Assembly: GCF_004010195.1 (NCBI RefSeq) | Contig: NC_057751.1 | Location: 7,840,137 to 7,904,136, forward strand | Direction of reading: 5' to 3' | DNA length: 64,000 bases | Source: Chiloscyllium plagiosum | Lineage: Eukaryota | In this document: piece after piece, positions 1-64,000 of the stretch | Numbering within the stretch: the stretch's first letter is position 1 | Layout: each line of letters opens with the position of its first letter | Made by a program: the position numbers and the translations under genes | Notes under the pieces: generated by a model | Database searches by the model: none | Told to the model about the DNA's origin: nothing | Seen by the model: the letters and a program-made list of their open reading frames with translations, nothing else

Positions 1-305
1 CGAAAGGTTCACAACTGTCCAAATGAAGAAATTCCTCTGTGCCTCAGTCCTGAATGGCTTGCCCCTGATTCTTAGACTGTGACCCCTCATCCTGGACTTC
101 CCCAATATCAGAAACATTCTTTCCATATCTAGCCTGTTCAGTCCCACCAGGACTTTATACATTTCCATCGGAGCCACCCCCACCCCCCAATTCATTCTTC
201 TAAATTCCAGTGAGTATAAGCCCAGCCGATCCGGTCTTTCTTCATATGTCAGTTTTGCTATCCCAGGAATCAGTCTGGGTGAACCTTCACTGTGGCCCTC
301 TCAGT
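1..305 (-). mobile_element. CR1-type LINE 3' fragment (decayed)
   Basis: Similar to other minus-strand CR1 fragments (gaagaaattcctc...cagtcctgaatggc...gacccctcatcctggacttccc, cf. 49925-50140); cut by the window edge. Confidence 0.65.
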
Positions 306-747
306 AGCAACATGATATAATAGCACATAACAGGATGAGCTCATTTTCCCGTATTGCTGGCATAGCAGCCTCTCAGGATGAGCTCTGCTAGCAATATCCC
401 TCTGCTCGCAATTGGACTCCCCTGTATTGTCCCCATAACTATATGCATCCTTCCTTTTCAATGATTCAGTTTGAACTCCAATTCCTCAATTGAATCTGCC
501 TCCACTCTATTCTCAGGTGGCTCATTCCAGAATTGAGCAATCCTCTTGCATGTAAAGGCTTCTCCTGACATCTCGATGGCTTCTCTTCCACATACCTTGA
601 ACTTGTGCCTTCTCATCCTTCCTGCCTCCAACCAAAGGCAACGGTTTCTCCCAGTCCCGCTCAGGGCCAGAAACCCTCCATAATTTCCAGCACATCTCAA
701 ACCTTTTTCTCTTCCCGGGAAAACGTTTCCAACTTCTCCAGTGCTTG

Positions 748-1238
748 AGAGGGCGCAGAAAAGATTTTGCGAGGATGTTGCCAGGTTTGCAGGGTTTGAG
801 CTACAGGGAGAGGCTGAATAGGCTGGGGCTGTTTTTGCCTGGCGTGTCGGAGACTGAGGGGTGACCTTATAGAGGTTTATAAAATCATGAAGGGCATGGA
901 TAGGGTAATTGGGCAAGATTTTTCTCTCCAGGAGATAGAAGTCCAAATCTATTTGGCATGGGCTTAAAGTGACAGGGGCATGATTTAAAAGGGACCTAAG
1001 GGGCAATGTTTTCACACAGAGGGTGGTACATGCATAGAATGAGCTGCCAGAGGAAGTGGTGGAGGCTGGTACAATTACAACATTTAAAAGGAATCTGGAT
1101 GGATATATGAATAGGAAGTGTTTCGAGGGATATGGGCCAGGTGCTGGCAAATGGGACTAGATTAGGTTGGGATATCTGGTCGGCATGGATGAGTTGGACC
1201 AAAGGGTCTGTTTCTGCGCTGTCCAACTCTACGGCTCT
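748..1238 (+). mobile_element. CR1 (HER1-like) LINE 3' end
   Basis: Encodes the RT C-terminal segment (ERAQKRF.RMLPGL...RLRGDLIEVYKIM); 3' tail ggaccaaagggtctgtttctgcgctgt; near-identical to 10648-11305 and 33115-33602. Confidence 0.9.
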
Positions 1239-1956
1239 CAGTATGAATGTTACTCAAGTTTCAGAGTCCTGGAAACACTATCCTCTTTCATTAACGTTGA
1301 CCTCTGAAAAAGCGAAGTGACATCGCTAAGAACAAAATACTTTTGGAATGCTTTGTTCTTAAGACCCAACTGTCATGTCAACGTTTTACGTTAGTCTGGT
1401 GCAAAGTGAGGGGTTTTGGTTAAAAACAAAAGATCTCTGATGTGTTGCAAGTTCCCATCAGCACAAGTCAGAAGATTTGAAAAAAACCTTCCGTTTGATA
1501 AACCCAGTGTGCGGCTGCCCTTTCAGCTCAATAACAACAGCCTTCCCTGCAAGAGTGAACAATTAAAGAGGCAGAGACTGCAGGGGAAATCCACAGAGAC
1601 TGGTGATGAGGACCAAACTCTCATCAATTAGTTTGTGGAACTGAACATCTCATGCTGGAATGATCGTGTCCAACAGTGTGCCAGCTGTGGCTCAACAGGC
1701 AGCATTCTCCCCTCAGAACCACAAGGTCTCAAGTTCAAGTCCCATTGCAGAAAACAAGAGCGGTGAAATATTAAGGATGACACTCAGTGTAATCACTGCC
1801 AGACATGTGTCTTTCAGACAAGACTCCAAATCAAGGTTTTGCCTGCCTAAAAGGCAGATGTTCAAATTGAATATATTTATTTGGGACCGAGAGTTGTCTC
1901 CTGGTGTCCTGTACAAAATCTGGACCTTGATCGATATTTCTTTCTCTTCCATAAAG

Positions 1957-2043
1957 TGAAGGGCTTTTTCCCGAAACGTCGATTCTCCTGCTCCTCGGAT
2001 GCTGCCTGACCTGCTGTACTTTTCCAGCACCACACTCTCGACA
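1957..2043 (+). mobile_element. Penelope-derived terminal element, family A, truncated single arm with partial hammerhead
   Basis: tgaagggctttttcccgaaacgtcgattctcctgctcctcggatgctgcctgacctgctg matches the family A arm; the CUGA of the core is missing. Confidence 0.75.
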
Positions 2044-3524
2044 CAAAATGTGTGAGCCAGACAAAACGGATTTTCTAACCCCATGTGTATGGATGTAGAG
2101 GAATATGGATGTCAGTCTGTGATGTCCGAAAAACAGGGACATAAACAGGATAGGAAGAATTGTGTTCACCCTCAGACTGGTTACAGGGGAAATGCAGGGT
2201 TACTGGGATGGGGGTAAGTGTGGATGGGATGCTCTTTGGAAGTTTGGCGTGGACTCGATGGGCTGAATGGCCTGCTTCTACAACATACAGGAATTCTATG
2301 AAGGCTGACACTGGAACAGTTTAGGGAGCAGCCACTCTTTCAAAACTCCCGGTGAACGACAGATTAATCTCTTGAATACGCTCGTCTGGAGAAAGAAAGG
2401 AAATTAGAGCAGCACAGAAAAATATGCCAAAAGAGGTAGGGGCAGAATTAGGCCAATCAGTCCAACCAGTCTGATCTGCCCTTTGATCATGGCTGATACG
2501 TTTCTCAGCCCCAGTGTCCTGCCTTTTCCCCTCACCAATCAAGAAAACAACAGCATTTCCTCAAGCTATCTTTGGACATTCACGTCCTCAATCCATGGCC
2601 ATGTACATTTCCTCTCGCTGTGAGCCCTAATGCCCTCTGAGACCCTCAAATTCCACCTCTTGCCGACCCCATCCCCACCACCCCACCTTGCGCTTGCCCC
2701 ATTTTAATCGCTGTATCATTCACAGTCCTCGTCCCTCCCTCCCTCTGGAAGCCTCTGCCTCTTGAAAGGCTCTCCTTCCTCCTTTCAGACACACCTCTCA
2801 GATTTGGGTCACGTTATCCCTGAGGAATTTAATGAGCACTTACTCCAGCACCTGGGGTGTTTGCATTGGCCACACCAGCAATCACAGGCACTGGTGTGAT
2901 AAAAGCACAATGCTACGCAAGGTGGTGATATGAGACAAACAAAGTGCTGGAGAAACTCAGCAGGTCTGTCAGCATCTGCAGAGAAAGAAAGAGAGTTTGC
3001 ATTCACAGTCCACAATGACTCTTCACAACACGGACACTTGCGTGTGCCCGGCCCGGACTAAACAATTCAGAAGTCCCGCAACATACTTCCCTCAGCGTGC
3101 CACGCTGCAAGAGGACATAGACCAGCAGGTTGGAGACTGAGAGCTGTATGTTATTAGGTCACTGGTCATGATGTGGCAACAAGATCATAAACATGTCCCT
3201 GAAAGTTAACAGGTGCTGCAGAGATCCCTCAAACGTGAACAATGTCAACTTGAACTGACAGTTCTCTGCATATTTATGTCGATCTCACCTGTCTATTCAG
3301 TCATGAGAGGACCCACAGGTGCTGTTAAAAGAACTTAAACCTTGTATAGAGTCAAACGGCAAAGAATCTATCACAAGGTGGGATGATCACTCGCTATCCT
3401 TGCTCTGTCTGGATCCTGTGTGACTCCAGATCCACACCAGTATGATTACCTCGTAACTGCCCTTGGAAGTAACCCGCTGAGCCAGGAAGACATTCTGAAG
3501 GAAAATTAGCATATCAATAAATAC

Positions 3525-4865
3525 AAAGGACAAAGAACAAAGAACAGCACAGCAACAGGCCCTTCGGCCCACAAGACCACACTAACACATGATGCCTTTC
3601 TAAACTGCAAATCTTTCCCTCTACTCGGCCTGTATCCTGTATTCCCTGCCTATTCAGCTCTCTGTCAAGATGCCTGTTAACTGTTGCTTGAGTATCCAAC
3701 TGTGTCACCTCTTCTGGCAGCGTATTTCAGGCACTTAATATTCTTATCTCTCACATCTTCTTTAAACTTACCCTGCTTTACATTAAAACTATGTCCCCCG
3801 TGTTATCAGCATTTATACCCTGGGGAAAAAAGGCACCACCATCCATTCTCGTAATTTGCAAACTTCTATCAAGTCTCCAATCTCTCTTCACGGCTTCCGT
3901 CCTCCAACCGGGTGAATCGTTTCTGCACCCTATCCAAAGCCACCAGATCCTCTGGTTGTATGGCAAAATAACCGCACACAAGACTCCAAATGTGGCTGAA
4001 CCAATGTTCTATACAGCTGTAACATGACTTGCCAATTTTTATACTCTGTGCCCCGACCGGTGAAGGCAAGCATGCCATATGTCTTATCGATCACCTTATC
4101 CATTTTTGTTGATACTTTCAGGGCACCATGGACCTGTATGCCTAGGTCCCTCAATATGTTGATGCTATGAAGAGTTCTGACATTTACTGCACACTTCCCT
4201 CCTCCATTAGGTCTTCCAACACACATCGCCTCACATTTGTCCAGATTAATTGCGAACTGCCCTCGTCTCCAGCCTACCTTCATCCTGCTGTATCCTCTGA
4301 CAATCCTCCTCACTATGCGCAGCTCCCCTAACCTGCGTGACATCTACAAACGTACTGATCACAGGCCATCTGTAGTTACCTCCAAATCATTTATATATAT
4401 TACAACCAACACAGATCCCAGTACTGTGTGGGGTCACAGATCTCCGGTCAGAAAAACACCCTTCCACTACTAAACACAATGTAGTATGACTAAGTCAGTT
4501 CTATATTCATCTTGGTGAGTCAATGTGGAGCCCATATGGCTTTACCTTGTGTATCAGCCTACCACGAGGGACCTTGTCAAATGCCTTGCTCAAGTCCATA
4601 CAGACAACATCCACTGCTCTTCCTTGATCAATCATCTTTGTCATTTCCTCACAAAAACTCAAATCAAGTTTGTGAGACACGACCTCCCCTGGCTGCCTAT
4701 CACTAATAAATCCATGTATTTCCGAATGAGAGTAAATCCTATCAATAAGAATCTTCTCCAATAATTTCCCTAACACTGACGTAAACCTCACCAGCCTGAA
4801 ATTTCCCAAATTATCCTTTTTATCCTTCTTAATCAAAGGAAAAACTTGGCTATCCTCCAGTCCTC
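3525..4865 (-). mobile_element. CR1 LINE RT fragment(s), frameshifted
   Basis: ORF track gives NFRLVRFTSVLGKLLEKILIDRI, AVDVVCMDLSKAFDKVPRGRL and VMLQLYRTLVQPHLESCV, typical CR1 RT motifs; (aagaaca) tail at ~3530. Confidence 0.88.
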
Positions 4866-6363
4866 TCAAAGAAAACAATGCTAGCTTTTCCCGTATGACC
4901 ATACCCCGTGATCAACTCAGTTACAAAAATCTCAGCCAGATAAATATAGTCATTATGTGGGCTCAACATATAGTGGAAATCCTAGTGAGAGTACAGAAGA
5001 TATGAGGAGCCACCAATGACAGAGCTTCCAGTGGAAAAAGGGAAATATCCAGAGAAAGAACTCTAGAGGTGGCACAAGGAAACTCATCCCAGACTGCAGG
5101 GTATGAGAAAGAGAAGTATGCACCTCATCTCATCTGTCAGATGTGTCTGAAAGGGTCACATGGAATCATCTTTACACACAGTAACTCTTCTCACACAGGT
5201 CAATACGCCAGTCATTGGCACCAAGCTAACTCAAAAATCAATCTGCATTTTGGTGCCACCAAGAGGGGATGGTGTGCCTGGACAATGAGAGAAGTCTCTG
5301 ATCCTCTCTGAGTATTCAGTGTTATTGTTTCAAGCCGAAACCCCCAAGCTAACTTAGCAAGCAAGCGCTTGGCTGCTTTGTCCCAAAGAGGTTTTGTGCT
5401 GCTCAAGTAATATGTCAACACCCCACCCTGCCAAAATTTGAGGAATAAATCTCGTGCTTTGATAAGTAAAAGAATTTCCACTCAAAATATGCTGCGTGCA
5501 ACAGGCATTTTCTGCTTTTGTTGTTGATTGCAAATGTTGGCATTTTCTCCATTCTCTTGTTAACATCTTGTGTTGTTCTTTCAGAACATTGAAAATATAC
5601 GCTGAACATCCAGTCTGGAGAAGTAATCACTCATATTGTGTAGTGTGTTGCAATAATTGACAAATCCACAAGGATGCGAAAGGCCAAAGTGCTTGAGAAT
5701 AACACTATGATTTGAAGTATTAGCTGCAACAAGTAATTATCTAAGTGCTCCATTTAGAGAATGCATGTGAACAGCTGCTTTGTTGCTGCACAGAGCATTC
5801 AGGAGCTAACGTAGGTCAACATCGAGGCAAGAGGTAGAGGATACATCTTTCAGCATGTTTTCTCACGAAGCTATTCGACAAAGTGTCAAGTCCTTCACTA
5901 AGGACTGGTGCTGAAACAAATCCATCACTTGCGTTAACCAATTGCTTGTGTTAACTAATCTCAGGGAAATATAACTGCACCCCTCTCCCCTTACAAATTC
6001 ATCACCGCTGCCCCTTCTCCTTAGCAAACACAACCCTTATGCCACTGAACAGTTACCCAGAAAATGTTGAGCACATCCAATTCCTGTGTAATAATGCAAA
6101 TGAACATGTTCTCTCTCACCACACCCACCTAGCGTGACCGACTGAATTCCCCGACACTCTGACTTCCCTCAAAACTCTTTGCAGCCCTTGGACTCACCCC
6201 AAGCACTCGCTCATCTCCAACCCTCTGATTCTATTCACCCAGTCTCCAACCTCACAGTTCGCCCCACTCTGTCTCCCCTCTCAATCTTTCAATGAAAACC
6301 CCTCCATGTGGCACTGCGACTGCAGCCCTGGTAAAGCTTAGCACCCTCCACTGCTCCATCTCC

Positions 6364-6399
6364 AATCCTGACGAAGGGTTCCAGCCCGAAACGTCGACT
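6364..6399 (+). ncRNA. Minimal type I hammerhead ribozyme motif
   Basis: aauc CUGACGA a gggu-ucca-gccc GAAAC GUC gacu: intact core, 4-bp helix II, palindromic ACGU helix III, short helix I. Confidence 0.7.
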
Positions 6400-6495
6400 T
6401 TCCTGCTCCTAGGATGCTGCCTGACCTGCTGTGCTTTTCCAGCACCGCCCTGATCTTGGCTCTGACTTCCAGCATCTGCAATCCTCACTTTCGCC
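6365..6495 (+). mobile_element. Penelope-derived terminal element, family A, single arm plus tail
   Basis: Family A arm plus tail ctctgacttccagcatctgcaatcctcactttcgcc; flanked by ccatctcca at 6356-6364 and 6494-6502. Confidence 0.8.
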
Positions 6496-6907
6496 ATCTC
6501 CATGTCAACCTGATCCAGCCACCCTCTATTATCTTTCACCACAGCAGCATGTACAGTGCAGATGCGAGCTCTCCTAAGTGGAAAAAAAAAGTCAGTGATG
6601 AGGCCCTTCTACGGTCAGGTACCTGCGTTGTGAGCATCCTTTAGCTTCGACTCCAAATTGGCAATCTCAGGTGAAACTGAGATCCAACATTCAGACAACT
6701 TATCGAACAGCCAGCCCTATTGGCAAACAGCTCTTAAGTTTCCTTTCAGCTCAGGAACTTCATAATGAAGCATCATTAATTTTCACTGGGACACTGGCAA
6801 GGAAATGACATTCACCCAAAATGAAGAAGAGCAGAAGGGTGTCAGTTCGAGGGGGCATTATTTGGGGGGGCCAGGCATCACCAAGCAGATGAGATCACAC
6901 TAACATG

Positions 6908-7071
6908 TACAGAGGAACCTCGATTACCCAAGAGGACATGGGCAGGGAGTATTGCGTTAGGTGAATTGCATTCCGGATAATTGAATGCTGGATAACATAG
7001 TTTAGCCGAGCATCAGGATCTTGCGATCTTGTCGGATAATCTGATATTCGGATAATCAAGGTTGCTCTGTA
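6908..7071. mobile_element. TcMar/Tigger-like MITE
   Basis: TIRs cagaggaacctcgatta / taatcaaggttgctctg, with TA on both sides (6908-6909, 7070-7071); about 160 bp. Confidence 0.75.
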
Positions 7072-7849
7072 TTTGTCAAATTCCTCCTGGGTTAAAAAAG
7101 CCATTTAATGAACTCCATTTGCATTAAACTTAATGATTCTGATAATATTAAGCAACGTGCATGAAGCAGCGAGTATGTTATAATAAATTTAGATATCCAC
7201 TAGTTATTTAGGATCATCGATATTTAAAAAAAGGGTTTGAGAGTTACTCCTGTCCAAAAGGCACCTCAACTGAGATAAAATATTTTTGCATATTTGATGC
7301 ATTTTGGAGATTAAGTGGATGCCAGGTACTCAAAGGGGCAATATCATCCAATCATTTCTTTCTCACCAGGGACACACAGCTGTTACTTTCTCACTGAATT
7401 CTTTTGCTTGACATCCAGGAGCCTTCCTTTAGCCTAACTCCCGCAATTCTTTTTATTCACTCACAGGATGAAGGTATCACTGGATAGGCCAGTATTTTTT
7501 TGCCCATCCTTAAATGCCCAGTCGTTGCAGTGAGTTTGGCATGAAATATGAGCCGGCCCAGGTTCGGACAACAGTTTCCATCTTGAAAGGATATCAGCAA
7601 CTGAGAGGGGTTTTCCTGACAACTGGTAATGGTTTTGTGGTCACTGCTCGACTCTTAATTCTAGATTCTACTTTTACGAAGTTCAAATTCCATCATCTGT
7701 CATGGTGGGATTTGAACCCAGGTCCCCAGAATGTCACCTGGGTCTCTGGATCAATAGTCGAGTGATAATTCCATTTGGCCATTCCCGACCCTCTGTAAAT
7801 CATGTCGAGCTGGGAAAAAACAGCCTTCCCCCTGAAGCAGGTCAACTTT

Positions 7850-8170
7850 GGGGGAGACAATGGCTAAATGGCATTAGTTTAGACTTCTAATGCAGAGACC
7901 CAGGTAATATCTGGTGGACCTGGTTCGAATCCTGCTACGGCAGATGGTGGGATTTGAACCAATTTCCAATTTTAAAGAAAATCTGGAAATGAAGAGTCTA
8001 ATGATGACCATGAATCCATTGTCAATTGTTAGAAAAACTCATCTGTTTCACTTTGGGGAAGGAAACTGCCATCCTGATCTGGACTGGCCTCCGCGTTACC
8101 CCAGATGCACAGCAATGTGGTTGACACTTTGCTGCCTTCTGGCCAATTGGAGATGGGCAATAAGTTGGTT
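7850..8170 (+). mobile_element. tRNA-derived SINE (second family), adjacent to an opposite-strand relative at ~7450-7790
   Basis: B-box-like ggttcgaatcc at ~7922; similar copies at ~26490-26860 and ~35590-35990. Confidence 0.55.
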
Positions 8171-8540
8171 GGTCCCGTTTGTCCACAGCAAGAGAATGAT
8201 CTGAGAGAATGACAGAGAAGAAAGGTGGGTCATGACGGTTCGTGCTCGGGACCACGGGTAGTGTTGCCATGCCTCAAATTGAAAATGGAAGTTGCGTTTG
8301 GGGTCTGGGCACAGGTCCCAACTGTGCCATGGCTGTGTCGGAACATCCCCGAACATGTCACTTGGAAAGCAGCTGGGAAATCACAGGAATTCGCCTGGTA
8401 TTCAGCACCCAGCTGAACATTGGGGACTGTGTTTCTCTGAGGTGTTTCGTTGTTGATGCCTCACCTTGTCCTGTTATCAGCTGTTGCACATTAAGAGAAT
8501 AGAAACAAAGTTATAAGTATGTCCTGTCAGTGAACCGATA

Positions 8541-8788
8541 AGATTAGATTCTCTACAGTGTGGAAACAGGCCCTTCAGCCCAACACGCCCACACTGACCC
8601 TCTGAAGAGTAACCCACCCAGACTCACTTCCCTCTGACCAATGAACCTAACACGACGGGCAATTTAGCACGGCCAATTCACCTAACCTGCATATCTTTTG
8701 GAATATGGGAAGAAACCGGAGCACCCGGAGGAAACCCATGCAGACACGGAGAGAATGTGCAAACTCCACACAGAGAGTCGCCCGAGGC
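8541..8788 (-). mobile_element. HE1/V-SINE-type SINE, 5'-truncated
   Basis: V-domain (gtggagtttgcacattctc...gggtttcctccgggtgctccggtttc) on the minus strand and a CR1-like 3' tail. Confidence 0.85.
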
Positions 8789-10459
8789 ACTGATCCACAT
8801 CTTCAGAAAAACAACCAAGAAACAAACATTTATGCCTATGGAACAAAATTTTGTGAAAACCACTGAATTAACCAGGCCAGTTTTATTAAATTTCTTGATT
8901 TCTTGGTGAACTGCACTTGTCTGTCATTTGTGTGAATGGGGCTGAAAACAAAGGCTATAGGGTTTTAATATAGACATTCACTGAGATGACTTTGCTGTTT
9001 AATTTTGGTCTACTAAGGTTTCTGAGTTGTTAATAGATTGCTAAGTCTTTTGCTGAAGACACAAATTGGTGTTGACAACTGATTATTCATAGGGTCTGGA
9101 ATTGGTTATTTAAAACTCTGGTTATGAAAGTGCAGTGTCAATTTTGAGCGTCTTTGAAAATTTTAATTTTACGGTGCTTCAAATGGACATGTACAATGGC
9201 TGATCTGGTTCAGCCGTCTGTCTTAGTGTCCTAACAATTATCGGGTCGCTTGTCTGCACTACCTGGCCCAGTAATGCCAATGCCTGAATGATGGATGGTA
9301 ATGTCAGGGAGATGCCAAGAAAATATCACAACTGAGTCCACAGATGTACCTGTCCACTTCATTATTCATTACAGGACAGTGACCAGGGGCTGTACATGAT
9401 CCACAGTCTGCTCTGGTCATTCACTCTGACACACCCATTCTCTTCTCAATGATTCACAAAGGCCTGCGCCTCTCCTCATTCTTCTATTCACCCTTCAAGA
9501 GTTTTTTTTTCCCCTCAGGTGCTTATCTCTATTCCTCTGAACCACACCAATGCCATTCCCCATACCAATTCCCCATTGACGCTGCCACACGCTCGCCACT
9601 CTCTGCGTGATGGGGTTTCTCCTGGATTCTCGACTGGGACGCATCCGCGGTGACCTGACCTGCACTGCCCCGTTTTCACGACTCCTCAGTTCTGACATAT
9701 ATCTCACAAACCTCTCCTGCGCCTTCGGAGGTGCGTCTCAGACGAAGAGAAGCCCCTGGATTTCCCCTTCCCTCACCACACTCATGGTGGCAACTGCAGA
9801 CTAGACTAAGGTGACAGTCCAGGTGGAGGCTGGAATGGGAGATCTGCCGTGGCCTCCCACCATGCCATCTGACAGCTGATTCCAACGATGCACTCCTACA
9901 AATCCAGTAATCTCACTTTGATCATTTCTGTGCAGTAAAGCTGCTTTGAGAAGGATGGATGAAAACGGTCCCAAACGTTATCCCAGACTTCATTAGAGTG
10001 GTGTTAAACACTCCTTCGTGGCATACAATCCAGTTCATAAAGCTTTTAATAAAACGCTATTAATTGCTAAATTATGTGTAAGGGGATATTTTGGCATTAC
10101 AGTGTAATCAGCTAAACTCTGAGCAGAGGTCTTTCAAATGAATCACAATTTTGTTGTCCCTAATTGACTTCAATCAGTGCCCATTATGAGCCAAACATTG
10201 CCACATTAAGCAGACAATGGGCAATCCTTTTCTATTTCGACATTGTAGCAGTGCTTCTCTTTCATGTGTAAGACAGAGAACAGCTTGCCTTTATGGTTTG
10301 TATACTGTGCCAGCAGGTTGTGACTCCCTGTGGCAGTGCAGAATAAGGTAGTTGGAAAGCTGAGGTATATCACTCCTCAATGTTACTCTCCTCCAGTGCA
10401 ACGGGAAAAGGAGGATCCAGATCCCACTTCTGCACCATCCATGACATCATCCAATCATG

Positions 10460-11452
10460 GAATCATAGAATCCCTGCAGTGTGGAGGTAGGCCATTTGGC
10501 CCATCGAGTCCACACCGACTCTCTGAAGAGTGTCCCACCCTCCCAGCCTATCCCTGTAACCCTGCATTCCCCATGGCTAACCACCTAGCCTGCATATCTC
10601 TGGATACAATGGGAAATTTGGCACGGTCAGTCCACCTAACCTGCACATAGAGTCATGGAGTCATAGAGATGTACAGCATGGAAACAGACCCTTCGGACCA
10701 ACCCGCCCATGCCGACCAGATATCCCAACCCAATCTAGTCCCAGCTACCAGCACCCGGCCCATATCCCTCCAAACCCTTCCTATTCATATACTCATCCAA
10801 ATGCCTCTTAAATGTTGCAATTGTACCAGCCTCCACCATTTCCTCTGGCAGCTCATTCCATACCCGTACCACCCTCTGAGTGAAAAAGTTGCCCCTTAGG
10901 TCTCTTTTATATCTTTCCCCTCTCACCCTAAACCTATGCCCTCTAGTTCTGGACTCCCCCACCCCAGGGAAAAGATTTTGTCTATTTTTCCTATCCATGC
11001 CCCTCATAATTTTGTAAACCTCTATGAGGTCACCCCTCAGCCTCGGGCAGTCCAGGAAAAACAACTCCAGCCTGTTCAGCCTCTCCCTGTAGTTCAGATC
11101 CTCCAACCCTGGCAACATCCTTGTAAATCTTTTCTGAACCCTTTCAAGTTTCATAACATCTTTCTGATAGGAAGGCAGTGGCCTAACCAATGTCCTGTAC
11201 AGCCGCAACATGACCTCCCAACTCCTGTACTCAATACTCTGACCAATAAAGGAAAGCATACCAAACGCCTTCTTCACTATCCTATCTACCTGCAACTCCA
11301 CTTTCAATCTTTGGACTGTGGGAGGAAACCGCAGAGGAAACTCACACAGACACTGGCAGCAAGTGCAAACAGAGAGTCACTGACAGGCAGACTCAAGCCT
11401 GGTCCCTGGCGCTGTGAGGCAGCAGATCTAACCACTGAGCTACCGTGCCACC
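10460..11452 (-). mobile_element. HE1/V-SINE split in two by a CR1 insertion
   Basis: SINE 3' half at ~10460-10648 ends ...ctaacctgcacat; SINE 5' half resumes atctttggactgtgggaggaaacc at ~11307-11452. Confidence 0.8.
10648..11305 (-). mobile_element. CR1 (HER1-like) LINE 3' end, relatively young
   Basis: 190-aa ORF 10735-11307 (KKAFGMLSFIGQSIEYRSWEVMLRLYRTLVRP...RLRGDLIEVYKIMRGMD...TQRVVRVWNELPEE) plus 3' UTR and (gactctat) tail. Confidence 0.92.
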
Positions 11453-12369
11453 CCAATCTCCCTGTGCTTTTGACCCAGTGGATTTCTTGACATTATATGA
11501 TAGACATGCTGATTCTCCAGATACTCCGGGACTGTGTATAAGCCACAATTTATCAGTGGATTGGTAAACTGCTTCTCAGCTGAATAATACCTTCCTCTGC
11601 TTGAACAGTTGCCATCTTACTATCTTACCACTGCCACACTGAACTGCCGATTGTGCCGTCCTCCACATTCCTTCCTTCCATCTTTCCAGTGCCTTCCTGC
11701 TCTCTCCCGAGTGAACTAAGAGTCTTGTATTCTGTAACCCCTCCTCTATTTGGTGTGCAGGGCGGATGGAACCTTCGGAACTAGTTGAGCTCCTGAGACC
11801 CCTCACAGCTCCCGCATTCTCAATTCTGCAGGGTTTGAGAGCCAAGTGGAGGCTTGAGTTTGTCATGTTCCACAAGCTGAACTGCACAGGAGAAAAACTG
11901 CAGTGCTGGGGAGCTGGCTATGCCCAAATTGGCTGTGATGTTTCCTTGCTGACAGCGCGGCCCAAATTTCAAATGTGGCTCACTGGCTGCAAGCTGATTC
12001 AGAATATCCTGAGATCACGATAGGCACTGCACAAATGCACATCTTAGAAGGACAGGGAAGGAATGCATTCATTTTATATGACAGAGCCAATACTTTGGCT
12101 CCATAAACAGGGCGACTGGTTCTGACATCAATTCGGGGACATTTTCCTTTCTGGATTTTGTATTTCGCCTGGTATGAAATAAAGAACAGGACTGGTCTCA
12201 CTTTTGTCCATCAAGCAACGGGAACAGGAAAAAGTCACAACGCAATCCCAAATTGCTCCAAGCTTCTTTCCCAGTTTTCCTTCAGACAAATGAAAAAAAA
12301 AAGTGCGTTTCTCAGAACAAAATCATTGTAATTTGTCCAACAGAGTGACAGCAAAGTTCACAAACTGTG

Positions 12370-12580
12370 AAACAAGACGAAGAACTGTGGGTGCTGGAAA
12401 TCTAAAAGTAAAACAAACTGCTGGAGGAACTCAGCAGCATGTATGGAGAGAAAGCAGTGTTGAAGTTGCAGGTCCAGTGAGGAGGGGTCACTGGACTTGA
12501 AACGTTGACCTTGCCTTCTCTACTAAAGATGCTACCAGACATGCTGAGTTTCCCCAGAAACTTCTGGGTTTTTTTTTGCC
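12370..12580. mobile_element. Penelope-derived fold-back element, family E
   Basis: Inverted arms (ctggaggaactcagc.../...gctgagtttccccag); near-intact core tgaggaggggtcactggacttgaaacgttgac at ~12478-12509. Confidence 0.6.
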
Positions 12581-15074
12581 ACAAAACTTCTTGCTTTGCA
12601 CGCATTGTGCCTAATTTGGAATTTATCACACAAGAGGTTTGTGAAAGATAAAATGTCACATTTGAGCTTGACCTCTTGGGAATACTAATACTCAGCGTCC
12701 GCCCCGTCTCTCCTCAAGGTGCCGATTTTCATGACAGCACTTCTCATACGGCTCCGAAAATCCCAGACTTACTTGAGCCCAAAGGAAGAAATTGCACTAT
12801 TCTTGAATTTCAGCCAAGGTTGCACGTATGGATGGAGCCAAAGCAGGGGTTACAGGGCATGACACTGGAAGGGGCTCACTTGGGAATTGTTCTGATGTTG
12901 CCAGAGCTCTTTGTTCAGGTAGTTTTTCCAAAGGATGTTTCCCCTACGATGAATTCTGGTCGCTCGAATGCCTGACCTTGCAGGTTGTGAATTTCGAAGT
13001 TGATCAACCAAGATATCCTTCACACACCTTGCTGAAGAGCTGCCTCTAATCCAGAACTCAAATCAGCACTTGCTGCACTGTAACCTGCCTTTGAATTCAG
13101 CCCTGGTTTCAACGAACAGAGCCATTGGAGGAGACTTACACTTTCCTTTTATGATCACGACCTTTAAAAGATCTTCTGTGAGACACTGAATTGTACATAT
13201 AAAATAAATGTGGAGTATTACTTCAATAAATCTGCTAATGTCTGGGCTGGCATCGCAGTGAAATTGATCTGGCTTGTCGTCCTTTTAACCAGCAATCATC
13301 ATGTGCCAGAATACTTGCCTTGAATGCAGAGAAACGAGAATTGTATAATTCATCTGCTCAGCCGTAAAATTATTACTTTAAGGAAGATGAATCCCAATTT
13401 AATTCAGGGACCTGCGACAAAATAACAATGAAGACAATTTAAAATCCAATTACAATTTGTGCCTGTCGAACCACCTTTGTCCCAGGATGCTTTATCTCAA
13501 ATGCATCTTGCTCAAATTTCTTTTCTTCCCAAGAGCTTGCCTCCTTCCTCTCCATCACCCAAACCTGAAGATATGGTGCCACTATAGTTGGCAGCAAGGG
13601 TGGGATTCTCAGCTCCTACTCAGAACGTTGTGCAATCAGGTCTTGAGCAGATCATCCCAGCTAACTCCCTCATGCCCGGCTGAGGGACTGTTGCACCGTT
13701 GGAGGTGCTGTCTCTCCAGTGAGAGGACAAGCTGACCGTTCAGACTGGGGCGAGGAAACATTTCTTCACACAGAGTGTGGCCAACCTGTGCCAAATCTCT
13801 ACCCCTGAAGGCTGTGGAGAAGAAGCGGGAACATGGCATTGAGATCTTGGATCAGCCGAGATCATACTAAGTAGCGGTGCAGACTGGAAAGGCCAGAAAT
13901 GCTATTCCTGCTCCTATTGCATCGGTTTGTGCATCTCAGGCCAGGCAGCCACGTTGAAACAGCTAGTATTGCATGATGATTACTGGCCCCAAAAGGGCCT
14001 TTCAGGAAATCGATGTAATGATCTTAATCCGAGTCCACATTGTTGGGCAATGAAGAGCTCATGTATAATTCAGCTGTGCTTTTTTTGTCACATCCATAGT
14101 AAAGCTGGATACACAGACTCAGACACTTCTCAGAGGAGTAGATCAATAATTCGATGCTCAGTGGAAATGCTTTCAGAAATGATTTGCCAAAATCATTTTT
14201 ATACCACATGAAACAGTGCATTGTGAGCTTCTCCAGTAGCCGCTTGCTTAATTGTGCAGCTGTAAGTTAAACAAGAGAGAAGCAGGCAAGACCACAACCG
14301 GGGTCCACAACTCCAAGTTCGGAAAAATAAAGAATCCAATAACAACAGCGGTAACTTGTTTTTATAGAGTACCTTTCATTACTGTAAGAAGTCCCAAGGT
14401 GCTCTTGCAGAAGCTATCAAAACAGATTTTACTGAGCTGTATAAGAAGACGATCAGGGCAGATGCTGAAGGTTTTGCGAAGGAGGGACATTTTAACAAGA
14501 ATCTTAAAGGAACGAAGAGTGGAGATGAGCCGGACTGAGGTTGAGAGAGCATTCGAGGCTCAACGTCCAAACTGGTGAAGGCATGGGTGCCAAAGGAAGA
14601 CAATGAGAAAGCAGGGGAAGCAACAGAGGCTGGAATTGAAGGAGCACCAGATACCTCGAGTGCTTCCCCACCCCTGAGGAATGCGAGCTGCGTGCCAGCA
14701 TTTGCAAATGTGATTGAGAATTTTAGAAACTGAGGTGCTGCTCACACCAAGTTTTATTTGGGTTATCTGTGCTTCTGTTCAGTGTACTTTTGGGGAGTTG
14801 CTGGAAACTTCAGTATTTTGACCTCATTCCCCCTTGAGAAGTCAGCAGTGAAGTGAGCAGCCATGGATTGATAGGCTATAGCACGGCGCATCTTAAAATG
14901 AAACACATTGCTTTGGGTCTGTAGGCATGAGGTTCCAGATGATAAATTTCCTTCCTAAAAGCAGAGTGGTGAACAGATGCTGTAATAATTTAATTTGAAT
15001 TTGATTTATTGTTATCACATGTACCTAAGTACAGTGAAAAGTTTTGTTTCGTGTGTGGGACAGGCAGATAAAAC

Positions 15075-15360
15075 ATCGAAAAGTGCAACACAGGAACAGG
15101 CCTTTCAGCCCATGTTGCTTTGCTGAACATGACTCCAAATTAAACTAAACCCTTCTGCCTGCCCTTGGTCCATATCCCTTCAATCCTTGCATATTCACAC
15201 ACTTATCGGAACATCCCTTAAATGTCCCTCACGTCTCTGCCTCCACCACCAACCCGGGAAACGCTTTCCAGACTCCTATGACTCTGTTCCAAAAACAATT
15301 GGCCCCCACATCTCCTTTGATCTTTCCCCTCTCACTTTAAATGCATGCCCCCTTGTATTA
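15075..15360 (-). mobile_element. CR1 LINE 3' end
   Basis: caggaacaggcctttcagccc...cttggtccatatccc...cctctcactttaaatgcatgcccc matches other CR1 3' ends. Confidence 0.7.
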
Positions 15361-15574
15361 GATCATACCATACAAAGGTCACAGGGTGATTAAACAGTGT
15401 GAGGAACTCAAAGTTACAGGTGCAATGAAGGTGCATAAAAAGCAAGATCAACATTAAAGTTGAAGTTTGAGAATCCTAATAACAGCGGGGAAGAAGCTGT
15501 TCTTGAACCTGCTGGTATGTGTGTTGAAGCTTTTCAACCTTCTGCCTGACGGAAAAGGTTGAAAATACCCAGTT

Positions 15575-15798
15575 TCGAAAAGGCGTGGAGCTGGAAAAAG
15601 CACAGCGGGTCAAGCAGCATCAGAGGAGCAGGAGAGTTGACCTTTCAGGTTGGGACCCACCATGAGGACTCGGGTCCAAATGAAGGGTCCCGAACTTTAA
15701 ATGTTGACTCTCATGACGTGGCTCAACCTGCTGTATTTTCTCTAGCCTCCACACTTGATCGACTCTGACTTGCCAGTATCCGCAGTCTCACTATCTCC
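15575..15798. mobile_element. Penelope-derived fold-back element, family A, decayed
   Basis: ctggaaaaagcacagc...gaggagcaggagag arm, inverted partner and tail gactctgacttgccagtatccgcagtctcactatctcc. Confidence 0.6.
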
Positions 15799-16014
15799 AT
15801 TTGGTACACAGGCGCTCACATCTTATGACGAGGTGAGGACAATGCTCTTACCGTCACAGTTTTACACAGAGGAGAGACAAAAACTGGCAAAAACATACTA
15901 AACAAAGCTAGATGTCGTGTTAGGTTTTTGTTTTGGGCTTCTGGACTCAGTGTGGTGGTGATAAAACAGGAAGATCTCTGACTCCTTAAGTGATGTTGAT
16001 AAGAATGAACCGAA

Positions 16015-16224
16015 CTGAAAATGTGTTGATGGAAAAGCGCAGCAGGTCAGGCAGCATCCAATGAGCAGGAGAATCGACGTTTCGGGCATGAGCCCTTCTT
16101 CAGGAATGGGCTTATGGCCGAAACGTCGATTCTCCTGATCCTTGGATGCTGCCTGACCTGCTGCGCTTTTCCAGCAACACATTTTCAGCTCTGATCTCCA
16201 GCATCTGCAGACCTCACTTTCTCC
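16015..16224. mobile_element. Penelope-derived fold-back element, family A, with 14-bp TSD
   Basis: Inverted arms about 75 bp; tail ctctgatctccagcatctgcagacctcactttctcc; perfect TSD aagaatgaaccgaa at 16001-16014 and 16225-16238. Confidence 0.88.
16071..16108 (-). ncRNA. Minimal type I hammerhead ribozyme motif
   Basis: Minus strand cauuc CUGAAGA a gggc-ucau-gccc GAAAC GUC gauuc; identical to 58122-58159. Confidence 0.75.
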
Positions 16225-16704
16225 AAGAATGAACCGAAGACAACCTGGTGAAGTGTGATTTGCGGGAGGCAAAGGAGATTTCCAGATAACAGTGAGAGGA
16301 ACACAAGAGTTCAACAGAGAAATCTGGATGTGCAGCTGGAACCCGTGGTGGCATTGGCAAAAATAGTAATATGGGAAAGACATTGAAGGTTCCTTGAAAT
16401 GCTAAGTTATCCACGGATTATTTATTCCCCAAATAAATTCTGTATAAAAAATATCCGGCACTTGTGACAGAGTGATACTGTCCGGACCTCTAAACTACAA
16501 GGCCATAACATCTCTAAACCGGTTGACTGAAAACATCTGAGAATGCTCAGGAATCGGGGAGGAAGAAAGGACAAGATAAGAAATTCCCTTTTTGATATGT
16601 CTCAACAATGTTCCATCAATTCTTCAAGTGCTGATCCATCGCTGTTCCCTCCAGAGAGGCAACAAATTGTCTCTCAGATCCCGATACTGATCTTACTTCA
16701 AAGG

Positions 16705-16928
16705 TTTGGAGATGCCGGTGTTGGACTGGGATGTACAAAGTTAAAAATCACACAACACCAGGTTATAGTCCAGCAGGTTTAATTGGAAGCACACTAGCTT
16801 TCGGAGCGACGCTCCTACATCAGGTGATTGTTCACTTGACACTTGAACAATCACCTGAGGAGCGTCGCTCCGAAAGCTAGTGTGCTTCCAATTAAACCTG
16901 TTGGACTATAACCTGGTGTTGTGTGATC
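16705..16928. mobile_element. Penelope-type fold-back element, family B, with 13-bp TSD
   Basis: Near-perfect hairpin of about 90-bp arms (16747-16927), about 42-nt tail on the left; TSD cttacttcaaagg at 16692-16704 and 16929-16941; damaged hammerhead cores (ggagcgtcgctccgaaagcta) on both strands. Confidence 0.85.
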
Positions 16929-17486
16929 CTTACTTCAAAGGGGCAGCTATAAGACTCAACTCTAGTTCGGCTCTTGAAGCTGAATTCTTGGGAGATCACT
17001 CAGATTATGATAGGATGAGTACAAGTTCCACAATCCCCAAGATCTTTGCCTTCTCCATCTTAAAAGAAAAAAACATGGCTATTATGTTCGGAGGATGCCT
17101 CATGGGAGACTATCCTCGTTGTTCCTAGCTTCTCCGGCCATTTCCCGATGCAGAAATAGATTATTTCATTTTGGTCACAGTGGTAAGATCTGAGCTCAGT
17201 GAGGCACGCACACCTCTTCCTCCCTATGTACAGAGGGCCAGAATTTCCGAGGAGCTGCATCTCACACAAATCGCCAATCCAGCCTTTCTTCGTTACTTAC
17301 GGAAGGAGTGCTGCATTTCTGAGGGGAGATTTCAGTCAGCATTCCTTTGGAAACATGGAGCTGTGTCCATTCAGCCAATTCCAAAGCAGTGCAGACCTGT
17401 CAGAGGAAGGTCAAACCATGTACACCCACCACGTCTCTCGCACAGCAGCGAGTCACTGTATTGTGAAATGTTAATGGCACTGAGGT

Positions 17487-18060
17487 CATAGAGTCATGCA
17501 GCACGGAAACAGACACTTCAGTCCAACCAGTCAACGCCAACCATAATCCCAAACTAAACTAGTCCCACCTGCCTGTGCTTGGCCCACATCCCTCCAAACA
17601 TTCCTTATTCATGTACTTATCCAAATGTCTTTCCAATGTTGTAACTTTAGCTGCATCCACCACTTTCTCTGCGAGTTCATTCCACACACAAAACGCACTG
17701 TGTAAAACAAATTGCCACCATGTCCTTTTTAAATCTTTCTCCTCTCACATTAAAAAATATGCCCCCCAGTCTTGAATCCCCCACCCTTGGGAAAAGATAC
17801 CTGCCATTCACCTTATCTATACACCTCATGGTTTTATAAACCTCTATAAGGTCACCCCTCATCCTCCTATGCTCCACCTAAAAGCGTCCCAGCCTACCTA
17901 GCCTCTCCTTATTTCAAGGCCTCCATTCCTAGCAACATCCTGGTAAATCTTTTCTGAACCCTCTGCAACTTAACAGTATCCTTTCCAGAACAGGGGCGAC
18001 CAGAATGGGACACAGTACTCCAGAAAGGGCCTCACTAACATCCTGTACAACCTCAACACA
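17487..18060 (-). mobile_element. CR1 LINE 3' end
   Basis: RRMRGDLIEVYKTMRCIDKV in ORF 17677-17877 and CR1 3' tail. Confidence 0.85.
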
Positions 18061-19879
18061 ACCTGCTGCCCAATGCCAAGTACCTAAGTGTGATGTGCTG
18101 AGGGAGGGAGGGAATATGGTGGCCAGACAGTTAAGGTGGTTGAGTTGGACGCGAATGGTAGGATACCGAATGAGTAGAGAGGTCCTCTCTTTTGCCACCC
18201 TTACATACTTTTGGGGTGTCTCACTTCTGCACACATGGAGACAGATGCTCTGAGTGATAGATGCTCAGTGAGGTCACAAATTAGGAGTCAGCTTGGCTCC
18301 TGTGCTGATGAACCTAACTTCAGCCAAGTCAGCTTTTTCCCATCTTTCCGCTGCTGCACTGTTAAACAACCATTTTTGCCACATCCCCAGTCCATGTGTT
18401 TATTTTTCACCCACATGTTTCCCCACAATAGCATCCCTAGGTGGGAGGAACAATGAGTCATTTATCTTCACCTCCTGTTGGGGCGAGCAACCCAAGTTTA
18501 ACGCGGCAAATGTTTTGACTGAAACCGTTTAACTGAAAACAAATTAAACAAACGAAATAAAAGAACACGCTTGTCTATTTAGCTCAGCATCACACCACGG
18601 CAAGTTAGCTCAGCTCAGTCAGAGCCACCACCTTCCCACCCTCCCCCCAAGCTGTTTTTGACTGCTAACAATGCAAGCTATGCCATACGCCACCTGCTAC
18701 AGCAATCCTGACTCTTCAACATACTATAAAGTGTCAAGTGAACAAGCTATGAAACTAAGTTCCATACCCTTGTCATCACAGGCTGTCACACTGCTATATT
18801 TCTTGTCTCCTCGATAGATCTTCACTTCGTGTGTAAAGTCAAAGTTGAGCATCGTCCCATCTCAGGGTGCAAATGGCCACCAAAAAGTTCCAAATCAGCA
18901 CCTCACTCAACAACTATCTGGGCTTTCAAGGCAGCAATTAGAGGGAAAGGGGTCCATTGGGTTCCGTTTCGTTGCAACACGCACTTATTGCAGCCTTTGT
19001 TTTAACCTGGTTTGGTGTTTTTCTTCCCACTTCTTCTCAGGACTATTACTCTTTTGGGTACGTGGTTCCAGTGCACCGGCCTCACTTCGCCATAAGCACG
19101 ACACCCAGAATTGTACACAATGCTGCAGCTAAGGTCTAACTCATGTCTTGCACAAGTTTAGCATCTGCTCCTTGCTCTTGTACTCTCTGCCCCCATAACT
19201 GACACCTAAGATACCATGGAAGGAGTAAGAACTTGACATGCTACTGCATGATGGGATACTTGACCAAGGGAAAAGGTGACCTGGATCTCAGGCTCGCAGC
19301 TGTAGTGGAAAGATACTGCTGGAGATAAAGACTGATTATAGTTTGATGAAATGTAGAGAGTGCATCCTCTCTGTCCTTGAGCAACATCGGGAACAAAGGG
19401 AGTAGCTGCACGGTGTTTTTCTCCATCTTGATTTATTGCTTCCAACATTACTGGAGTAATCTAAGTAAAACAATCAAAGTTGTTTGCATCGTTGTATAAA
19501 TATAGGCTGACTGTTCGGCTCCAGAGTGTGCTGTGGGACAATGGAGACTGTGGCAGCCTCTCCGTGAATTCACGAGAAAATAAAACTTATTGAAACAAGA
19601 CTCGAAGTTTCAGACTAAGTAATTTGCTCGACAGAATCTGTAAGCTTCGCAACTGCTCTCTCCACCTGTCTTGAAAACCCTCACTACCATTCCTCACACA
19701 CATCAAGATCTTCATCCCAAGACCTTAGAAAGTCACTGTAACTTCACATATGTCCCAATAAACTGAAAATTACTTCCGTTCCACTCAATATTGAAAGTGC
19801 AATAGTTCCTCCTCAATATTTTCATATCGTTGCTAATGAACCTTTAACTATTTGGAGCAATTGTTGCACGTTGTTACAT

Positions 19880-20210
19880 CATCCACACTATTCCAAAGAT
19901 GTCATTGATAGACCAAAGAAAGAGTTGTGGATGGGGGCCCCAAGGAGGGACAGGAACAAACAATGTTCCATGTACCCCACAAAGACATGGGCGTGACAGG
20001 GACACGTGCGGGTACCCATGGTCACACCCAATGAACTGAACAAAGTAAGAGGAGTTAAAAGCGAACTTGTTCAAACTGAGGATGAGGTTGTGGAGAATAG
20101 GGATGGTTCAGGTCTTTTTCCCAGAAAGAAGTGGACAGCCCTGAGACCATCCTGATGGGGGATGGACGTGGAAAGAGATTGCACGTCCATTGTAAGAAGG
20201 AGGTGGCTGC
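19880..20210 (-). mobile_element. Penelope-like element reverse-transcriptase fragment
   Basis: Minus-strand translation LLLTMDVQSLSTSIPHQDGLRAVHFFL (PLE RT motif DV.SLYT.IP), then NKFAFNSSYFVQ and a decayed PQLFLWSIND (FLRYIDD equivalent). Confidence 0.8.
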
Positions 20211-21636
20211 AGCGTGCAAACTGGAAATTCTGAAACTGACAAACTAGTTTGCATTCTGCTCATCTCTACCAGTCAGCAGAGGACATTGTTGGGAAGGTCA
20301 TTCCCAACAATGGATGGTATAACCAAACTCTGTGTGACAGAATGCTGCCAAGAAAAATACTCCTTAAAAAAGGCAATTAAAATAATAAAAAGCACGCTCT
20401 CCTTTGCCATCACACAACTGGTTTGAAGTCTGATGGACTCAGAATACAATCGGAATGAGTTCTCTCTTTTACTTTATGGCTGCAAGTTATCCTCAATCGG
20501 AAGTGCAGTCAAAACTCACATAAACATCACTTCCAAGTGTTCCACTGTGATTTGCATTAGCAAGAAAAAAGCCAATGGCAAATATTTACACAGCAGCTCA
20601 TTTTAATAATTAATTCAGCAACGAAAACACACAGAAAAAAACACTATTTAACAGGAAGCTATTTTACACCGAAGTAATTAGAATTCTTGAACACACCACA
20701 CAATTGGCAGCAATCTCACCTCAGTCACAGAGGGCCACAACCACGACGATACTTGAGATGAGGTCAGACAGTCTCTGACCTGCACTGAGGAGACACGTCT
20801 CCCATTCTGACAGCTGCCAATCTCCTGCTCTTAATTCGCACATTACAATTTTGTCAGTGATAATCGCTATGAGGCATCATAATGGACTTCCAATCTCATG
20901 GAGACTGATAACGTGTAAGCAGCGCAAGGCCACCTGTACCACTTCCCCTGATCCACTGTTTGATGGCATGGATGCAGTTGAGCATCAGGGTGGTGGTGGC
21001 TGACATGGTCCACCCAACAGAGTGGCGTGATCAATCTCTCTCTAAGGATGTCCTGGGAACCTGCAAGTTCATCATCCATACTGCGAGCGAAGGCCATGGG
21101 TCTCTCTCTAACTCGTGTCCCCCAACAGGTATCCAATTGTTCTGGAGGGGAGTGGCTGATCAATACTACGAATGCCCCCACCAGAAAATCAGAAAGGGGC
21201 CGGGGGGAGGGGGGACGGAAATGCAGTAAAAACAAGACCCTGAATTGAGGCCATCCACCTCAGACTCTCATCTTGCTCCCTTCTTGGCAGATGCTACAGG
21301 AGCGCTGGCACCATTTGATGTTCCAAGCCAGCAGTTCATTCCCCACAAGTGCCAGTTGCAGGCAGAGCTACTGTAGCGTGGGCGCCAGAGAATAAAAATT
21401 TATGATACATCCGCTTCTTGGGAAAAATGAAAAGTTTGACTTGTGACATAAGGAGCGGGTGCAGAGAGGTAATCTGATACCCTGTGAGCATTAACGACAT
21501 GTTGCTTTATTTGCACCACGGTAGACAGAGGCAATCCTGAGAGGACCACAAATTGAGGGACAGACAACAAAACACATTCCACCAACCACCACCCTGCCCC
21601 CCCCCCAGGGTTAAGGAGAGAGGGAAAGGGTGAGGT

Positions 21637-21904
21637 CACGTAGAGATTTGAAGAGGAGGATGGATCAGAGAGTCACAGAATGATGCCACTTGGCCTGCCA
21701 TTGCCATGCTAACCCTCTGCAAGAGCAACACAGTTGGTCCAACCTCCCCCATCATCATCCTGCAACCCTGCACGTAGAGATTTGAAGAGGAGGATCGATC
21801 AGAGAGTCACAGAATGATGCCACTTGGCCTGCCATTGCCATGCTAACCCTCCGCAAGAGCAACACAGTTGGTCCAACCTCCCCCATCATCATCCTGCAAC
21901 CCTG
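21637..21904. repeat. Tandem duplication, 2 x 134 bp
   Basis: Units 21637-21770 and 21771-21904 differ at only two positions (tggatc/tcgatc, ctctgc/ctccgc). Confidence 0.95.
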
Positions 21905-22531
21905 CCAATCTGTCCTCTCGAGAATACAGTCCTTTCAAAAGCTGTGTCTTAATCTACCTCCACCAAACTTCCGTGTAAGGCAACTTTGAAAGCAAAATGC
22001 ATCCTGGCTGGGAGCAGTCTAGGTCAGCGATGACAGAGATGTTAATTTTGTAGTCAAGTGTCAGAAATGACTGCATGAAATGCATCTGCTTCTTCTCCCA
22101 AGTGTCATTACAAAAACACAGATAGTTTTCATAAATCAGTGACTAATACTTGGCATGAGAGGACTTAGTTTGTTGGCAGCGTATGTGTTTTTTTTCTCTC
22201 TCCTCTCCTCTTCCTTTGGCCCCAGTCCAGGAGTAAGGTTGGATATCAGCTCTGTTGTGTCGGGTAAAATACCGTAATGCTCCATTTGTGGAACACAGCT
22301 GGGCTAGCCAGTGCTTCCCAGTACCTTTCCATCCTCTCCTGGTTTCCCCTTTGGAGGGTCGGTGCAGATTCAATGGGTCGGATGGCCTCATTCTGCACAG
22401 TCAGGATGCTATGATTCTATACAGATGCTGTTGACTGGAACAGCATTTATTGTCTGCCCTTAAGTGCCCGGACTGAGGGAATGAACACTGGGGAGAGGGA
22501 GGCCATTCAGACAGACATGTAGAAAATCAGA

Positions 22532-22773
22532 GTCAAGGTGAGAGTGGTGCTGGAAAAGCACAGCAGGTCAGGCAGCATCTGAGGAGCAGGAAAATCAATG
22601 TTTTGAGCAGGAGCCCTTCATCAGGAATGACGGTCTCATTCCTGATGAAGGGGCCCAATTCAAAACATTGATTTTCCTGCTCCTCAGATGCTGCATGACC
22701 TGATGTGCTTTTCCAGATCCACTCTAACCTTGACTCTGATCTCCAGCCTCTGCAGTGCTCACGTTCGCCACGC
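22532..22773. mobile_element. Penelope-derived fold-back element, family A, with TSD
   Basis: Two back-to-back cctgatgaaggg cores (GAAA side decayed); tail on the right; TSD agaaaatcaga at 22521-22531 and 22774-22784. Confidence 0.85.
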
Positions 22774-22974
22774 AGAAAATCAGAACAGGAACAGATCATT
22801 TGTCCATACAAGCCTGCCCTGTTATTCAATATGAAGATGGCTGATCCCCCAGCTCATTGTCATGTTACACCTTTCTCCCCAGACCCCTCAAAAAATTTAT
22901 CAGCCAGTCAAGATCAAGACACTTGCCTCCAACTCCCCTTCTCTCTGTGAGCCTCGCACAACCTGAGAATCTAG

Positions 22975-23203
22975 TGCAGGTCGTTCTGTTAGAACGTGCG
23001 TTTTTTTTCCACGCGAATTCACCGTAACGCGACTGATGAATTGGGGACACTGTTTCTGCAGCACGGACTTTTAAAAACGTGTGTTGGCTGTAATGCGATT
23101 ACTGCACCAACACTTCAAGCACTGTTTCTAAAGCGCGATTTTTCTATAACGCAGGGTTTCACAAGAACATTTCCACTGCACCACGTTACAGAAGAACTGA
23201 GTA
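22975..23203. mobile_element. Decayed TcMar/Tigger-like MITE
   Basis: Imperfect terminal inverted repeats caggtcgttctgttagaacg / cgttacagaagaactgagta; CpG-rich interior unlike the flanks. Confidence 0.5.
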
Positions 23204-23718
23204 CATCTACTCTCACTCCACACTTAAAGACAAAACAGTCCCCTTTCTCTTAGCTGTTTTATATCAATTTTCGTCCATGTGGCACTGCCTAACTCCATTG
23301 CACTGCTGAGCGCAAGGGAAGCCTGCTTTCGAGCGATCGACCAGAAGCTCTTACTGCGTGGGACGTGCATTCCCAAGGTCTAAATTCCTGGGGAAGGACC
23401 CCCCCACTGACCTCACCACTGCCTGTTTTTCATGTGATTCAGCCGGCCTCCCCTGTAATTGACAACGAGGACCAATTCAGCAAGTTACCTGGTCGGCAAG
23501 TCACCCACCATCACATGAAAAGACTTGGACAGCGGCTCAGCAGAAATGCCACTGGGACATTCAACCAAGCTAATGTTCTGGGGACAGGGGTTCAAATCCT
23601 ACCAAGATAGGTGGAGGTCACACATCAGTACGGGTGCACCCCCAACAATACTTGACGTGGGACAAAGCAACCCGCTTGATTGGCATCCCCGCACCGCCTT
23701 GCACGACTGTCTGTGAGG

Positions 23719-24039
23719 TTTTTTTTTAGATTACTTACAGTGTGGAAACAGGCCCTTCGGCCCAACAAGTCCACACCGACCCGCCGAAGCGTATACCACC
23801 CAGACCCGTACTCCTACACTTACCGCTTCACTTAACACTACGGGCAATTTAGCATGTTCAATTCACCTAACCTGCACATTTTTGGATTGTGGGAGGAAAC
23901 CGGAGCACCCGGAGGAAACCCACGCAGACACGGGGAGAATGTGCAAACTCCACACAGAGAGTCGCCTGAGGCAGGAATTGAACCCGGGTCTCTGGCGCTG
24001 TGAGGCAGCAGTGCTAACCACTGTGCCACCGTGCCGCCC
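23719..24039 (-). mobile_element. Full-length young HE1/V-SINE
   Basis: tRNA head ggcggcacggtggcacagtggttagc (A box), ggttcaattcc (B box), V-domain, CR1-derived tail and an A-rich end. Confidence 0.92.
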
Positions 24040-24310
24040 ACAAGGTGTTTGCACATTTTCCCTGTGTCTGCATGTGCTTCCTCCAGGTGCTCTAGTTACC
24101 TCCCACAGTCCAAAGATGTGCAGGTTAAATGAAGCGGTCATGCTAAATTGCCCAGTGGCCAGGGATGTACAGACGAGGTGGATTAGCCACAATAAATGCA
24201 GAGTTACAGGGATAAGGTCAGCGGTCGGTCTGATTGGGATGCTCTTTAGAGGGTCGGCATGGACTCGATGGGCCGAATAGCCTGCTTCCACACTGTAGGG
24301 ATTCTATGAT
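24040..24310 (+). mobile_element. Older HE1/V-SINE, interrupted by the young copy
   Basis: Continues from cgactgtctgtgag at ~23704 into gtttgcacattttccctgtgtctgc. Confidence 0.75.
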
Positions 24311-24734
24311 TTACCTTAGACATTCATTCCCTTCTCCAACTGCGTACAGGGCAGCAGTGTGTACCGGTTTCCGATGCCCTGCAACAACACAGCAAAGATT
24401 CCTGAGACGGCACCTTCCAAACCCGTGAATTCAGTCACCAGCAAGGACGAGGGCAGCAGATACAAAGGAACATCACCCCCTGCAAGTTCCCCAAGGAGCC
24501 ACTCACCATCTGACAGGGAAATATATCGCCGTCCCTTCACTGTGGCCAGGTCAAAATCCTGGAATTCTCTCCCTAAGGGCATTGTGCTCTGCTCACAGCA
24601 CATACATTCAAGAAGACAACTCACCACAACCTTCTCAAGGGCACATGGGGACTGGGCAATAAATGCACCCACACCACAGGGACAGCAGCTGTTCCAAAAC
24701 GCGGCTTGCCCCCACCCTCTTAAAAAATAAAAAT

Positions 24735-24925
24735 AAAACGGCAGATGCTGGAATCCAAGGCTGACAGGCAAGAGACCGGAAAACCATAGCAAGCCAGAAA
24801 GCATCAGGAGGTGGAGAAGTCAACACTTTGTGTGTCCTGAAGAAGAGTTATACCCAAAATGCTGACCTCTCCACCTCCTGATGCTGCCTGGCTTGCTGTG
24901 TTCTTCTAGCCTCCTGCTTATCTAA
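24735..24925. mobile_element. Penelope-derived fold-back element, family C
   Basis: Inverted arms agcaagccagaaagcatcaggaggtggaga / tctccacctcctgatgctgcctggcttgct; decayed core cctgaagaagagttatacccaaaatgctga; same terminus as 61220-61510. Confidence 0.65.
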
Positions 24926-25382
24926 TGCTCTCTTAAGGGCAATGAAGGACAGGCAATAAATGAGAGGTATGCCCACATTCCACAGACACACGAAGAAAAA
25001 GGAATGGCCTTCATGCACTGAGATCCAGATTTCTGTGCGGGAATACATTGATGGTTTCCAGTGATAACCAGAAAGCTATGGCTGGGGAGGGTACAAGGTT
25101 GAGTGGTGCTGGTTTGAGCAAGCTGCAATGTACTTGGTGAGATTGTGGAGTGGGGGTGGACGAGCGATTGTGTATCAAATCCACAACATCACTTTCCTAC
25201 GACTGGTTAGTGCTGAGGGTGGAGAAAGACAGGCTGAGAGACTGGATATTTTGTTCTTTCCCACCTGAACAAGTGCAACAAAAGGCACGATAGAAATATC
25301 ATTGTTTCAGGCGATGGAACAATAGCACATGCTTTTCGAGACTTGCTTTTCTTTTTGTTTTGTGATGCCACCCTCCTGCGTG

Positions 25383-25396
25383 GTTGCCTGGGCAAC
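25383..25396. promoter_or_regulatory. RFX X-box-like palindrome
   Basis: GTTGCC-TG-GGCAAC, both half-sites perfect, in non-repeat DNA. Confidence 0.35.
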
Positions 25397-27914
25397 TTAA
25401 GTGGTGCCGTTTGTTTTAAACAGCGCTTGAAAGTAATCCAGGCCATGGCAATCCTAACAAAACAACTTCACTCATTAAAAGCATCTGAACTCTCACTTAC
25501 TGCGGTGCATTCTGTCCTGCCAAACATCAACTCCATCCTCCCACTAGCCCAGGACAAAATAACCTCCGTGGGACTTGGCTGTGACACTTCACAATGGGCA
25601 CCCACTCAAAGGGAACAAGAGACTTTGAGCCAGTTTCCTGAAATTAAAGTTTCCAGATACAATGACCGTACTTTCCACATGCAGAGCCACTGCCTCCGGG
25701 AACCGCCAATCACATTCACAGACACGTGGAGCAAGGGACTTCATCTTCCACTTGTTTAACTGGCTATGTCGAGTGTGGCATTCAGAACAGAAAGGCCCCT
25801 TCAGACTGCAATGTCTCCACTCTTGGTGTGCTGCATCTTGGCCTCCACTTTACCAGAGGTCTCGGATGCTCAGGGGCTACAATGAGCTGAGTTACCTTGT
25901 ACCTGTGATGAGCGCAGGTCACTGCACCTCTCCTTCTCAGAGTTTTAATGGCATGTGCCTGCTCAGGTCAGGTCAACACCGTCCAATTCACCATCAAGCC
26001 ATGAGGAAATGGATGCTTATCGAAAGACAAGTTGGAATCCGCAAGGTTGAACTTTGAACCGGACAGCAGGAGTGCCCTTTATGTCTATTTGTCAAGTCCG
26101 TGCGCACCTTTGAAATCCCAAGTATGGCAATCATGCTGACCCTCAATTCCCCCCAGCTTCAAGTAACCTTGAGGTGCCCAATACTGAGGGCCTCACACCT
26201 GCCAGCCATGGTTCAGCTGGCAGAACCTATTCCTGTGAGTCAGAAGAATAAACATAGGTTCGTATCCCAATCCAGGGACTTGACAATGAGGAGATAACAG
26301 CACACATGGGTGACGTTCCAAGGGAGTGCAGCACTGCCAGGGCTGTAATCTTTGTCTCTTCTCTCAGATGGGGTACCCTAGTACTCCTTGGAAGCAGAAC
26401 AGAGCTTTCATCAGCAGAGTACTGGAAAAGATTTATCCCTCAGTCAGTGTTAATTGAAAAAGTGCATTATTTTGTTGACATAAGGGGAAGGAAGATCTAC
26501 TGGTCATGTCACTGGACTGGAAATCTAGAATCTCAGGCTAAGTCTCTGGGGACATAAATTTGAATCGCACCATAGCAGATGGTGAAATGTGAATTCAATC
26601 AAAATCCGGAGTAATAAAACCCCATCAAATGGAGACCACTGTTGATTGCTGTAAAAAACCCATCTGACTCACTAATATTCTATAGGGAAGGAAATCTCAT
26701 CCTTACCTGCCCTGATCAGCATGTGATTCCAGACCCACTGCAACGTCGTCAACTCTTAACTGCTCGTGAAATGGCTCTGAACAAGCCTCTCATAGCACGG
26801 CAGCTATTTGGGATGGGCAATTAAAGCTGGCCCAGTCAGTGATGCCCATATCTGATGAACAGATATGTAAAACAAAACTGCTAATTCAGGGAACTTGCAG
26901 CTCACAAACTGACCGTTGTGTTTCCAACATGAGAACGACATCTATACATTGACAACACAGTATTTCACATGCTTTTATGTGCTCTGTGATGTCCTGAGGT
27001 CATGAAAACAGACATACATTTGCTCATCATCTTGCTGCATTTTGAAAAATAAAGTGACAGGTCTGTAGCAGGTACGCACTTGGGGTTTTAACTTCCAAGG
27101 ATGGATTTTTGAACCTAATCTGCATTAAACCAGCAGACTTGGAACTGAAGATCAATTCAAAGAAAACCAAAATTACTAATTAAACCAGAGTTCTGCATGA
27201 TATTAAATCAGGTTAGGCTGAGCAGAGTACTCTAATCTGCAAGGACCACAAATGCAATTTCAAAAGGAATTCGGTCCTTTGAAGCAAAGTCTTTATAGTT
27301 TCCTTCATCTGCTGAAGCTGTCAGTGCCCTCAAGAATTCAGCATGTTCGTAGATCAATAACGTTTACAATATCTGAGTGGGGGATATAGGGCTTTGTGAG
27401 CATGTCAACATTTCAGATCTTTTACGGTTCCACTCATCTGTCTTCCAATACAATCGCAGATCGCACAGCAAGTTGTGGCTTCAAAAATAACAGCAGGGCC
27501 TCAAACAAGGGATCTTTCAAAGTAACACTTGCTTTGATCAATGGATCACAAGAAGCTAAATTAAATTCTAATGCGCCATGTTAAAACCAGACTGAGGACT
27601 GATGTTTCCCGAAGCGAACGCCACTCTCTGAAATGAACAATTTTTAAAATCAAAGGCAAACTCCTTCAATGGAAACTCGAGGAAAAGGTTCAGCACTTTC
27701 AAAAAGAAAACTTATTACATTTCCAGTCAAAGTCTGCACAGTTCAGTCAAGCTCCTCAAAGACCTATAGCCTCAGTATATTTTGTGCGGTGTCGTTCTGA
27801 CAGTACAAACCAAGTATCTCCTTGTGGTACCATTTCCCGCCTCTCCAACTCAAGGCAACTAAAGGCCCGCTAAGGTTAGCCTGGGCTAAGAATGGGGGAC
27901 ATTCAATGAGAGTT

Positions 27915-28230
27915 GGGGGCTGCACGGTGGCTCAGTGGTTAGCACTGCTGCTTCACCTCGCCAGGCACCCTGCTTCAATTCCACCCTCGGGCAACCATGT
28001 TGAGTTTGCATGTTCTCCCCGTTTCTGCGTGGATTTCTACCGGGCACTCTGGTTTCCTCCCACAGTCCAAAGATGTGCAGGTTAGATGGCTAGACCATGC
28101 TAAATTGCCTCATAGTGACCAGGGATGAGCAGATTGGGTGGATGAGCCATGGGAAATGCAGGCATGAGGTTGGGGGCAGTGGACGCAATGGGCCAAATGG
28201 CAGCTTGAACGATGTAGTGATTCTGTGAAT
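27915..28230 (+). mobile_element. HE1/V-SINE
   Basis: gcacggtggctcagtggttagcactgctgc head and V-domain. Confidence 0.85.
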
Positions 28231-31200
28231 TCCTTTCTCCGATGACTATGAATTACATTCTGCCTCTGCCTCTTGCTGAATCATAGTGGTGGTCTTGCAG
28301 AGTCAAGTGTTAATTATCCAAGCACCCCCCTATTTGGGAACAACAGACATCCCTTTTCGAGGAAGGCAACTTTGGCCTGTCACAAGAGGAAGCAAAACCT
28401 CCTCTCCTTCAGAAATGTAAGTGTTGGAGAATGGCGATGACAGAAACAGTGTCAACATTCCAATGTGACTCTTCCTCAGAAACTGTGTTTCTTAAGTCTA
28501 AGAGAAATACTCACACGGAGAATTCAGTAACTGGGGAGACGTAACATTCAATGGCGTCTCATAACATTCAAGGCTATGGGCCAAGGGCGAGAAAATAGGG
28601 TTGGGCTGGAGAGGTCAGTGGAGTCTCGATGGGCAGAAAGTCCATGTCTGTGCTGTATGACTCTAAGAAAATGATGTCAAGTGTAACTTTGGCAGTCAAG
28701 CGAAACACTAATTACAGTGTGGGAAGTTTGTAAAAGCCCTCTTCGAAGCATTCAGGAATAGTTAAGTCAGGAAAACCGGGGGAAGACTTGAAAAAAAAAG
28801 TCCCCATTGTTTATATAAACAGACCGTCTTCAAAGGAGAGAGGGTCAAGTATATTAGGAGAGCCTTATCTGTGTTAAGATGGTGCAGTGTGATGTCTAAA
28901 AATGCCAGGTTTTTAACAGCTCTCCAAAAAAGGGAGAACGAGAAAACATAAAACATTCCCTGCATTATGTTGGATTCTTCATTTGTTGTGGCACTGTGAT
29001 ACAGAGTTTGAGTTCATGCACTTTCTTTGTATGGACGGTGTGGTCTGAACCTTTCTTCACATGGGCTGAACAGAAATCTCACCCGCTCTTTGCTTCACTC
29101 ATTCATTGGATGTTGGCAGCACTGGGTGGGCCAATAGTAAACAACCCGTCCCTAGAGAAGGTGGTAGTGAGCAATGAAGGCAAGCCTTCTTCACCACCCT
29201 GTCTTCCCGTGATGCAAATTTCAAACAATTTGAACCCAATGTCTCTCTGCTCTCTGACACTACCCAGGGCCCTACCATGGGTTGTATAAGTCCTGTCCTT
29301 ACTCAGCCCACTTACCTAACTGATCAAAAAGTCTTGACAAACGCAGCAAAAGAAAGAGGAAAATAATCTTGAGTCGAATACAACCCGTTTTTCTTGATCC
29401 ATGTTATGTTGAGTACATTGTCCAGCAGAGGAGTATCAGAGCATTTTACAGAGTTCACTTGCTATTCACTGAATTGTGCAAATTGTGTACATTGAAGGGA
29501 GTATCATGATGCATCTTATTTTTGATTCATTTACAGAACAAGATCAACTATCCATGAACAGTTTACCATCCTGACAGAAAACAGCTCTCTTCAGAGACTA
29601 ATATTGCAGGAGACAAGACAATTACAGCAATGTTCTATTAAGTATGAACTTTCTTCATAAATTATTTATTTGCAATGTAATTGGTACTGACCTATCTTGT
29701 CATATTAACTTTGTCTGTGATTTGTTTTGTTTTCATCTCTGTATTGAACGAATAGCTTTCTGCGCAATATTTACTACCTTGTGCAAAGGCTTGTTCCTCC
29801 TCTTCCCAAGTCATGGACAATCTCACACATACAAACAGGAGACAGATTCTCAAATTGCCTGTTCCACTTCAAAAGATGGTGTGAAAATATTTTTTTCTGG
29901 AGCATTCCTCCTGAAAATTCACTGCAAGCAGAGTTGTAGAATATTTTGAAGGCAGATGTGCTTAGACTCTTGATAATGGAGGGTTGAAAAGTTGTCTGGG
30001 AGAAACAGAAATGTGTGGAGCAATCAGACCAGCCATGATCTTAATGAGTGGTGGAACAGGATTGAGGGTCCGAGTGGTGGAACAGGATCGAGGGCTCGAG
30101 TGCATTCTCCCGTTTCTAAATCACGTGTTCAGACAAACAATATGTTCATGCAAAAAGCCACCAATGTCGGAAATCTGAAAAGACAGAGAAATTGTCCAAC
30201 TTTTCCCAGTTCTCCTGAAAGGTCAGAAATGCTAACTCCATTTCTCTCTCCATATGTGTCATCAGACTTGCTGATAATTTTCAACACTTCCGGTTTTTTT
30301 ACTGCCTTTACTCTCGCTCTCTCCTGTGCATTTACCTGTCACCAAGGCCAAAGATCAGGATGGGAATTAGTGGAACTGAGCTGCAGCAGGTTCTCACTCT
30401 GCCTTCTTTTGCACCACTGTCATCCAGTTAAGCTGCAGGCTGTGGGACATGTGTGAATGTCATATAGTTGCCTTCAGGGATGCTTTCCTGGGGTTGGAGG
30501 GGGGTTGCTGCTGAAGCATATTTGTCCAGAATATGTATGAGGAACTTCGAAGTTTGTCTTGGGAATGCTTTTTGTGACGCAGAGGCGGTATGATGATACT
30601 GCCTGGAAATCACAATTTCAATTCTTTTGGTCATCCTCTTTGAATGTGTTCATTCAAAACACATCTGCTCACACCCAAAACATACACTAAATCCCCTGCA
30701 AAAATATCTTGCCTCGCTGACATACATCAGCTCCCATTCTCATGAAGGTGCAAAAGTATGCCCAACCCTGAGGATGGGGGAGCCCAGTATATTAGAGCAA
30801 AAGATAATGCTGAAGCATTGACAGCAGTGCATGGTCCATCTCGGCCTCCTCCAGAGGTTCCCAGCATCACAGATACCAGTATTCAGTCAATTTGATTCAC
30901 TCCATGTAATATTGAAACATCACAGAAGGCACTGGATTTTACAAATGATAAGAACCCCAGAAACATTCAGCAACAGCATGAAAGACTTGTGCCCAAGAAC
31001 CATCTGTGCCCTTAGCCAAGCTCTTCAAGTGGAGTTTCAATGCTGGCATCTACCCGACAGTGTGTTCTTGGTCCTGTCCACAAAGAGCAGCACAAATCCA
31101 AACCAGCCAATTACCGTCCATCTGTTGACACCCGATCATCAGTAATGGAAGGTGCCATCAACAGTACTATGGAGCAGCATATGCTGATCAATAACTTGCT

Positions 31201-32052
31201 CAATGGGTAGAAGAGCAGATCAGAGGCTAGGAAATATGCAGCAAGTAACTCACCCCCTGACTACCCAAAGCCTGTCTACCAAGTCAGGAGTATGACTCGC
31301 GTCAATGAGTGCAACTCCAATTGAACTCAAGAAGCTGGACAGCATCCACGATAAAACAGCCTGCTAATGGGTACCCTGATTAAAAACCTTCACCATGCAC
31401 TCCCATTACCACCAGTGGCAGCTGTGTGTGCACCAACTACAAGAGGTATTCCAACAACTCATCAAAGCTCTTCCGACAGCAGTCTTGGAAGGACAAGGGC
31501 AACAGACACCTCGGAGCAGCACCTGCAAACTAACCTCCAAGCTAACCACTATTGTGACTCATAACTATAATCTGTTTGGACATTTGTGTTTAAACACCAG
31601 AACAAGATGGATTCTCCTGGACCAGAGGTAGGCACATTATTGCATTTTCCAATTTTCCTTTGTACCTGCTCTGACACATGTCCATGGACATCACATCCTG
31701 TGGTGGGACTGATTGCAGATCATCTGGAGTAAAAGGAGCAGACACTAGGAGTGCACCACAACTCTTGTAAATATCATTGTTTGAACACATTATGACAAAC
31801 CTCCAGGAAAGATGGGACTTGAATACAGAGTTCCTGGCTGAAAGGTAGGTGGACAACAACTGAATCCAAGGCCTCTCCAATGAGCAATGTTTGAGGTAAA
31901 CCACTGTAACCAGGAAGAGAAATTCGACTTAATGATGAGAAATAGTTTACCATGTGATAACAATAGACACAAGTTACATTGACGAGTTGGGAAAAATTGA
32001 GTGGCTCCCAGACGAAACACAACTGTTCCTGGCAGGACCCTCATCATTGCAT

Positions 32053-32430
32053 AAGATAGAGGAGCAGATAGAGGCCAGTCAGCCCATCCAGGCTGCTCCA
32101 CCATTCAATCATATCTGATAGGTTTTTCAATTCCATTCTTCTGCCCGCTCCCATAACCTTTGATTGCCCCGGAACTGATCAACTATCACTCTCTTCAAGA
32201 CCATCAAAGACATGTTCACAGAGTCACCACCCTCTGGCTGAAGAGATTCCTCCTCAGCTCAGTTCTAAAGGGTCTTCCCTTCACTCTGAGACTACACCCT
32301 CGGGTCCTCTTTTCACTCCTGAGTGGAAACATCATCTCCACGTCCACACTATCCAGTCCTCTCAGTATTTCGTAAGCTTCAATGAAATACCTCTCCCTCT
32401 TCTAAACTCCAGTGAGTGCAGACCCAGCGT
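32053..32430 (-). mobile_element. CR1 LINE 3' fragment
   Basis: cataagataggagcaga tail and caccctctggctgaagagattcctcctc segment, cf. 58500-58950. Confidence 0.7.
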
Positions 32431-32638
32431 CCTCAAGAGCACACCACAGACTTTAATAGTGCACACCACAGACTAAATGCCAGAGGAAACACCACAGAAG
32501 TGCTTCACAGGAGGCTCCCTCTTCTAAACTCCAGTGAGTGCAGACCCAGCGTCCTCAAGAGCACACCACAGACTTTAATAGTGCACACCACAGACTAAAT
32601 GCCGGAGGAAACACCACAGAAGCGCTTCACAGGAGGCT
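32393..32638. repeat. Tandem duplication, 2 x 122 bp
   Basis: Units start at 32393 and 32515 (ctccctcttctaaactccagtgagtgcagacc...). Confidence 0.92.
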
Positions 32639-32718
32639 TCCAAGCACTGAGGATGTCACCTAGACAGGGGACGAAACGTTTGCAACAAAAACTTCCAGCT
32701 CGGCGAACAGAACCACAG
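32585..32718 (+). mobile_element. Short hammerhead-bearing element, family D, probably Penelope-derived
   Basis: Flanked by cagactttaa(t/c)agtgc at 32569-32584 and 32719-32734; contains a hammerhead core. Confidence 0.7.
32644..32683 (+). ncRNA. Minimal type I hammerhead ribozyme motif
   Basis: gca CUGAGGA u guc-a-ccu-agac-agg-g-gac GAAAC GUU ugc: helix I gca/ugc, 6-bp helix II with one mismatch, ACGU helix III. Confidence 0.78.
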
Positions 32719-33114
32719 CAGACTTTAACAGTGCCTCTGCAGCAATACGTGCACACTGATTTTAATTATTCCACAATTTCTGCATGAGAATTGTACATTT
32801 TGTTAACTGTAAAGGAACTGAAAGAAATGGAGCTTCTCTTGCATTTCTGTATGACCTCAAAACTGCACCACAGCCAAAGAATTGTGCAATCCTGAACAGT
32901 AATCTCTACTGCATTATGAAATGCTGCAGTCAAATGGAGCTTAACATGATTGCACAGACACACCTGGGATACTAACCCACTTTGGTGATCAATTCTGCAA
33001 TAATTATTAACCCAATAACAGCGGCAACTCCTCCACTTTTCTTCCCAAACATCTACCAATAACTGGCTCACTCTTATTTGTCACCAGTTGGAAATTAAGT
33101 TGTTTTCTGAGTGA

Positions 33115-33602
33115 TATGCAAAGATTTACAAAGATGTTGCCAGGGTTGGAGGGTTTGAACTGTAGGGAGAGGCTGAATAGGCTAGGGCTGTTTTCCTTGG
33201 AGCGTCAGAGGCTGAGGGGTGGTCTTACAGAGGTTTATAAAATCATGAGGGGCATGGATAGAGTAAATAGACAAAGTCTTTTCCCTGGGGTGGGGGAGTC
33301 TAGAACTAGATGGCATAGGTTTAGGGTGAGAGGGGAAAGATATAAAAGGGATCAAGGGGCAACTTTTTCACGCAGAGGTTTGTACATGTATGGAATGAGA
33401 TGCCAGAGGAAGTGGTGGAGACTTGTGCAATTACAACATTTAAAAGGCATCTGGATGGGTATAGGAATAGGAAGGGTTTAAAGGGATGTGGGCCAGGTAT
33501 TGGCAAAGGGGAACTAGATTAATTTAGAATATGTGGTCAGCACAGATGAGTTGGACCGAAGGGTCTGTTTCTGTGCTGTACATCTCTGTGACTCTATGAC
33601 TT
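33115..33602 (+). mobile_element. CR1 (HER1-like) LINE 3' end
   Basis: ORF MQRFTKMLPGLEGLNCRERLNRLGLFSLERQRLRGGLTEVYKIMRGMDRV; (gactctat) tail. Confidence 0.92.
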
Positions 33603-34109
33603 TATATGCACATGATCGATGATGGCAGCTCCAAGAGTGAATTTGATTCTTGGTGAGCAATTTTAATCACACAGGCCTGGGTTGGGATCTGCCCACTCCA
33701 CAGCACAACAACAGAAAAAACCTGAACATCACCAGAGTTTCTGGAATACAACCCAGTGAATTGGGATCAGGCAAGACCAGGAACACCGTTCCCATTCTCA
33801 ATGGCTGCTCAGTGCCTCCTATTGGAAATGCCTGGGATTGGTACATGGGTCACATGAGCACACGTGGGGGGTTACAACTCCCCCTTCTGGTTGACCCTTT
33901 GTCTTAACTTCTGAACCAAGGCTCTGATCCAACATTGGTGACTGAATAAGAAAGCACAACATGATTTGAGGCCTTGAGAGGCAGAGATAAAATGGTTAAA
34001 GGAAATACAGGAGTATGACCCCTCCACAGATCAGCAGTGCATGCAAAGCATGAACCGATTCACCTCAGAAACTGTCGCTGTTCCACAGCAAAGGTACACA
34101 TTTGCAATG

Positions 34110-34266
34110 GGGTGGCATGGTGGCTCAGTGGTTAGCAAAGCTGCCGCACACCATCAGGGACGTGGGTTTGATTCCATCCTTGGGCGACTGTCTGTGTGGA
34201 GTTTGCACATTCTCCGTGTCTGCATGGGCACCTTCTGGGTGCTCCGGTTTCCTCCCACCGTCCAAA
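34110..34266 (+). mobile_element. HE1/V-SINE 5' half
   Basis: tRNA head and V-domain, truncated at the adjacent LINE fragment. Confidence 0.8.
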
Positions 34267-34974
34267 CATGAGAGAAATGTGGAAAGAAAGAGTGTTTGGT
34301 GGCGTGATGTAAAGATAACAATCTCTCCCCGAACATCAGCAGAATGAAAGAGCTGGTTATTGGCTTCAGGAAGCAAGGAGGGCGGCCCGCTTGATTCTAC
34401 AGTGGTCGAGATAGTCGACAGCGTCAGGTTCCCAGGAGTGACAGTCCCAACAATCCGGCCTGATCCACCCACATTGAGGCACCGATAAAGAAGGCAAAGC
34501 AACACCTCCTCTTCGGCAGGAGGTTAAGGAAATTCAGCATGTCTGTAAGGACTCTCACCAACGTTTACTGGTGCACCATAGAAAGCATTCTATCTGGATG
34601 TATCACGGCTTGGTCAGGTAACTGCTCTGCCCAGAACCGTAAGAAATTACAGAATGTTGTGAAGACGGCCCAGACCATCACACAAGCCAACCTTCCAGCT
34701 GTTGACTCCACCTACATTTCTCATTGCCTCAGAAAGTCAGCTAACTTCATCAAAGACCCCTCCCACCCCGGTTGTATCCCCTTCCAACCTGCTCCATCAG
34801 GGAGGAGATAACACAAAAGCAAAAAAAAAAGTGCCAACATGTCCAAGAACAGCTTTTGCCCCACTGTTAATGGACGTCCAAATGAACCTGTCGAATTTCA
34901 AACCTAGCGCTGGTCTTGCATGTTGTGCACTTTCTTTGCAGCTATACTCCTTGCTCTGTTCTGTCATCCTACGA

Positions 34975-35180
34975 TGTGGAGCTGCCTGTGTTGGACTGGG
35001 GTGGACAACGTTAAAAATCTCACAACTCCAAGTTATAGTGCAACAGGTTTATTTGCCTGTCCTAGCTTTCAGAGCGCTGCTCCTTCATCAGGCAACAAGT
35101 TACCTGATGAAGGAGCAGCGCTCTGAAAGCAAGTACTTTCAAATAAACCTATTGGAGTATAACCTGGTGCTATGTGATTT
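34975..35180. mobile_element. Penelope-type fold-back element, family B, nested in the LINE 3' UTR
   Basis: Same family as 16705-16928; back-to-back hammerhead cores at 35062-35093 (-) and 35101-35135 (+). Confidence 0.82.
35062..35135. ncRNA. Divergent pair of minimal hammerhead motifs (AGCU helix III type)
   Basis: Minus: gc CUGAUGA a ggagc-agc-gcucu GAAAG CUA g (intact). Plus: uac CUGAUGA a ggagc-agc-gcucu GAAAG CAA gua (U16.1 mutated). Confidence 0.68.
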
Positions 35181-36477
35181 ATCACCCTATAATCTTTGCG
35201 TGGTATCTTTCTATGATCATGGTATGATTTGCCTAGACCGCACACAAGACAAAACTTTTCAGTGTACCTAGGCACATGCGACAATAATAAATCAAATCAA
35301 ATCATGGAGGCTAGGGGGATTGGCCATACTTTATTGCCAACAGTGTCCAGGGAAGTGCTGGTGAGGTGGATTAGACATTGAACATACAGGGTTACAGGGA
35401 GAGGGTAGGGGGTGAGTCAGGGGTGCTGCTTTTCAGAGGGTGGACCTGATGGGCTGAATGGCCTGCCTCCACAGTGTGGGGATTCCCTGATTCAATTTCC
35501 ATGCTCCTGACTTCAAATGATGCAACTCTGAACCATTAAAAATCGCATCAAAATTGTTCGCTGTTTTATGAGATGATTCATCGCCAACAATGGTGCCCTG
35601 GTGGCTGACTGGGCCATTTCAAGATTAAGGTCAGGGTCAACCATACTGCCTTGGAGTCACACTTCAGGTCAGACCAGGAAAGACTGGAATGGCCGGTGTC
35701 CTGCCTGGACAGACGTCAGGGAAACCGGTTGGATTTTTACAACAATCAACCATGGTCACCAGGATTACTATTAGTGATGAAATACCAAGAGAACTGTGGT
35801 CGTGGGGATGCGGTAAATCAGAAACTTCTCTGCAAATGCTACCATTACTGCTGAGCTTTTTCCAGCAGTTTCTATTTTTGTTCCCAAGACTGAGACTGGT
35901 TTTCAATCCCAGATTTGCTCACTGACTTCCAAGTACACCAGCTGGTGTGCTAACATTTGAACCCATGTCCTAGCCCACAGCCTCAAGCGAGCCAATGACA
36001 CATCACAACCAGATCCAGCACAAGATCCAGCTCTTCCTGAGAAGGATGGAAGTAATCCTTCAGATAAGCAGGTAAAAGAAGATCAGACAAGCTCAGGAAG
36101 GTGAGAGGTTGAAGTCTGCATGAAGTAACAGGCCCGTTCTAAGGTACAAGGGGGTACCCTCTGCAATCGATGCTTCAGCAACTCGACAACGATTAAGTCT
36201 GTTCTCACAACATAAACTGTTAGCACGGTAAACGTAGAGGGTTGGCTTGCTGGAGACTGGACTTTATTTGTGTGTGCTCAAGCCAACACAGTAACTTGAG
36301 GGCAGTGGGGGAAAACTCATAACCAACGCGACAAAATGCTTTTCATCAGCAATCATTCAACAGGTGATGGGTAAGGACAGACCATGGTGCAGGAAGTTAT
36401 GTGCCTGATTCAAAGTTTTTAAACTGGAAGGATTCAGGCAAATATTTGCAAGCTAACATTTAAAAGAGACTTGCAGA

Positions 36478-36546
36478 TGGAGATTTGGAACCGCTTTCGG
36501 TGGAGATTTGGAACTGCTATTGGTGGAGATTTGGAACCGCTATTGG
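36478..36546. repeat. Minisatellite, 3 x 23 bp
   Basis: tggagatttggaa(c/t)gct(t/a)t(c/t)gg-like unit repeated three times. Confidence 0.9.
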
Positions 36547-37769
36547 CAGTTCTGCTCAGGTGACAGTGCGGGCGAGATAGATCCAATTGACTGGCTCCTG
36601 AGTTGAATTCTCAGTGTTTCACGTAATATTTGTGTCCAATTGCTGCGGGTTGGAGTTCACTGAACTCATTAAATGCTGGCCTTAAATTTTAGAATTCCTC
36701 ACCATGGAAAGCAAGCAGCCTGGCACAGCAAGTGGAGGAATAATAAAAAGGACATTCTCTCTCCACAAGCACAATCAGAAATAACCTCCCCATGTCCTTA
36801 CGTGCTCAAGTTTACGACAGAAATTGACTGGATTTATACGGCGAGCAAACAGTTCACGCAGCAGGAAGGATTCGATCTGCTCAACACAGAAATGAGGAGC
36901 AAGTGAAGAGGACAAGGGGGAGTTGAGGCTGACGTGCGGAGACAGGACGCGCTCAGCTCATTTGGGTTTGGGCGGTCAGCCTTTTCATTATAACTCCACA
37001 CGGTCAGCATCGTATCATCAAGGCCAACATTTTATTGCAAAGGGAGAGCAGCCCATTGGCATCAACAGCAATGGGGGATTGGAGGGCCACTGAAGCTGAA
37101 CAGGAGGGGACGGGGCAACTCTCTGGTAGCTCTGGGTTTTCAGGAGTGAGAGAAGACTGTGTGTTTTCACAATAGTTGAGTTTGCATCCACCTCAAATCT
37201 GCTGATTGAACCCTCATCTTTGCTTTGTTTCAGTGCCATCCATCAAGTTGTCCTCATTAAAATTCTCCTGCTTAAATCACACAATCTATTATTAGTCCTG
37301 GTATATATTCCACTTAAATTAGCTCTGTGCTTTGCATGCATAATACCTTTCATCTGTGCAGCCTTTGTGTGATCTAGCTGGCACTCTCCTGGGAGGACAC
37401 ATTTCCATAATTCAGTGAACCCTTCCAGAACCTGAACAACTGAGCACACACATCTCCCGAAAGTCAACTTTATCCAACATTCGCACCCCCTCATCACATC
37501 AAATTGGGTTCTGATCCCTTCCTTCCGACTGTTTCCAGGCCTCCGCCGTGCTACAAGCTGACGTGACTGCCTTTAAGCCATGCACAACACTTCCTCTCCA
37601 TGCCATGCCAAACTACTGTCTGGCTGGTCTTGTCCTCCATTTCAAATCCTCTCTGCTCCGAGTTTGGGGGCAGACAGACATAGTCAGAAGGTCACCTTAC
37701 CCACATACTCACCTGAGGCATGGTAACAAAAACCTCAGCAGCCACTCCAGTGCAGTACCGAGATAGGTA

Positions 37770-38255
37770 CATGGGAATTAGGAGCAGGGTGGGGTAGGCA
37801 ATTTAGCCCTTTGAGCCCGGTCTGCCATTTAACATGATCATGGCTGATCTTACCCTGGTCTCAACTCCACTCACCTGCCTGCTCCCCATAGCCCTCTATA
37901 CCGCTTTTCATCAGAAAAACGTGTATTTCTTTCCTGAATCTACTGATTGATTCTATCTCCACCACACTCTGGGGCAGTGAGTTCCACAGATTCACAACCC
38001 TCTGAGAGAAATAGTTTCTCCTGCTCTCAGTTTTGAACCTGCCTCCTCTCACGCTGTATCTGTCACCTCTTGTTCTAAACTGACCCACAAGAGGGCACGC
38101 CTGTTCAACATTCACCTAATCAATTCTCTGTGGTACATCATACATCTCAGTCAGACTCCCCCCCTCCCCCCACCTTCATTCTTCTGAACTACAGTGAGGA
38201 GAAGCCATTCAACTGCTCCCTCATGCGACACCCTTTCATCCCTGGAATCAATCTG
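37770..38255 (-). mobile_element. CR1 LINE 3' end
   Basis: ORF FRTRGDRYSVRGGRFKTESRRNYFSQRVVNLWNSLPQSVVE. Confidence 0.85.
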
Positions 38256-38351
38256 GTCCTCGTGGCCACTGGTGGATGTCCCAGTGCAACCCTGTGTGAT
38301 GATGCTGTCACTTTCAGAAGGTCATTTTCTCCTTTTTTTTCTGAACAGACA

Positions 38352-38872
38352 TTGTAAAGATAGAGGTGTCCAAGAGTCTCATTTAACAATGGAAGGGGAG
38401 TGACTAGTTCTCCGAGTTTAGGGTGTTTTTGTCTGGTTTGTTTTTGCTGTTGCAGTCACAAGATGTGTGAGTCCAAGAGTGTAGCAAGCTTCAGTCAAGG
38501 ATTCTTCTGCCTTCCTCTGAAATCTTTCCCTGGATGTTGCTCCCTCCTGCCCACAAGAATCTGTGTTTGAATTTACCTTTTTGCCAAGGGTGCGTTTATG
38601 GGAAGTTATTGTATTAGAGCAGTTAGTGAGCAATAGTTACTACATTGGGTTGGTTAAGTTTTTCAAAAGTCAAGTTAATCTAAATTCTGTTTTCTTTTGT
38701 TCATGTTTCAACTGTAGTGTTTAAATAAACTTTGTTCTGCGTAATGCCAAGTCGTTTGACCAGCTGCATCACACCTGGAATATCCACTACACACCTGCCT
38801 TTAAAATAAGAAAAAGTTAAGGTCGAGACTACCTTCTTCAAATATTTTGAGAGATCTGGCCTGGTCCATAAT
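38352..38872 (+). mobile_element. Solo-LTR-like dispersed repeat
   Basis: Starts tgt; its 3' 300 bp resembles 60220-60540 (tttgccaagggtg.gtttatggga...tttcaactgtagtgt...aataaa), which ends taaca. Confidence 0.5.
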
Positions 38873-39014
38873 ACGTGGAAGGACTTTTTGAAGTGCAGTC
38901 CAGCAGCAACTCATTTGTGGATAGGGCAATTCCCAAAAAACAGCAACGCAGCAAGCTGTATTTGTGACCTTGACTATATTCAGCACAATGCCTGGAGATA
39001 CTCCCTCGATTCAC

Positions 39015-39640
39015 AGAACATAGAATAATACAGAGCAGAACAGGCCTTTCAGCCCTCGATGTTGCGCCGACCTGTGAACTATTCTCAGCTCGTCCCCCTA
39101 CACTATCCTAAAATCATCCATGTGCTTATCTAAGGATTGTTTAAATCTCCCTAATGCAGCTGAGTTAACTACATTAGCAGGAAGGGCATTCCACCCCCTT
39201 ACCGCTCTCTGTGTAAAGAACCTGCCTCTGACATCAGTCTTAAATCTATCACCCCTCAATTTGTAGTTATGCCCCCTCGTACAAGCTGACGTCATCATCC
39301 TAGGAAAAAGACTTTCACTGTCTACCCTATCTAATCCTCTGACCATCTTGTATGTCTCTATCAAATACCCTCTCAGCCTTCTTCTTTCCAATGAGAACAG
39401 ACCCAGGTCTCTCAGCCTTTCCTCATAAGACCTTCCCTCCAGACCAGGCAACATCCTGGTAAATCTCCTCTGCACCTTTTCCAATGCTTCCACATCCTAC
39501 CCGAAATATGGGGGCCAGAACTGTACACAATATTCCAAGTGTGGCCGCACCGGCGCTTTGTATAGTTGCAGCATGATATTGCATCTCCGGAACTTAATCC
39601 CTCTACAAATGAAACCTAACACACCGTATGCCTTCTTAAC
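39015..39640 (-). mobile_element. CR1 LINE 3' end
   Basis: ORFs LQLYKAPVRPHLEYCVQFW and LEKVQRRFTRMLPGLEGRSYEERLRDLGLFSLERRRLRG. Confidence 0.92.
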
Positions 39641-40499
39641 ATTCTCTTGGAAGGAATGCCAAGGGATCTTCCCTGAGTGGGCAGACAAGGAGACAGAGAC
39701 TGCAATGCTACTCCAGGAGTAATGATAGGTCTTTTTGTATTGTTTCCTCCTACACTTCCAAGTCTGGGAAAGCGGGCACTAAATACAAGACTCTCTCCCC
39801 TCCCTGGTCAGGGACACCACAACTGTATGACTCTGAGCTTGCGGACATCAACAGACAAGCCCAAGTGAGCCAGAGTTGAAAGAACTAGATCTAACCCATT
39901 TGCTTTTCTGAAATTATCCAATTACAATCAAAAAGAAATAATTGTCTCTTTGAGCATCACATGTATAATTACCAGAAGCCAAGTAACAAATTTATCACGT
40001 TATTGAAGGAAGGCCAGGGAATATAGGCCACAATAATGTGACTACAAAATAGAGAAGAGAAAGAACATAGGATTCATCAATCTCCTGGAAAGCTGAAATC
40101 CCTGGATCAATAGTTTGTAATTGAAAGGATATCCAGAAAATAAAAGCTCAACCTGATTAACAGGAGCACATGTTAAATAAAGGGGAATGTAAGAGAGCCA
40201 GCCTGCATGTTTGGACTGGTTAGCCACTCTTACAGGAGGGTGGGAGGTCTTTTAGAGTCCGCCAGAGTCTTGCCAATCCTGCCTGACCATGCTGCAGTCC
40301 CCCAGCCTGCTCTCTGATTTGATGTGATACGATGTATTCCAATCCCATGTACATAAGTACAGTGAAGGGCTTTGTTTTTCAAGCGGTACAGGCAGACCTT
40401 GGCACACAAGGAGAGACAGGGCGGGACACACGGGTTACACAACACACCTGCACTGTCCGGCTAGTGAACGTCGGTCGGGACGTCCCGGACGTGTGATAG

Positions 40500-40536
40500 T
40501 ACACGTACACATACACCCACCCACACACACACACAC
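40500..40536. repeat. Imperfect (CA)n microsatellite
   Basis: acacgtacacatacacccacccacacacacacacac. Confidence 0.7.
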
Positions 40537-40659
40537 CTCAGCGTTGTTAAGTTTTGGCAAGAATGGTACAGAGTCCCAGTGAGAAGTCTCACTGTGATGA
40601 TTGATGAGTCATGAATAGCCTCACCTCTCAGGCATTAAGATTAAGATCCTGTAAAAATA

Positions 40660-41232
40660 CTATCACCTCAACCTGCGATGATGAGGGCTTCCAAGCCCTC
40701 TGTTTCTTCCTCTCCCGGCATCCCCAGCAGTACCCGTGCACTGAAACTGTCATTCATTTGGCCAAACTGTTCCTCACCCTCAGTAATTTCTCCTGAGAAT
40801 CCTCCCACTTCCGCCAGACAAAACGGGTAGCCACGGGCACCCAATGGACCCCAGCTTTGCCTGTCTCTTTGTCAGTTACGTGGAACATTCCACCTTCCGC
40901 AGTTACATCGGCACCATTCCCCACCTTTTCCTCCACCACATCCATGCCTGTATAGGCTCCGAAGAGGAGGTTGAACATTTCATCAACTTCACTAACACAT
41001 TCCACCCCAACCCTAAATTCACCTGGACCATCTCAGACACCCCCCTCCCCTTCCCCGACCTCCCCATCTCCATCAACGGTGACTGACTCAACACAGACAA
41101 CTACAAATCCATTGACTCCCACAGCTACCTGGACTACACCTCCTCCCACCCTGCCTCCTGTAAAAACGCTATCCTTCCAGAACCCCACTCTCGACACTGA
41201 TCTCCAGCATCTGCAGTCCTCACTTTTTCCTA
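40660..41232 (+). mobile_element. Penelope-like element RT fragment fused to the family A terminus
   Basis: PSFACLFVSYVEHSTFRSYIGTIPHLFLHHIHACIG...FINFTNTFHPNPKFTWTISDTPLPFPDL, then YKSIDSHSYLDYTSSHPASCKNAI (PLE RT/thumb); joined directly to ccactctcgacactgatctccagcatctgcagtcctcactttttcc. Confidence 0.88.
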
Positions 41233-42044
41233 GCCATTAAGGTCCTGCCCAGTCTGCCATTAACAGGATAGCCACCTTCAAATGGACTGGAGGACCACAA
41301 TGTTTCCTTCACCCTTACATGGGACGTTGGCATTTGGTGTCCATCACAAAGTGACCCTTAAACCCAAGTGGGTCTAGTGCCACAGTTGACAAGGTAGTTG
41401 AAAATGAACCACAAATACCTTGGGGTGCAGAGGTATTGTCTCTACCTTTGGTTCAGAAGGTCTGGGTTCAAGTCCTGCTAGTATACATGTCACAGCAGTT
41501 AATTAACAAGTTAGTTCAGTGAACCACATTCTTGTGGCTCTGAAATCACACATGGACCAGGCCCAGTGAGGATGGAGGATTTCTCTCCTGGAGTGACATG
41601 AGTAAATCAGCTGGGATTTTACAGGAATTGGGTGAGAGTTTCACAGTCACCATACTGAGGGTTGCTTTAATTATAGATTCACAAACTGAATTTCAACGCC
41701 ACCAAATACGGTGTTGGGATTTGTAACCTGCCTCCAGAGCCTTAGTCTGGGCCACAGGATGAGACAGCTACTGACATAACCACTGGGGCACTGAGACTTG
41801 GTCATTAAATCCACATGATGGAAGTTTGTAACATAATAACAGTTTGGTGAGTTGTTAGATTGAAAAGTAGATTTGACTGGGGCTCAGGGTGTTTGGTAGT
41901 GCGTGGCTCTACATAGCTTTTAGAAAAAGGGTCAGCAAAAACAAAGCATTCCAATACATGACCTGCATTGAGCTCAATGTCTCATCAAGTTACCCCGTGC
42001 GATAACTGCAGCTTATTGCAGACTTGCAGACCTACGTGGGTTGA

Positions 42045-42345
42045 ACTGTGGCACAGTGGTTAGCACTGCTGTCTCACAGTGACAGGGTTTGATTCCAGTG
42101 TTGGATGACTGTCTGCGTGGAATGTCCATGCTCTCCCTGTGTCAGTGTGGGTATCTTCCAGGAACGCGAGTTTGCTCCTACAATCCAAAGATGTGCAGGC
42201 GAGGTGGCTTGGCCAGGCTAAATGTGGGTTTATAGGGATAGGGTAGGGGCCTGGGTCTGGTTGGGATGGTCTTCAGAGGTTCGGTGCAAACCCGAGGGGC
42301 CGAATGGCCTCTTTCTGCATTTTAGGAGTTCAGTGATTTTCTATG
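42045..42345 (+). mobile_element. HE1/V-SINE, decayed
   Basis: gtggcacagtggttagcactgctgtctcacagtg head, V-domain and tail. Confidence 0.8.
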
Positions 42346-43419
42346 AGACAGCAAACACTCGTGGCCACAGGGGAGTTGAGTTCAGAGGAAAAGATCCACT
42401 TCCAGTGAAAGGGCAGTTTTTAAGTTTGTCAAAATTTTCAGGCCATCTGAGCTGGAAAGAAGCCTTAACCTATTTTAACAGCTGGAAAGTAGTCAGAGGA
42501 AGACAACACTCAGAGAGTTAGCATGTGTCTCGGGGAGAGACAGGAATGGAGAGAGCCGCAGTTAATGGATGTGCAAAAACACTTGGAACCTTGTCTTTGG
42601 CTCAGAACTTTCCTATGTGAAGACAGAAGTGGTATTTCACTGGTGTTGAGTGTCTGTTAAGGATTTTGCTGAGAAAAGTATTTCTTTTTTTGCTGTTTGC
42701 GCTAACATTTTCCAAATTGCCTTGTGTAAAAGGCTCTTCTATGAGTAATAAGTTTAAAATTAATTTCTTTTAAGTATATTCACATCCTCATACAGTAACT
42801 TCAATGAGAGTCACCAAGATAATCAAATTCCAAAACTGAAACTTGTGGTCCATCAAGCCAGGTTTTACTCTGGAAATTGACTTGCCCAGTATCATCAGCT
42901 GGGGACCAAACAACTCCAAGAATACTGGATAAAAGCAAACTGCAAGAACACACCACATTTCCAGAGCAAAGATATACCTGGTCAGAATCCTTTCTTGATT
43001 TTGGCTGTGTTTGAGTGAATGTGTTTTCAGAGAGGTGACGTGTGGAAGGATTGCGAAAGAAGAATATCCTTTGAAAAAAGTTGCAGGTTAAGAAGAATTG
43101 CATGCATTTTCAGCTCTCGGTTGAACACCAATTATAGATTGACGTGCCAGTGCAGTTCTGAGGGAGTGCTGCACAGGTGGATGGGTGGGCTTTTAAACTG
43201 AGACTAATCTGCTTTCTCAAGTGGATGGAACAGATCCCATGGTCCTGCTCTGGAGAAGTTTAAGTGAGGTGTCCCTGCTGTGCTGTCCAGGATTTATCCC
43301 ACAGTCAATGCCATTCTTTTTACTTTGTACACTACACAAGCAGGGTTCAGTTGTTCTTTTTAGCACGGGGATGAGGAGTCTCAAGCTGGTAGGTGCTGAG
43401 AGGGTTGGGGGAGGCAGAA

Positions 43420-43800
43420 GAGGGATGTAGGTTGGGGTCGGAATGGACAGAGGTGTAGAAAGGAGACATGAGAGAGAGGCTTGGAAAGAGTAGGTGTGCA
43501 GAGAGGAGAGTGAGGCTAAGGCGGAAGGAAGAGTTTGGGGCAGGAGAACAAAGGGGAAGGTTAGATTGAGGGGAAAGACACTGGTGTAGAGGAGCAGACT
43601 GGAGTCAGTGGGATGGTACCAATGAGATTTGGGAAAGAGGTGCAAGGAGAGGGGGGGCGGTGAGGAAGACAGGTGATGGGATCTGACAGGAGTGGAGTGA
43701 GTCAGAGAGGAAGGAAGGGGAAAAAGCGAGGGGAGAGGCAAGGTACAGGACAGAAGGTACAGTGAAGAGAGAGTGAGAGACAGAAAGATGAAGACAGGGA
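43420..43800. repeat. Purine (GA)-rich low-complexity tract
   Basis: Strong G/A skew on the plus strand; explains the Ser/Leu/Pro-rich 211-aa ORF. Confidence 0.75.
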
Positions 43801-44419
43801 CCATTCCAGAACCACATGGTGTGTCAGGGTTTCTAACAAATGACTCGACCAATCATGAAAACATAAACAGTATGTGTGTTTGAATAGGCCACGAGTCGAA
43901 CATTAATCAGTTCACTACCAACTTGGTTCACTCCTTCAATGAGATTCAAACCATTTAAAATGTTTTCAACTCAATTGAATTTCTCCTAATGCTCTATGTT
44001 AGGAAATTTGATTTAGTGGGTCCAGATTTCTTCATTGCTGCATAACCACAGGCCAGCTGTATTACTCCACTTTATTGCACGATTTGTTTAAATAAATTCA
44101 GACAGAACAGAACTTGTTTGAGGATCACTATAAAATCCCATTTGCTCAACATATGCTGCATGAGAGATGCTTTCAGCTTCCTATCGGCTGTTTATGTACA
44201 GGATTACATTACCCCTGATGGGAATACATGTTAAAATATAATTGTCCTAATTGGTGCTGCTTCTTCCTCTCAATCTCCAATCTGTGGGAAATTTAGTGAT
44301 TCATGAAGTTTGATTCTGGTCTTTTCTTGTCAGGGGCAAATGGAGGGTGGTGAAAGTCACAACTGCCAGATTTGTGAGTGACACTGACACTCTGTAAATG
44401 ACTCAAGTGTTTACCTCGT

Positions 44420-44640
44420 GAGGAGTTTGCACATTCTCCCAGTGTCTGAGTGGGTTTCCTCCGGCTGCTCCGGTTTCCTCCCACAGTCCAGAGATGTGCA
44501 GGTTCGGATGGGTTGACCATGCTAAATTACCCACAGTGTTCAGGGATCTGCAGACTCAGTGAATTAGTCATAGAAAATGCAGGGTTACAGGGATAGGATA
44601 GGGGTTGTGTATGGGTGGGATTCCCTTCAGAGGGTCTGGG
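44420..44640 (+). mobile_element. HE1/V-SINE fragment
   Basis: V-domain ggagtttgcacattctccc...ccggtttcctcccacagtcc. Confidence 0.8.
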
Positions 44641-45169
44641 AGAAAGACTGGGAGAAAGAAAGGGTATCTCCAGGTATCTCCCACTTCATCAGTGCTAACG
44701 GGGATACACAACAGATGTTGCATGAATGAAATGCTGGATGGATTTCTAAACTGAAATGTCATCCAACAGGTGACCAGGTGAAATGAGGTGTGAGTGCTGT
44801 CCCCTGCCCTTTCTCTGTGGGCGTGAGACCAACGGATGACACAAATAAAGCTGCAAGAATCCCAAAGGTGAGGCAAGGTGAGAAGATGAACATGTTGATG
44901 CAGAAGGACGCGGAGGCCAAGCTGGATGAGGCTTGCAGGTTGGAAAACCAAAGGCATACTTAAGGAAAGTCATCCTTACAGGCGTAGAATGAGATTTAAG
45001 TCATCGATCGACAGACAGGTCGGGTTGGCAAAGAAGTGATGAAGGGTGTCAGAATTTTCACAGGGAAAATATCCAACAAGTTCAACAGCAGACAAGAGTC
45101 AATGGGTGAGACTCAGGGACAGACCACTGAGAGGAGAAGCTGGGAAACGATCGAGTGCTTGACCATGAG

Positions 45170-45625
45170 AAACAAAGAACACCTAAAGTGCAGAAGCAGG
45201 CCATTCGGCCCATCAAGTCTACACCAACCGTCCGAAGGGAATCTCACCCAGACACAACCCCCTCTTCTATCCCTGTAACCCTGCATTTTCTATGACTAAT
45301 CTGCTGATCCTTGAACACTATGGGTAATTTAGCATGGTCTAGATTAGAGTGGTGCTGGAAAAGCACAACAGTTCAGGCAGCATCCGAGGAGCAGTAAAAT
45401 TGACTTTTCGGGCAAAAGCCCTTCATCAGGAATAATTTAGCATGGCCAACCCATCCTAACCTCCACAACTCTGGACTGTGGGAGGAAACCGGAGCACCCG
45501 GATGAAACCCACGCAGACATGAGGAGAATGTGCAAACTCCTCACAGTTGCTCAAGGCTGGAGTGGAACGCAGGTCCCTGCCACTGTGAGGCAGCGGTGCT
45601 AACCACTAAGCCACTGCGACACCCA
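45170..45625 (-). mobile_element. HE1/V-SINE interrupted by a hammerhead element
   Basis: SINE sequence is continuous once 45338-45445 is removed. Confidence 0.82.
45338..45432 (-). mobile_element. Family A single-arm element with 13-bp TSD and hammerhead motif
   Basis: TSD taatttagcatgg at 45325-45337 and 45433-45445; minus-strand uuc CUGAUGA a gggc-uuuu-gccc GAAAA GUC at ~45399-45432. Confidence 0.85.
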
Positions 45626-46859
45626 GTGACGGTCAAGAAGAATGAGGGATGGAGAGCACAGACAGAAAAGGGAAGGGGAGAGACCAGTGACTCAAATTGT
45701 GAAGGTCATGTGAAGAGTTGAAAGGTTCAAACAAGGAAAGTGATTGTGTCATTAGCTGAGTGGAATGAGGTGAATCCAATCAAGGGCAAGGCTACAGACT
45801 GTTCAGTTCAAACACGTCTCCTGTGCCACACCTAACATCACTGGGAAGGTGCCCTTTTAAATCTGAACGAGGAAGAATAAGTGCTGGTCAACTTGTGGCA
45901 GACCGCAATGCAGACCACCCACGTATCTGAACCTAATTTACCTGGTTCAGCTGTGAGATTGAATGAAGTGACACAGAGCTGTCAGGTCATCCATGTGGGA
46001 CGAAGAGAAGAAGCAGCGATTATTTTTTTTTTGATAATTCAGAGAACCCACGTCAGTCCTGTCTCCAGACTGACTCCCCCACTTGCAAACAACCTCCTCA
46101 CAGGCTTTCAATTCGTGCCATTTTAACACACTGCTTTCTCAAAATGGTCCTTCCCGCAGCCTGACAGTTCCCACAACAGTGAGAAAGAAGCATTGCCTGC
46201 TGACTCTGATCTGCAAAGATGGGTTTTTGGCTCAGCGCAGTCAGAAATATTGCTCAATCCCCAGCTTAACCCCATCTCACTTCCAGCAACGAAACATTTC
46301 ACCGTGGGTCTCTTGAGCCTCTGCCATAATCTCCATCTCCAAATCCCATCTTCACCCCTGACAGAAATGAAAATACAGCGATTGAAGATGACAAGAGGAA
46401 ACAGTCCCAAAGGCAGGAAGGGAATGTCACAGCAATGGCAGAAACAGAATTTGCTCCATCTCGCTAATGTCTACAAACTATCTCCAAGGGATAGTTCAGG
46501 ACAGCAACGGAATAGTCTTCACTCGTCAAATGGATGAAGCTCCACTTAAGATGTGTGGCAACATTTGGAACAAAGCAGTCCACTTGACTGACATTCCATC
46601 CAGATATTTCAGCGTTCACTCCTGCCACCACTGACACACAACAGCATCACCGTGCGTACTGTCTGAAGGATGCAATGCAGCAACTCATCAAGGCTCCTCC
46701 GTGAGCTAACATGTGACCTCCACCATCCAGAATGACACCACCTCCTGCAATTGCCCCTCCAGACCATGCACCACCCATGACTTGGAAGTATATTGACCAT
46801 CCTTTACTGCCGCAGGGTCAAAATCTCGGAACTTGGCACCTAACAGAACTGTGCATGGA

Positions 46860-47195
46860 CACATACGGCACTGAAACAGGCCCTTTGGTCCAAACTGTCC
46901 ATGCCGAACAGGAATCCTAAACTAAATCAATCCCATTGGCCTGTATTTGGCCCACATCCCTCTAAACATTTCTTTTCCACACACCTGTACAGGCGTCTTT
47001 TAAATGTATTTGTGTCCGCTTCCTCTGGCAGTTCATTCCATACACGTGCCACCCTCCGCGTAAAAAGGTTGCCACTCAGGTCCCTTTTCAATCTTTCTCC
47101 CTCACCATAAACCAAAGCCCTCTAGCTTTGGACTCGCCCTGCCCTGGGAAAAAAGACCTCAGCTATTCACCTCATATGTGCCCCTCATGATTTTG
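46860..47195 (-). mobile_element. CR1 LINE 3' end
   Basis: ORF GERLKRDLSGNLFTRRVARVWNELPEE. Confidence 0.85.
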
Positions 47196-47459
47196 AGCCA
47201 ACTCATCAACTCATGCGGTGGGTCAAGGTGCTGCCTCGAGGGCCAATGAATCACAGCCCAGCAGCGAGATCCCTGGGCTACAGAGAGGTACAGAGTGTCT
47301 GGGGCAGCATTTGAAACACAACAATTGGCCACAGCACTGTTGGGCAGACAGGAGGGATGGCTGAAGGTCAGATGAGGACACAACTGTCCTAGGCACATGC
47401 ATCACAGATGGTTTCATTATAGAACATGGACAGATTTTGTGGTCACAGATGCGCAATAT

Positions 47460-47645
47460 CCATGTGGCTCAGTGGTTAGCACTGCTATCTCACACCATGA
47501 GAGACCTGGGCTCGATTCCAGCCATTGGTGATTACCTGTGTGGAGTCTGCACAATCTCCCCATGGGTTTCTTCTGGGTGCTCCGGTTTCCTCCCACACTC
47601 CAAAGATATGCAGCTAGATAGACTGGCCATGCTAAATTGCCCCAT
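47460..47645 (+). mobile_element. HE1/V-SINE 5' part
   Basis: gtggctcagtggttagcactgc head and V-domain. Confidence 0.8.
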
Positions 47646-47649
47646 AATC

Positions 47650-48028
47650 CCCTCCCCCAACCTTATCAATGTGGATTTCACCAGTTTCCTCATTTCCCCT
47701 CTCCCCCCACCTTATCCCAGTCCCAAGCCTCTAACTTGGCACTGTCCTCTTGACCTGACCATCACCTTTCCCATCTATCCAATCCGCCCTCCTCTCTGAC
47801 CTGTAACTTTCTCCTCCCACCTTCATCTACTTGTTGCATTTCCAGCTACCCTCCCCCTCCCATTTGTCTCTCAGCACCCCCAGCCAACAAGCCTCATTCC
47901 TGATGAAGGCCTTATGCCCGAAACGTCGATTGTCCTGCTCCTCGGATGCTGCGTGACCTGCTGTGCTTTTCTAGCACCACATTCTCCACTGTGATCTCCA
48001 GACAGCATCTGCAGTCCTCACTTTCTCC
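47650..48028 (+). mobile_element. Penelope-like element 3' end (ORF C-terminus, pyrimidine-rich UTR, family A terminus)
   Basis: PNLINVDFTSFLIS resembles PLE ORF ends; C/T-rich tract; then cauuc CUGAUGA aggccuuaugccc GAAAC GUC gauug at ~47895-47932 and the family A tail. Confidence 0.78.
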
Positions 48029-49434
48029 AGAGTGTCCAGGGATAAGTTCATGAGTGGGGAAGGTTTGGAGGTACATGGTGTAAAGCGCAGGCAAGTGTGA
48101 CACACTTAGTTTGGGAACATGGTGGATGTGAACTGGTTGTACCGAAGGGTCTGTTTCCATGCTATATGACTCTAGAGTCTACTAACACGTATGACAATGG
48201 CTAACTAATATTCCCTTCATCTAAAGGAGGGTACCCTGGCTGTGAAGCAAATGCGGTCTTTCCTCAGCCAGTACTTGTGACGCACAATCACTAGATCAAC
48301 TAATCTCATGGTCCTGGATTTGAGCTTTGGACACCTGAATTATGACAGCAGTAAGCTCAACACTGTACATCAAAGTGCGTCTTATCCGTTGAAGGAGAAC
48401 ACCTTCAACTGTGCTGATGTATGAGAGTCAGCCTGATCTCTGTAAAATGAGCACATGCATAAATCAGGAGCTCCTGTTCATCTGACCCCACTCTTTATGG
48501 CCAAGTCAAGTCTGACACAAATCGAGGTTATGGCATTGATGAGTAGAAGCCATAAAACAGGATATTTATTCTCCCATTTCCTCTATGCTCATAAATTCAG
48601 ATTTGTTTTATATTTAGTGAAGACCTGACTTAAATATTACAAAAAAAAAAGCAAAAGCTGAAAATACACAGCTGGTCTGGTAGCATCTGTGGATGGGGAG
48701 TGAGAGAATGAGTGAGTCGTATTTCAGATCAATGACCATTCTCGATGACTGATCTATCTCAGCCAGACCCTCTCATCTCAATGCAGAGCTCCCCAAGAAC
48801 AAAGGCAGCAAGAACATTTGCAAAAGAAAAGTCAGCAAAATAGAGCAAAATAAAAACACAACATGGAGAAACTCTGCAGAACATCTGGACAGAGAAACAG
48901 AGTTAATGTTTTGAATCCAGTGTGACTCTTGTTTAAACTTTGTGTGTTCAAGGTCGAGTCCTGAACTAGCCAGCCAGCAAATCATGGCTGCCCCAACACT
49001 GTTTCACTTCTGGTCTCTCTAAACATGTGGCTGGGGAGGTAACTCTGAGATGCCCTGCAGTCACTCATGTTCCATTTACTGGCTGAGGTTAGGCCTGGGG
49101 TCATGAGTGGAAGACAGCCCACACCCCTGTCAGTGAATATCCAAAACCCTCGCCATGTAATAATGACAGTGGCAAGGGAGGTCACCACTGGAGGTTTTCT
49201 AATTCAGGTCCCAGTTTCACATGATCTGACGTCATCATGACATCTTCCACGTTCAGTAGCTACACTGTAAGATAAAGTTAACCCCTTACTTCAGATAAAC
49301 AACCTAAGCCATTTCATAAGATTGTGGCTGTGAAACACAACCATAGCCACATAAGGGAGACATCAAGACCTTTGACCCAAACAGGCTGACTTTCAGAAGC
49401 ATCTTCAAGGAACGCAGTGAGGCATCGAGGTGAA

Positions 49435-50165
49435 GGATAAGAAACAAAGAAAATCAGAATAGATAGAGGTCCTTTTTGGTTATTCCGCCATTCCATATGA
49501 TCTTGGCTGATCATCCAACTCCATATCCTAGTCACACTTTGCCTCCATAAGCTCTAAGAGGAACTCCAAACCCCTTTTTGAAAACAGTCAATGTTTCAGT
49601 CTCAAATGCTTTCTCAGGCAGAAGATTCCACAGCTCACCATTGTGAAGAAGTTGCTCATTGTTAGTCCTAAGTGGTTTTTCATGTATCTTTGGACTGTGA
49701 CAAAAACAAGTAATAGCTGGCAAAACTCAGCAGGTCTGGCCGAATCTGTGGGGAGAAAGCAGAGTTTACATTTTGAATCCGGTGACTCTTCATCAGAACA
49801 CGAAGTCATCGGACTCAAAATATTAACTCCGCTCTCTCACCACAGATGCTGCCAGACCTGCTGAGTTTTGCCAGCTCTACCTTGTTTTTGTTTCAGATCC
49901 CCAGTGTCCACAGTTCTTTGTTTTACCTGAGACTCTGACCCCTGGTCCTAGACTTCCCGTCATCAGGAACATCCTTCCTGCATTTACCCAGTGTAGTCCT
50001 GTTAGAATTTTATAGGTTTCTATGAGATCTCCCCTCATTCTTACAAGCTCCAGGGAATGCAGTCCTAGCCAATCCAGGCTGCCTTTGTATATCAGTCCTG
50101 CCATCCCAGGAACCCGCCTAATAAACCTCTGTTGCACTTCCCCCACAGCCAGGAAGTCCTTCCTT
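49435..50165 (-). mobile_element. CR1 LINE 3' end, interrupted at ~49700-49924
   Basis: ORF VQQRFIRRVPGMAGL...RMRGDLIETYKILTGL; sequence resumes on the other side of the insertion. Confidence 0.82.
49700..49924. mobile_element. Penelope-derived fold-back element, family E
   Basis: Inverted arms agctggcaaaactcagcaggtctggc / gccagacctgctgagttttgccagct; minus-strand guu CUGAUGA a gaguc-accg-gauuc aaaaugua aac (decayed core); tail on the right. Confidence 0.72.
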
Positions 50166-51439
50166 CAGAGAAGGAGATCGGGAGGGAAGTCCAGAGTTCT
50201 GCAGGAATGAAGATTGGAGACATACCACAGGCCAGAATTGGAACTGCGCAGGGACAATCAAAGGTCAAAGCTGTCAGCATCTCAGGGTTACAGAGTTTTG
50301 GGCACTCTTCACATGATCCTGCAAATGTGACCATCCCTTCTTCATTTCCTCCTTCATATACCATTACAACCAAGCTTCACTGCATCATCACTACCACATC
50401 CACAACGGGACTTTGAAAAGGACTCTCTGCAAAATGGTCAGCAGCAGGAGTGGGAATCAGGAACACTGGCTCAATTCTCCTCTCCTGCACATTTAATAAT
50501 GACAAGTTGGAACATTGGTACAGATATGACATACTGTTAAGTTAGATTCTTCCAAAAATAGAATCCAGTTCTTTCACAGAATAATATACAGCATAGACTG
50601 AAGCTGCTTGGACCATCAGTCCTGTCCTGCCGACTTGAAAGATCTATTCCATTATCCCAATCCATATCCAATCCAATCCAAATAGCCCTACAACCTGTCT
50701 TCTCTCCTCAGTAACTAACAAACCACTCCTCAGAAAATGTTCTGGAATTTGTTTCTGCGTGCCTTCCCAAGGTCGAGAGCATGAGTGTGCACCAACACAC
50801 TTATTTGCACACTTTTATGAACTTTCACGTTAAATAATGCGTGAGGCTCGAATGTAGAAAGGTAAATGTTATGACAGTTCCTGGAACAGGTCTCCATAAG
50901 TTGTAATTAGGAGCTGGAAATTTGCTCAGCCTGCATTAAGTCAGGCATGTTAACTTCACTTGCCAACACTGACACCCACTGCAGAAGCCTCTCCATCAGG
51001 CACTTGCTCATAAATAAAGCAAATGGTTATTCTTAGTCCTCATCAGCATATTTACCCACACACGTGGGCACACTGGAGTAAACAGCACTCCTCGCTTCAG
51101 GCAGCACAAATGTCAAGCTATAAATTTCAAAAGACCACTTCTTTGCTTGTGAAATTCAAAGTACATTTGATTCCAACGCCAAGTGTGACAAACACAAAGC
51201 TAAGGAATCCTGAACAATCATTATCTGATAACAAGAGTTGTTGGAATGGTTGATATAAGGATTTCCTTTTATGATTCAGGATTGATTACAAAAACAAAGT
51301 GCAGAAACTACTGCTGGCAATATAAGGGTGTTAATATTTTACACATTTATACATCACCATTTCTATTGTTTTAACAGGAGAATTAATCTGTTAATATTAA
51401 ATGGGATTTGCTCTTATTGAAATGTTATATCAACATATT

Positions 51440-51760
51440 AGTAGGTTAAGGGGAGATCTGATCCAAGTCTGCAAGATGTGACAGGAAATAACAGAGGACT
51501 TCAAGCCACTGATTGGGGATTGTACAATGAGGGAGCTGAGTGTGAGAATTTGGGCCAGACCATCCAGTAGAGATATCAAAAAGCATTTGTGCTCACAAAG
51601 GATAATAAAGGTTTCTAACTCTCTTCCACAAATGACAGTGGATGATGGATCAGTTGTGAATTTTGAACATGAGGCAAAGGCAGATAATCTGAGATCAACC
51701 ATTATCTCATTAAATGACAGAACAGGCTCAAGCTGCTTGAATAGGCCACTCATGTTCCTC
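51440..51760 (+). mobile_element. Old CR1 3' fragment
   Basis: SQRIIKVSNSLPQMTVD resembles the QRVV..WN.LP motif. Confidence 0.65.
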
Positions 51761-52139
51761 CGCTAACCACCCATTTTCGAATTTTTATTTTCACTACTTC
51801 ATCTATTAACGTTTGAAAATGAGAATTGTTGGCGAGGTCAGCAATTATTTCTCATCCATGACTGTGTTTCTCAGGTAGCCACCTTATGAGGTATTGCTCT
51901 CCATGTGGTCTCAGTTGACCCACTATGCTTTTAGACAGAGAGCTCTATGGTTGCAATCCTGCCCTGAAGGAATGGCGATATACCTTGAAGTAAGGCTGGT
52001 GTGTGGCTTCAACAGGCACTCTGAGGTGATGGCGTTCCCACAGACACCATGCCCTCACCCTTTGAGGTGGCTGGTTTGGCAGCTTGCCAATCAAGCTTTG
52101 GTGGGTCATTGCAATGCATCTTGAAGATGGCACACACTC

Positions 52140-52720
52140 AAGTCAAAGAGTAATGCAACACGGGAACAGATCCATGATCCAACTTGTCCATGCTGACCAA
52201 GTACCCCCAACTGAACTCGTCCCATTTGCCTGCAGATGCTTCCAGCTAAACATTTCCTATTCACGTACCTGGCCAAAAGTCCTTTACACCTAATAATTGC
52301 ATCCACCTCCATCACTTCCTCTGGCCGCTCATTCCATACACCCAACAGCCTCAATGATAAGGGTGCCTTTGAGGTGCCTTTTAAATCTTTCCCCTCACAC
52401 CTTAAAGATATGCTCTCCAGTTTTGGACTCCTATAACCTGGGAAAAAGACCTTGTCAGTTCATCCTATCCGTGCTCCACCACGATTTTGTAAACCTCGAG
52501 AAGTTCAGCCCTCAGCATCCGACAGTCCAGGGAAAAATGTCCCAGCGTATCCAGCCCCTCTTCAAAACTCAAACCTTCCACTCCTGACAACATCCTTGGG
52601 CCATTTCTAGCTGAACAACATCCTTTGTACAGCAGTGTGACCCTGACCTGAACACAGCTTTCCAAAAGTGGCCTCACCAAAGTCCTGCACAGCTGCAATG
52701 TGATGTCCCAACTCCAGCAT
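52140..52720 (-). mobile_element. CR1 LINE 3' end
   Basis: ORFs LQLCRTLVRPLLESCVQ and LGVWNERPEEVME. Confidence 0.85.
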
Positions 52721-53839
52721 GCAAGGGAGTGAAATTTCAAGGCAGCACTGTCAACATTTAACCATTAATACTGCCAAAATAGATTTTTAAGTCCGTTAAG
52801 CAAGAAACAACAGCTTAATTCCCCCCACCCCACCCCCAATCATGTCAGTTGTCCTTGACTCTTCTCAAGCCGACACCCGCAACATAGGTAGATGTTCATC
52901 AAGTGTTGCCAAGGAAAGACTACTGAAACCGGGAAATAATGGGACTGGTCTGAACTCATCTTCCATCCCTCAGTGTGTGACTCCAGTTCAGACAAGGACC
53001 ATCATTTCCAGTTTCATGGTTTCTGATCGTGGCTTCATCTGCCCTGTCAAGTGGACATCTACGTCCAGTGAACAGATTACATGGTATCTCGATGGCCAAG
53101 AGGATGAAAAATTAGGGGTGTTGTTGGGGGAGGGTGGGTGGGTATGCAGGAATGTAGAAGTTGAGGTTAACATCAGACCAGACATGATCTTATTGAATGA
53201 TGGAGCAGGTTCGGAGGGCCAAGCGGCCTTCTCTTGTTCCCATATTTCTTTCACAACAATGCTGTGGTGGGGTCTTGCTCGACCCAAGTTGAAGTGGAAG
53301 GAGTTGGAATAGACAGGACGCATGATTTTCAGAAGTAGACTTGCACAGAGATAAAGATAAAAGAGGTGGTAATATTTCAAAATAAGAAGCAGCTTTTGAC
53401 GCATGAGGTGCTTGTGGGGTTCCATAAAGGATTGGGTGAGAGAAAAAAGTGAAGACTTAGATTTTGTGCAGATCACTTTATCATCACATACATGTTCCAC
53501 AGTATTAGTCTGAAACACATACTTTCTTTCTTCAGAGAGAAGAATGGAGCACACCTGAGAATCCCAGACCTGTGTCAATATCATCTGAATTGTACTGTTC
53601 AGGTTAATGTCATGATGCCCGCTCAAATTGTCACTGGACAAGACAGATGCCAGACTGAAACCTGGGCTTGATCGATCATATTTGGTTTTGGTTTTAACAA
53701 AGTGGAATCTCACTGAACCATAAGCATGCAAATCTGCATACTTTGCTATAACAAGACAGAAGTTTCTGACCAAAACAAGTGAAGATAAAAAAGTATCATT
53801 TTTGCAGCACAAATACAAATATTTTCACGAATAACCATA

Positions 53840-54160
53840 CAATTCAGCACTGTGTGGAAACAGGCTATTTGGCTCAAATAGTCCACACCAACCCTCCGAA
53901 AGGACATCCCACCCAGAATCATCCCCCTCTCCTGTCTCTGTAACCCTGCATTTCCCATGACTAATCCACCTAGCCTGCACATCCCTGGACACTACACCCA
54001 ACTTAAAATGGCCAATCCACCTAACTTGCACTGTGGGAGGAAACCCACACAGATACAGGAGAATGTGCAAGCTCCACACAGACAGTTGCCCAAGGCTGGA
54101 CCTGAACCCAGGTCCCTGGTGCAGTGAGGCAGCAGTGCAAACCACTGAGCCGCCGTGCCA
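53840..54160 (-). mobile_element. HE1/V-SINE, near full length
   Basis: Minus-strand head tggcacggcggctcagtggtttgcactgctgcctca and V-domain. Confidence 0.85.
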
Positions 54161-55849
54161 CATTTTGATGCACGCAGTAAAATTTGCAAATCACTCCTCA
54201 CAAATTTACAAGAAAAGCAGCACCTTCTGCACTGCACCGAAAACACACCTCGTATAATGTCTGAAATCTCTGCTCATTTTGTATTCAGACCAAAGTACTT
54301 TTCTCTAACACCTTGACAGTTTTCAGTCATTTATGACTTCAACTTGTACAGTGGAACTACAGAGAGCTTCCTCCTGGATTGCACCTGATCTTAAATGCAC
54401 TTAGCTTTAAGCAAACTCTTCAAAGTTTAATCCCAACATACCAATCTAAAACTAACACTTACTATCTCCTCCAAGGTAATCAAGTTCACATCCCTCTCAG
54501 GAGCACTGGCAGATACAGTCAGGCTACTCCTAGTATTTCTCAGCACTGCTCCAAAGTCTTAAGCAAACTAAATTTTAAAAATTCCCTTCAGTTTGAAAAG
54601 AAACGAATGCCAGAAATCTTTGGCATGACTGATTTTTCTTCGTTGCAAAACACTGTGAGGTGAACAAAAATCCGTTGTTTCTGAAACCAGGTCTCAAAAG
54701 TCGCTTTCAAAGAAATCACCATTGCTACAGAAACGTTTGCAATTATTAACTTCAGACATGTGGAAAACCCACCTGTGATGAATGCAAAGTCAAAAGAAAA
54801 ACAAACTCACAACAGATTCACAGATCAAAACAGCACACACGAGGACCTTCGGCCCATTGAGTCTGTGACGATCCACCTACACTAATCCCACTTATCAACA
54901 TTTGGCCGATAGCCTTGAATGTTATCACATTTCAATTACTCAACCATGTTTTCTCAAATTATATGAAGAATCAGAATTAGCTTTACAATCACATGCAGTA
55001 CAGTGAAAAGTCTATGAGTCGCCACTTACGGTGCCAATTTAGGTACCAAATTAGAAAAGTAAAGAAATAAGACCTCCAGAGTTACAATCCATCCAACCCA
55101 GTCCATGCCAGCACCTAGCCTTTAGTCTGTACCAGGCCATGACTCCAGGTCACACCAGGCTTCACCTCAATGCTGGGGGACCACTCTAGAATCATCTTGA
55201 GGCTGGACATCCACGCTGAGGCTACGCGGAGCCACTGAATACATAAATCGCAGAGTTTACATCATATTAAAGATTTCAAAGGATGGTGCATGCAGATACA
55301 TTCTGTATATCAAGCAGGCAGAGGACTGGAATGCTATGCCGCGTCACAGTTGGAGGCAGAGCTGTATCAAAAAAGGATCGGTGTGTTCTTTCATGCACAG
55401 ATCCAGTTAACATTCAAAATATCCTGAAGCATCGAGGAAATACTCTCTGAACTGTCGTCACTCTTGTAATAGAAGAAATAAAGCAGCCAGTTAGCGCACA
55501 ATAGAGAGTCCCACCAGCAAACAACCTGACTTGTTTTCAAACTTTTAATGGAAGACAAGTATGCGCCAAGTGGAACTCTTGAGCAGCTCTCTTTCCAAGT
55601 TATGGCTGTACAATCATTTACTTCCACCTGGTCGGATGGGGGTTTGAAACTGAACAATGATACACTCATGCAGCACAGAAGACGCCATTTGGCCCATCAG
55701 GTCTGCACCGCCCTATACCGCACTGAGCCCACAGCCTTGAACGTTATTATATTTCAGTTGCCTTTTCAACGCTGTCACGTTGTACCATTACATTCAAGGT
55801 AATGGGCCTTGTGCAGGAAGGTAGGCAGTAGTGTATTTCTAGCAGTACA

Positions 55850-56270
55850 GACTTGATGGGCTGAGAGGCCTCTTCTGTACTGTGTGATTCTATGATTCCA
55901 GTCTTTACTGTCCCCCCAGGCACTGCATTCCAGATTCTCACCACCTCTGGGTGAAAACAAGTTTGCTCAAATCCCCTTCCCTTCACCTTAAGATTATGCC
56001 ACTTTGGCACTGACCCTTCAACAAAAGGGGAACAGCTGTGTCCCACCCACCCAGTCCATGCCCGCCATAGCCTTAGACACCTCCAACAGTTTCCACACCT
56101 CAGCTCTCACCACTCTGAAGAAAGCGGCCTGAGCCCGTCCAGCCTCTCTTCATCGTGAGAATGCTCCAGCTCAGGAAGTATCCTGCTCAGCCTCCTCCGC
56201 ACCCCCTCCAGTGCAATCACAGCCTTCCTCGAATGTGGTGACCAGAACTGCACACAGCACTCTAGCTGAA
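55850..56270 (-). mobile_element. CR1 LINE 3' fragment
   Basis: QLECCVQFWSPHSRKAVIALEGVRRRLSRILPELE; VVRIWNAVPG. Confidence 0.8.
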
Positions 56271-56612
56271 AGGGATGCAAAATTTTCCTCAGCTCCGACA
56301 TAACCTCTCTGACCTCTCCGTCGCAGGGGATAGAGGGAAATGCTGCCTCAGTGATGTCATTGACCTGTCAAAGGACCTCAAAGGACCTTTGGACAAGCAC
56401 CCAAGATCCCGCTGCTCCACTGAGCTTCCTAGTCTTGTTCCCGAGAAGGCAGGGACTGCAGGACCCCCGAGGGTGAGCCTAGGTTCCTGGAGGGGAGTTT
56501 CAAGCCACGCTTTCTGACTGGGCTGGAATCAGTGCCGAGTGGGATGGCTTCTGTTGTGCCAACGCTCCGTTGGGGATCAGATCATCTCAGACTTGACCCC
56601 AACAAAACAGAG

Positions 56613-56803
56613 AGAAGGTGAGCCCTGCAGATGCTGGAGATCAGGGTCGAAGAGTGTGGTGCTGGAACAGCACAGCCTGTCAGGCAGCATTCGAGGAGCA
56701 GGAGAATCAACGTTTCCTGAAAAGCTTATGCTCAAAACGTCGATTCTCTTGCTCCTCGGATACTGTCTGACTGGCTGTGCTTTTCCAGCACCACACTCTT
56801 CGA
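56613..56803. mobile_element. Penelope-derived fold-back element, family A
   Basis: Tail on the left, inverted arms, core partly deleted; flanking near-direct repeat gaccccaacaaaacagag / gaccccaccaaaacacag (56595-56612, 56802-56819). Confidence 0.8.
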
Positions 56804-57587
56804 CCCCACCAAAACACAGCTCAATGTCAATATTTTGCCAATGGTCTACCAGAATACAAACAAATTCACCATTACTGTTGCCACTTTTTGAATTTAGACA
56901 TGAAATATGAAACGTCAGAAAACTACATGTTCACACAAAAGACACATCTGTTCAAAAAAAACACCAAAAACAAACATTTTACCAAGTTCAAAATTTTCTG
57001 CACAGCACTTTTTTTTTTGGACTATTTTCTAATCTTTCAAAAGAGAGAGAGGGCAGGATTTTCTCAGTCATTAATATTTGATGCATCAGTATGTGGTTTT
57101 GACTCAGTGTTATGTGGATATGAAATGCCATTTATTCGTTTGAGGCATTCTTGGACAACTGCACTCGGGGGATCCCGATGGAGTGAGACTTCCATCGTTG
57201 TAAAACACAATGATTCAAGTCAAATGGAGACACAACATTAAGGACATAAACAACAATTTTAACCGAGTGAAAAGCAAGTTTTTAACCTATACTTATTTAT
57301 TGAAAGGGGAATAAAGAATTGGAACAACGAGACATTGAACCCGTTTGTGAGATCTCAAACTGGATTTACACATGGAGCTATGTGAGCTGAGATAACAATG
57401 GTTGGAACGTGCTTTTGTCTGTGTTCATGGCTCACCAGGCAATATTTTTGCATGTCAGTCCAAAAATTGTGACCTTATTTACCTTCCTATCCCCTTTCCT
57501 CTCCCTCCGGGTTTTCGGTACATAAAGTAGGGTGTCACTAAGATACAGGACCAATTCAATGCTGGCGTTATGATCCTTTCAGTTGCA

Positions 57588-58423
57588 TGTGAAACTGTGG
57601 TTAAGGTCAGTTGTTTCAGGTTGACAATGTGCTACACCAGTGCTGAAAGAAGTTATCAATTTCATTTATCATTTACCTCCTTGAGACATTGCAAATGAAA
57701 ACAATCTCACATCTGTTGGTGGGACCTTGCTGTGTGTGTCAGTGCAGTTCTGAGTGCTCAGTCTTTTATTTTGGTTCTTAGTTTCGCATTAGCTTTTTAC
57801 TTTGCACAGTCCTGCAGATGTTGTCTGAATCCAGTGGACAAACCCCAAGGCAGGAGTTGCCGGCAAGAATTGGTGGGAGACGGAACTTCGCAGTCTGAGC
57901 CACAGCAATCCAAGACGTGGCGACTGCAGTGTAGAGTCATACAGTACAGAAGCAGACTCGTCGGTCCAACCAGTCCACGCCTACCATAACCCCAAAGTCC
58001 CATCTTCCTGCACTTGGCCCTTGAATGCGAAATAGGAGCAAGATTGGACCACTCAGGCCTCATGTTGAAAAGTGTGGTGCTGGAAAAGCGCAGCAGGCCA
58101 GGCAGCATTCGAGGAGCAGGAGAATCGACGTTTCGGGCATGAGCCCTTCTTCAGGAATGACTTTAGACAATATTCGCAGGATTGTGCAAAGTAAAAAGCT
58201 AATGCAAAACTAAGAACCAAAACAAAAGACAGAGCACTTAGGGAACAGCACTGACACACACAGCAAGATCCCACCAACAGAGGTCAGTTGTTTTTTTTCA
58301 TTTGCAATGTGTCAAGGAACGTTGGTTGAGGAGGGTAAATGATAAATGAAATTGATAACTTCTTTCAGCACTGGTGTAGCACATTGTCAACCTGAAACAA
58401 CTGACCTTAACCACAGTTTCACA
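57588..58423. repeat. Long inverted duplication (arms 57588-57826 and 58165-58423)
   Basis: Arms are reverse complements; the outer 90 bp are identical and the inner part has substitutions and indels. Confidence 0.93.
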
Positions 58424-58463
58424 CTTTTCTTATCTCCAGCATCTGCAGTCCTCACTTTCTCCT
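58066..58463. mobile_element. Family A element containing an inverted copy of flanking DNA, 16-bp TSD
   Basis: TSD cactcaggcctcatgt at 58050-58065 and 58464-58479; arm 58066-58160 with an intact minus-strand hammerhead (58122-58159); tail ~58430-58462. Confidence 0.85.
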
Positions 58464-58499
58464 CACTCAGGCCTCATGTCTGCTCCACCATCCTACAAG

Positions 58500-58950
58500 A
58501 TCAGAAGGCCACAAGATCAAGGAACAGAATTAGGCCATTCAGCCCATCAGATCTGCTCCACTGTTGGATCACAGCTGATATGGTTCTCAACCCCATTCTC
58601 TTGCCTTCTCCCCATAACCTTTGATTCCCTTACCAATAGAGAACCTTACTATCACTGTCAAAAATACACTCCACGACTTGGCCTCCACTGCCCTCGATGG
58701 CAATGAGTTCCACGAATTCGCCACCCTCTGGATGAAGAAATTCTTCAAGTCACTTCTAAATGGTTGTCCCTTCACTCTGAGGCTCAGGTCCAAGACTCGC
58801 TGATGAGTGGAGACTTCTCCACGTCCACTCCATCCAGTCTCTCAGTATTCAGTTTCAGTCAGGTCCGCCCCTCGTTCCTCCGAACTCTGAGTACAGACTC
58901 AGAGTTCTCAACCATTCCTTCATCCCTGGAATCATTCTTGTTCTTCGGCC
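58500..58950 (-). mobile_element. CR1 LINE 3' end
   Basis: ORF SLRVKGQPFRSDLKNFFIQRVANSWNSLPSRAVEA. Confidence 0.85.
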
Positions 58951-59614
58951 CCCCTCCATTGTCAACACATCATTCTTTTAATCAGGGCTAACTTGATGAC
59001 TCTAGATGCCCATAAACCCTCAACAACTTCCAACATTTAAGTATCTAACAGGGAGTATCACGCAATATGTGACAGCATGATTGTCACTCAACTGTGAGAG
59101 CTTTGTTTATGTTACAATTCCCCGTAAGGAGCTATTAACACTGGCAGTACCCCACATTGTCTCCTTGAAGAATCATGTGGACTAACACGTAGGGACCAAC
59201 TCCGTTACAATGACATTAATAGCTGCATTAATACATTGTCCAAAGTATAAAATTCCGGCAAGCGTCCAACAAATCAACACCGGGAATTCACTGAAAAGTC
59301 TGAAGACTTTCTCCTCTATTCTTCTCTTTGGTGTGATGCTCGAGGTCTGATCGACAGGCTCCAGGTCTCAACTCTGATTGGCACAGAGGTGGTGTATTCT
59401 TAAAGCAGGCTTCTCAAATGCATCAGTATCCTAGCTGAGCATAATCCTTTTCCTCACCAAACATTGCCCTCGCAACTCTAGGAGTCCCGAGGTACTCCTT
59501 AAACGTAGCTGCTGAAAATTTCTGTCTTAAGAATCCAGCACCTAAACAATCTGCCTTAATCCTACCCAAGTCAATTGACAGCCTATCATGCTTCCAGGCT
59601 ATCAGTGCAAAGCT

Positions 59615-59805
59615 GTGTAGGTTAGGTGGTTTGGCCATGCTAAATTGTCCATCGTGTCCAGGCATGTGCAGGCAGTGTGGATCAGCCACGGGAAATGCAG
59701 GGTTACAGGATTAGGGTAGAGTAGGTAGGTCTGAGTGGGATGCTGTTTGGAGGGCCAGTGTGGGCTCAATGGGCTAAATGGCCTGCTTCCACACTGCTGT
59801 GATTC
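59615..59805 (+). mobile_element. HE1/V-SINE 3' half
   Basis: ggttaggtggtttggccatgctaaattg...aatggcctgcttccacactg. Confidence 0.78.
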
Positions 59806-60109
59806 AATGCTTCTCCAACGGGCAACACAGCTTGAATCTCCAAGGAAACCCCCATCTGCAGTTCAGGAAATTCATGGCCAAATGATAAATGCAAGATGAA
59901 TTTCGAATCAGCCCTCACAGTCAAGGGAAATACAATAACCCATGTGACAAAAAAGTACACTAAAGAGGGATTTGTTCCATCCTCTTTCTTCTGAAGACAC
60001 AAGTTATAAATCTGGTGCCAAGGTGTCTGCAACACGGAAAGCAGAGTCCAAAGCTTTGAGGTTAATTTTAAACTTGACAAAAGAATCATGAGTGGGTGGA
60101 ATCAGGGTC

Positions 60110-60540
60110 TTACAGACTCAGGGTTTTAATTTTGTTTTCAGTTGTTGAATTTGGCGTTTTGGAGTTGAAGCTGCCTCCGCTTTTTCTTTCTCCTGAACTG
60201 GAGAAGATTGCAAGTGAGGGAAGTCTGTTTTGCTGTATTTGCCTTTGCCAAGGGTGTGTTTATGGGATGCTGCAACATTGGAACGGTTGGTGAATAGTGG
60301 TTAAATAATATGTTCGTTTGTTAAGTTTTGATAAAGTTGAAGTCACGCCAATTCTTTTTATCAGTTTGTGTTTCAACTGTAGTGTGAGAATAAAGTCCGT
60401 TCTCATTAAAGGTCAGTAGTTTGGTCAACTGAAATGCATCTGGAACGCAGCGCCTTACTCTTGCCTTTCGAAAACATAAAAGTCAGGGTCGAGGTTATCT
60501 CCTTGATACATTTTGATGGGGTTTGGTTTGGTCTCTAACA
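60110..60540 (+). mobile_element. Solo-LTR-like dispersed repeat
   Basis: Homologous to 38352-38872; has aataaa and ends ...ggtctctaaca. Confidence 0.5.
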
Positions 60541-60561
60541 CCAATAAGACACCACTATGGA

Positions 60562-60783
60562 AAGTGAGGATTGCAGATGCTGGAGAGTCTGAGTTGAAAA
60601 GGGTGGTGCTGGAAAAGCACAGTAGGTCAGGTAGCATCCGAGGAGCAGGAGAGTCAATGTTTCAGGCAGAAGGCCTACATCAGGAATGTGATGATAAAGG
60701 GCTTATGCCTGAATCGTCGACTCTCCTTCTCCTCAGATGCTGGCTGACCTGCTGTGCTTTTCCAGCGCCACCCTTTTCAACAC
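60562..60783. mobile_element. Penelope-derived fold-back element, family A
   Basis: Tail on the left, inverted arms, decayed cores; TSD caccac(t/a)atgga at 60550-60561 and 60784-60795. Confidence 0.83.
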
Positions 60784-61219
60784 CACCACAATGGATGTAG
60801 GTTTGCTCAATCTGAACCTCAACCTGAGCTACACATCTTCTCAAAACTCACTACCACCACTATCCAATGAACTCAACCCACAGTCACAACTCACAAACGT
60901 TACCTTATGCCATGTTTCACGGTTGCTGACATCCCACCATGAGCAAGCAGCTTCTGCACTCAGGACAAAACAGTTGCAAAGGACAAAGACAATGGAAATG
61001 GAAAAATTGATTTAATTCAACCAACCAGAGAGACCGCCCTCTGTCAAACCAATCACTCTGGTTTCAAAATCATTCTGCCAAACATCCCTCCAAAAACACC
61101 TGGAGCCATGCCAGATCTAGCCCACATGGGAAACCAGATCCACTGTCATGTGGTTGTTTCTTCAACTGCTGTTGACCCTTGAACTAACTCCATCAAATGA
61201 CTTGATGGGCAAAATGAAC

Positions 61220-61510
61220 AGGCGGGAGGCTGGAAGAATACAGCAAGCCAGGCAGCATCAGAAAGTAGAGATATCGATGTTTCAGATGTCACCCTTTTTC
61301 AGGGCTAGGGGTGGGTGTGGGGGGGAACTGCAGATAAAGGGGGTGGCGGGGGCAGGGTGGTGAAGTGGGGATAGGTGAAGACAGGTACAACCTGGTTGGT
61401 CAATGGGAGGAATGAATCTGGTTGGTAGCGGGGAGCAGTGGAAGGGATGGGGAGAGGCTGGGAAGTTATTTGAAATTGGAGAACTCAGTGTTGAGTGCTC
61501 CGGGCAAAAG
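61220..61510 (-). mobile_element. Penelope-like element 3' end, family C
   Basis: Minus-strand PGALNTEFSNFK* (PLE ORF end), pyrimidine-rich UTR, decayed core ctgaaaaagggtgacatctgaaacatc and the family C terminus. Confidence 0.72.
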
Positions 61511-63769
61511 GACATTCAAAGCTGGAGTCCAGTATAAGCTATTATTTTTGAGTAATTAAATCACATACATTTAACTAATTCTTAACTACATTGTATTTAA
61601 CTCACTACTTTGAGTTGTTACTCTCTACACTGTGAGCATCATGACTTGAACATTAATACTACCCAACACATAATGAACTGTCCACGTTTGTTGTGATGAA
61701 TTTTCATCTCCTCTCAGTTCCAAACTCAGGGTCTTCTCTTCACCACGCTGGGCCTTGAGTTGTCATCCTGATGTCTTCAATGTCCTTTTATTTTATATGT
61801 ATCATTTCTTCCAACCTTCCAGAATGTTCCACAATGGATCTCCACCTCGGAGCCTCCCAGCTCTGACACTCCAAGAGTTGTGAAAACAGGAGGCAACTGC
61901 CTTCCATGGATCATCTTTGATGTTTTATTTCGGTTCACCACAGTGAACCCGAAGCAATGGGTATCTGCCCAGTTCAGCCAGTTCTGCATTGTCCTTTCAC
62001 ACAGCAAGCTGGACTAGTCTTTATGGAAAACTCTCAATTTCCTGTCCTGCAAATTAGGCTTCAGCTCTGTTCGCCATGCAGTCACACTGTCCTCCGAAAT
62101 AATCATGCAAGTGTCTCAACAAATTGGCCGGGAAATGTGCTAACAGTGATGACTTTGCCAGCAAAGAGAGGCAGCCCATGAAGGAACAAAGAATATATAC
62201 AACCTGCTATGATTCCTAAAACCCTTGATAGTCAAGATGCACGAGAGGACATGGGAATAACAAGGTCTATGGAGGCAACCAGAGAAAGGTGACGATATCC
62301 CCTCTGAGACACAGGGCTGGAGATAGGTCGGAGGGGGAGTGATGGTGCCACACATCAGTAACATCTCAGTGCCAAATAACACACAATCACTCTAAAGACC
62401 AGCTCTTGCCCTGGGAAAAGGGGATTTAAAATGCACCAAGGCAGTTACCCTACCTACATGTGACTCCAGGCCCACACGCACGTGCTCACCCTTGCAATTC
62501 GTTCAATCCGAGAGAAATTGGAGAAATGAAGCAACAGCCAGTCACACCCAGACCCCACAAAATAATTTGTAGCCAGACAGTCGACATGTCACATCATACC
62601 ATAACCTGAGGAATCACACTGTGCTTGACACATTGGCTCTGTTTCTCTCTCCACAGGTGTTGCCAGACCTACAGAGTTTCTCTGACATGGTCTGTGTATT
62701 GGTTTCAGGTTTCCAGCATTCGCAGTGCTTTTTTTTGCTGACACTGTGTCGTGAAGTAATGGGGGGTGGGGCATGTCTTGTTGAATGACAGAGCAGACTT
62801 GAGGGATTGAGTGTCCTTTTCCTGATCCCATAACTTCAATCCTGTGGTATATTCCAATATGGCCCACACCCAATCATGGTGCAGGGGAACAGCCTACGTT
62901 CGTCATAGTCTTGCTGGTGCACTGTTGTTTAAACTATGTGCGTGGAGGAGCATTCACCCAACCTCAGGAAGGTTCATGGTATTCGGATATCTCTCACACA
63001 CGCGATCAGTTCTGAAGGTCTGGCTGGGTCCGATTCACCGAACCCTCTTGCACTTGCTGTTTCCTGTCCCGAGTCCAGGAGTTCAGGTCTTAGTCAGGTT
63101 AATTTCCACCCACCATTCACTGGAAGCTTCTGTCGATCAACTCAGCTTTGCTTCACCTGCCAAGTTACTCACCAAGCCTCTTCGCCCAAAATGTCTTTGA
63201 ATAAATTCACACTCGACCATCTTCGCCATGTACAAATCAGAGCACAACAGTCGGAAATTTATGCCATGTTTCTTTGAAATCATTTCATACTTAATATGAA
63301 TCGCTTTCCTCTCCCTGACATCTACTTGTCAATTGTTGAAGGGCCAGAGATGAATTTCAAATGCATTCAAATGCTAAAATGTATTTAAACTGCAGAGAAG
63401 TAATTAGTTGGGATAAACAGCAAGATGTCTTGATTAATCGCATTGTCCTATCAAAGTAAAAATGGCATTAAAAACTCCCCTCTGTGCTGGGAATCCATTT
63501 TCACGCAAATCATTCAAACTCTTGTGAAATAAGGCAAACATTTCTCCCAACCAGTTGGGCATCTGTAAACACACCGTCAACCCATCGAAAAGTACAGATA
63601 GATTTCACATGCTGTGCTTTCTTAAACAAATCATCTCCTTCCTCGTTCTGACCAGTGAAAATCATGCGATTCTGAACTGTTGACATTTCTGCTCAGCGAT
63701 CTCACTGTGAAGTTCACTCTGGTCTTATTGACAAAACTCACACTCGTCATAAACATTGGAATAGCATCA

Positions 63770-64000
63770 TACAGCATAGAAAATGACTCTTCGGTCCAAC
63801 TTGCCCGAGGTTTCCCAGGTTCCCCAAACTAAACTCGTCTCATTTGCCTGCATCTGGCCCATATCCGTCTCAACCTTTTGAATTCATATACCTATACAAA
63901 TAACTTTAAATGCTGTAACTGTAGCTGCATCTGTCAGTTCCTCCGGCAGTTCATTCCACATACAATCCACCGTCTGTGTGAAAATGTTGCCCCTCAGGTC
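63770..64000 (-). mobile_element. CR1 LINE 3' end (runs off the window)
   Basis: Same 3' tail as 10648-10900. Confidence 0.85.

Follow-up and report, generated by a model that had tools for sequence, protein, structure and literature searches.

The short hammerhead-bearing fold-backs in the genome of Chiloscyllium plagiosum probably arise anew at each insertion, through an element-encoded enzyme that cuts the two strands of the target and reverse-transcribes a single RNA twice, beginning at two sites close to each other. Judged by their sequences, the insertions fall into three families that represent 3' termini of Penelope-like elements (PLEs), two of the Neptune type (A and B) and one of the Poseidon type (C), and comprise the last 90-130 bases of the parent retrotransposons. 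Their 3' ends lie at two fixed positions about 36 bases apart, a short and a tailed (long) one, and an inverted insertion as a rule combines the two. As hammerheads of the minimal type, inverted ends and tails have been published for PLEs before, the kind of element is known, and the three families may already be named in Repbase or Dfam.

All seven hammerhead cores singled out in a first-pass annotation of the window (the whole stretch of 64,000 nucleotides) were recovered, with coordinates and strands unchanged. Five of them matched a strict minimal-hammerhead pattern (6368 +, 16076 -, 32647 +, 35063 - and 58127 -), whereas 100 shuffled versions of the window averaged 0.02 such matches and never had more than one; the cores at 45399 and 47895 each show a single decay change. 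Profiles of the three families gave 26 + 4 + 3 matches, amounting to about 23 separate insertions. The annotation had counted at least 15 short elements with the core; the insertions exceed this number, but a relaxed-pattern core was present in only nine of them (15 ranges checked). Flanking direct repeats, announced as 9-16 bp long, were found with lengths of 11-16 bp, but only around 8 of 17 window insertions tested. The population is dense as described, yet its density is ordinary for the genome and not special to the window: 77 strict cores were present in 1,170,998 bases from 120 other places of the genome, where shuffles (n = 5) gave 0-1. This bears out the very high copy number claimed, about 66 strict cores per Mb, which extrapolates to roughly 2x10^5 genome-wide; PLE ends may, by a rough extrapolation, number about a million. 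An Rfam search of the window yielded 12 matches in total, all below their own gathering score, and no hammerhead at E<=5. Rfam thus misses the ribozyme motif of these elements.

Ten insertions in the window are head-to-head pairs, eight recognised by profile and two older ones by eye. The family A fold-back at 16015..16224 has a short arm on the minus strand with a whole core (16076-16103), a tailed arm on the plus strand and a 14-bp target duplication (16001-16014 / 16225-16238); in 16008-16224 the right arm begins only at helix II. Further family A fold-backs, each with arms on both strands, lie at 22532..22771 (both arms from near -3, 13-bp duplication with one mismatch), 56612..56801 (truncated or decayed cores, 15-bp duplication with one mismatch) and 60561..60783 (12-bp duplication with one mismatch). 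A composite insertion at 58063..58463 consists of a short minus-strand arm with core (58127-58154), a tail alone on the plus strand (58427-58461) and, between the arms, a 262-base inverted copy of the nearby 57588-57829, bounded by a 14-16-bp duplication. Family B is represented by the fold-backs at 16705..16928 (tailed arm minus, core 16795-16823, poly(A) signal at 16783-16778 on this arm; short arm plus; 13-bp duplication) and at 34975..35187, with cores at 35063-35091 (-) and 35104-35132 (+). Old, decayed fold-backs with arms on both strands were assigned to an older Neptune-type subfamily (12374..12570; 49695..49927, decayed core 49767-49796 on the minus strand) or are related to family A (24738..24922; 15569..15800, recognised by eye). 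Solo ends of family A are situated at 1957..2042 (+, starting inside the core, short end), 6366..6496 (+, long end, core 6368-6395, 11-bp direct repeat with one mismatch) and 45338..45432 (-, short end, from -4, 13-bp duplication, inside another repeat). At 47850..48028 (+) a long family A end with core 47900-47927 retains the upstream untranslated region, and an older, family-A-related solo with decayed core lies at 61229..61310 (-). The element at 32644 is no fold-back but a 5'-truncated family C copy (32393..32721, +) with a short end and its core at 32647-32680, within a 122-bp two-copy tandem.

Coding sequences connect these ends to PLEs. A broken Neptune-type reverse transcriptase fragment with stops and frameshifts (40620..41231, +) has a family A tail (41175-41230) directly attached, and at 17 of 20 loci a PLE reverse transcriptase is followed, in the same sense, by the family A end, which supports the PLE assignment of the first-pass annotation. 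The family A reading frame contains the reverse transcriptase, a CX4CxxC linker and then GIY-YIG (motifs in P0001). Pfam scored its GIY-YIG domain at E 2.7e-4 and RVT_1 at E 0.006, both under the curated cut-off. A zinc-finger-like CX2-5CxxC linker between reverse transcriptase and endonuclease is described as a feature of the Neptune clade (PMC8557442), and family A has it ahead of GIY-YIG. GIY-YIG coding sequence also precedes the ends of families B and C; the family C frame reached E 0.021 for GIY-YIG, below the curated cut-off, and the family B peptide, with GIY-YIG-like motifs only, had no match in Pfam and was classed as putatively Neptune-type solely by likeness of its endonuclease end. 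The combination of a terminal repeat with a reading frame for reverse transcriptase and C-terminal GIY-YIG, typical of endonuclease-bearing PLEs, is present in family A. Also the 5' truncation, the inverted copy at the 5' end and the optional 30-40-bp tail of PLEs were observed, and extreme 5'-truncated and inverted insertions, the second option of the annotation, fit the elements. Among 222 long ends no full-length element with a tail continuing into the reading frame was encountered.

Ten subfamily consensuses present the attributes of minimal type I hammerheads: the core boxes, an extra base after A9, the pair G10.1-C11.1 and a palindromic 15.2-16.2. The search pattern already contained the core. 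The helices are upheld by compensatory change between families, with 28 of 30 pairs over six families being Watson-Crick (permutation mean 11.7, p=0.003). Hammerheads of this kind, without a helix III loop and with the same three peculiarities, were described for metazoan PLE pseudo-LTRs, among them fish elements of the Neptune and Poseidon types (Cervera and de la Pena 2014, PMC4209133). There, too, most copies are solo and truncated, and some are paired on opposite strands at distances of 100-700 bp. The shark elements differ by a helix I of just 2-4 bp and by their abundance, which stands against about 4,000 hammerheads in the coelacanth and about 9,000 in Xenopus, counted with another descriptor. 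Cartilaginous fish do not appear in the sections of that survey covered here.

The architecture of the pairs was studied in 160 unselected 10-kb loci of the same genome (1.55 Mb). All 57 family A pairs were head-to-head and none tail-to-tail, with 56 distinct junctions. Forty-eight joined a short to a long end, four a long to an unclassified end, three were long on both sides and two short on both sides. Hence 48 of 53 classifiable pairs had exactly one tail, where 50% were expected (p=3e-10). Family B pairs followed the same rule in 16 of 20 cases, leaving exceptions of 5/53 and 4/20 in A and B, and among 15 entries for long inverted insertions with flanking duplications, 13 were short plus long and two long plus unclassified. 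Inverted dimers with cores back to back, as annotated, are confirmed in their head-to-head orientation, but both arms carried a whole core in only 9 of the 48 short-plus-long pairs. At all 15 diagnostic sites the two arms matched (null 0.50, p=0.002). Many junctions contained, by alignment, filler of 10 or more bases. Target duplications were of variable length, 10-19 bp, and those of at least 10 bp flanked 34 of 57 pairs compared with 1 of 57 controls. Only 18 of 120 solo minis had such a duplication, thus many of these remain unexplained in detail. Long inverted arms with flanking duplications are also the mark of MITEs, cut-and-paste DNA elements in which the hammerhead match would be incidental. 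This origin is highly improbable: the sampled pairs had asymmetric ends, variable centres and duplications of varying length instead of fixed symmetric ends, a fixed interior and a fixed short duplication, and the elements are continuous with those coding for reverse transcriptase and share compensatory helix pairing across unrelated families.

In the preferred reading, staggered nicks would provide two DNA primers, one beginning at the short site and the other at the tailed site of the same RNA, and the position of both sites would be fixed by a stem of 7-9 bp, itself predicted, with the short site in the loop that it closes. Both cDNAs would proceed toward the RNA 5' end, most halting within or just before the hammerhead, probably since the transcript starts there. 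The two cDNA ends would then be linked through a few bases, either shared or added as filler, in some cases once a cDNA had jumped to other RNA or to DNA close by. All these steps are deduced from genomic DNA rather than from an intermediate, and the identity of the arms could also result if two RNAs from the same source locus were copied, or if the arms were later homogenised by conversion. L1 twin priming likewise generates inversions by two primers on one RNA, the second priming upstream on a non-overlapping part; in contrast, both arms of the shark pairs copy the same region. An experimental parallel is the Poseidon element PAc of the lizard Anolis, whose enzyme, predicted to be dimeric, cuts and extends both strands in vitro and uses uncut RNA as template; the tail there is defined by two adjacent internal start sites (Frangieh et al. 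2024, PMC11167929). PAc is not of the Neptune type, and inverted insertions were not derived from the two start sites in the parts of that study covered here. Its hammerhead cleaves with protein help; the hammerheads described here are known from sequence.

PLE insertions with an inverted 5'-truncated copy and a 30-40-bp tail at one end were reported before (Craig et al. 2021, PMC8557442; Arkhipova et al. 2013, PMC3846280), and share with the shark pairs the head-to-head ends, the often one-sided tail, target duplications and captured host DNA; here, however, both arms are reduced to about 100 bases and the one-tail rule has been counted. For head-to-head PLE ends in rotifers self-priming was suggested (PMC3846280), and the tail was attributed to resolution by the endonuclease (PMC8557442). 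In this reading, self-priming on antisense RNA or on the first cDNA would yield a palindromic intermediate, to be cut at the short site on one flank and at the tailed site on the other, again anew for each insertion. Identical arms and palindromic junctions, e.g. in locus L063, are accounted for in this way. But a simple fold-back copy must sit inside its template arm. The short arm extended further 5' in 31 of the 48 short-plus-long pairs, while the tail was on the other arm, thus neither arm contains the other. The tail-only arms, at 58427 in the window and in locus L066, have almost nothing in common with their partners. An extra trimming step would be required, and we regard self-priming as doubtful.

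Alternatively, the minis might spread by themselves as a non-autonomous family of SINE or retrozyme character, the short copies being transcribed, perhaps cut by their own ribozyme and closed into circles, and then mobilised again with the enzyme of the PLE. They are very numerous and retain the presumed start, the core and both start sites, and PLE-derived retrozymes and non-autonomous PLE derivatives are published. Non-LTR retrozymes, with up to 120,000 copies in the axolotl (PMC7229834; bioRxiv 10.64898/2026.07.22.740005), are likewise non-coding, hammerhead-bearing, very numerous and kin to PLE pseudo-LTRs; unlike the solo or head-to-head shark elements with cores on opposite strands, they form head-to-tail tandems from which monomers can be released and circularised. 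Only 5 same-strand neighbours occurred among 263 matches, and the window contained no such array. Twenty of the best 30 genome matches to 16007-16196 have the same junction pattern, which had suggested a fixed palindromic master family. This candidate was rejected as an effect of selection by likeness to the query: all but one of the junctions in unselected pairs were distinct, and the same geometry was seen again in a different subfamily (locus L045). Within the 1.55 Mb, long copies exist of subfamilies A1 and B as well as of A3, the candidate for a mini-only subfamily. Retrozyme-like, self-propagating units, as the first-pass annotation had it, are therefore unlikely, even if a minority of solo minis may serve as sources and rarer mini-only lineages may exist beyond the 1.55 Mb sampled.

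Cleavage left no clear trace at the element ends. Genomic 5' ends at the cut-site positions +28..+30 numbered 14 of 254; by inspection about 4-5 of these are alignments stopping at decayed cores, and the rest are not clearly above the roughly two per base alongside. In one poly(A) single-cell run, a weak test, reads neither began nor ended in a pile at the cut site (after position 17); a second raw run aligned no reads. No empty allele of the window insertions was seen in these runs, whose reads fell outside the unique flanks. Formation of the 5' ends by cleavage was rejected, the missing pile being weak evidence. Folding predictions place the core of the fold-back RNA inside a hairpin of -151 kcal/mol, and as the two cores are also on opposite strands they cannot act as a tandem dimer; self-cleavage of the hairpin forms is unlikely by this model. 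The hammerhead would rather be inherited from the parent element and kept there by selection, the template being mostly uncut RNA.

The 5' ends of the Neptune-type elements cluster 3-11 bases before the core, away from the cut site, which suggests run-off at the transcript start. A splice acceptor at this wall, as in Drosophila Penelope, was discarded for want of an AG, and an endonuclease cut at ATT suits family A, not B. In family B a poly(A) signal lies upstream of both start sites of reverse transcription, and the transcript would be polyadenylated before them. Tentatively, the Neptune pseudo-LTR might act as a true LTR. Its capped RNA would begin 3-7 bases ahead of the hammerhead; in family B, polyadenylation would follow about 30 bases past the cut site, still upstream of both start sites. 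A dimeric enzyme, primed on target DNA, would first make a cDNA of 90-130 bases from the 5' copy, and onward synthesis would need a jump to the 3' copy via the shared hammerhead region. Retroviral strong-stop DNA is a similar short run-off cDNA, initiated close to the 5' end of the RNA; its priming by tRNA is the difference, target DNA being the proposed primer here. If so, the stubs and fold-backs, in the hundreds of thousands, would represent jumps that failed, and the stem conserved round the short start site would be a template-positioning structure of a telomerase-related reverse transcriptase.

PLEs are the retrotransposons closest to telomerase. Their copying cycle is poorly understood in the literature covered here, notably the making of inverted ends and one-sided tails and the role of the hammerhead. 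For annotation, the stubs belong under PLE ends, not under MITEs, SINEs, microRNA hairpins or retrozymes. The ends accumulated in this shark genome would be a record of the PLE copying reaction and make the cycle testable: paired use of two start sites, an uncut template, a site-setting stem and an RNA start just before the core are predictions for the existing in vitro assay.

In 160 unselected loci (1,550,958 bases), 331 ends of family A, 88 of family B and 34 of family C were counted, densities of about 213, 57 and 22 per Mb that bear out the very high copy number proposed in the first-pass annotation of the window; roughly 10^6 ends would be present genome-wide, provided that the sampled large contigs are representative. 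The unselected family A ends formed 57 head-to-head pairs and no tail-to-tail pair, with 56 distinct junction coordinates. Target duplications of 10-19 bp surrounded 34 of the 57 pairs versus 1 of 57 controls; judged from these sequences, fold-backs are created anew with each insertion. A fixed junction family was rejected as a candidate: 20 of the 30 best matches to 16007-16196 fitted its junction pattern, but these had been chosen by likeness. The ends cluster at two sites separated by about 36 bases, the short end lacking and the long end carrying the tail. Though both are equally common in family A overall (156 short, 164 long, 11 unclassified), 48 of the 53 classifiable pairs combine a short with a long end (p = 3e-10), as do 16 of 20 family B pairs. 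The same pairing holds in 13 of 15 rows for long inverted insertions that have a duplication at their borders, one insertion having been entered twice; thus the minis are the short extreme of a continuum.

The arms of 10 young pairs matched at 15 of 15 diagnostic sites (null 0.50, p = 0.002). Mean arm-to-arm distance was 0.081 versus 0.138 to other arms, in 50 of 62 pairs with sufficient overlap, and both arms of a pair evidently derive from one source. Of 48 pairs, 31 have the short arm extending further 5' and 9 the long arm, with 8 equal, so one arm is usually no copy of the other. At 58063-58463 in the window, as in the sampled locus L066, one arm is a tail alone. Two primers acting on one RNA would yield paired short and long arms, and such priming accounts directly for the common source, the non-nested reach and the tail-only arms. 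It would also fit the lizard PLE enzyme, which extends both target strands from two adjacent start sites (PMC11167929). Self-priming, published for head-to-head, inverted PLE ends (PMC3846280), stays a rival, but requires an extra trimming step. In 9 of 10 consensuses, representing three unrelated families, a stem of 7-9 bp is predicted to form between a segment beginning 16-19 bases past the cut site and the tail, with the short start site inside the loop; a compensatory change occurs once, in family C (p 0.001-0.04 each, windows picked after the folds were seen). At another sampled locus (L113, sense 7933-8138), the short arm of one A subfamily is joined head-to-tail to the tailed arm of another that starts at helix II, as if copying had jumped from one RNA to another.

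Copying stops at preferred positions, numbered here so that the first C of CUGA is +1, with the family A cut expected after +28. Of 254 well-aligned family A 5' ends (the other 77 of 331 scored too low or had a masked flank), 48 lay beyond -37, none at -36 to -14, 8 at -13 to -7, 85 at -6 to +2 (27 of them at -3, the peak), and 113 deeper inside; about 10 of the ends in this wall are long copies of subfamilies missing from the reference set. Family B behaved alike (85 of 88 ends: 25 long, none at -33 to -12, 39 at -11 to +5, 21 inside). Family C had no wall, 24 of 32 ends reaching past -21, and a single pair. No clear excess at the hammerhead cut site was seen among the 254 family A ends, and the stop at the 5' edge of the hammerhead structure suggests that the RNA itself ends there. 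At -4, every long family A copy (59 of 59) has C or T, and the purine just before -3 ends is G in 10 of 12 (p = 0.004), or in 7 of 9 once three ends of short inverted copies are removed (two of these seven are the arms of a single insertion); the inner 5' ends gave no such bias. An extra G is the expected product of copying a cap, and -3 lies in an initiator-like context. PLE transcription starts have been published to lie in the pseudo-LTR. G bias and context are only suggestive of a transcript start just before the core; the raw reads showed no pile-up of starts, and no 5' end of full length was found among 222 long ends. Upstream of family A cores, e.g., at L130 and L104, pyrimidine tracts similar to splice acceptors terminate in AG some 17-28 bases ahead of the core; the Drosophila Penelope intron ends at helix I (PMC4209133).

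A canonical poly(A) hexamer follows the core in 62 of 70 family B copies (32 and 30 for the two hexamers), and in the window the stretch with the signal spans 16763-16783 (-) and 16891-16911 (+) on fold-back arms; most family A subfamilies lack such a signal. In the poly(A) single-cell run X21, made from the same or a related species, reads terminate in poly(A) 12-15 bases past the hexamer (152, 181 and 142 reads), 29-32 bases beyond the cut site and upstream of both start sites; they may derive from a few host transcripts. Poly(A) site and wall allow a bolder, LTR-like reading with a jump between pseudo-LTR copies; reading through tandem copies accounts for this DNA pattern with no jump needed.

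All seven hammerhead cores of the first-pass annotation were recovered where it had placed them. A strict pattern (both boxes, paired helix II of at least 3 bp, paired 15.2-16.2, NUH) matched 5 times in the window versus an average of 0.02 over 100 shuffles. In 120 evenly placed 10-kb stretches outside the window (1,170,998 bases) this pattern matched 77 times versus 0-1 in five shuffles; by this density the window is typical of its genome. The Rfam search of the window returned no matching hammerhead model. All four marks that PMC4209133 gives for the minimal hammerheads of PLEs recur in ten subfamily consensuses: both boxes, an additional base following A9, G10.1-C11.1 and a helix III that is palindromic. 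Helices I and II vary in pairs (28 of 30 Watson-Crick over six families versus 11.7 with permuted partners, p = 0.003); the core was part of the search pattern, the helix pairing was not. These marks and paired changes agree with the minimal PLE-type motif first annotated, by sequence a real, selected structure. A monomer did not cleave and dimers did so at a low level in PMC4209133, and a lizard PLE hammerhead cleaves only with protein present (PMC11167929).

In the window, family profiles and inspection identified about 23 insertions, of which 10 are head-to-head; 8 of 17 tested are flanked by a repeat of 11-16 bp. The inverted dimers and direct repeats first described were thus recovered, but back-to-back cores, which sit on opposite strands, are both kept in only 9 of 48 sampled pairs. 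The accompanying proposal of retrozyme-like units is not supported: retrozymes are head-to-tail tandems (PMC7229834; bioRxiv 10.64898/2026.07.22.740005), whereas same-strand neighbours were only 5 among 263 hits here, the cores are opposed, and in the predicted fold of the 16016-16224 RNA, at -150.7 kcal/mol, the core is paired (z -19.9). Between the short arm and lone tail of 58063-58463 a 262-base inverted copy (58162-58423) is captured, 86% identical to unique DNA at 57588-57829 some 230 bases off, with no further match in 1.6 Mb. A lone family C tail (60810-60848) adjoins the fold-back 60561-60783. At 23727-24306 a different short, abundant repeat, presumably HE1/V-SINE-like and not a PLE end, is present twice, head-to-head, and gives rise to the inverted repeats I2 and I10. 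A 134-bp two-copy tandem at 21637-21905 (98% identical) has no other copy in the window, and a repeat with no relation to families A, B or C forms a weak inverted pair at 7718-7923.

The ends are PLE termini, as first annotated. A broken RT fragment (40620-41175) is joined directly to a family A tail. In a genome search with it, 150 of 29,486 candidates were scored, and a family A end followed RT in sense in 17 of 20 larger loci picked from these for long open frames, masked stretches being among the other three. One family A ORF has RT motifs, a CX4CxxC linker and GIY-YIG, the Neptune layout (PMC8557442). Family C, whose end follows GIY-YIG without this linker, is taken to be Poseidon-type. 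Family B copies have in common some 400-500 bases upstream, which lead to a GIY-YIG-like end in two loci; the family B peptide obtained no score in a Pfam scan.

Truncated PLE copies with minimal hammerheads, both solo and opposed (PMC4209133), and inverted ends with one-sided tails (PMC8557442, PMC3846280) have been published. Searches of literature outside subscription papers and repeat databases found no account of such shark mini fold-backs and no short/long pairing counts, and neither twin priming nor a strong-stop step proposed for PLEs. The pairing and end counts are useful for the mechanism of PLEs.

Follow-up and report, generated by a model that had tools for sequence, protein, structure and literature searches.

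Family profiles recognize 30 hammerhead copies across the window (the whole 64,000-nucleotide stretch of Chiloscyllium plagiosum DNA under study), 17 of them within 16,000–49,900. They are minimal hammerheads (min-HHR) from Penelope-like elements (PLEs); this kind was already described in 2014. Catalytic core and helix III palindrome are both kept in 6 of the 30 and in 4 of the 17 (C3 at 16103−, 32647+, 35091− and 47900+); one or the other is lost in the remaining 13 of the span.

A minus-strand end-piece of family A, subfamily A1 (16013..16108; C3 16103, H17 16076), retains an intact core and the helix III word ACGU, its helix I consisting of two pairs, a U·U mismatch and one pair. The inverted head-to-head partner on the plus strand (16108..16192) is 5′-truncated at helix II and lacks the first core box. 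Both members of a family A head-to-head pair at 22538..22728 (C3 22624− and 22642+) carry G12 to A and read ACAU, through CpG decay, and a minus-strand A end-piece at 45342..45434 (C3 45429) has an intact core and has lost the palindrome (AAGU). A longer plus-strand A copy with upstream pLTR (47830..47991, the 5′ limit being approximate; C3 47900, H17 47927) has core and ACGU intact and is the sole copy with GAUUG. Two further A copies with intact core and ACGU lie outside this span, at 6358..6452 (plus strand, C3 6368) and, of subfamily A1, at 58064..58159 (minus strand, C3 58154). The A-related subfamily C is represented by a head-to-head pair at 24740..24918, the plus copy of which (C3 24837) is decayed (AAA AUGC), and family E by a head-to-head pair at 49703..49890 (C3 49796−), in which both copies carry the G12-to-A change and the palindromes have decayed to AUGU and AUAU.

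The family B end-piece on the minus strand at 16728..16831 (C3 16823, H17 16795) reads AGCU, has A9 mutated and carries ATTAAA and a GT-rich tract downstream of the cut site; in its inverted plus-strand partner (16846..16933) the first core box has lost four bases at its end. A second B pair, head-to-head at 34998..35192, combines a minus copy (C3 35091) with core and AGCU intact and helix I damaged, and a plus copy (C3 35104) with U16.1 mutated. Family D, probably of the Penelope/Poseidon-type lineage, has a plus-strand end-piece at 32618..32742 (C3 32647, H17 32680) with core and ACGU intact and U as the extra base.

Hammerhead architecture, lineages and pairing

Together with 800 kb taken from elsewhere in that genome, the window (864 kb in all) contains 89 strict hammerhead motifs; five shuffles gave 2.2 on average. 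The motifs are genuine and far above chance. They combine the type I core order, an extra base after A9 and a loop-less palindromic helix III. An Rfam scan of the window gave no hammerhead at the gathering score, nor at E up to 10, as is expected because the motifs are loop-less; miRNA-family matches over the inverted pairs scored below gathering and were set aside. Exact cores number 94,086 for family A and 18,508 for family B. The family A profile was rebuilt from fixed-length seeds, the first version having been distorted by inverted partners, and the rebuilt profiles recover 57 of 64 A seeds and 9 of 10 D2 seeds. No head-to-tail tandem hammerhead units occur in the window, where copies are dispersed or inverted.

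The sequence-only reading counted four or five unrelated families, a number that reduces to three lineages. A, C and E are homologous, the E1 profile also matching 123 of 162 A copies; B and D give no cross-matches with A or E. Three groups were discarded at the clustering stage because they were misaligned or mixed: two holding 4 and 14 of 281 rows, and a D cluster of 2 rows. The whole catalytic core (CUGANGA, GAAA..UH, type I order) is present in the majorities of 12 of 13 subfamilies, the exception being B0, where G8 has become A at a CpG. Position 17 is U in E, B0 and one D subfamily. The 10.1-11.1 pair is G-C, or G·U through CpG decay, in all eight subfamily majorities, and G-C in 30/30 aligned rows, partly imposed by the search pattern. 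The single extra nucleotide claimed between A9 and helix II in every family is found, as exactly one unpaired base, in 77 of the 89 strict motifs.

Helix II was said to differ between families and yet stay paired, which holds for A (GGGC/GCCC), B (GGAGC/GCUCC) and D (GUC.CCU/AGG.GAC); the E helix given as GAGUC/GACUC is a composite of two E copies. For helix I the pairings CAC/GUG in B, GCA/UGC in D and GUU/AAC in E stand, and CAUUC/GAUUG, quoted for A, belongs to the single copy at 47900. In subfamilies A1, A2, A4 and A9 the third position most often holds U·U and the fifth does not pair. Over eight subfamily majorities cognate strands pair at 31/32 helix II and 23/24 helix I positions, compared with 53% and 45%, respectively, when strands are swapped, and two-sided (compensatory) changes are seen among natural E, A and C copies. 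Permutation tests and structure-pair counts were used for covariation, both uncorrected for relatedness; related subfamilies inflate the significance of the permutation p-values, and with three lineages p can be no lower than 1/6. In the test on natural copies the relatedness-robust measures were not significant (97/500 for two-sided-change pairs, 497/500 for further pair types). The cognate pairing and the two-sided changes support the proposal that the structure was selected in the source elements, as already published for Penelope hammerheads (PMC4209133), and it is likely from these comparisons that selection in active source elements has kept the pairing. The active fold is not the minimum-energy structure of any homodimer. 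Energies of whole dimers with the structure forced were judged uninformative for catalysis, as the model penalizes closing the core; they are counted here as a result against the proposed dimer.

Cervera and de la Pena had already listed in 2014 (PMC4209133) Penelope families that covary, along with the additional nucleotide following A9 and the palindrome; in these respects our results repeat that description and add little beyond very high copy numbers. The motif resembles metazoan PLE min-HHR (PMC4209133) in being type I, with no helix III loop, a palindromic 15.2-16.2, one base between 9 and 10.1, G10.1-C11.1 and a short helix I. Several covarying consensus families likewise share a genome, and copies are mostly single and truncated, with opposite-strand pairs. 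The differences are that more than 110,000 exact cores are present here, compared with 2,000–9,000 motifs reported there, and that family A has a helix II of only 4 bp and a helix I with U·U. A type I order and a weak palindromic helix III also recall the non-LTR retrozymes and amphibian satellite hammerheads (PMC7229834; bioRxiv 10.64898/2026.07.22.740005), which work better as dimers in one RNA. Those form head-to-tail arrays, often with canonical loop contacts, whereas the present copies are dispersed or head-to-head.

Element proteins, copy ends and transcripts

The motif sits in the pLTR, downstream of RT and GIY-YIG frames. An RT domain (PF00078) lies upstream of A and D copies, and the B and E copies are preceded by frames of GIY-YIG type; frames are partly N and no intact full-length element was seen. 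The order of RT then C-terminal GIY-YIG, the inverted 5′-truncated partners and the tail, an optional 30–40 bp, are as in EN+ PLEs, and the zinc-finger-like linker of Neptune/Nematis-type elements (PMC8557442) is found in A, E and B and not in D. It reads CX4CxxC in the A-, E- and B-type proteins and is absent from the D frame read; the CX2-5CxxC pattern that marks the RT–endonuclease linker of the Neptune/Nematis type is present in the A and B proteins and the E2-linked frame. This motif and pairwise similarity suggest that A, E and B are Neptune/Nematis-type and D Penelope/Poseidon-type.

Among 526 copies there are 97 head-to-head pairs, an arrangement known in PLEs (PMC8557442). Short copies begin at the 5′ edge of the ribozyme, not at the cut site. 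In family A 132/280 of the 5′ ends, an unbiased count, fall within −5..+12 nt of C3 and 11/280 within 3 nt of the cut site. In the sets used for modal ends and upstream boxes, which locus fetching biases towards whole hammerheads, the modal 5′ end is an A base four before C3 in family A and eight before in family B; TATAAA is placed at −38/−40 in 29/34 long B copies, TATAAA or CATAAA at −33/−35 in long E copies, and a box that is TATA-like only (TTTATC) in 21/53 long A copies. The pattern used for family D in the upstream-box analysis gave nothing, and with 3/28 of their 5′ ends in −5..+12 and 16 long the D copies are too few to show a pile-up. The 3′ ends have two modes after the cut site, at 62–65 and 99–100 nt in A1 and at 56–59 and 94–98 nt in B1, a spacing of 36–38 nt. 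In A and B a stop follows soon after any ATG in the motif.

The base preceding the modal 5′ A is G in 4,544 cases, A or T in 2,972 and C in 19,585. An excess of G at the 5′ end was considered as a possible sign of cap copying and set aside as evidence: G also often precedes nearby end points, and inverted partners provide a G through microhomology.

Loose RNA read ends fall on the same modal 5′ A base as the genomic copies. Family B transcripts carry poly(A) in 264 + 333 reads at positions 1960-1963 of locus L063, after ATTAAA and about 30 nt past the uncut site, and read depth is flat across the cut site at 1931/1932. Poly(A) sites provided by B ends are in use, as RNA reads from several variants show; among the loose ends listed there is no poly(A) site for family A. 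Among the RNA reads of A and B no pile-up of ends appears at the cut site. Slow or protein-gated cleavage would account for this, and so would an absence of cleavage; cut RNA would escape libraries primed on poly(A).

Several of these features have counterparts in PAc, the Poseidon element of Anolis (Frangieh et al. 2024, PMC11167929). Two internal RT start points there yield a 30–40 nt tail, comparable with the 36–38 nt between our 3′ modes, and uncleaved RNA is the main template, as is proposed here; reads ending at the cut site are lacking there, and no pile-up of them is seen here. The PAc ORF starts at helix II, which differs from the early stops of A and B. A genomic 5′-end pile-up at the predicted start site is seen here and is not described for PAc in the accessible portion of that report (PMC11167929); similarly, a start site and a poly(A) site around the motif are proposed here and are absent from the available portion of the text of PMC4209133.

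A proposed element cycle and its alternatives

The copies are, with high probability, dispersed and mostly decayed pLTR fragments of three Penelope-like lineages, in the source elements of which hammerhead pairing was likely kept by selection; cutting is predicted to occur in a two-copy dimer, most likely within one transcript. Since a TATA or TATA-like box stands about 30 nt before the ribozyme edge at which short copies have their 5′ ends, and poly(A) in B lies past the uncut site, the hammerhead is likely to be in a terminal repeat and to dimerize in cis.

A fuller model, to which we give an even chance, likens the hammerhead segment to a retroviral R. A TATA-type promoter would start the RNA at helix I or a few bases before it, and in A, C and E the initiator would be the 5′ strand of helix I itself, limiting that helix to four pairs. 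Poly(A) would be added 30 nt past the cut, at least in B, where the RNA is predicted to end shortly after the hammerhead of the second pLTR, placing one hammerhead at each RNA end. The two terminal copies would exchange strands to form a double hammerhead in which helix III and both helices I are intermolecular, and double cleavage would remove cap and tail at once to leave a unit-length RNA able to circularize. Short genomic copies may then be run-off cDNAs, akin to strong-stop products, primed internally on uncleaved 5′ ends and marking the start site with single-base precision. The promoter start, the RNA end in B, the strand exchange, the double cleavage and the run-off origin of short copies belong, as predictions, to the main reading too. 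For the anole element, priming at internal sites and templating by uncleaved RNA were demonstrated in vitro (PMC11167929).

The motif might instead be kept for a role other than cleavage, as a protein-binding structure or one concerned with translation or the start site at the RNA 5′ end, with helix I covariation partly a matter of initiator sequence. In A, C and E helix I has TCA(G/T)T(C/T) as its 5′ strand, a word resembling the initiator consensus; no pairing extends beyond the A at which copies start, and U·U in this helix is tolerated by the subfamilies with the most copies. The U at position 17 of E, B0 and one D subfamily is the poorest cleaving base. Moreover, cleavage is dispensable for insertion in vitro (PMC11167929) and Naiads are without the motif (PMC8557442). 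We nevertheless regard this as unlikely, given that 12 of 13 subfamily majorities keep the whole core, that the 3′ strand of helix I follows its 5′ partner, which promoter constraint cannot explain, and that the anole motif cleaves with protein and shows C3/G8 rescue (PMC11167929). Host selection on some inserted copies, as ribozymes or RNA 3′-end signals, has very little to commend it. Mismatch rates in the core are below those of the 3′ flank (0.037 compared with 0.070 at C/G sites in A, 0.032 with 0.072 at A/T sites in B) and B ends do provide poly(A) sites, but most copies of the span have lost core or palindrome, the palindrome CpG decays like other CpGs, and adjacent copies are for the most part inverted, so that partners lie on opposite strands. 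We put the lower core mismatch down to unresolved subfamily variation and alignment-end bias, although weak selection after insertion may have contributed.

Helix III words and the purpose of the motif

The helix III words had been given as ACGU in A, D and E and AGCU in B. A, D and B bear this out; neither E copy in the window reads ACGU. The central pair in 25 fetched E loci is CG in 10, CA in 10, TG in 1, TA in 2, other in 2 and GC in none, so that ACGU is the likely source state of E. Subfamily C was scored as ACGU on a CpG-decay reading, its majority being ACAU. All families have ACGU or AGCU as source-state word, decayed in many copies. Because A15.1 and U16.1 are invariant, half of the palindrome is imposed by the core and only four words are possible. 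In inserted copies the palindrome CpG decays no differently from others: it survives in 118/265 family A copies, the three other CpGs in 146/253, 155/271 and 104/262.

Could the ACGU/AGCU difference have been selected against mixed trans dimers of co-expressed families? The word is fixed per family (94,086 ACGU and 7 AGCU with the A core, 18,508 AGCU and no ACGU with the B core), and mixing the words gives helix III C·C and G·G mismatches that cost about 8 kcal/mol. In modelled whole-dimer energies all four B heterodimers come out at +9 to +22 kcal/mol, and three of six heterodimers between ACGU families score −1.2 to −3.5, which may leave room for pairing through helix III only. The core-closing helix I pair is kept in both cores only by A/C with B (15 of 61 between-family pairings in a dimer matrix that leaves out the mixed A0 and small B3 groups), where helix III differs. 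A helix III mismatch would thus destabilize B heterodimers, but the case that it was selected for this is weak. In a dimer helix I is also intermolecular, and its mismatches already break at least one core in 61/61 between-family pairings, 31 of which share ACGU, with 17/17 within-family pairings compatible. AGCU was encountered as a family word in B only; a single difference among three lineages cannot show selection, and shared ancestry accounts for fixation within a family. Two of the four possible palindromes seem to be unused; a dedicated search for AAUU gave 561 matches against 191 in the control, those listed being mutated copies or chance, and of 46,886 generic AGCU matches the first 100 are all B-type. 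ACGU is common to A/C/E and D, the proteins of which are the most distant, the published dimer route is through tandem copies within one RNA (PMC6155905, PMC6765202), and the predicted layout favours cis dimers. Selection for insulation is accordingly improbable to our minds; most likely ACGU and AGCU differ by one compensatory change fixed in lineage B and are functionally equivalent. If the motif is at both ends of one RNA, insulation between families would be largely unnecessary.

The role of the Penelope hammerhead has been called 'still unclear' (PMC8557442), and a terminal placement of the motif bears on what it is for. Were it to lie at both RNA ends, the dimer partner, the short helix I and the many solo copies would be explained together.

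Hammerhead copies and their source elements

The hammerhead observation is real and largely known, with some corrections. Under strict criteria (CUGANGA, a helix II of at least four pairs, and GAAA) 89 matches were found in 864 kb as against 2.2 in shuffled sequence, and 77 of the 89 carry one extra base 3′ of A9, which upholds the sequence-only reading on the motif and its additional nucleotide. An Rfam search of the motif gave no detection. The word 3′ of GAA is ACGU in 32 matches, ACAU in 15, AGCU in 13, AUGU in 8 and another in 21; ACAU and AUGU are CpG-decay products of ACGU. The sample beyond the window comprised 1.4 Mb from other stretches of the same genome, which is 3.56 Gb and has many interspersed repeats, perhaps those of a cartilaginous fish, together with loci found by pattern. 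Exact cores number 94,086 for family A and 18,508 for family B genome-wide. PMC4209133 already describes families that covary, as well as the extra base, the palindrome and G10.1-C11.1; related accounts are bioRxiv 10.64898/2026.07.22.740005, PMC6765202, PMC6155905 and PMC7229834.

Profile searches place 30 copies in the window (contig C42), six of them retaining core and palindrome, a state seen in 4 of the 17 copies between 16,000 and 49,900. The helices proposed for families B and D are correct. The helix I proposed for family A was taken from one copy; the usual third pair is U·U. In one A subfamily, with helix II loop CUGU (locus L069 and other loci of this genome, including copies at 12,153,322 and 12,172,767 of contig C1), GAAUC lies 3′ of the cut site and restores this pair as U-A, the other A subfamilies having U·U. 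ACGU had also been assigned to family E. Both window E copies lack it and have lost G12, but 25 E loci elsewhere show a CG/CA/TG/TA decay series, never GC.

Families A, C and E have common sequence 3′ of the cut site, and the profile of subfamily E1 matches 123 of 162 A copies; D groups match one another's profiles and B is without cross-matches. Copies of families A and D are preceded by reverse transcriptase (RT) domains, those of B and E by GIY-YIG-type frames. A CX4CxxC linker occurs in A-, E- and B-type proteins and is absent from the D frame; PMC8557442 gives it as a mark of Neptune/Nematis elements. The RT and GIY-YIG frames, the linker and the profile cross-matches together identify the copies as pseudo-LTR (pLTR) fragments of three Penelope-like element (PLE) lineages, A/C/E, B and D. 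Head-to-head pairs (97 among 526 copies) and copy ends at two points, 36-38 nt apart, are known PLE traits.

A perfect 90-nt inverted duplication (57588-57677 and 58334-58423) flanks the A copy at 58064-58159, adjoins its tail and extends as a more diverged inverted match; it is possibly a target inversion-duplication from insertion. Two near-identical 122-nt units (32393-32638) immediately upstream of a D hammerhead look like a duplicated upstream portion of the D pLTR. Two tandem 134-nt units, 98% alike, occupy 21637-21905. Several SINE-like repeat families are present, and the frames at 10735-11376 (-), 33011-33481 (+) and 39098-39496 (-) look like fragments from the C-terminal end of LINE reverse transcriptases, presumably of CR1/L2 type.

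Covariation and the helix III word

Among eight subfamily majorities, cognate strands pair at 31/32 positions in helix II and 23/24 in helix I, as against 53% and 45% with strands swapped; strand permutation gives p of about 2e-4 and 1e-4, respectively, statistics that ignore relatedness. Treated as three lineages, the cognate strand order is the best of 6. In 30 distinct natural E/A/C copies two-sided changes, for example G-C/A-U at 10.2 and U-A/C-G at 2.1 and 2.2, fill 19 cells compared with 7.6 in shuffles (0/500), but two relatedness-robust covariation measures on these copies were not significant. Selection on pairing in the source elements is a sound reading of the sequences. Inserted copies decay. 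The helix III CpG of family A is kept in 118 of 265 copies, similar to other CpGs, and core sites are mutated somewhat less than flank.

The helix III word is constant within each family; among 46,886 generic AGCU matches, the first 100 belong without exception to the B type, and no AAUU family was found. It had been proposed that the ACGU/AGCU difference could serve as insulation against cross-family dimers, an idea not found stated in the literature covered on heterodimers, sharks and PLE start sites, which included few subscription papers. In favour of this idea, mixed helix III carries a penalty of about 8 kcal/mol, and helix-III-only pairing may occur among ACGU families. However, the type I double hammerhead topology (Fig. 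1 legend of PMC4209133) and the hammerhead fold imply that both helices I are intermolecular, besides helix III. When 13 subfamilies were scored pairwise for dimer compatibility, all 17 within-family pairings kept the first two helix I pairs, whereas all 61 between-family pairings lost one of them in at least one core, including 31 with ACGU in common. The closing helix I pair is kept in both cores only in the 15 A/C x B pairings, where the words differ, which favours insulation. Helix I mismatch already covers every between-family pairing, and selection is not demonstrable from a single difference among three lineages, so we consider insulation improbable.

A probable start site, the poly(A) site and a possible replication route

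Were cut RNA the usual template, copies should begin at the cut site, which is not the case. Within 3 nt of it lie 11/280 5′ ends in A, 2/81 in B and 5/75 in E1, as compared with 132/280, 28/81 and 35/75 in the interval -5 to +12 nt of C3; family D (1/28 and 3/28) is uninformative. Young copies begin most often at an A four bases 5′ of C3 in family A and eight bases 5′ in family B. Genome-wide, 7,516 of 27,101 A1-subfamily cores reaching this modal A are preceded by a non-element base, and RNA reads across host-transcribed copies stop matching there. TATAAA stands at -38/-40 in 29 of 34 long B copies and TATAAA or CATAAA at -33/-35 in long E copies (three of each); long A copies have only TTTATC, at about -35/-37, in 21 of 53. 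These motifs lie 29-33 nt upstream of the modal A in A, B and E alike. In A, C and E helix I pairing ends outwardly at the modal A, which falls within what we take to be an initiator-like word. From the 5′ ends, TATA boxes and read breaks we infer a transcription start site. Long D copies, proportionally commoner than in the other families, carry TATAAATA 48-50 nt upstream of C3; the D start would be some 18-20 nt upstream of the core, farther than in A, B and E. A rotifer pLTR is described with a TATA motif and Inr-like motifs (PMC3846280), and for D. virilis Penelope the start site and an intron are described (PMC2377424). A genomic 5′-end pile-up at the start site was not found stated in the PLE start-site literature covered, with few subscription papers.

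Family B ends carry AATAAA/ATTAAA and a GT-rich tract (locus L063, 1943-1963), where RNA reads are tailed; the same segment occurs at 16728-16795 (-) and 35132-35192 (+) of the window. In about 2% of poly(A) RNA run X19, 264 and 333 reads have non-genomic A tails, which are added 12-15 nt 3′ of ATTAAA, some 30 nt beyond the cut site; this sample shows no drop in read depth at the cut site. The tailed reads may be element or host transcripts. B copies, in their tens of thousands, could donate 3′ ends to host transcripts.

Taken together, these observations suggest a segment in which a TATA box is followed by the start, the hammerhead, the poly(A) site and then the two priming sites, and which would occur at each end of the element RNA. 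Transcription from the upstream pLTR would start at helix I and end past the downstream hammerhead, and element protein would prime reverse transcription at points 60-100 nt beyond the cut site; protein priming is shown for PAc (PMC11167929). Priming close to the 5′ end would run off at the start site, giving short solo and inverted copies. The two terminal hammerheads would pair and cut at some stage, probably helped by protein, and terminal cleavage would yield unit-length RNA, as in the proposal of Cervera and de la Pena for circles. The main value of the finding is this start-site and poly(A) lead.

What the first reader, a model, noticed from the sequence alone, without database searches (positions are those of the whole stretch)
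57588..58479. Hammerhead element that captured an inverted copy of its own flanking DNA
Seen: between perfect 16-bp TSDs (58050-58065, 58464-58479) lie a family A arm, then about 260 bp that is the reverse complement of unique DNA at 57588-57826 (225-460 bp upstream), then the family A tail. The second arm expected in the palindrome is replaced by local genomic sequence. Inference: template switching onto nearby DNA or host RNA during PLE integration, or later hairpin-triggered repair. Either would make these elements generators of local inverted duplications.
Basis: partly seen in the sequence, partly recalled or inferred. Interest (0 to 1): 0.72.

Follow-up and report, generated by a model that had tools for sequence, protein, structure and literature searches.

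The report
Penelope insertion with two-age local duplication
A short dead copy of a jumping gene carries a back-to-front copy of neighbouring DNA that looks to have formed in two steps, an old copying slip during insertion and a later small inversion, which makes it a neat single fossil of known processes rather than a new kind of element.

Summary
The structure is real: an exact 16-bp TSD, an antisense hammerhead arm of a Penelope-like family, 262 bp matching 57588-57829 inverted, and the family tail. Contigs of another individual span both inner junctions. But the copy has two ages. The 90 bp next to the tail are identical to the source (0 of 90 differ); the rest differs at 14 of 151 sites plus 4 gaps. 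In 3 of 3 runs from two related organisms, the left flank runs through the 90 bp straight into the 'captured' part and the arm: the inner segment lies the other way round and no second 90-bp copy shows. Best reading (0.5): fold-back copying during integration duplicated about 150-170 bp before these lineages split; a later inversion in this lineage duplicated the other 90 bp. Rivals: one 260-bp capture followed by flips and gene conversion (0.22), or chimeric contigs (0.13). Capture during integration in some form stands at about 0.85. The processes are described for LINE-1 and for Drosophila inversions; the host gene, if any, was not found. Long reads across the orthologous locus would decide.

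The parts
57201..57587 (.). Left flank L, unique DNA
   Evidence: no second hit in window for 57200-57590; single contigs cover it in all 4 runs
57588..57677 (+). S, left copy: 90 nt identical to the reverse complement of 58334-58423 (young stratum)
   Evidence: joined to L and to U in contigs of organisms B and C
57678..57829 (+). U*, source-side copy of the old stratum; lacks 15 nt that U has at the S border
   Evidence: 14 of 151 sites and 4 gaps against U; longest exact run shared with U is 23 nt
57830..58049 (.). Y, spacer: unique 57830-57917, then old repeat fragments; its end is continuous with the TSD and the right flank as one old repeat
   Evidence: bin 57837-57889 has no cover in 4 of 4 runs
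58050..58065 (+). Target-site duplication, left copy
   Evidence: (16 of 16)
58066..58160 (-). Family A arm (Penelope-like terminal repeat without tail), antisense to the tail; carries a minimal hammerhead: CUGAAGA core 58154-58148, 4-bp stem II, GAAAC-GUC 58134-58127
   Evidence: sequence, alignment, stem II in fold; Rfam gives no match at gathering score
58162..58333 (-). U, inverted copy, old stratum (172 nt)
   Evidence: arm-U junction spanned by contigs in X15, X5, X7, X12
58334..58423 (-). S, right copy (inverted); its last 4 nt CACA also fit the family sequence before the tail
   Evidence: S-tail junction spanned by X15 record 14
58424..58463 (+). Family A tail with a few bases of the arm base, sense orientation
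58464..58479 (+). Target-site duplication, right copy
   Evidence: X15 record 15

Best explanation
Two events. (1) Before organisms A, B and C split, a Penelope-like enzyme cut the target with a 16-nt stagger and primed reverse transcription from both ends: the right end copied the tail, the left end copied the arm to the 5' end of the RNA. The left strand, exposed by resection, folded back about 330 nt onto its own flank and copied U. The hairpin was opened by a nick near the S-U border and filled in, giving L-S-U-arm-(TSD, Y, U* inverted)-tail-TSD, with S single. (2) Later, in the lineage of A, the segment between the U/U* inverted pair was inverted by breaks or template switches at the base of that stem, staggered by 90 nt on the left; this duplicated S and put the TSD copies in direct orientation, giving the window. 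Shown: the parts, the two strata, the shared arm-U junction, the L-S-U-arm path in contigs of relatives. Inferred: both mechanisms, the right half of the relatives' arrangement, and the order of events. The element is a dead fragment with no sign of function.
For: Two strata with a sharp border. U/U* divergence 14 of 151 exceeds A-C 34 of 668 and A-B 23 of 637 (U/U* against A-C p 0.055), like the 87-94% between arms of four palindromic copies; 0 of 90 bounds S at under 3.3%. At 2 listed sites (58171, 58239) relatives carry the U* letter, so those changes arose in A's U. X5 record 16 (1070 nt) and X12 record 2 (324 nt) each run L-S and then 58333 to 58137 on the other strand; X7 records 24, 29, 28 tile the same path. 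Almost no depth on the right S copy in X5 and X12 (0.36, 0.13 in bin 58367-58419) and none on the left one in X7 (0 in 57625-57677), so each shows one S. Both S borders have short matches: CACA at S-tail, an imperfect TCCT at S-U*. Poseidon enzyme extends both strands and has two start sites that bound the tail (PMC11167929). Fold-back with top-strand cleavage beside a 5'-inverted LINE-1 is described (PMC11702581 Fig. S9B legend); inversions with a duplication at one breakpoint are described (PMC1885836).
Against: The predicted right-hand junction of relatives (U* to tail) was not seen, and Y has no cover in 4 of 4 runs, including organism A. Contigs come from simplified 31-mer graphs and cannot phase an identical repeat. 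A second S copy under 88% alike would not have been laid. X15 (organism A) has no cover over 57625-57889 and its contig passes the right S copy unbroken, which the window's arrangement does not predict. A-B against A-C is not significant (p 0.22), so the root is weak. No clear microhomology at the arm-U junction, where fold-back priming should have left one. The tidy TSD-arm-copy-tail look must be read as partly secondary.
Confidence: 0.5

Rival explanations
1. One capture, later recombination: all 260 bp were copied at integration (nascent strand displaced and joined to the tail through CACA). The inverted pair then recombined: the inner 656 bp flipped at least once (twice if C is the outgroup) and conversion homogenised S in lineage A, stopping at the 15-nt indel.
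For: TSD, arm and tail frame the copy exactly; the S-tail junction lies about 10 nt from the arm's priming point, as in twin priming (PMC11702581); Fig. S9C legend gives this outcome for LINE-1; inversions between inverted repeats recur in humans and apes (PMC3961182).
Against: Needs three events or more. Predicts a second S beside the tail in B and C and a 390-nt unique contig through Y; neither was laid in 3 of 3 runs, though a filter can hide records.
Confidence: 0.22
2. One capture plus conversion of S, no inversion: relatives have the window's arrangement, and their L-S-U-arm contigs are chimeras made when the assembler merged two S copies and dropped the short branches.
For: The U*-Y branch (270 words of 31) and the tail branch (34) are short and touch high-copy repeats; Logan contigs follow SPAdes-like simplification; X7 record 29 has about twice the depth of record 24 (19.3 against 9.36).
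Against: The U branch is shorter (199 words) and touches the higher-copy arm, yet is kept in 4 of 4 runs. Undisturbed copies share a 31-mer with chance 0.15 only. X5 and X12 show no doubling. The length cut-off used in this argument (9 times k) is recalled, not from a call.
Confidence: 0.13
3. An intact palindromic copy inserted first; its cruciform was later cut and the second arm was replaced by repair synthesis from the flank (polymerase-theta-type templated insertion).
For: 4 of 13 copies in the window are palindromes; the replaced part runs from the hairpin centre to near its base.
Against: U/U* divergence is in the same range as arm-to-arm divergence of other copies, so little time is left between the steps; does not explain the two strata or the relatives without added events.
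Confidence: 0.07
4. The left S copy in the window is an assembly or polishing artefact, or this allele is private.
For: X15 has no cover on the left S, U* or Y and its contig crosses the right S unbroken.
Against: L joined to S is seen in B and C; U* is 9% from U and cannot be a polishing echo; X15 holds only 0.51 of the stretch's words, so holes are expected.
Confidence: 0.05
5. The 240-260 bp is a dispersed repeat inserted twice by chance.
For: Some extra short pieces are laid on U (summed depth up to 281 in one bin); part of U recalls an old shark SINE (recalled, not tested).
Against: One hit in 64 kb; summed depth 5-30 on L and S against over a million on arm and tail; the copies end together at the element's parts; S-U is continuous with unique flank L in relatives.
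Confidence: 0.03

Closest known systems
Insertion units of endonuclease-bearing Penelope-like elements (PMC8557442, PMC3846280, PMC11167929, PMC4209133)
   Same: Minimal hammerhead in the terminal repeat, inverted 5'-truncated copy, one-sided 30-40-bp tail, TSD; host DNA captured between terminal repeats in Adineta vaga.
   Different: No ORF here; in the passages read the rotifer captures are not traced to the element's own flank, apart from a 304-bp piece of an insert found inverted upstream of one pLTR; no later inversion described.
LINE-1 insertions with fold-back inversions or inverted duplications of flanking DNA (PMC11702581 Figs S9B, S9C legends) and templated insertions (10.1101/2024.08.27.596794)
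   Same: Local DNA inverted or duplicated beside a two-ended (5'-inverted) insertion; size under about 250 bp.
   Different: Different enzyme class; germline fossil shared by three organisms, not a somatic or induced event; template 221-462 bp away against typically within 15 bp in the tumour set.
Inversions with inverted duplications from staggered breaks (Drosophila, PMC1885836)
   Same: Non-repetitive DNA duplicated in inverted orientation at one breakpoint, single in the outgroup arrangement; duplications from 46 bp up.
   Different: Here the inversion is under 1 kb and its ends sit at the base of an earlier inverted pair.
Recurrent inversions between inverted repeats (human, PMC3961182)
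   Same: Segment found in different orientation between related species.
   Different: Those repeats are described as large and highly identical; here 150-240 bp at about 90%.

Membership tests
Penelope-like element terminal repeat | Minimal hammerhead: CUGANGA, stem II, GAAA, palindromic stem III | tested here: met
   Read by eye on the minus strand 58160-58123; stem II forms (whole fold not better than shuffles, z 0.28); shared across copies
Penelope-like element terminal repeat | Match to a curated Rfam hammerhead model | tested here: not met
   0 matches at gathering score in the window
Penelope-like element terminal repeat | Inverted copy without tail plus direct copy with 30-40-bp tail | tested here: met
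   inverted arms stop before the tail in this and four palindromic copies
Penelope-like element terminal repeat | Target-site duplication | tested here: met
Penelope-like element terminal repeat | Link to an ORF with reverse transcriptase and GIY-YIG endonuclease | tested here: inconclusive
   No such ORF among 324 frames scanned (frames mostly inside window repeats were left out); no genome held
Penelope-like element terminal repeat | Self-cleavage of the RNA | not testable with these tools
   needs an in vitro assay
Retro-insertion with locally templated inverted duplication (LINE-1 type) | Inserted DNA has a single nearby source, inside the TSD | tested here: met
   tested in the window only, not genome-wide
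Retro-insertion with locally templated inverted duplication (LINE-1 type) | Microhomology at the fold-back priming point | tested here: inconclusive
   0-2 nt at arm-U, 4 nt at S-tail
Retro-insertion with locally templated inverted duplication (LINE-1 type) | Template typically within 15 bp of the site | tested here: not met
   221-462 bp here; typical value, not a strict criterion
Staggered-break inversion | Inverted duplication at a breakpoint that is single in the other arrangement | tested here: inconclusive
   One S seen in 3 of 3 relatives' runs, but contigs only
Staggered-break inversion | Both ancestral breakpoint junctions recovered in an outgroup | tested here: inconclusive
   Left junction seen (L-S-U); right junction not seen

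The most novel reading that the evidence does not exclude
Penelope-like integration in sharks often passes through a long fold-back intermediate that inverts and duplicates the flank in one step, and the short inverted pairs so made then seed secondary micro-inversions with fresh duplications. With very many copies per genome, these elements would be a steady, overlooked source of sub-kilobase inversions between species, each datable by its divergence strata.
Probability: 0.25. Interest if true: 0.62.

Novelty: new member of a known kind. Interest (0 to 1): 0.4.

Why it matters
How Penelope-like elements finish integration is stated as open in the papers read (PMC11167929, PMC8557442). A dated germline fossil that matches a fold-back route so far inferred for induced LINE-1 events bears on that step. 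It also warns that a clean TSD-arm-cargo-tail structure can be the product of two events, so that cargo size and direction of copying read from one genome may mislead. As one dead locus in non-coding DNA its own biological effect is probably nil.

Tried and rejected
Whole-genome copy count: no genome held. Rfam scan: 0 matches. Host gene and its strand, to test an RNA template: 324 stop-to-stop frames (322 of at least 55 aa outside window repeats, plus 2 over S) gave 2 Pfam hits, RVT_1 at 4510-4911 and ALKBH8_N at 34464-34808, neither near the locus; short exons would be missed, so DNA against RNA template stays open. S as an exon: no Pfam hit; organism C differs at 1 of 130 sites over 57548-57677 against 33 of 538 elsewhere (p 0.007) but B shows no such dip (p 0.76); post hoc, not relied on. 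Patchy depth on U* in X5, X7 and X12 as proof that relatives hold U*: rejected, since like extras occur on L in X5 and X7 and the depth arithmetic is not decodable. Absence of Y in relatives as a deletion: not accepted, the hole is also in organism A. Empty site: not found; all three organisms hold the arm-U junction. Joints table was swamped by family copies (540 rows not shown). 5' transduction from a paralogue by twin priming: needs a second locus, and L is orthologous; no sign. Reverse direction (source copied from the element): ends coincide with element parts, and S-U joins unique flank. Metagenome scan with a 21-nt S pattern: 0 matches. Earlier findings near the place, in relatives, by sequence and by a second word set: nothing. 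PMC9977147: passages held nothing on this.

Full report
Names used: L, left flank; S, 57588-57677; U*, 57678-57829; Y, 57830-58049; TSD, 58050-58065 and 58464-58479; arm, 58066-58160; U, 58162-58333; right S, 58334-58423; tail, 58424-58463.

Observation. The TSD copies are identical over 16 nt. Between them lie an arm of the window's hammerhead family in antisense, 262 nt that match 57588-57829 in reverse (86.3%, E about 3e-88) and the family tail in sense. A more sensitive self-search found no further copy of the 262 nt in the window. The DNA on either side of the insertion hits adjoining parts of one old repeat at 32047-32118, overlapping by the TSD (E 0.22 and 0.019), so Y, TSD and right flank were once continuous and the TSD is a target duplication. 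Of 13 family copies surveyed with 150 nt of flank, only this one holds unique local DNA; the hits at 45339-45445 are to the dispersed repeat into which that copy inserted.

Two ages. S and right S are identical at 90 of 90 sites. U* and U differ at 14 of 151 sites and by 4 gaps, one of 15 nt exactly at the S border (Fisher p 0.0013). With 18 events spread evenly over 241 columns, a clean run of 90 has chance 0.003. An intact 16-nt TSD at 9.3% divergence has chance 0.21, so it does not prove youth. The arm is 87 of 94 like its nearest copy, and arms within four palindromic copies are 87-94% alike, the same age class as U/U*.

The family. On the minus strand the arm reads CUGAAGA, a 4-bp stem, then GAAAC-GUC, the minimal hammerhead described for Penelope-like terminal repeats (PMC4209133; I read parts 1-2 of 4). 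Rfam finds nothing at gathering score and the monomer folds no better than shuffles. Inverted arms end before a tail of about 35 nt that only the direct copy bears, as described for these elements (PMC8557442, passages; PMC3846280, part 2 of 5 and passages). The anole Poseidon enzyme cleaves and extends both strands and has two start sites that bound the tail (PMC11167929, passages and second part of the main text). The window also holds arm-only and tail-only copies. No Penelope ORF was found here, so membership rests on the terminal repeat alone.

Other samples. No genome is held. A search of public runs listed 24, of which 18 hold part of the stretch, from organisms A, B and C. I laid 4 of them, all contigs, at 88% likeness. 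In X15 (A, a different study from the top holders) one contig spans 58134-58457 with 3 differences and an 11-nt gap at 58367, and one spans 58441-58548 with none; so arm-U, U-S, S-tail and tail-TSD are real. X15 has one contig on L ending at 57576 and nothing on 57625-57889. In X5 (B) a 1070-nt contig covers 57209-57677 and goes on, on the other strand, over 58333 to 58137. In X12 (C) a 324-nt contig does the same from 57548. In X7 (B) records 24, 29 and 28 tile that path, record 29 having 16 letters beyond 58423 that do not fit the tail. So 3 of 3 runs of relatives read L-S-U-arm, where the window reads L-S-U*. Each shows one S only at this likeness. All four runs hold the arm-U junction, so the old duplication precedes the split. 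Differences from the window: B 23 of 637, C 34 of 668, X15 6 of 685. At 58171 and 58239 relatives carry the letter of U* (at 58239 X5 has a gap). Bin 57837-57889 is empty in 4 of 4 runs; the tool warns that holes prove nothing. Summed depth is 5-30 on L and S, 6-281 on U and over a million on arm and tail.

Mechanism. Step 1, inferred: two-ended priming, then the arm-side strand folds back on the resected flank and copies U. A LINE-1 study infers this intermediate and two exits from it: cleavage of the top strand, which inverts the flank (Fig. S9A, B), or displacement of the new strand, which gives an inverted duplication (Fig. S9C) (PMC11702581; passages, section 7 and figure legends in part 3 of 5 of supplement 1; figures not seen). 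Cleavage near the S-U border with fill-in gives L-S-U-arm-(TSD, Y, U* inverted)-tail-TSD in one event, which is what the left half of the relatives' contigs shows. Step 2, inferred: an inversion with ends at the base of the U/U* stem (DNA fold of the inner segment -178 kcal/mol) and a 90-nt stagger on the left duplicates S and yields the window. One-sided inverted duplications at inversion breakpoints are described in Drosophila (PMC1885836, passages). This needs two events, no conversion, and explains why the perfect tract stops at the 15-nt offset. It would also leave Y and U* in relatives on a 270-word path between two high-copy repeats, which a SPAdes-like simplification (10.1101/2024.07.30.605881, passages) may drop; the cut-off of 9 times k is recalled.

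Against it. The right-hand junction of relatives was not seen. A contig cannot phase an identical repeat of 31 nt or more, and the window has 60 such shared words, all in S. The hole in X15 and its unbroken passage through right S fit none of the histories well. The root is weak (A-B against A-C p 0.22). No clear priming match is left at arm-U. The one-capture history fits the S-tail junction lying about 10 nt from the arm's priming point, as in twin priming, and recurrent flips between inverted repeats are known (PMC3961182, passages). I give 0.50 to two events, 0.22 to one capture with flips and conversion, 0.13 to one capture with chimeric contigs, 0.07 to later repair of a palindrome, 0.05 to an artefact of the left copy and 0.03 to a dispersed repeat.

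What is known. Templated copies of nearby DNA in LINE-1 insertions: 22 cases in one tumour set, typically under 250 bp and within 15 bp (10.1101/2024.08.27.596794, passages; its supplements are closed and Supplementary Fig. 4d may show longer distances). Host DNA between Penelope terminal repeats: Adineta. In the listings of eight searches (titles and abstract starts only) I saw no paper on a Penelope-like insertion with an inverted copy of its own flank followed by a second inversion; the library lacks most subscription papers. Earlier unchecked notes report three other local captures and one capture of another retroelement in this genome, so the capture itself seems to recur.

Verdict. Real; a new member of a known kind; interest 0.40.

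Noticed in passing
window 21637-21905 and 32393-32641: Two young head-to-tail duplications of 135 nt (98.5%) and 127 nt (97.6%).
   Followed up: no
window 45339-45445: Arm-only family copy, no tail, with a 13-nt TSD, inserted in another dispersed repeat.
   Followed up: partly
window 41175-41233: Tail-only family copy with about 20 nt of arm; no TSD of 7 nt or more found.
   Followed up: partly
window 57548-57677: Only 1 difference in 130 nt against organism C, where flanks differ by about 6%; not seen against B. Possible weak constraint; no Pfam hit.
   Followed up: partly
window 58367-58377: An 11-nt deletion inside the right S copy in another sample of organism A (X15 record 14).
   Followed up: no
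window 57448-57466: A 19-nt deletion in both runs of organism B.
   Followed up: no
window 16707-16927, 34977-35180, 49700-49891: Further short palindromes with exact inverted runs that are not family A by the searches run.
   Followed up: no
window 4510-4911 (-) and 34464-34808 (+): Pfam RVT_1 and ALKBH8_N hits; both probably decayed retroelement pieces (the second by recall).
   Followed up: no
window 58250-58345: Part of U and the 15-nt segment recalls an old shark SINE core (recalled, no call); if so the 15 nt are ancestral and the source is not wholly unique DNA.
   Followed up: no
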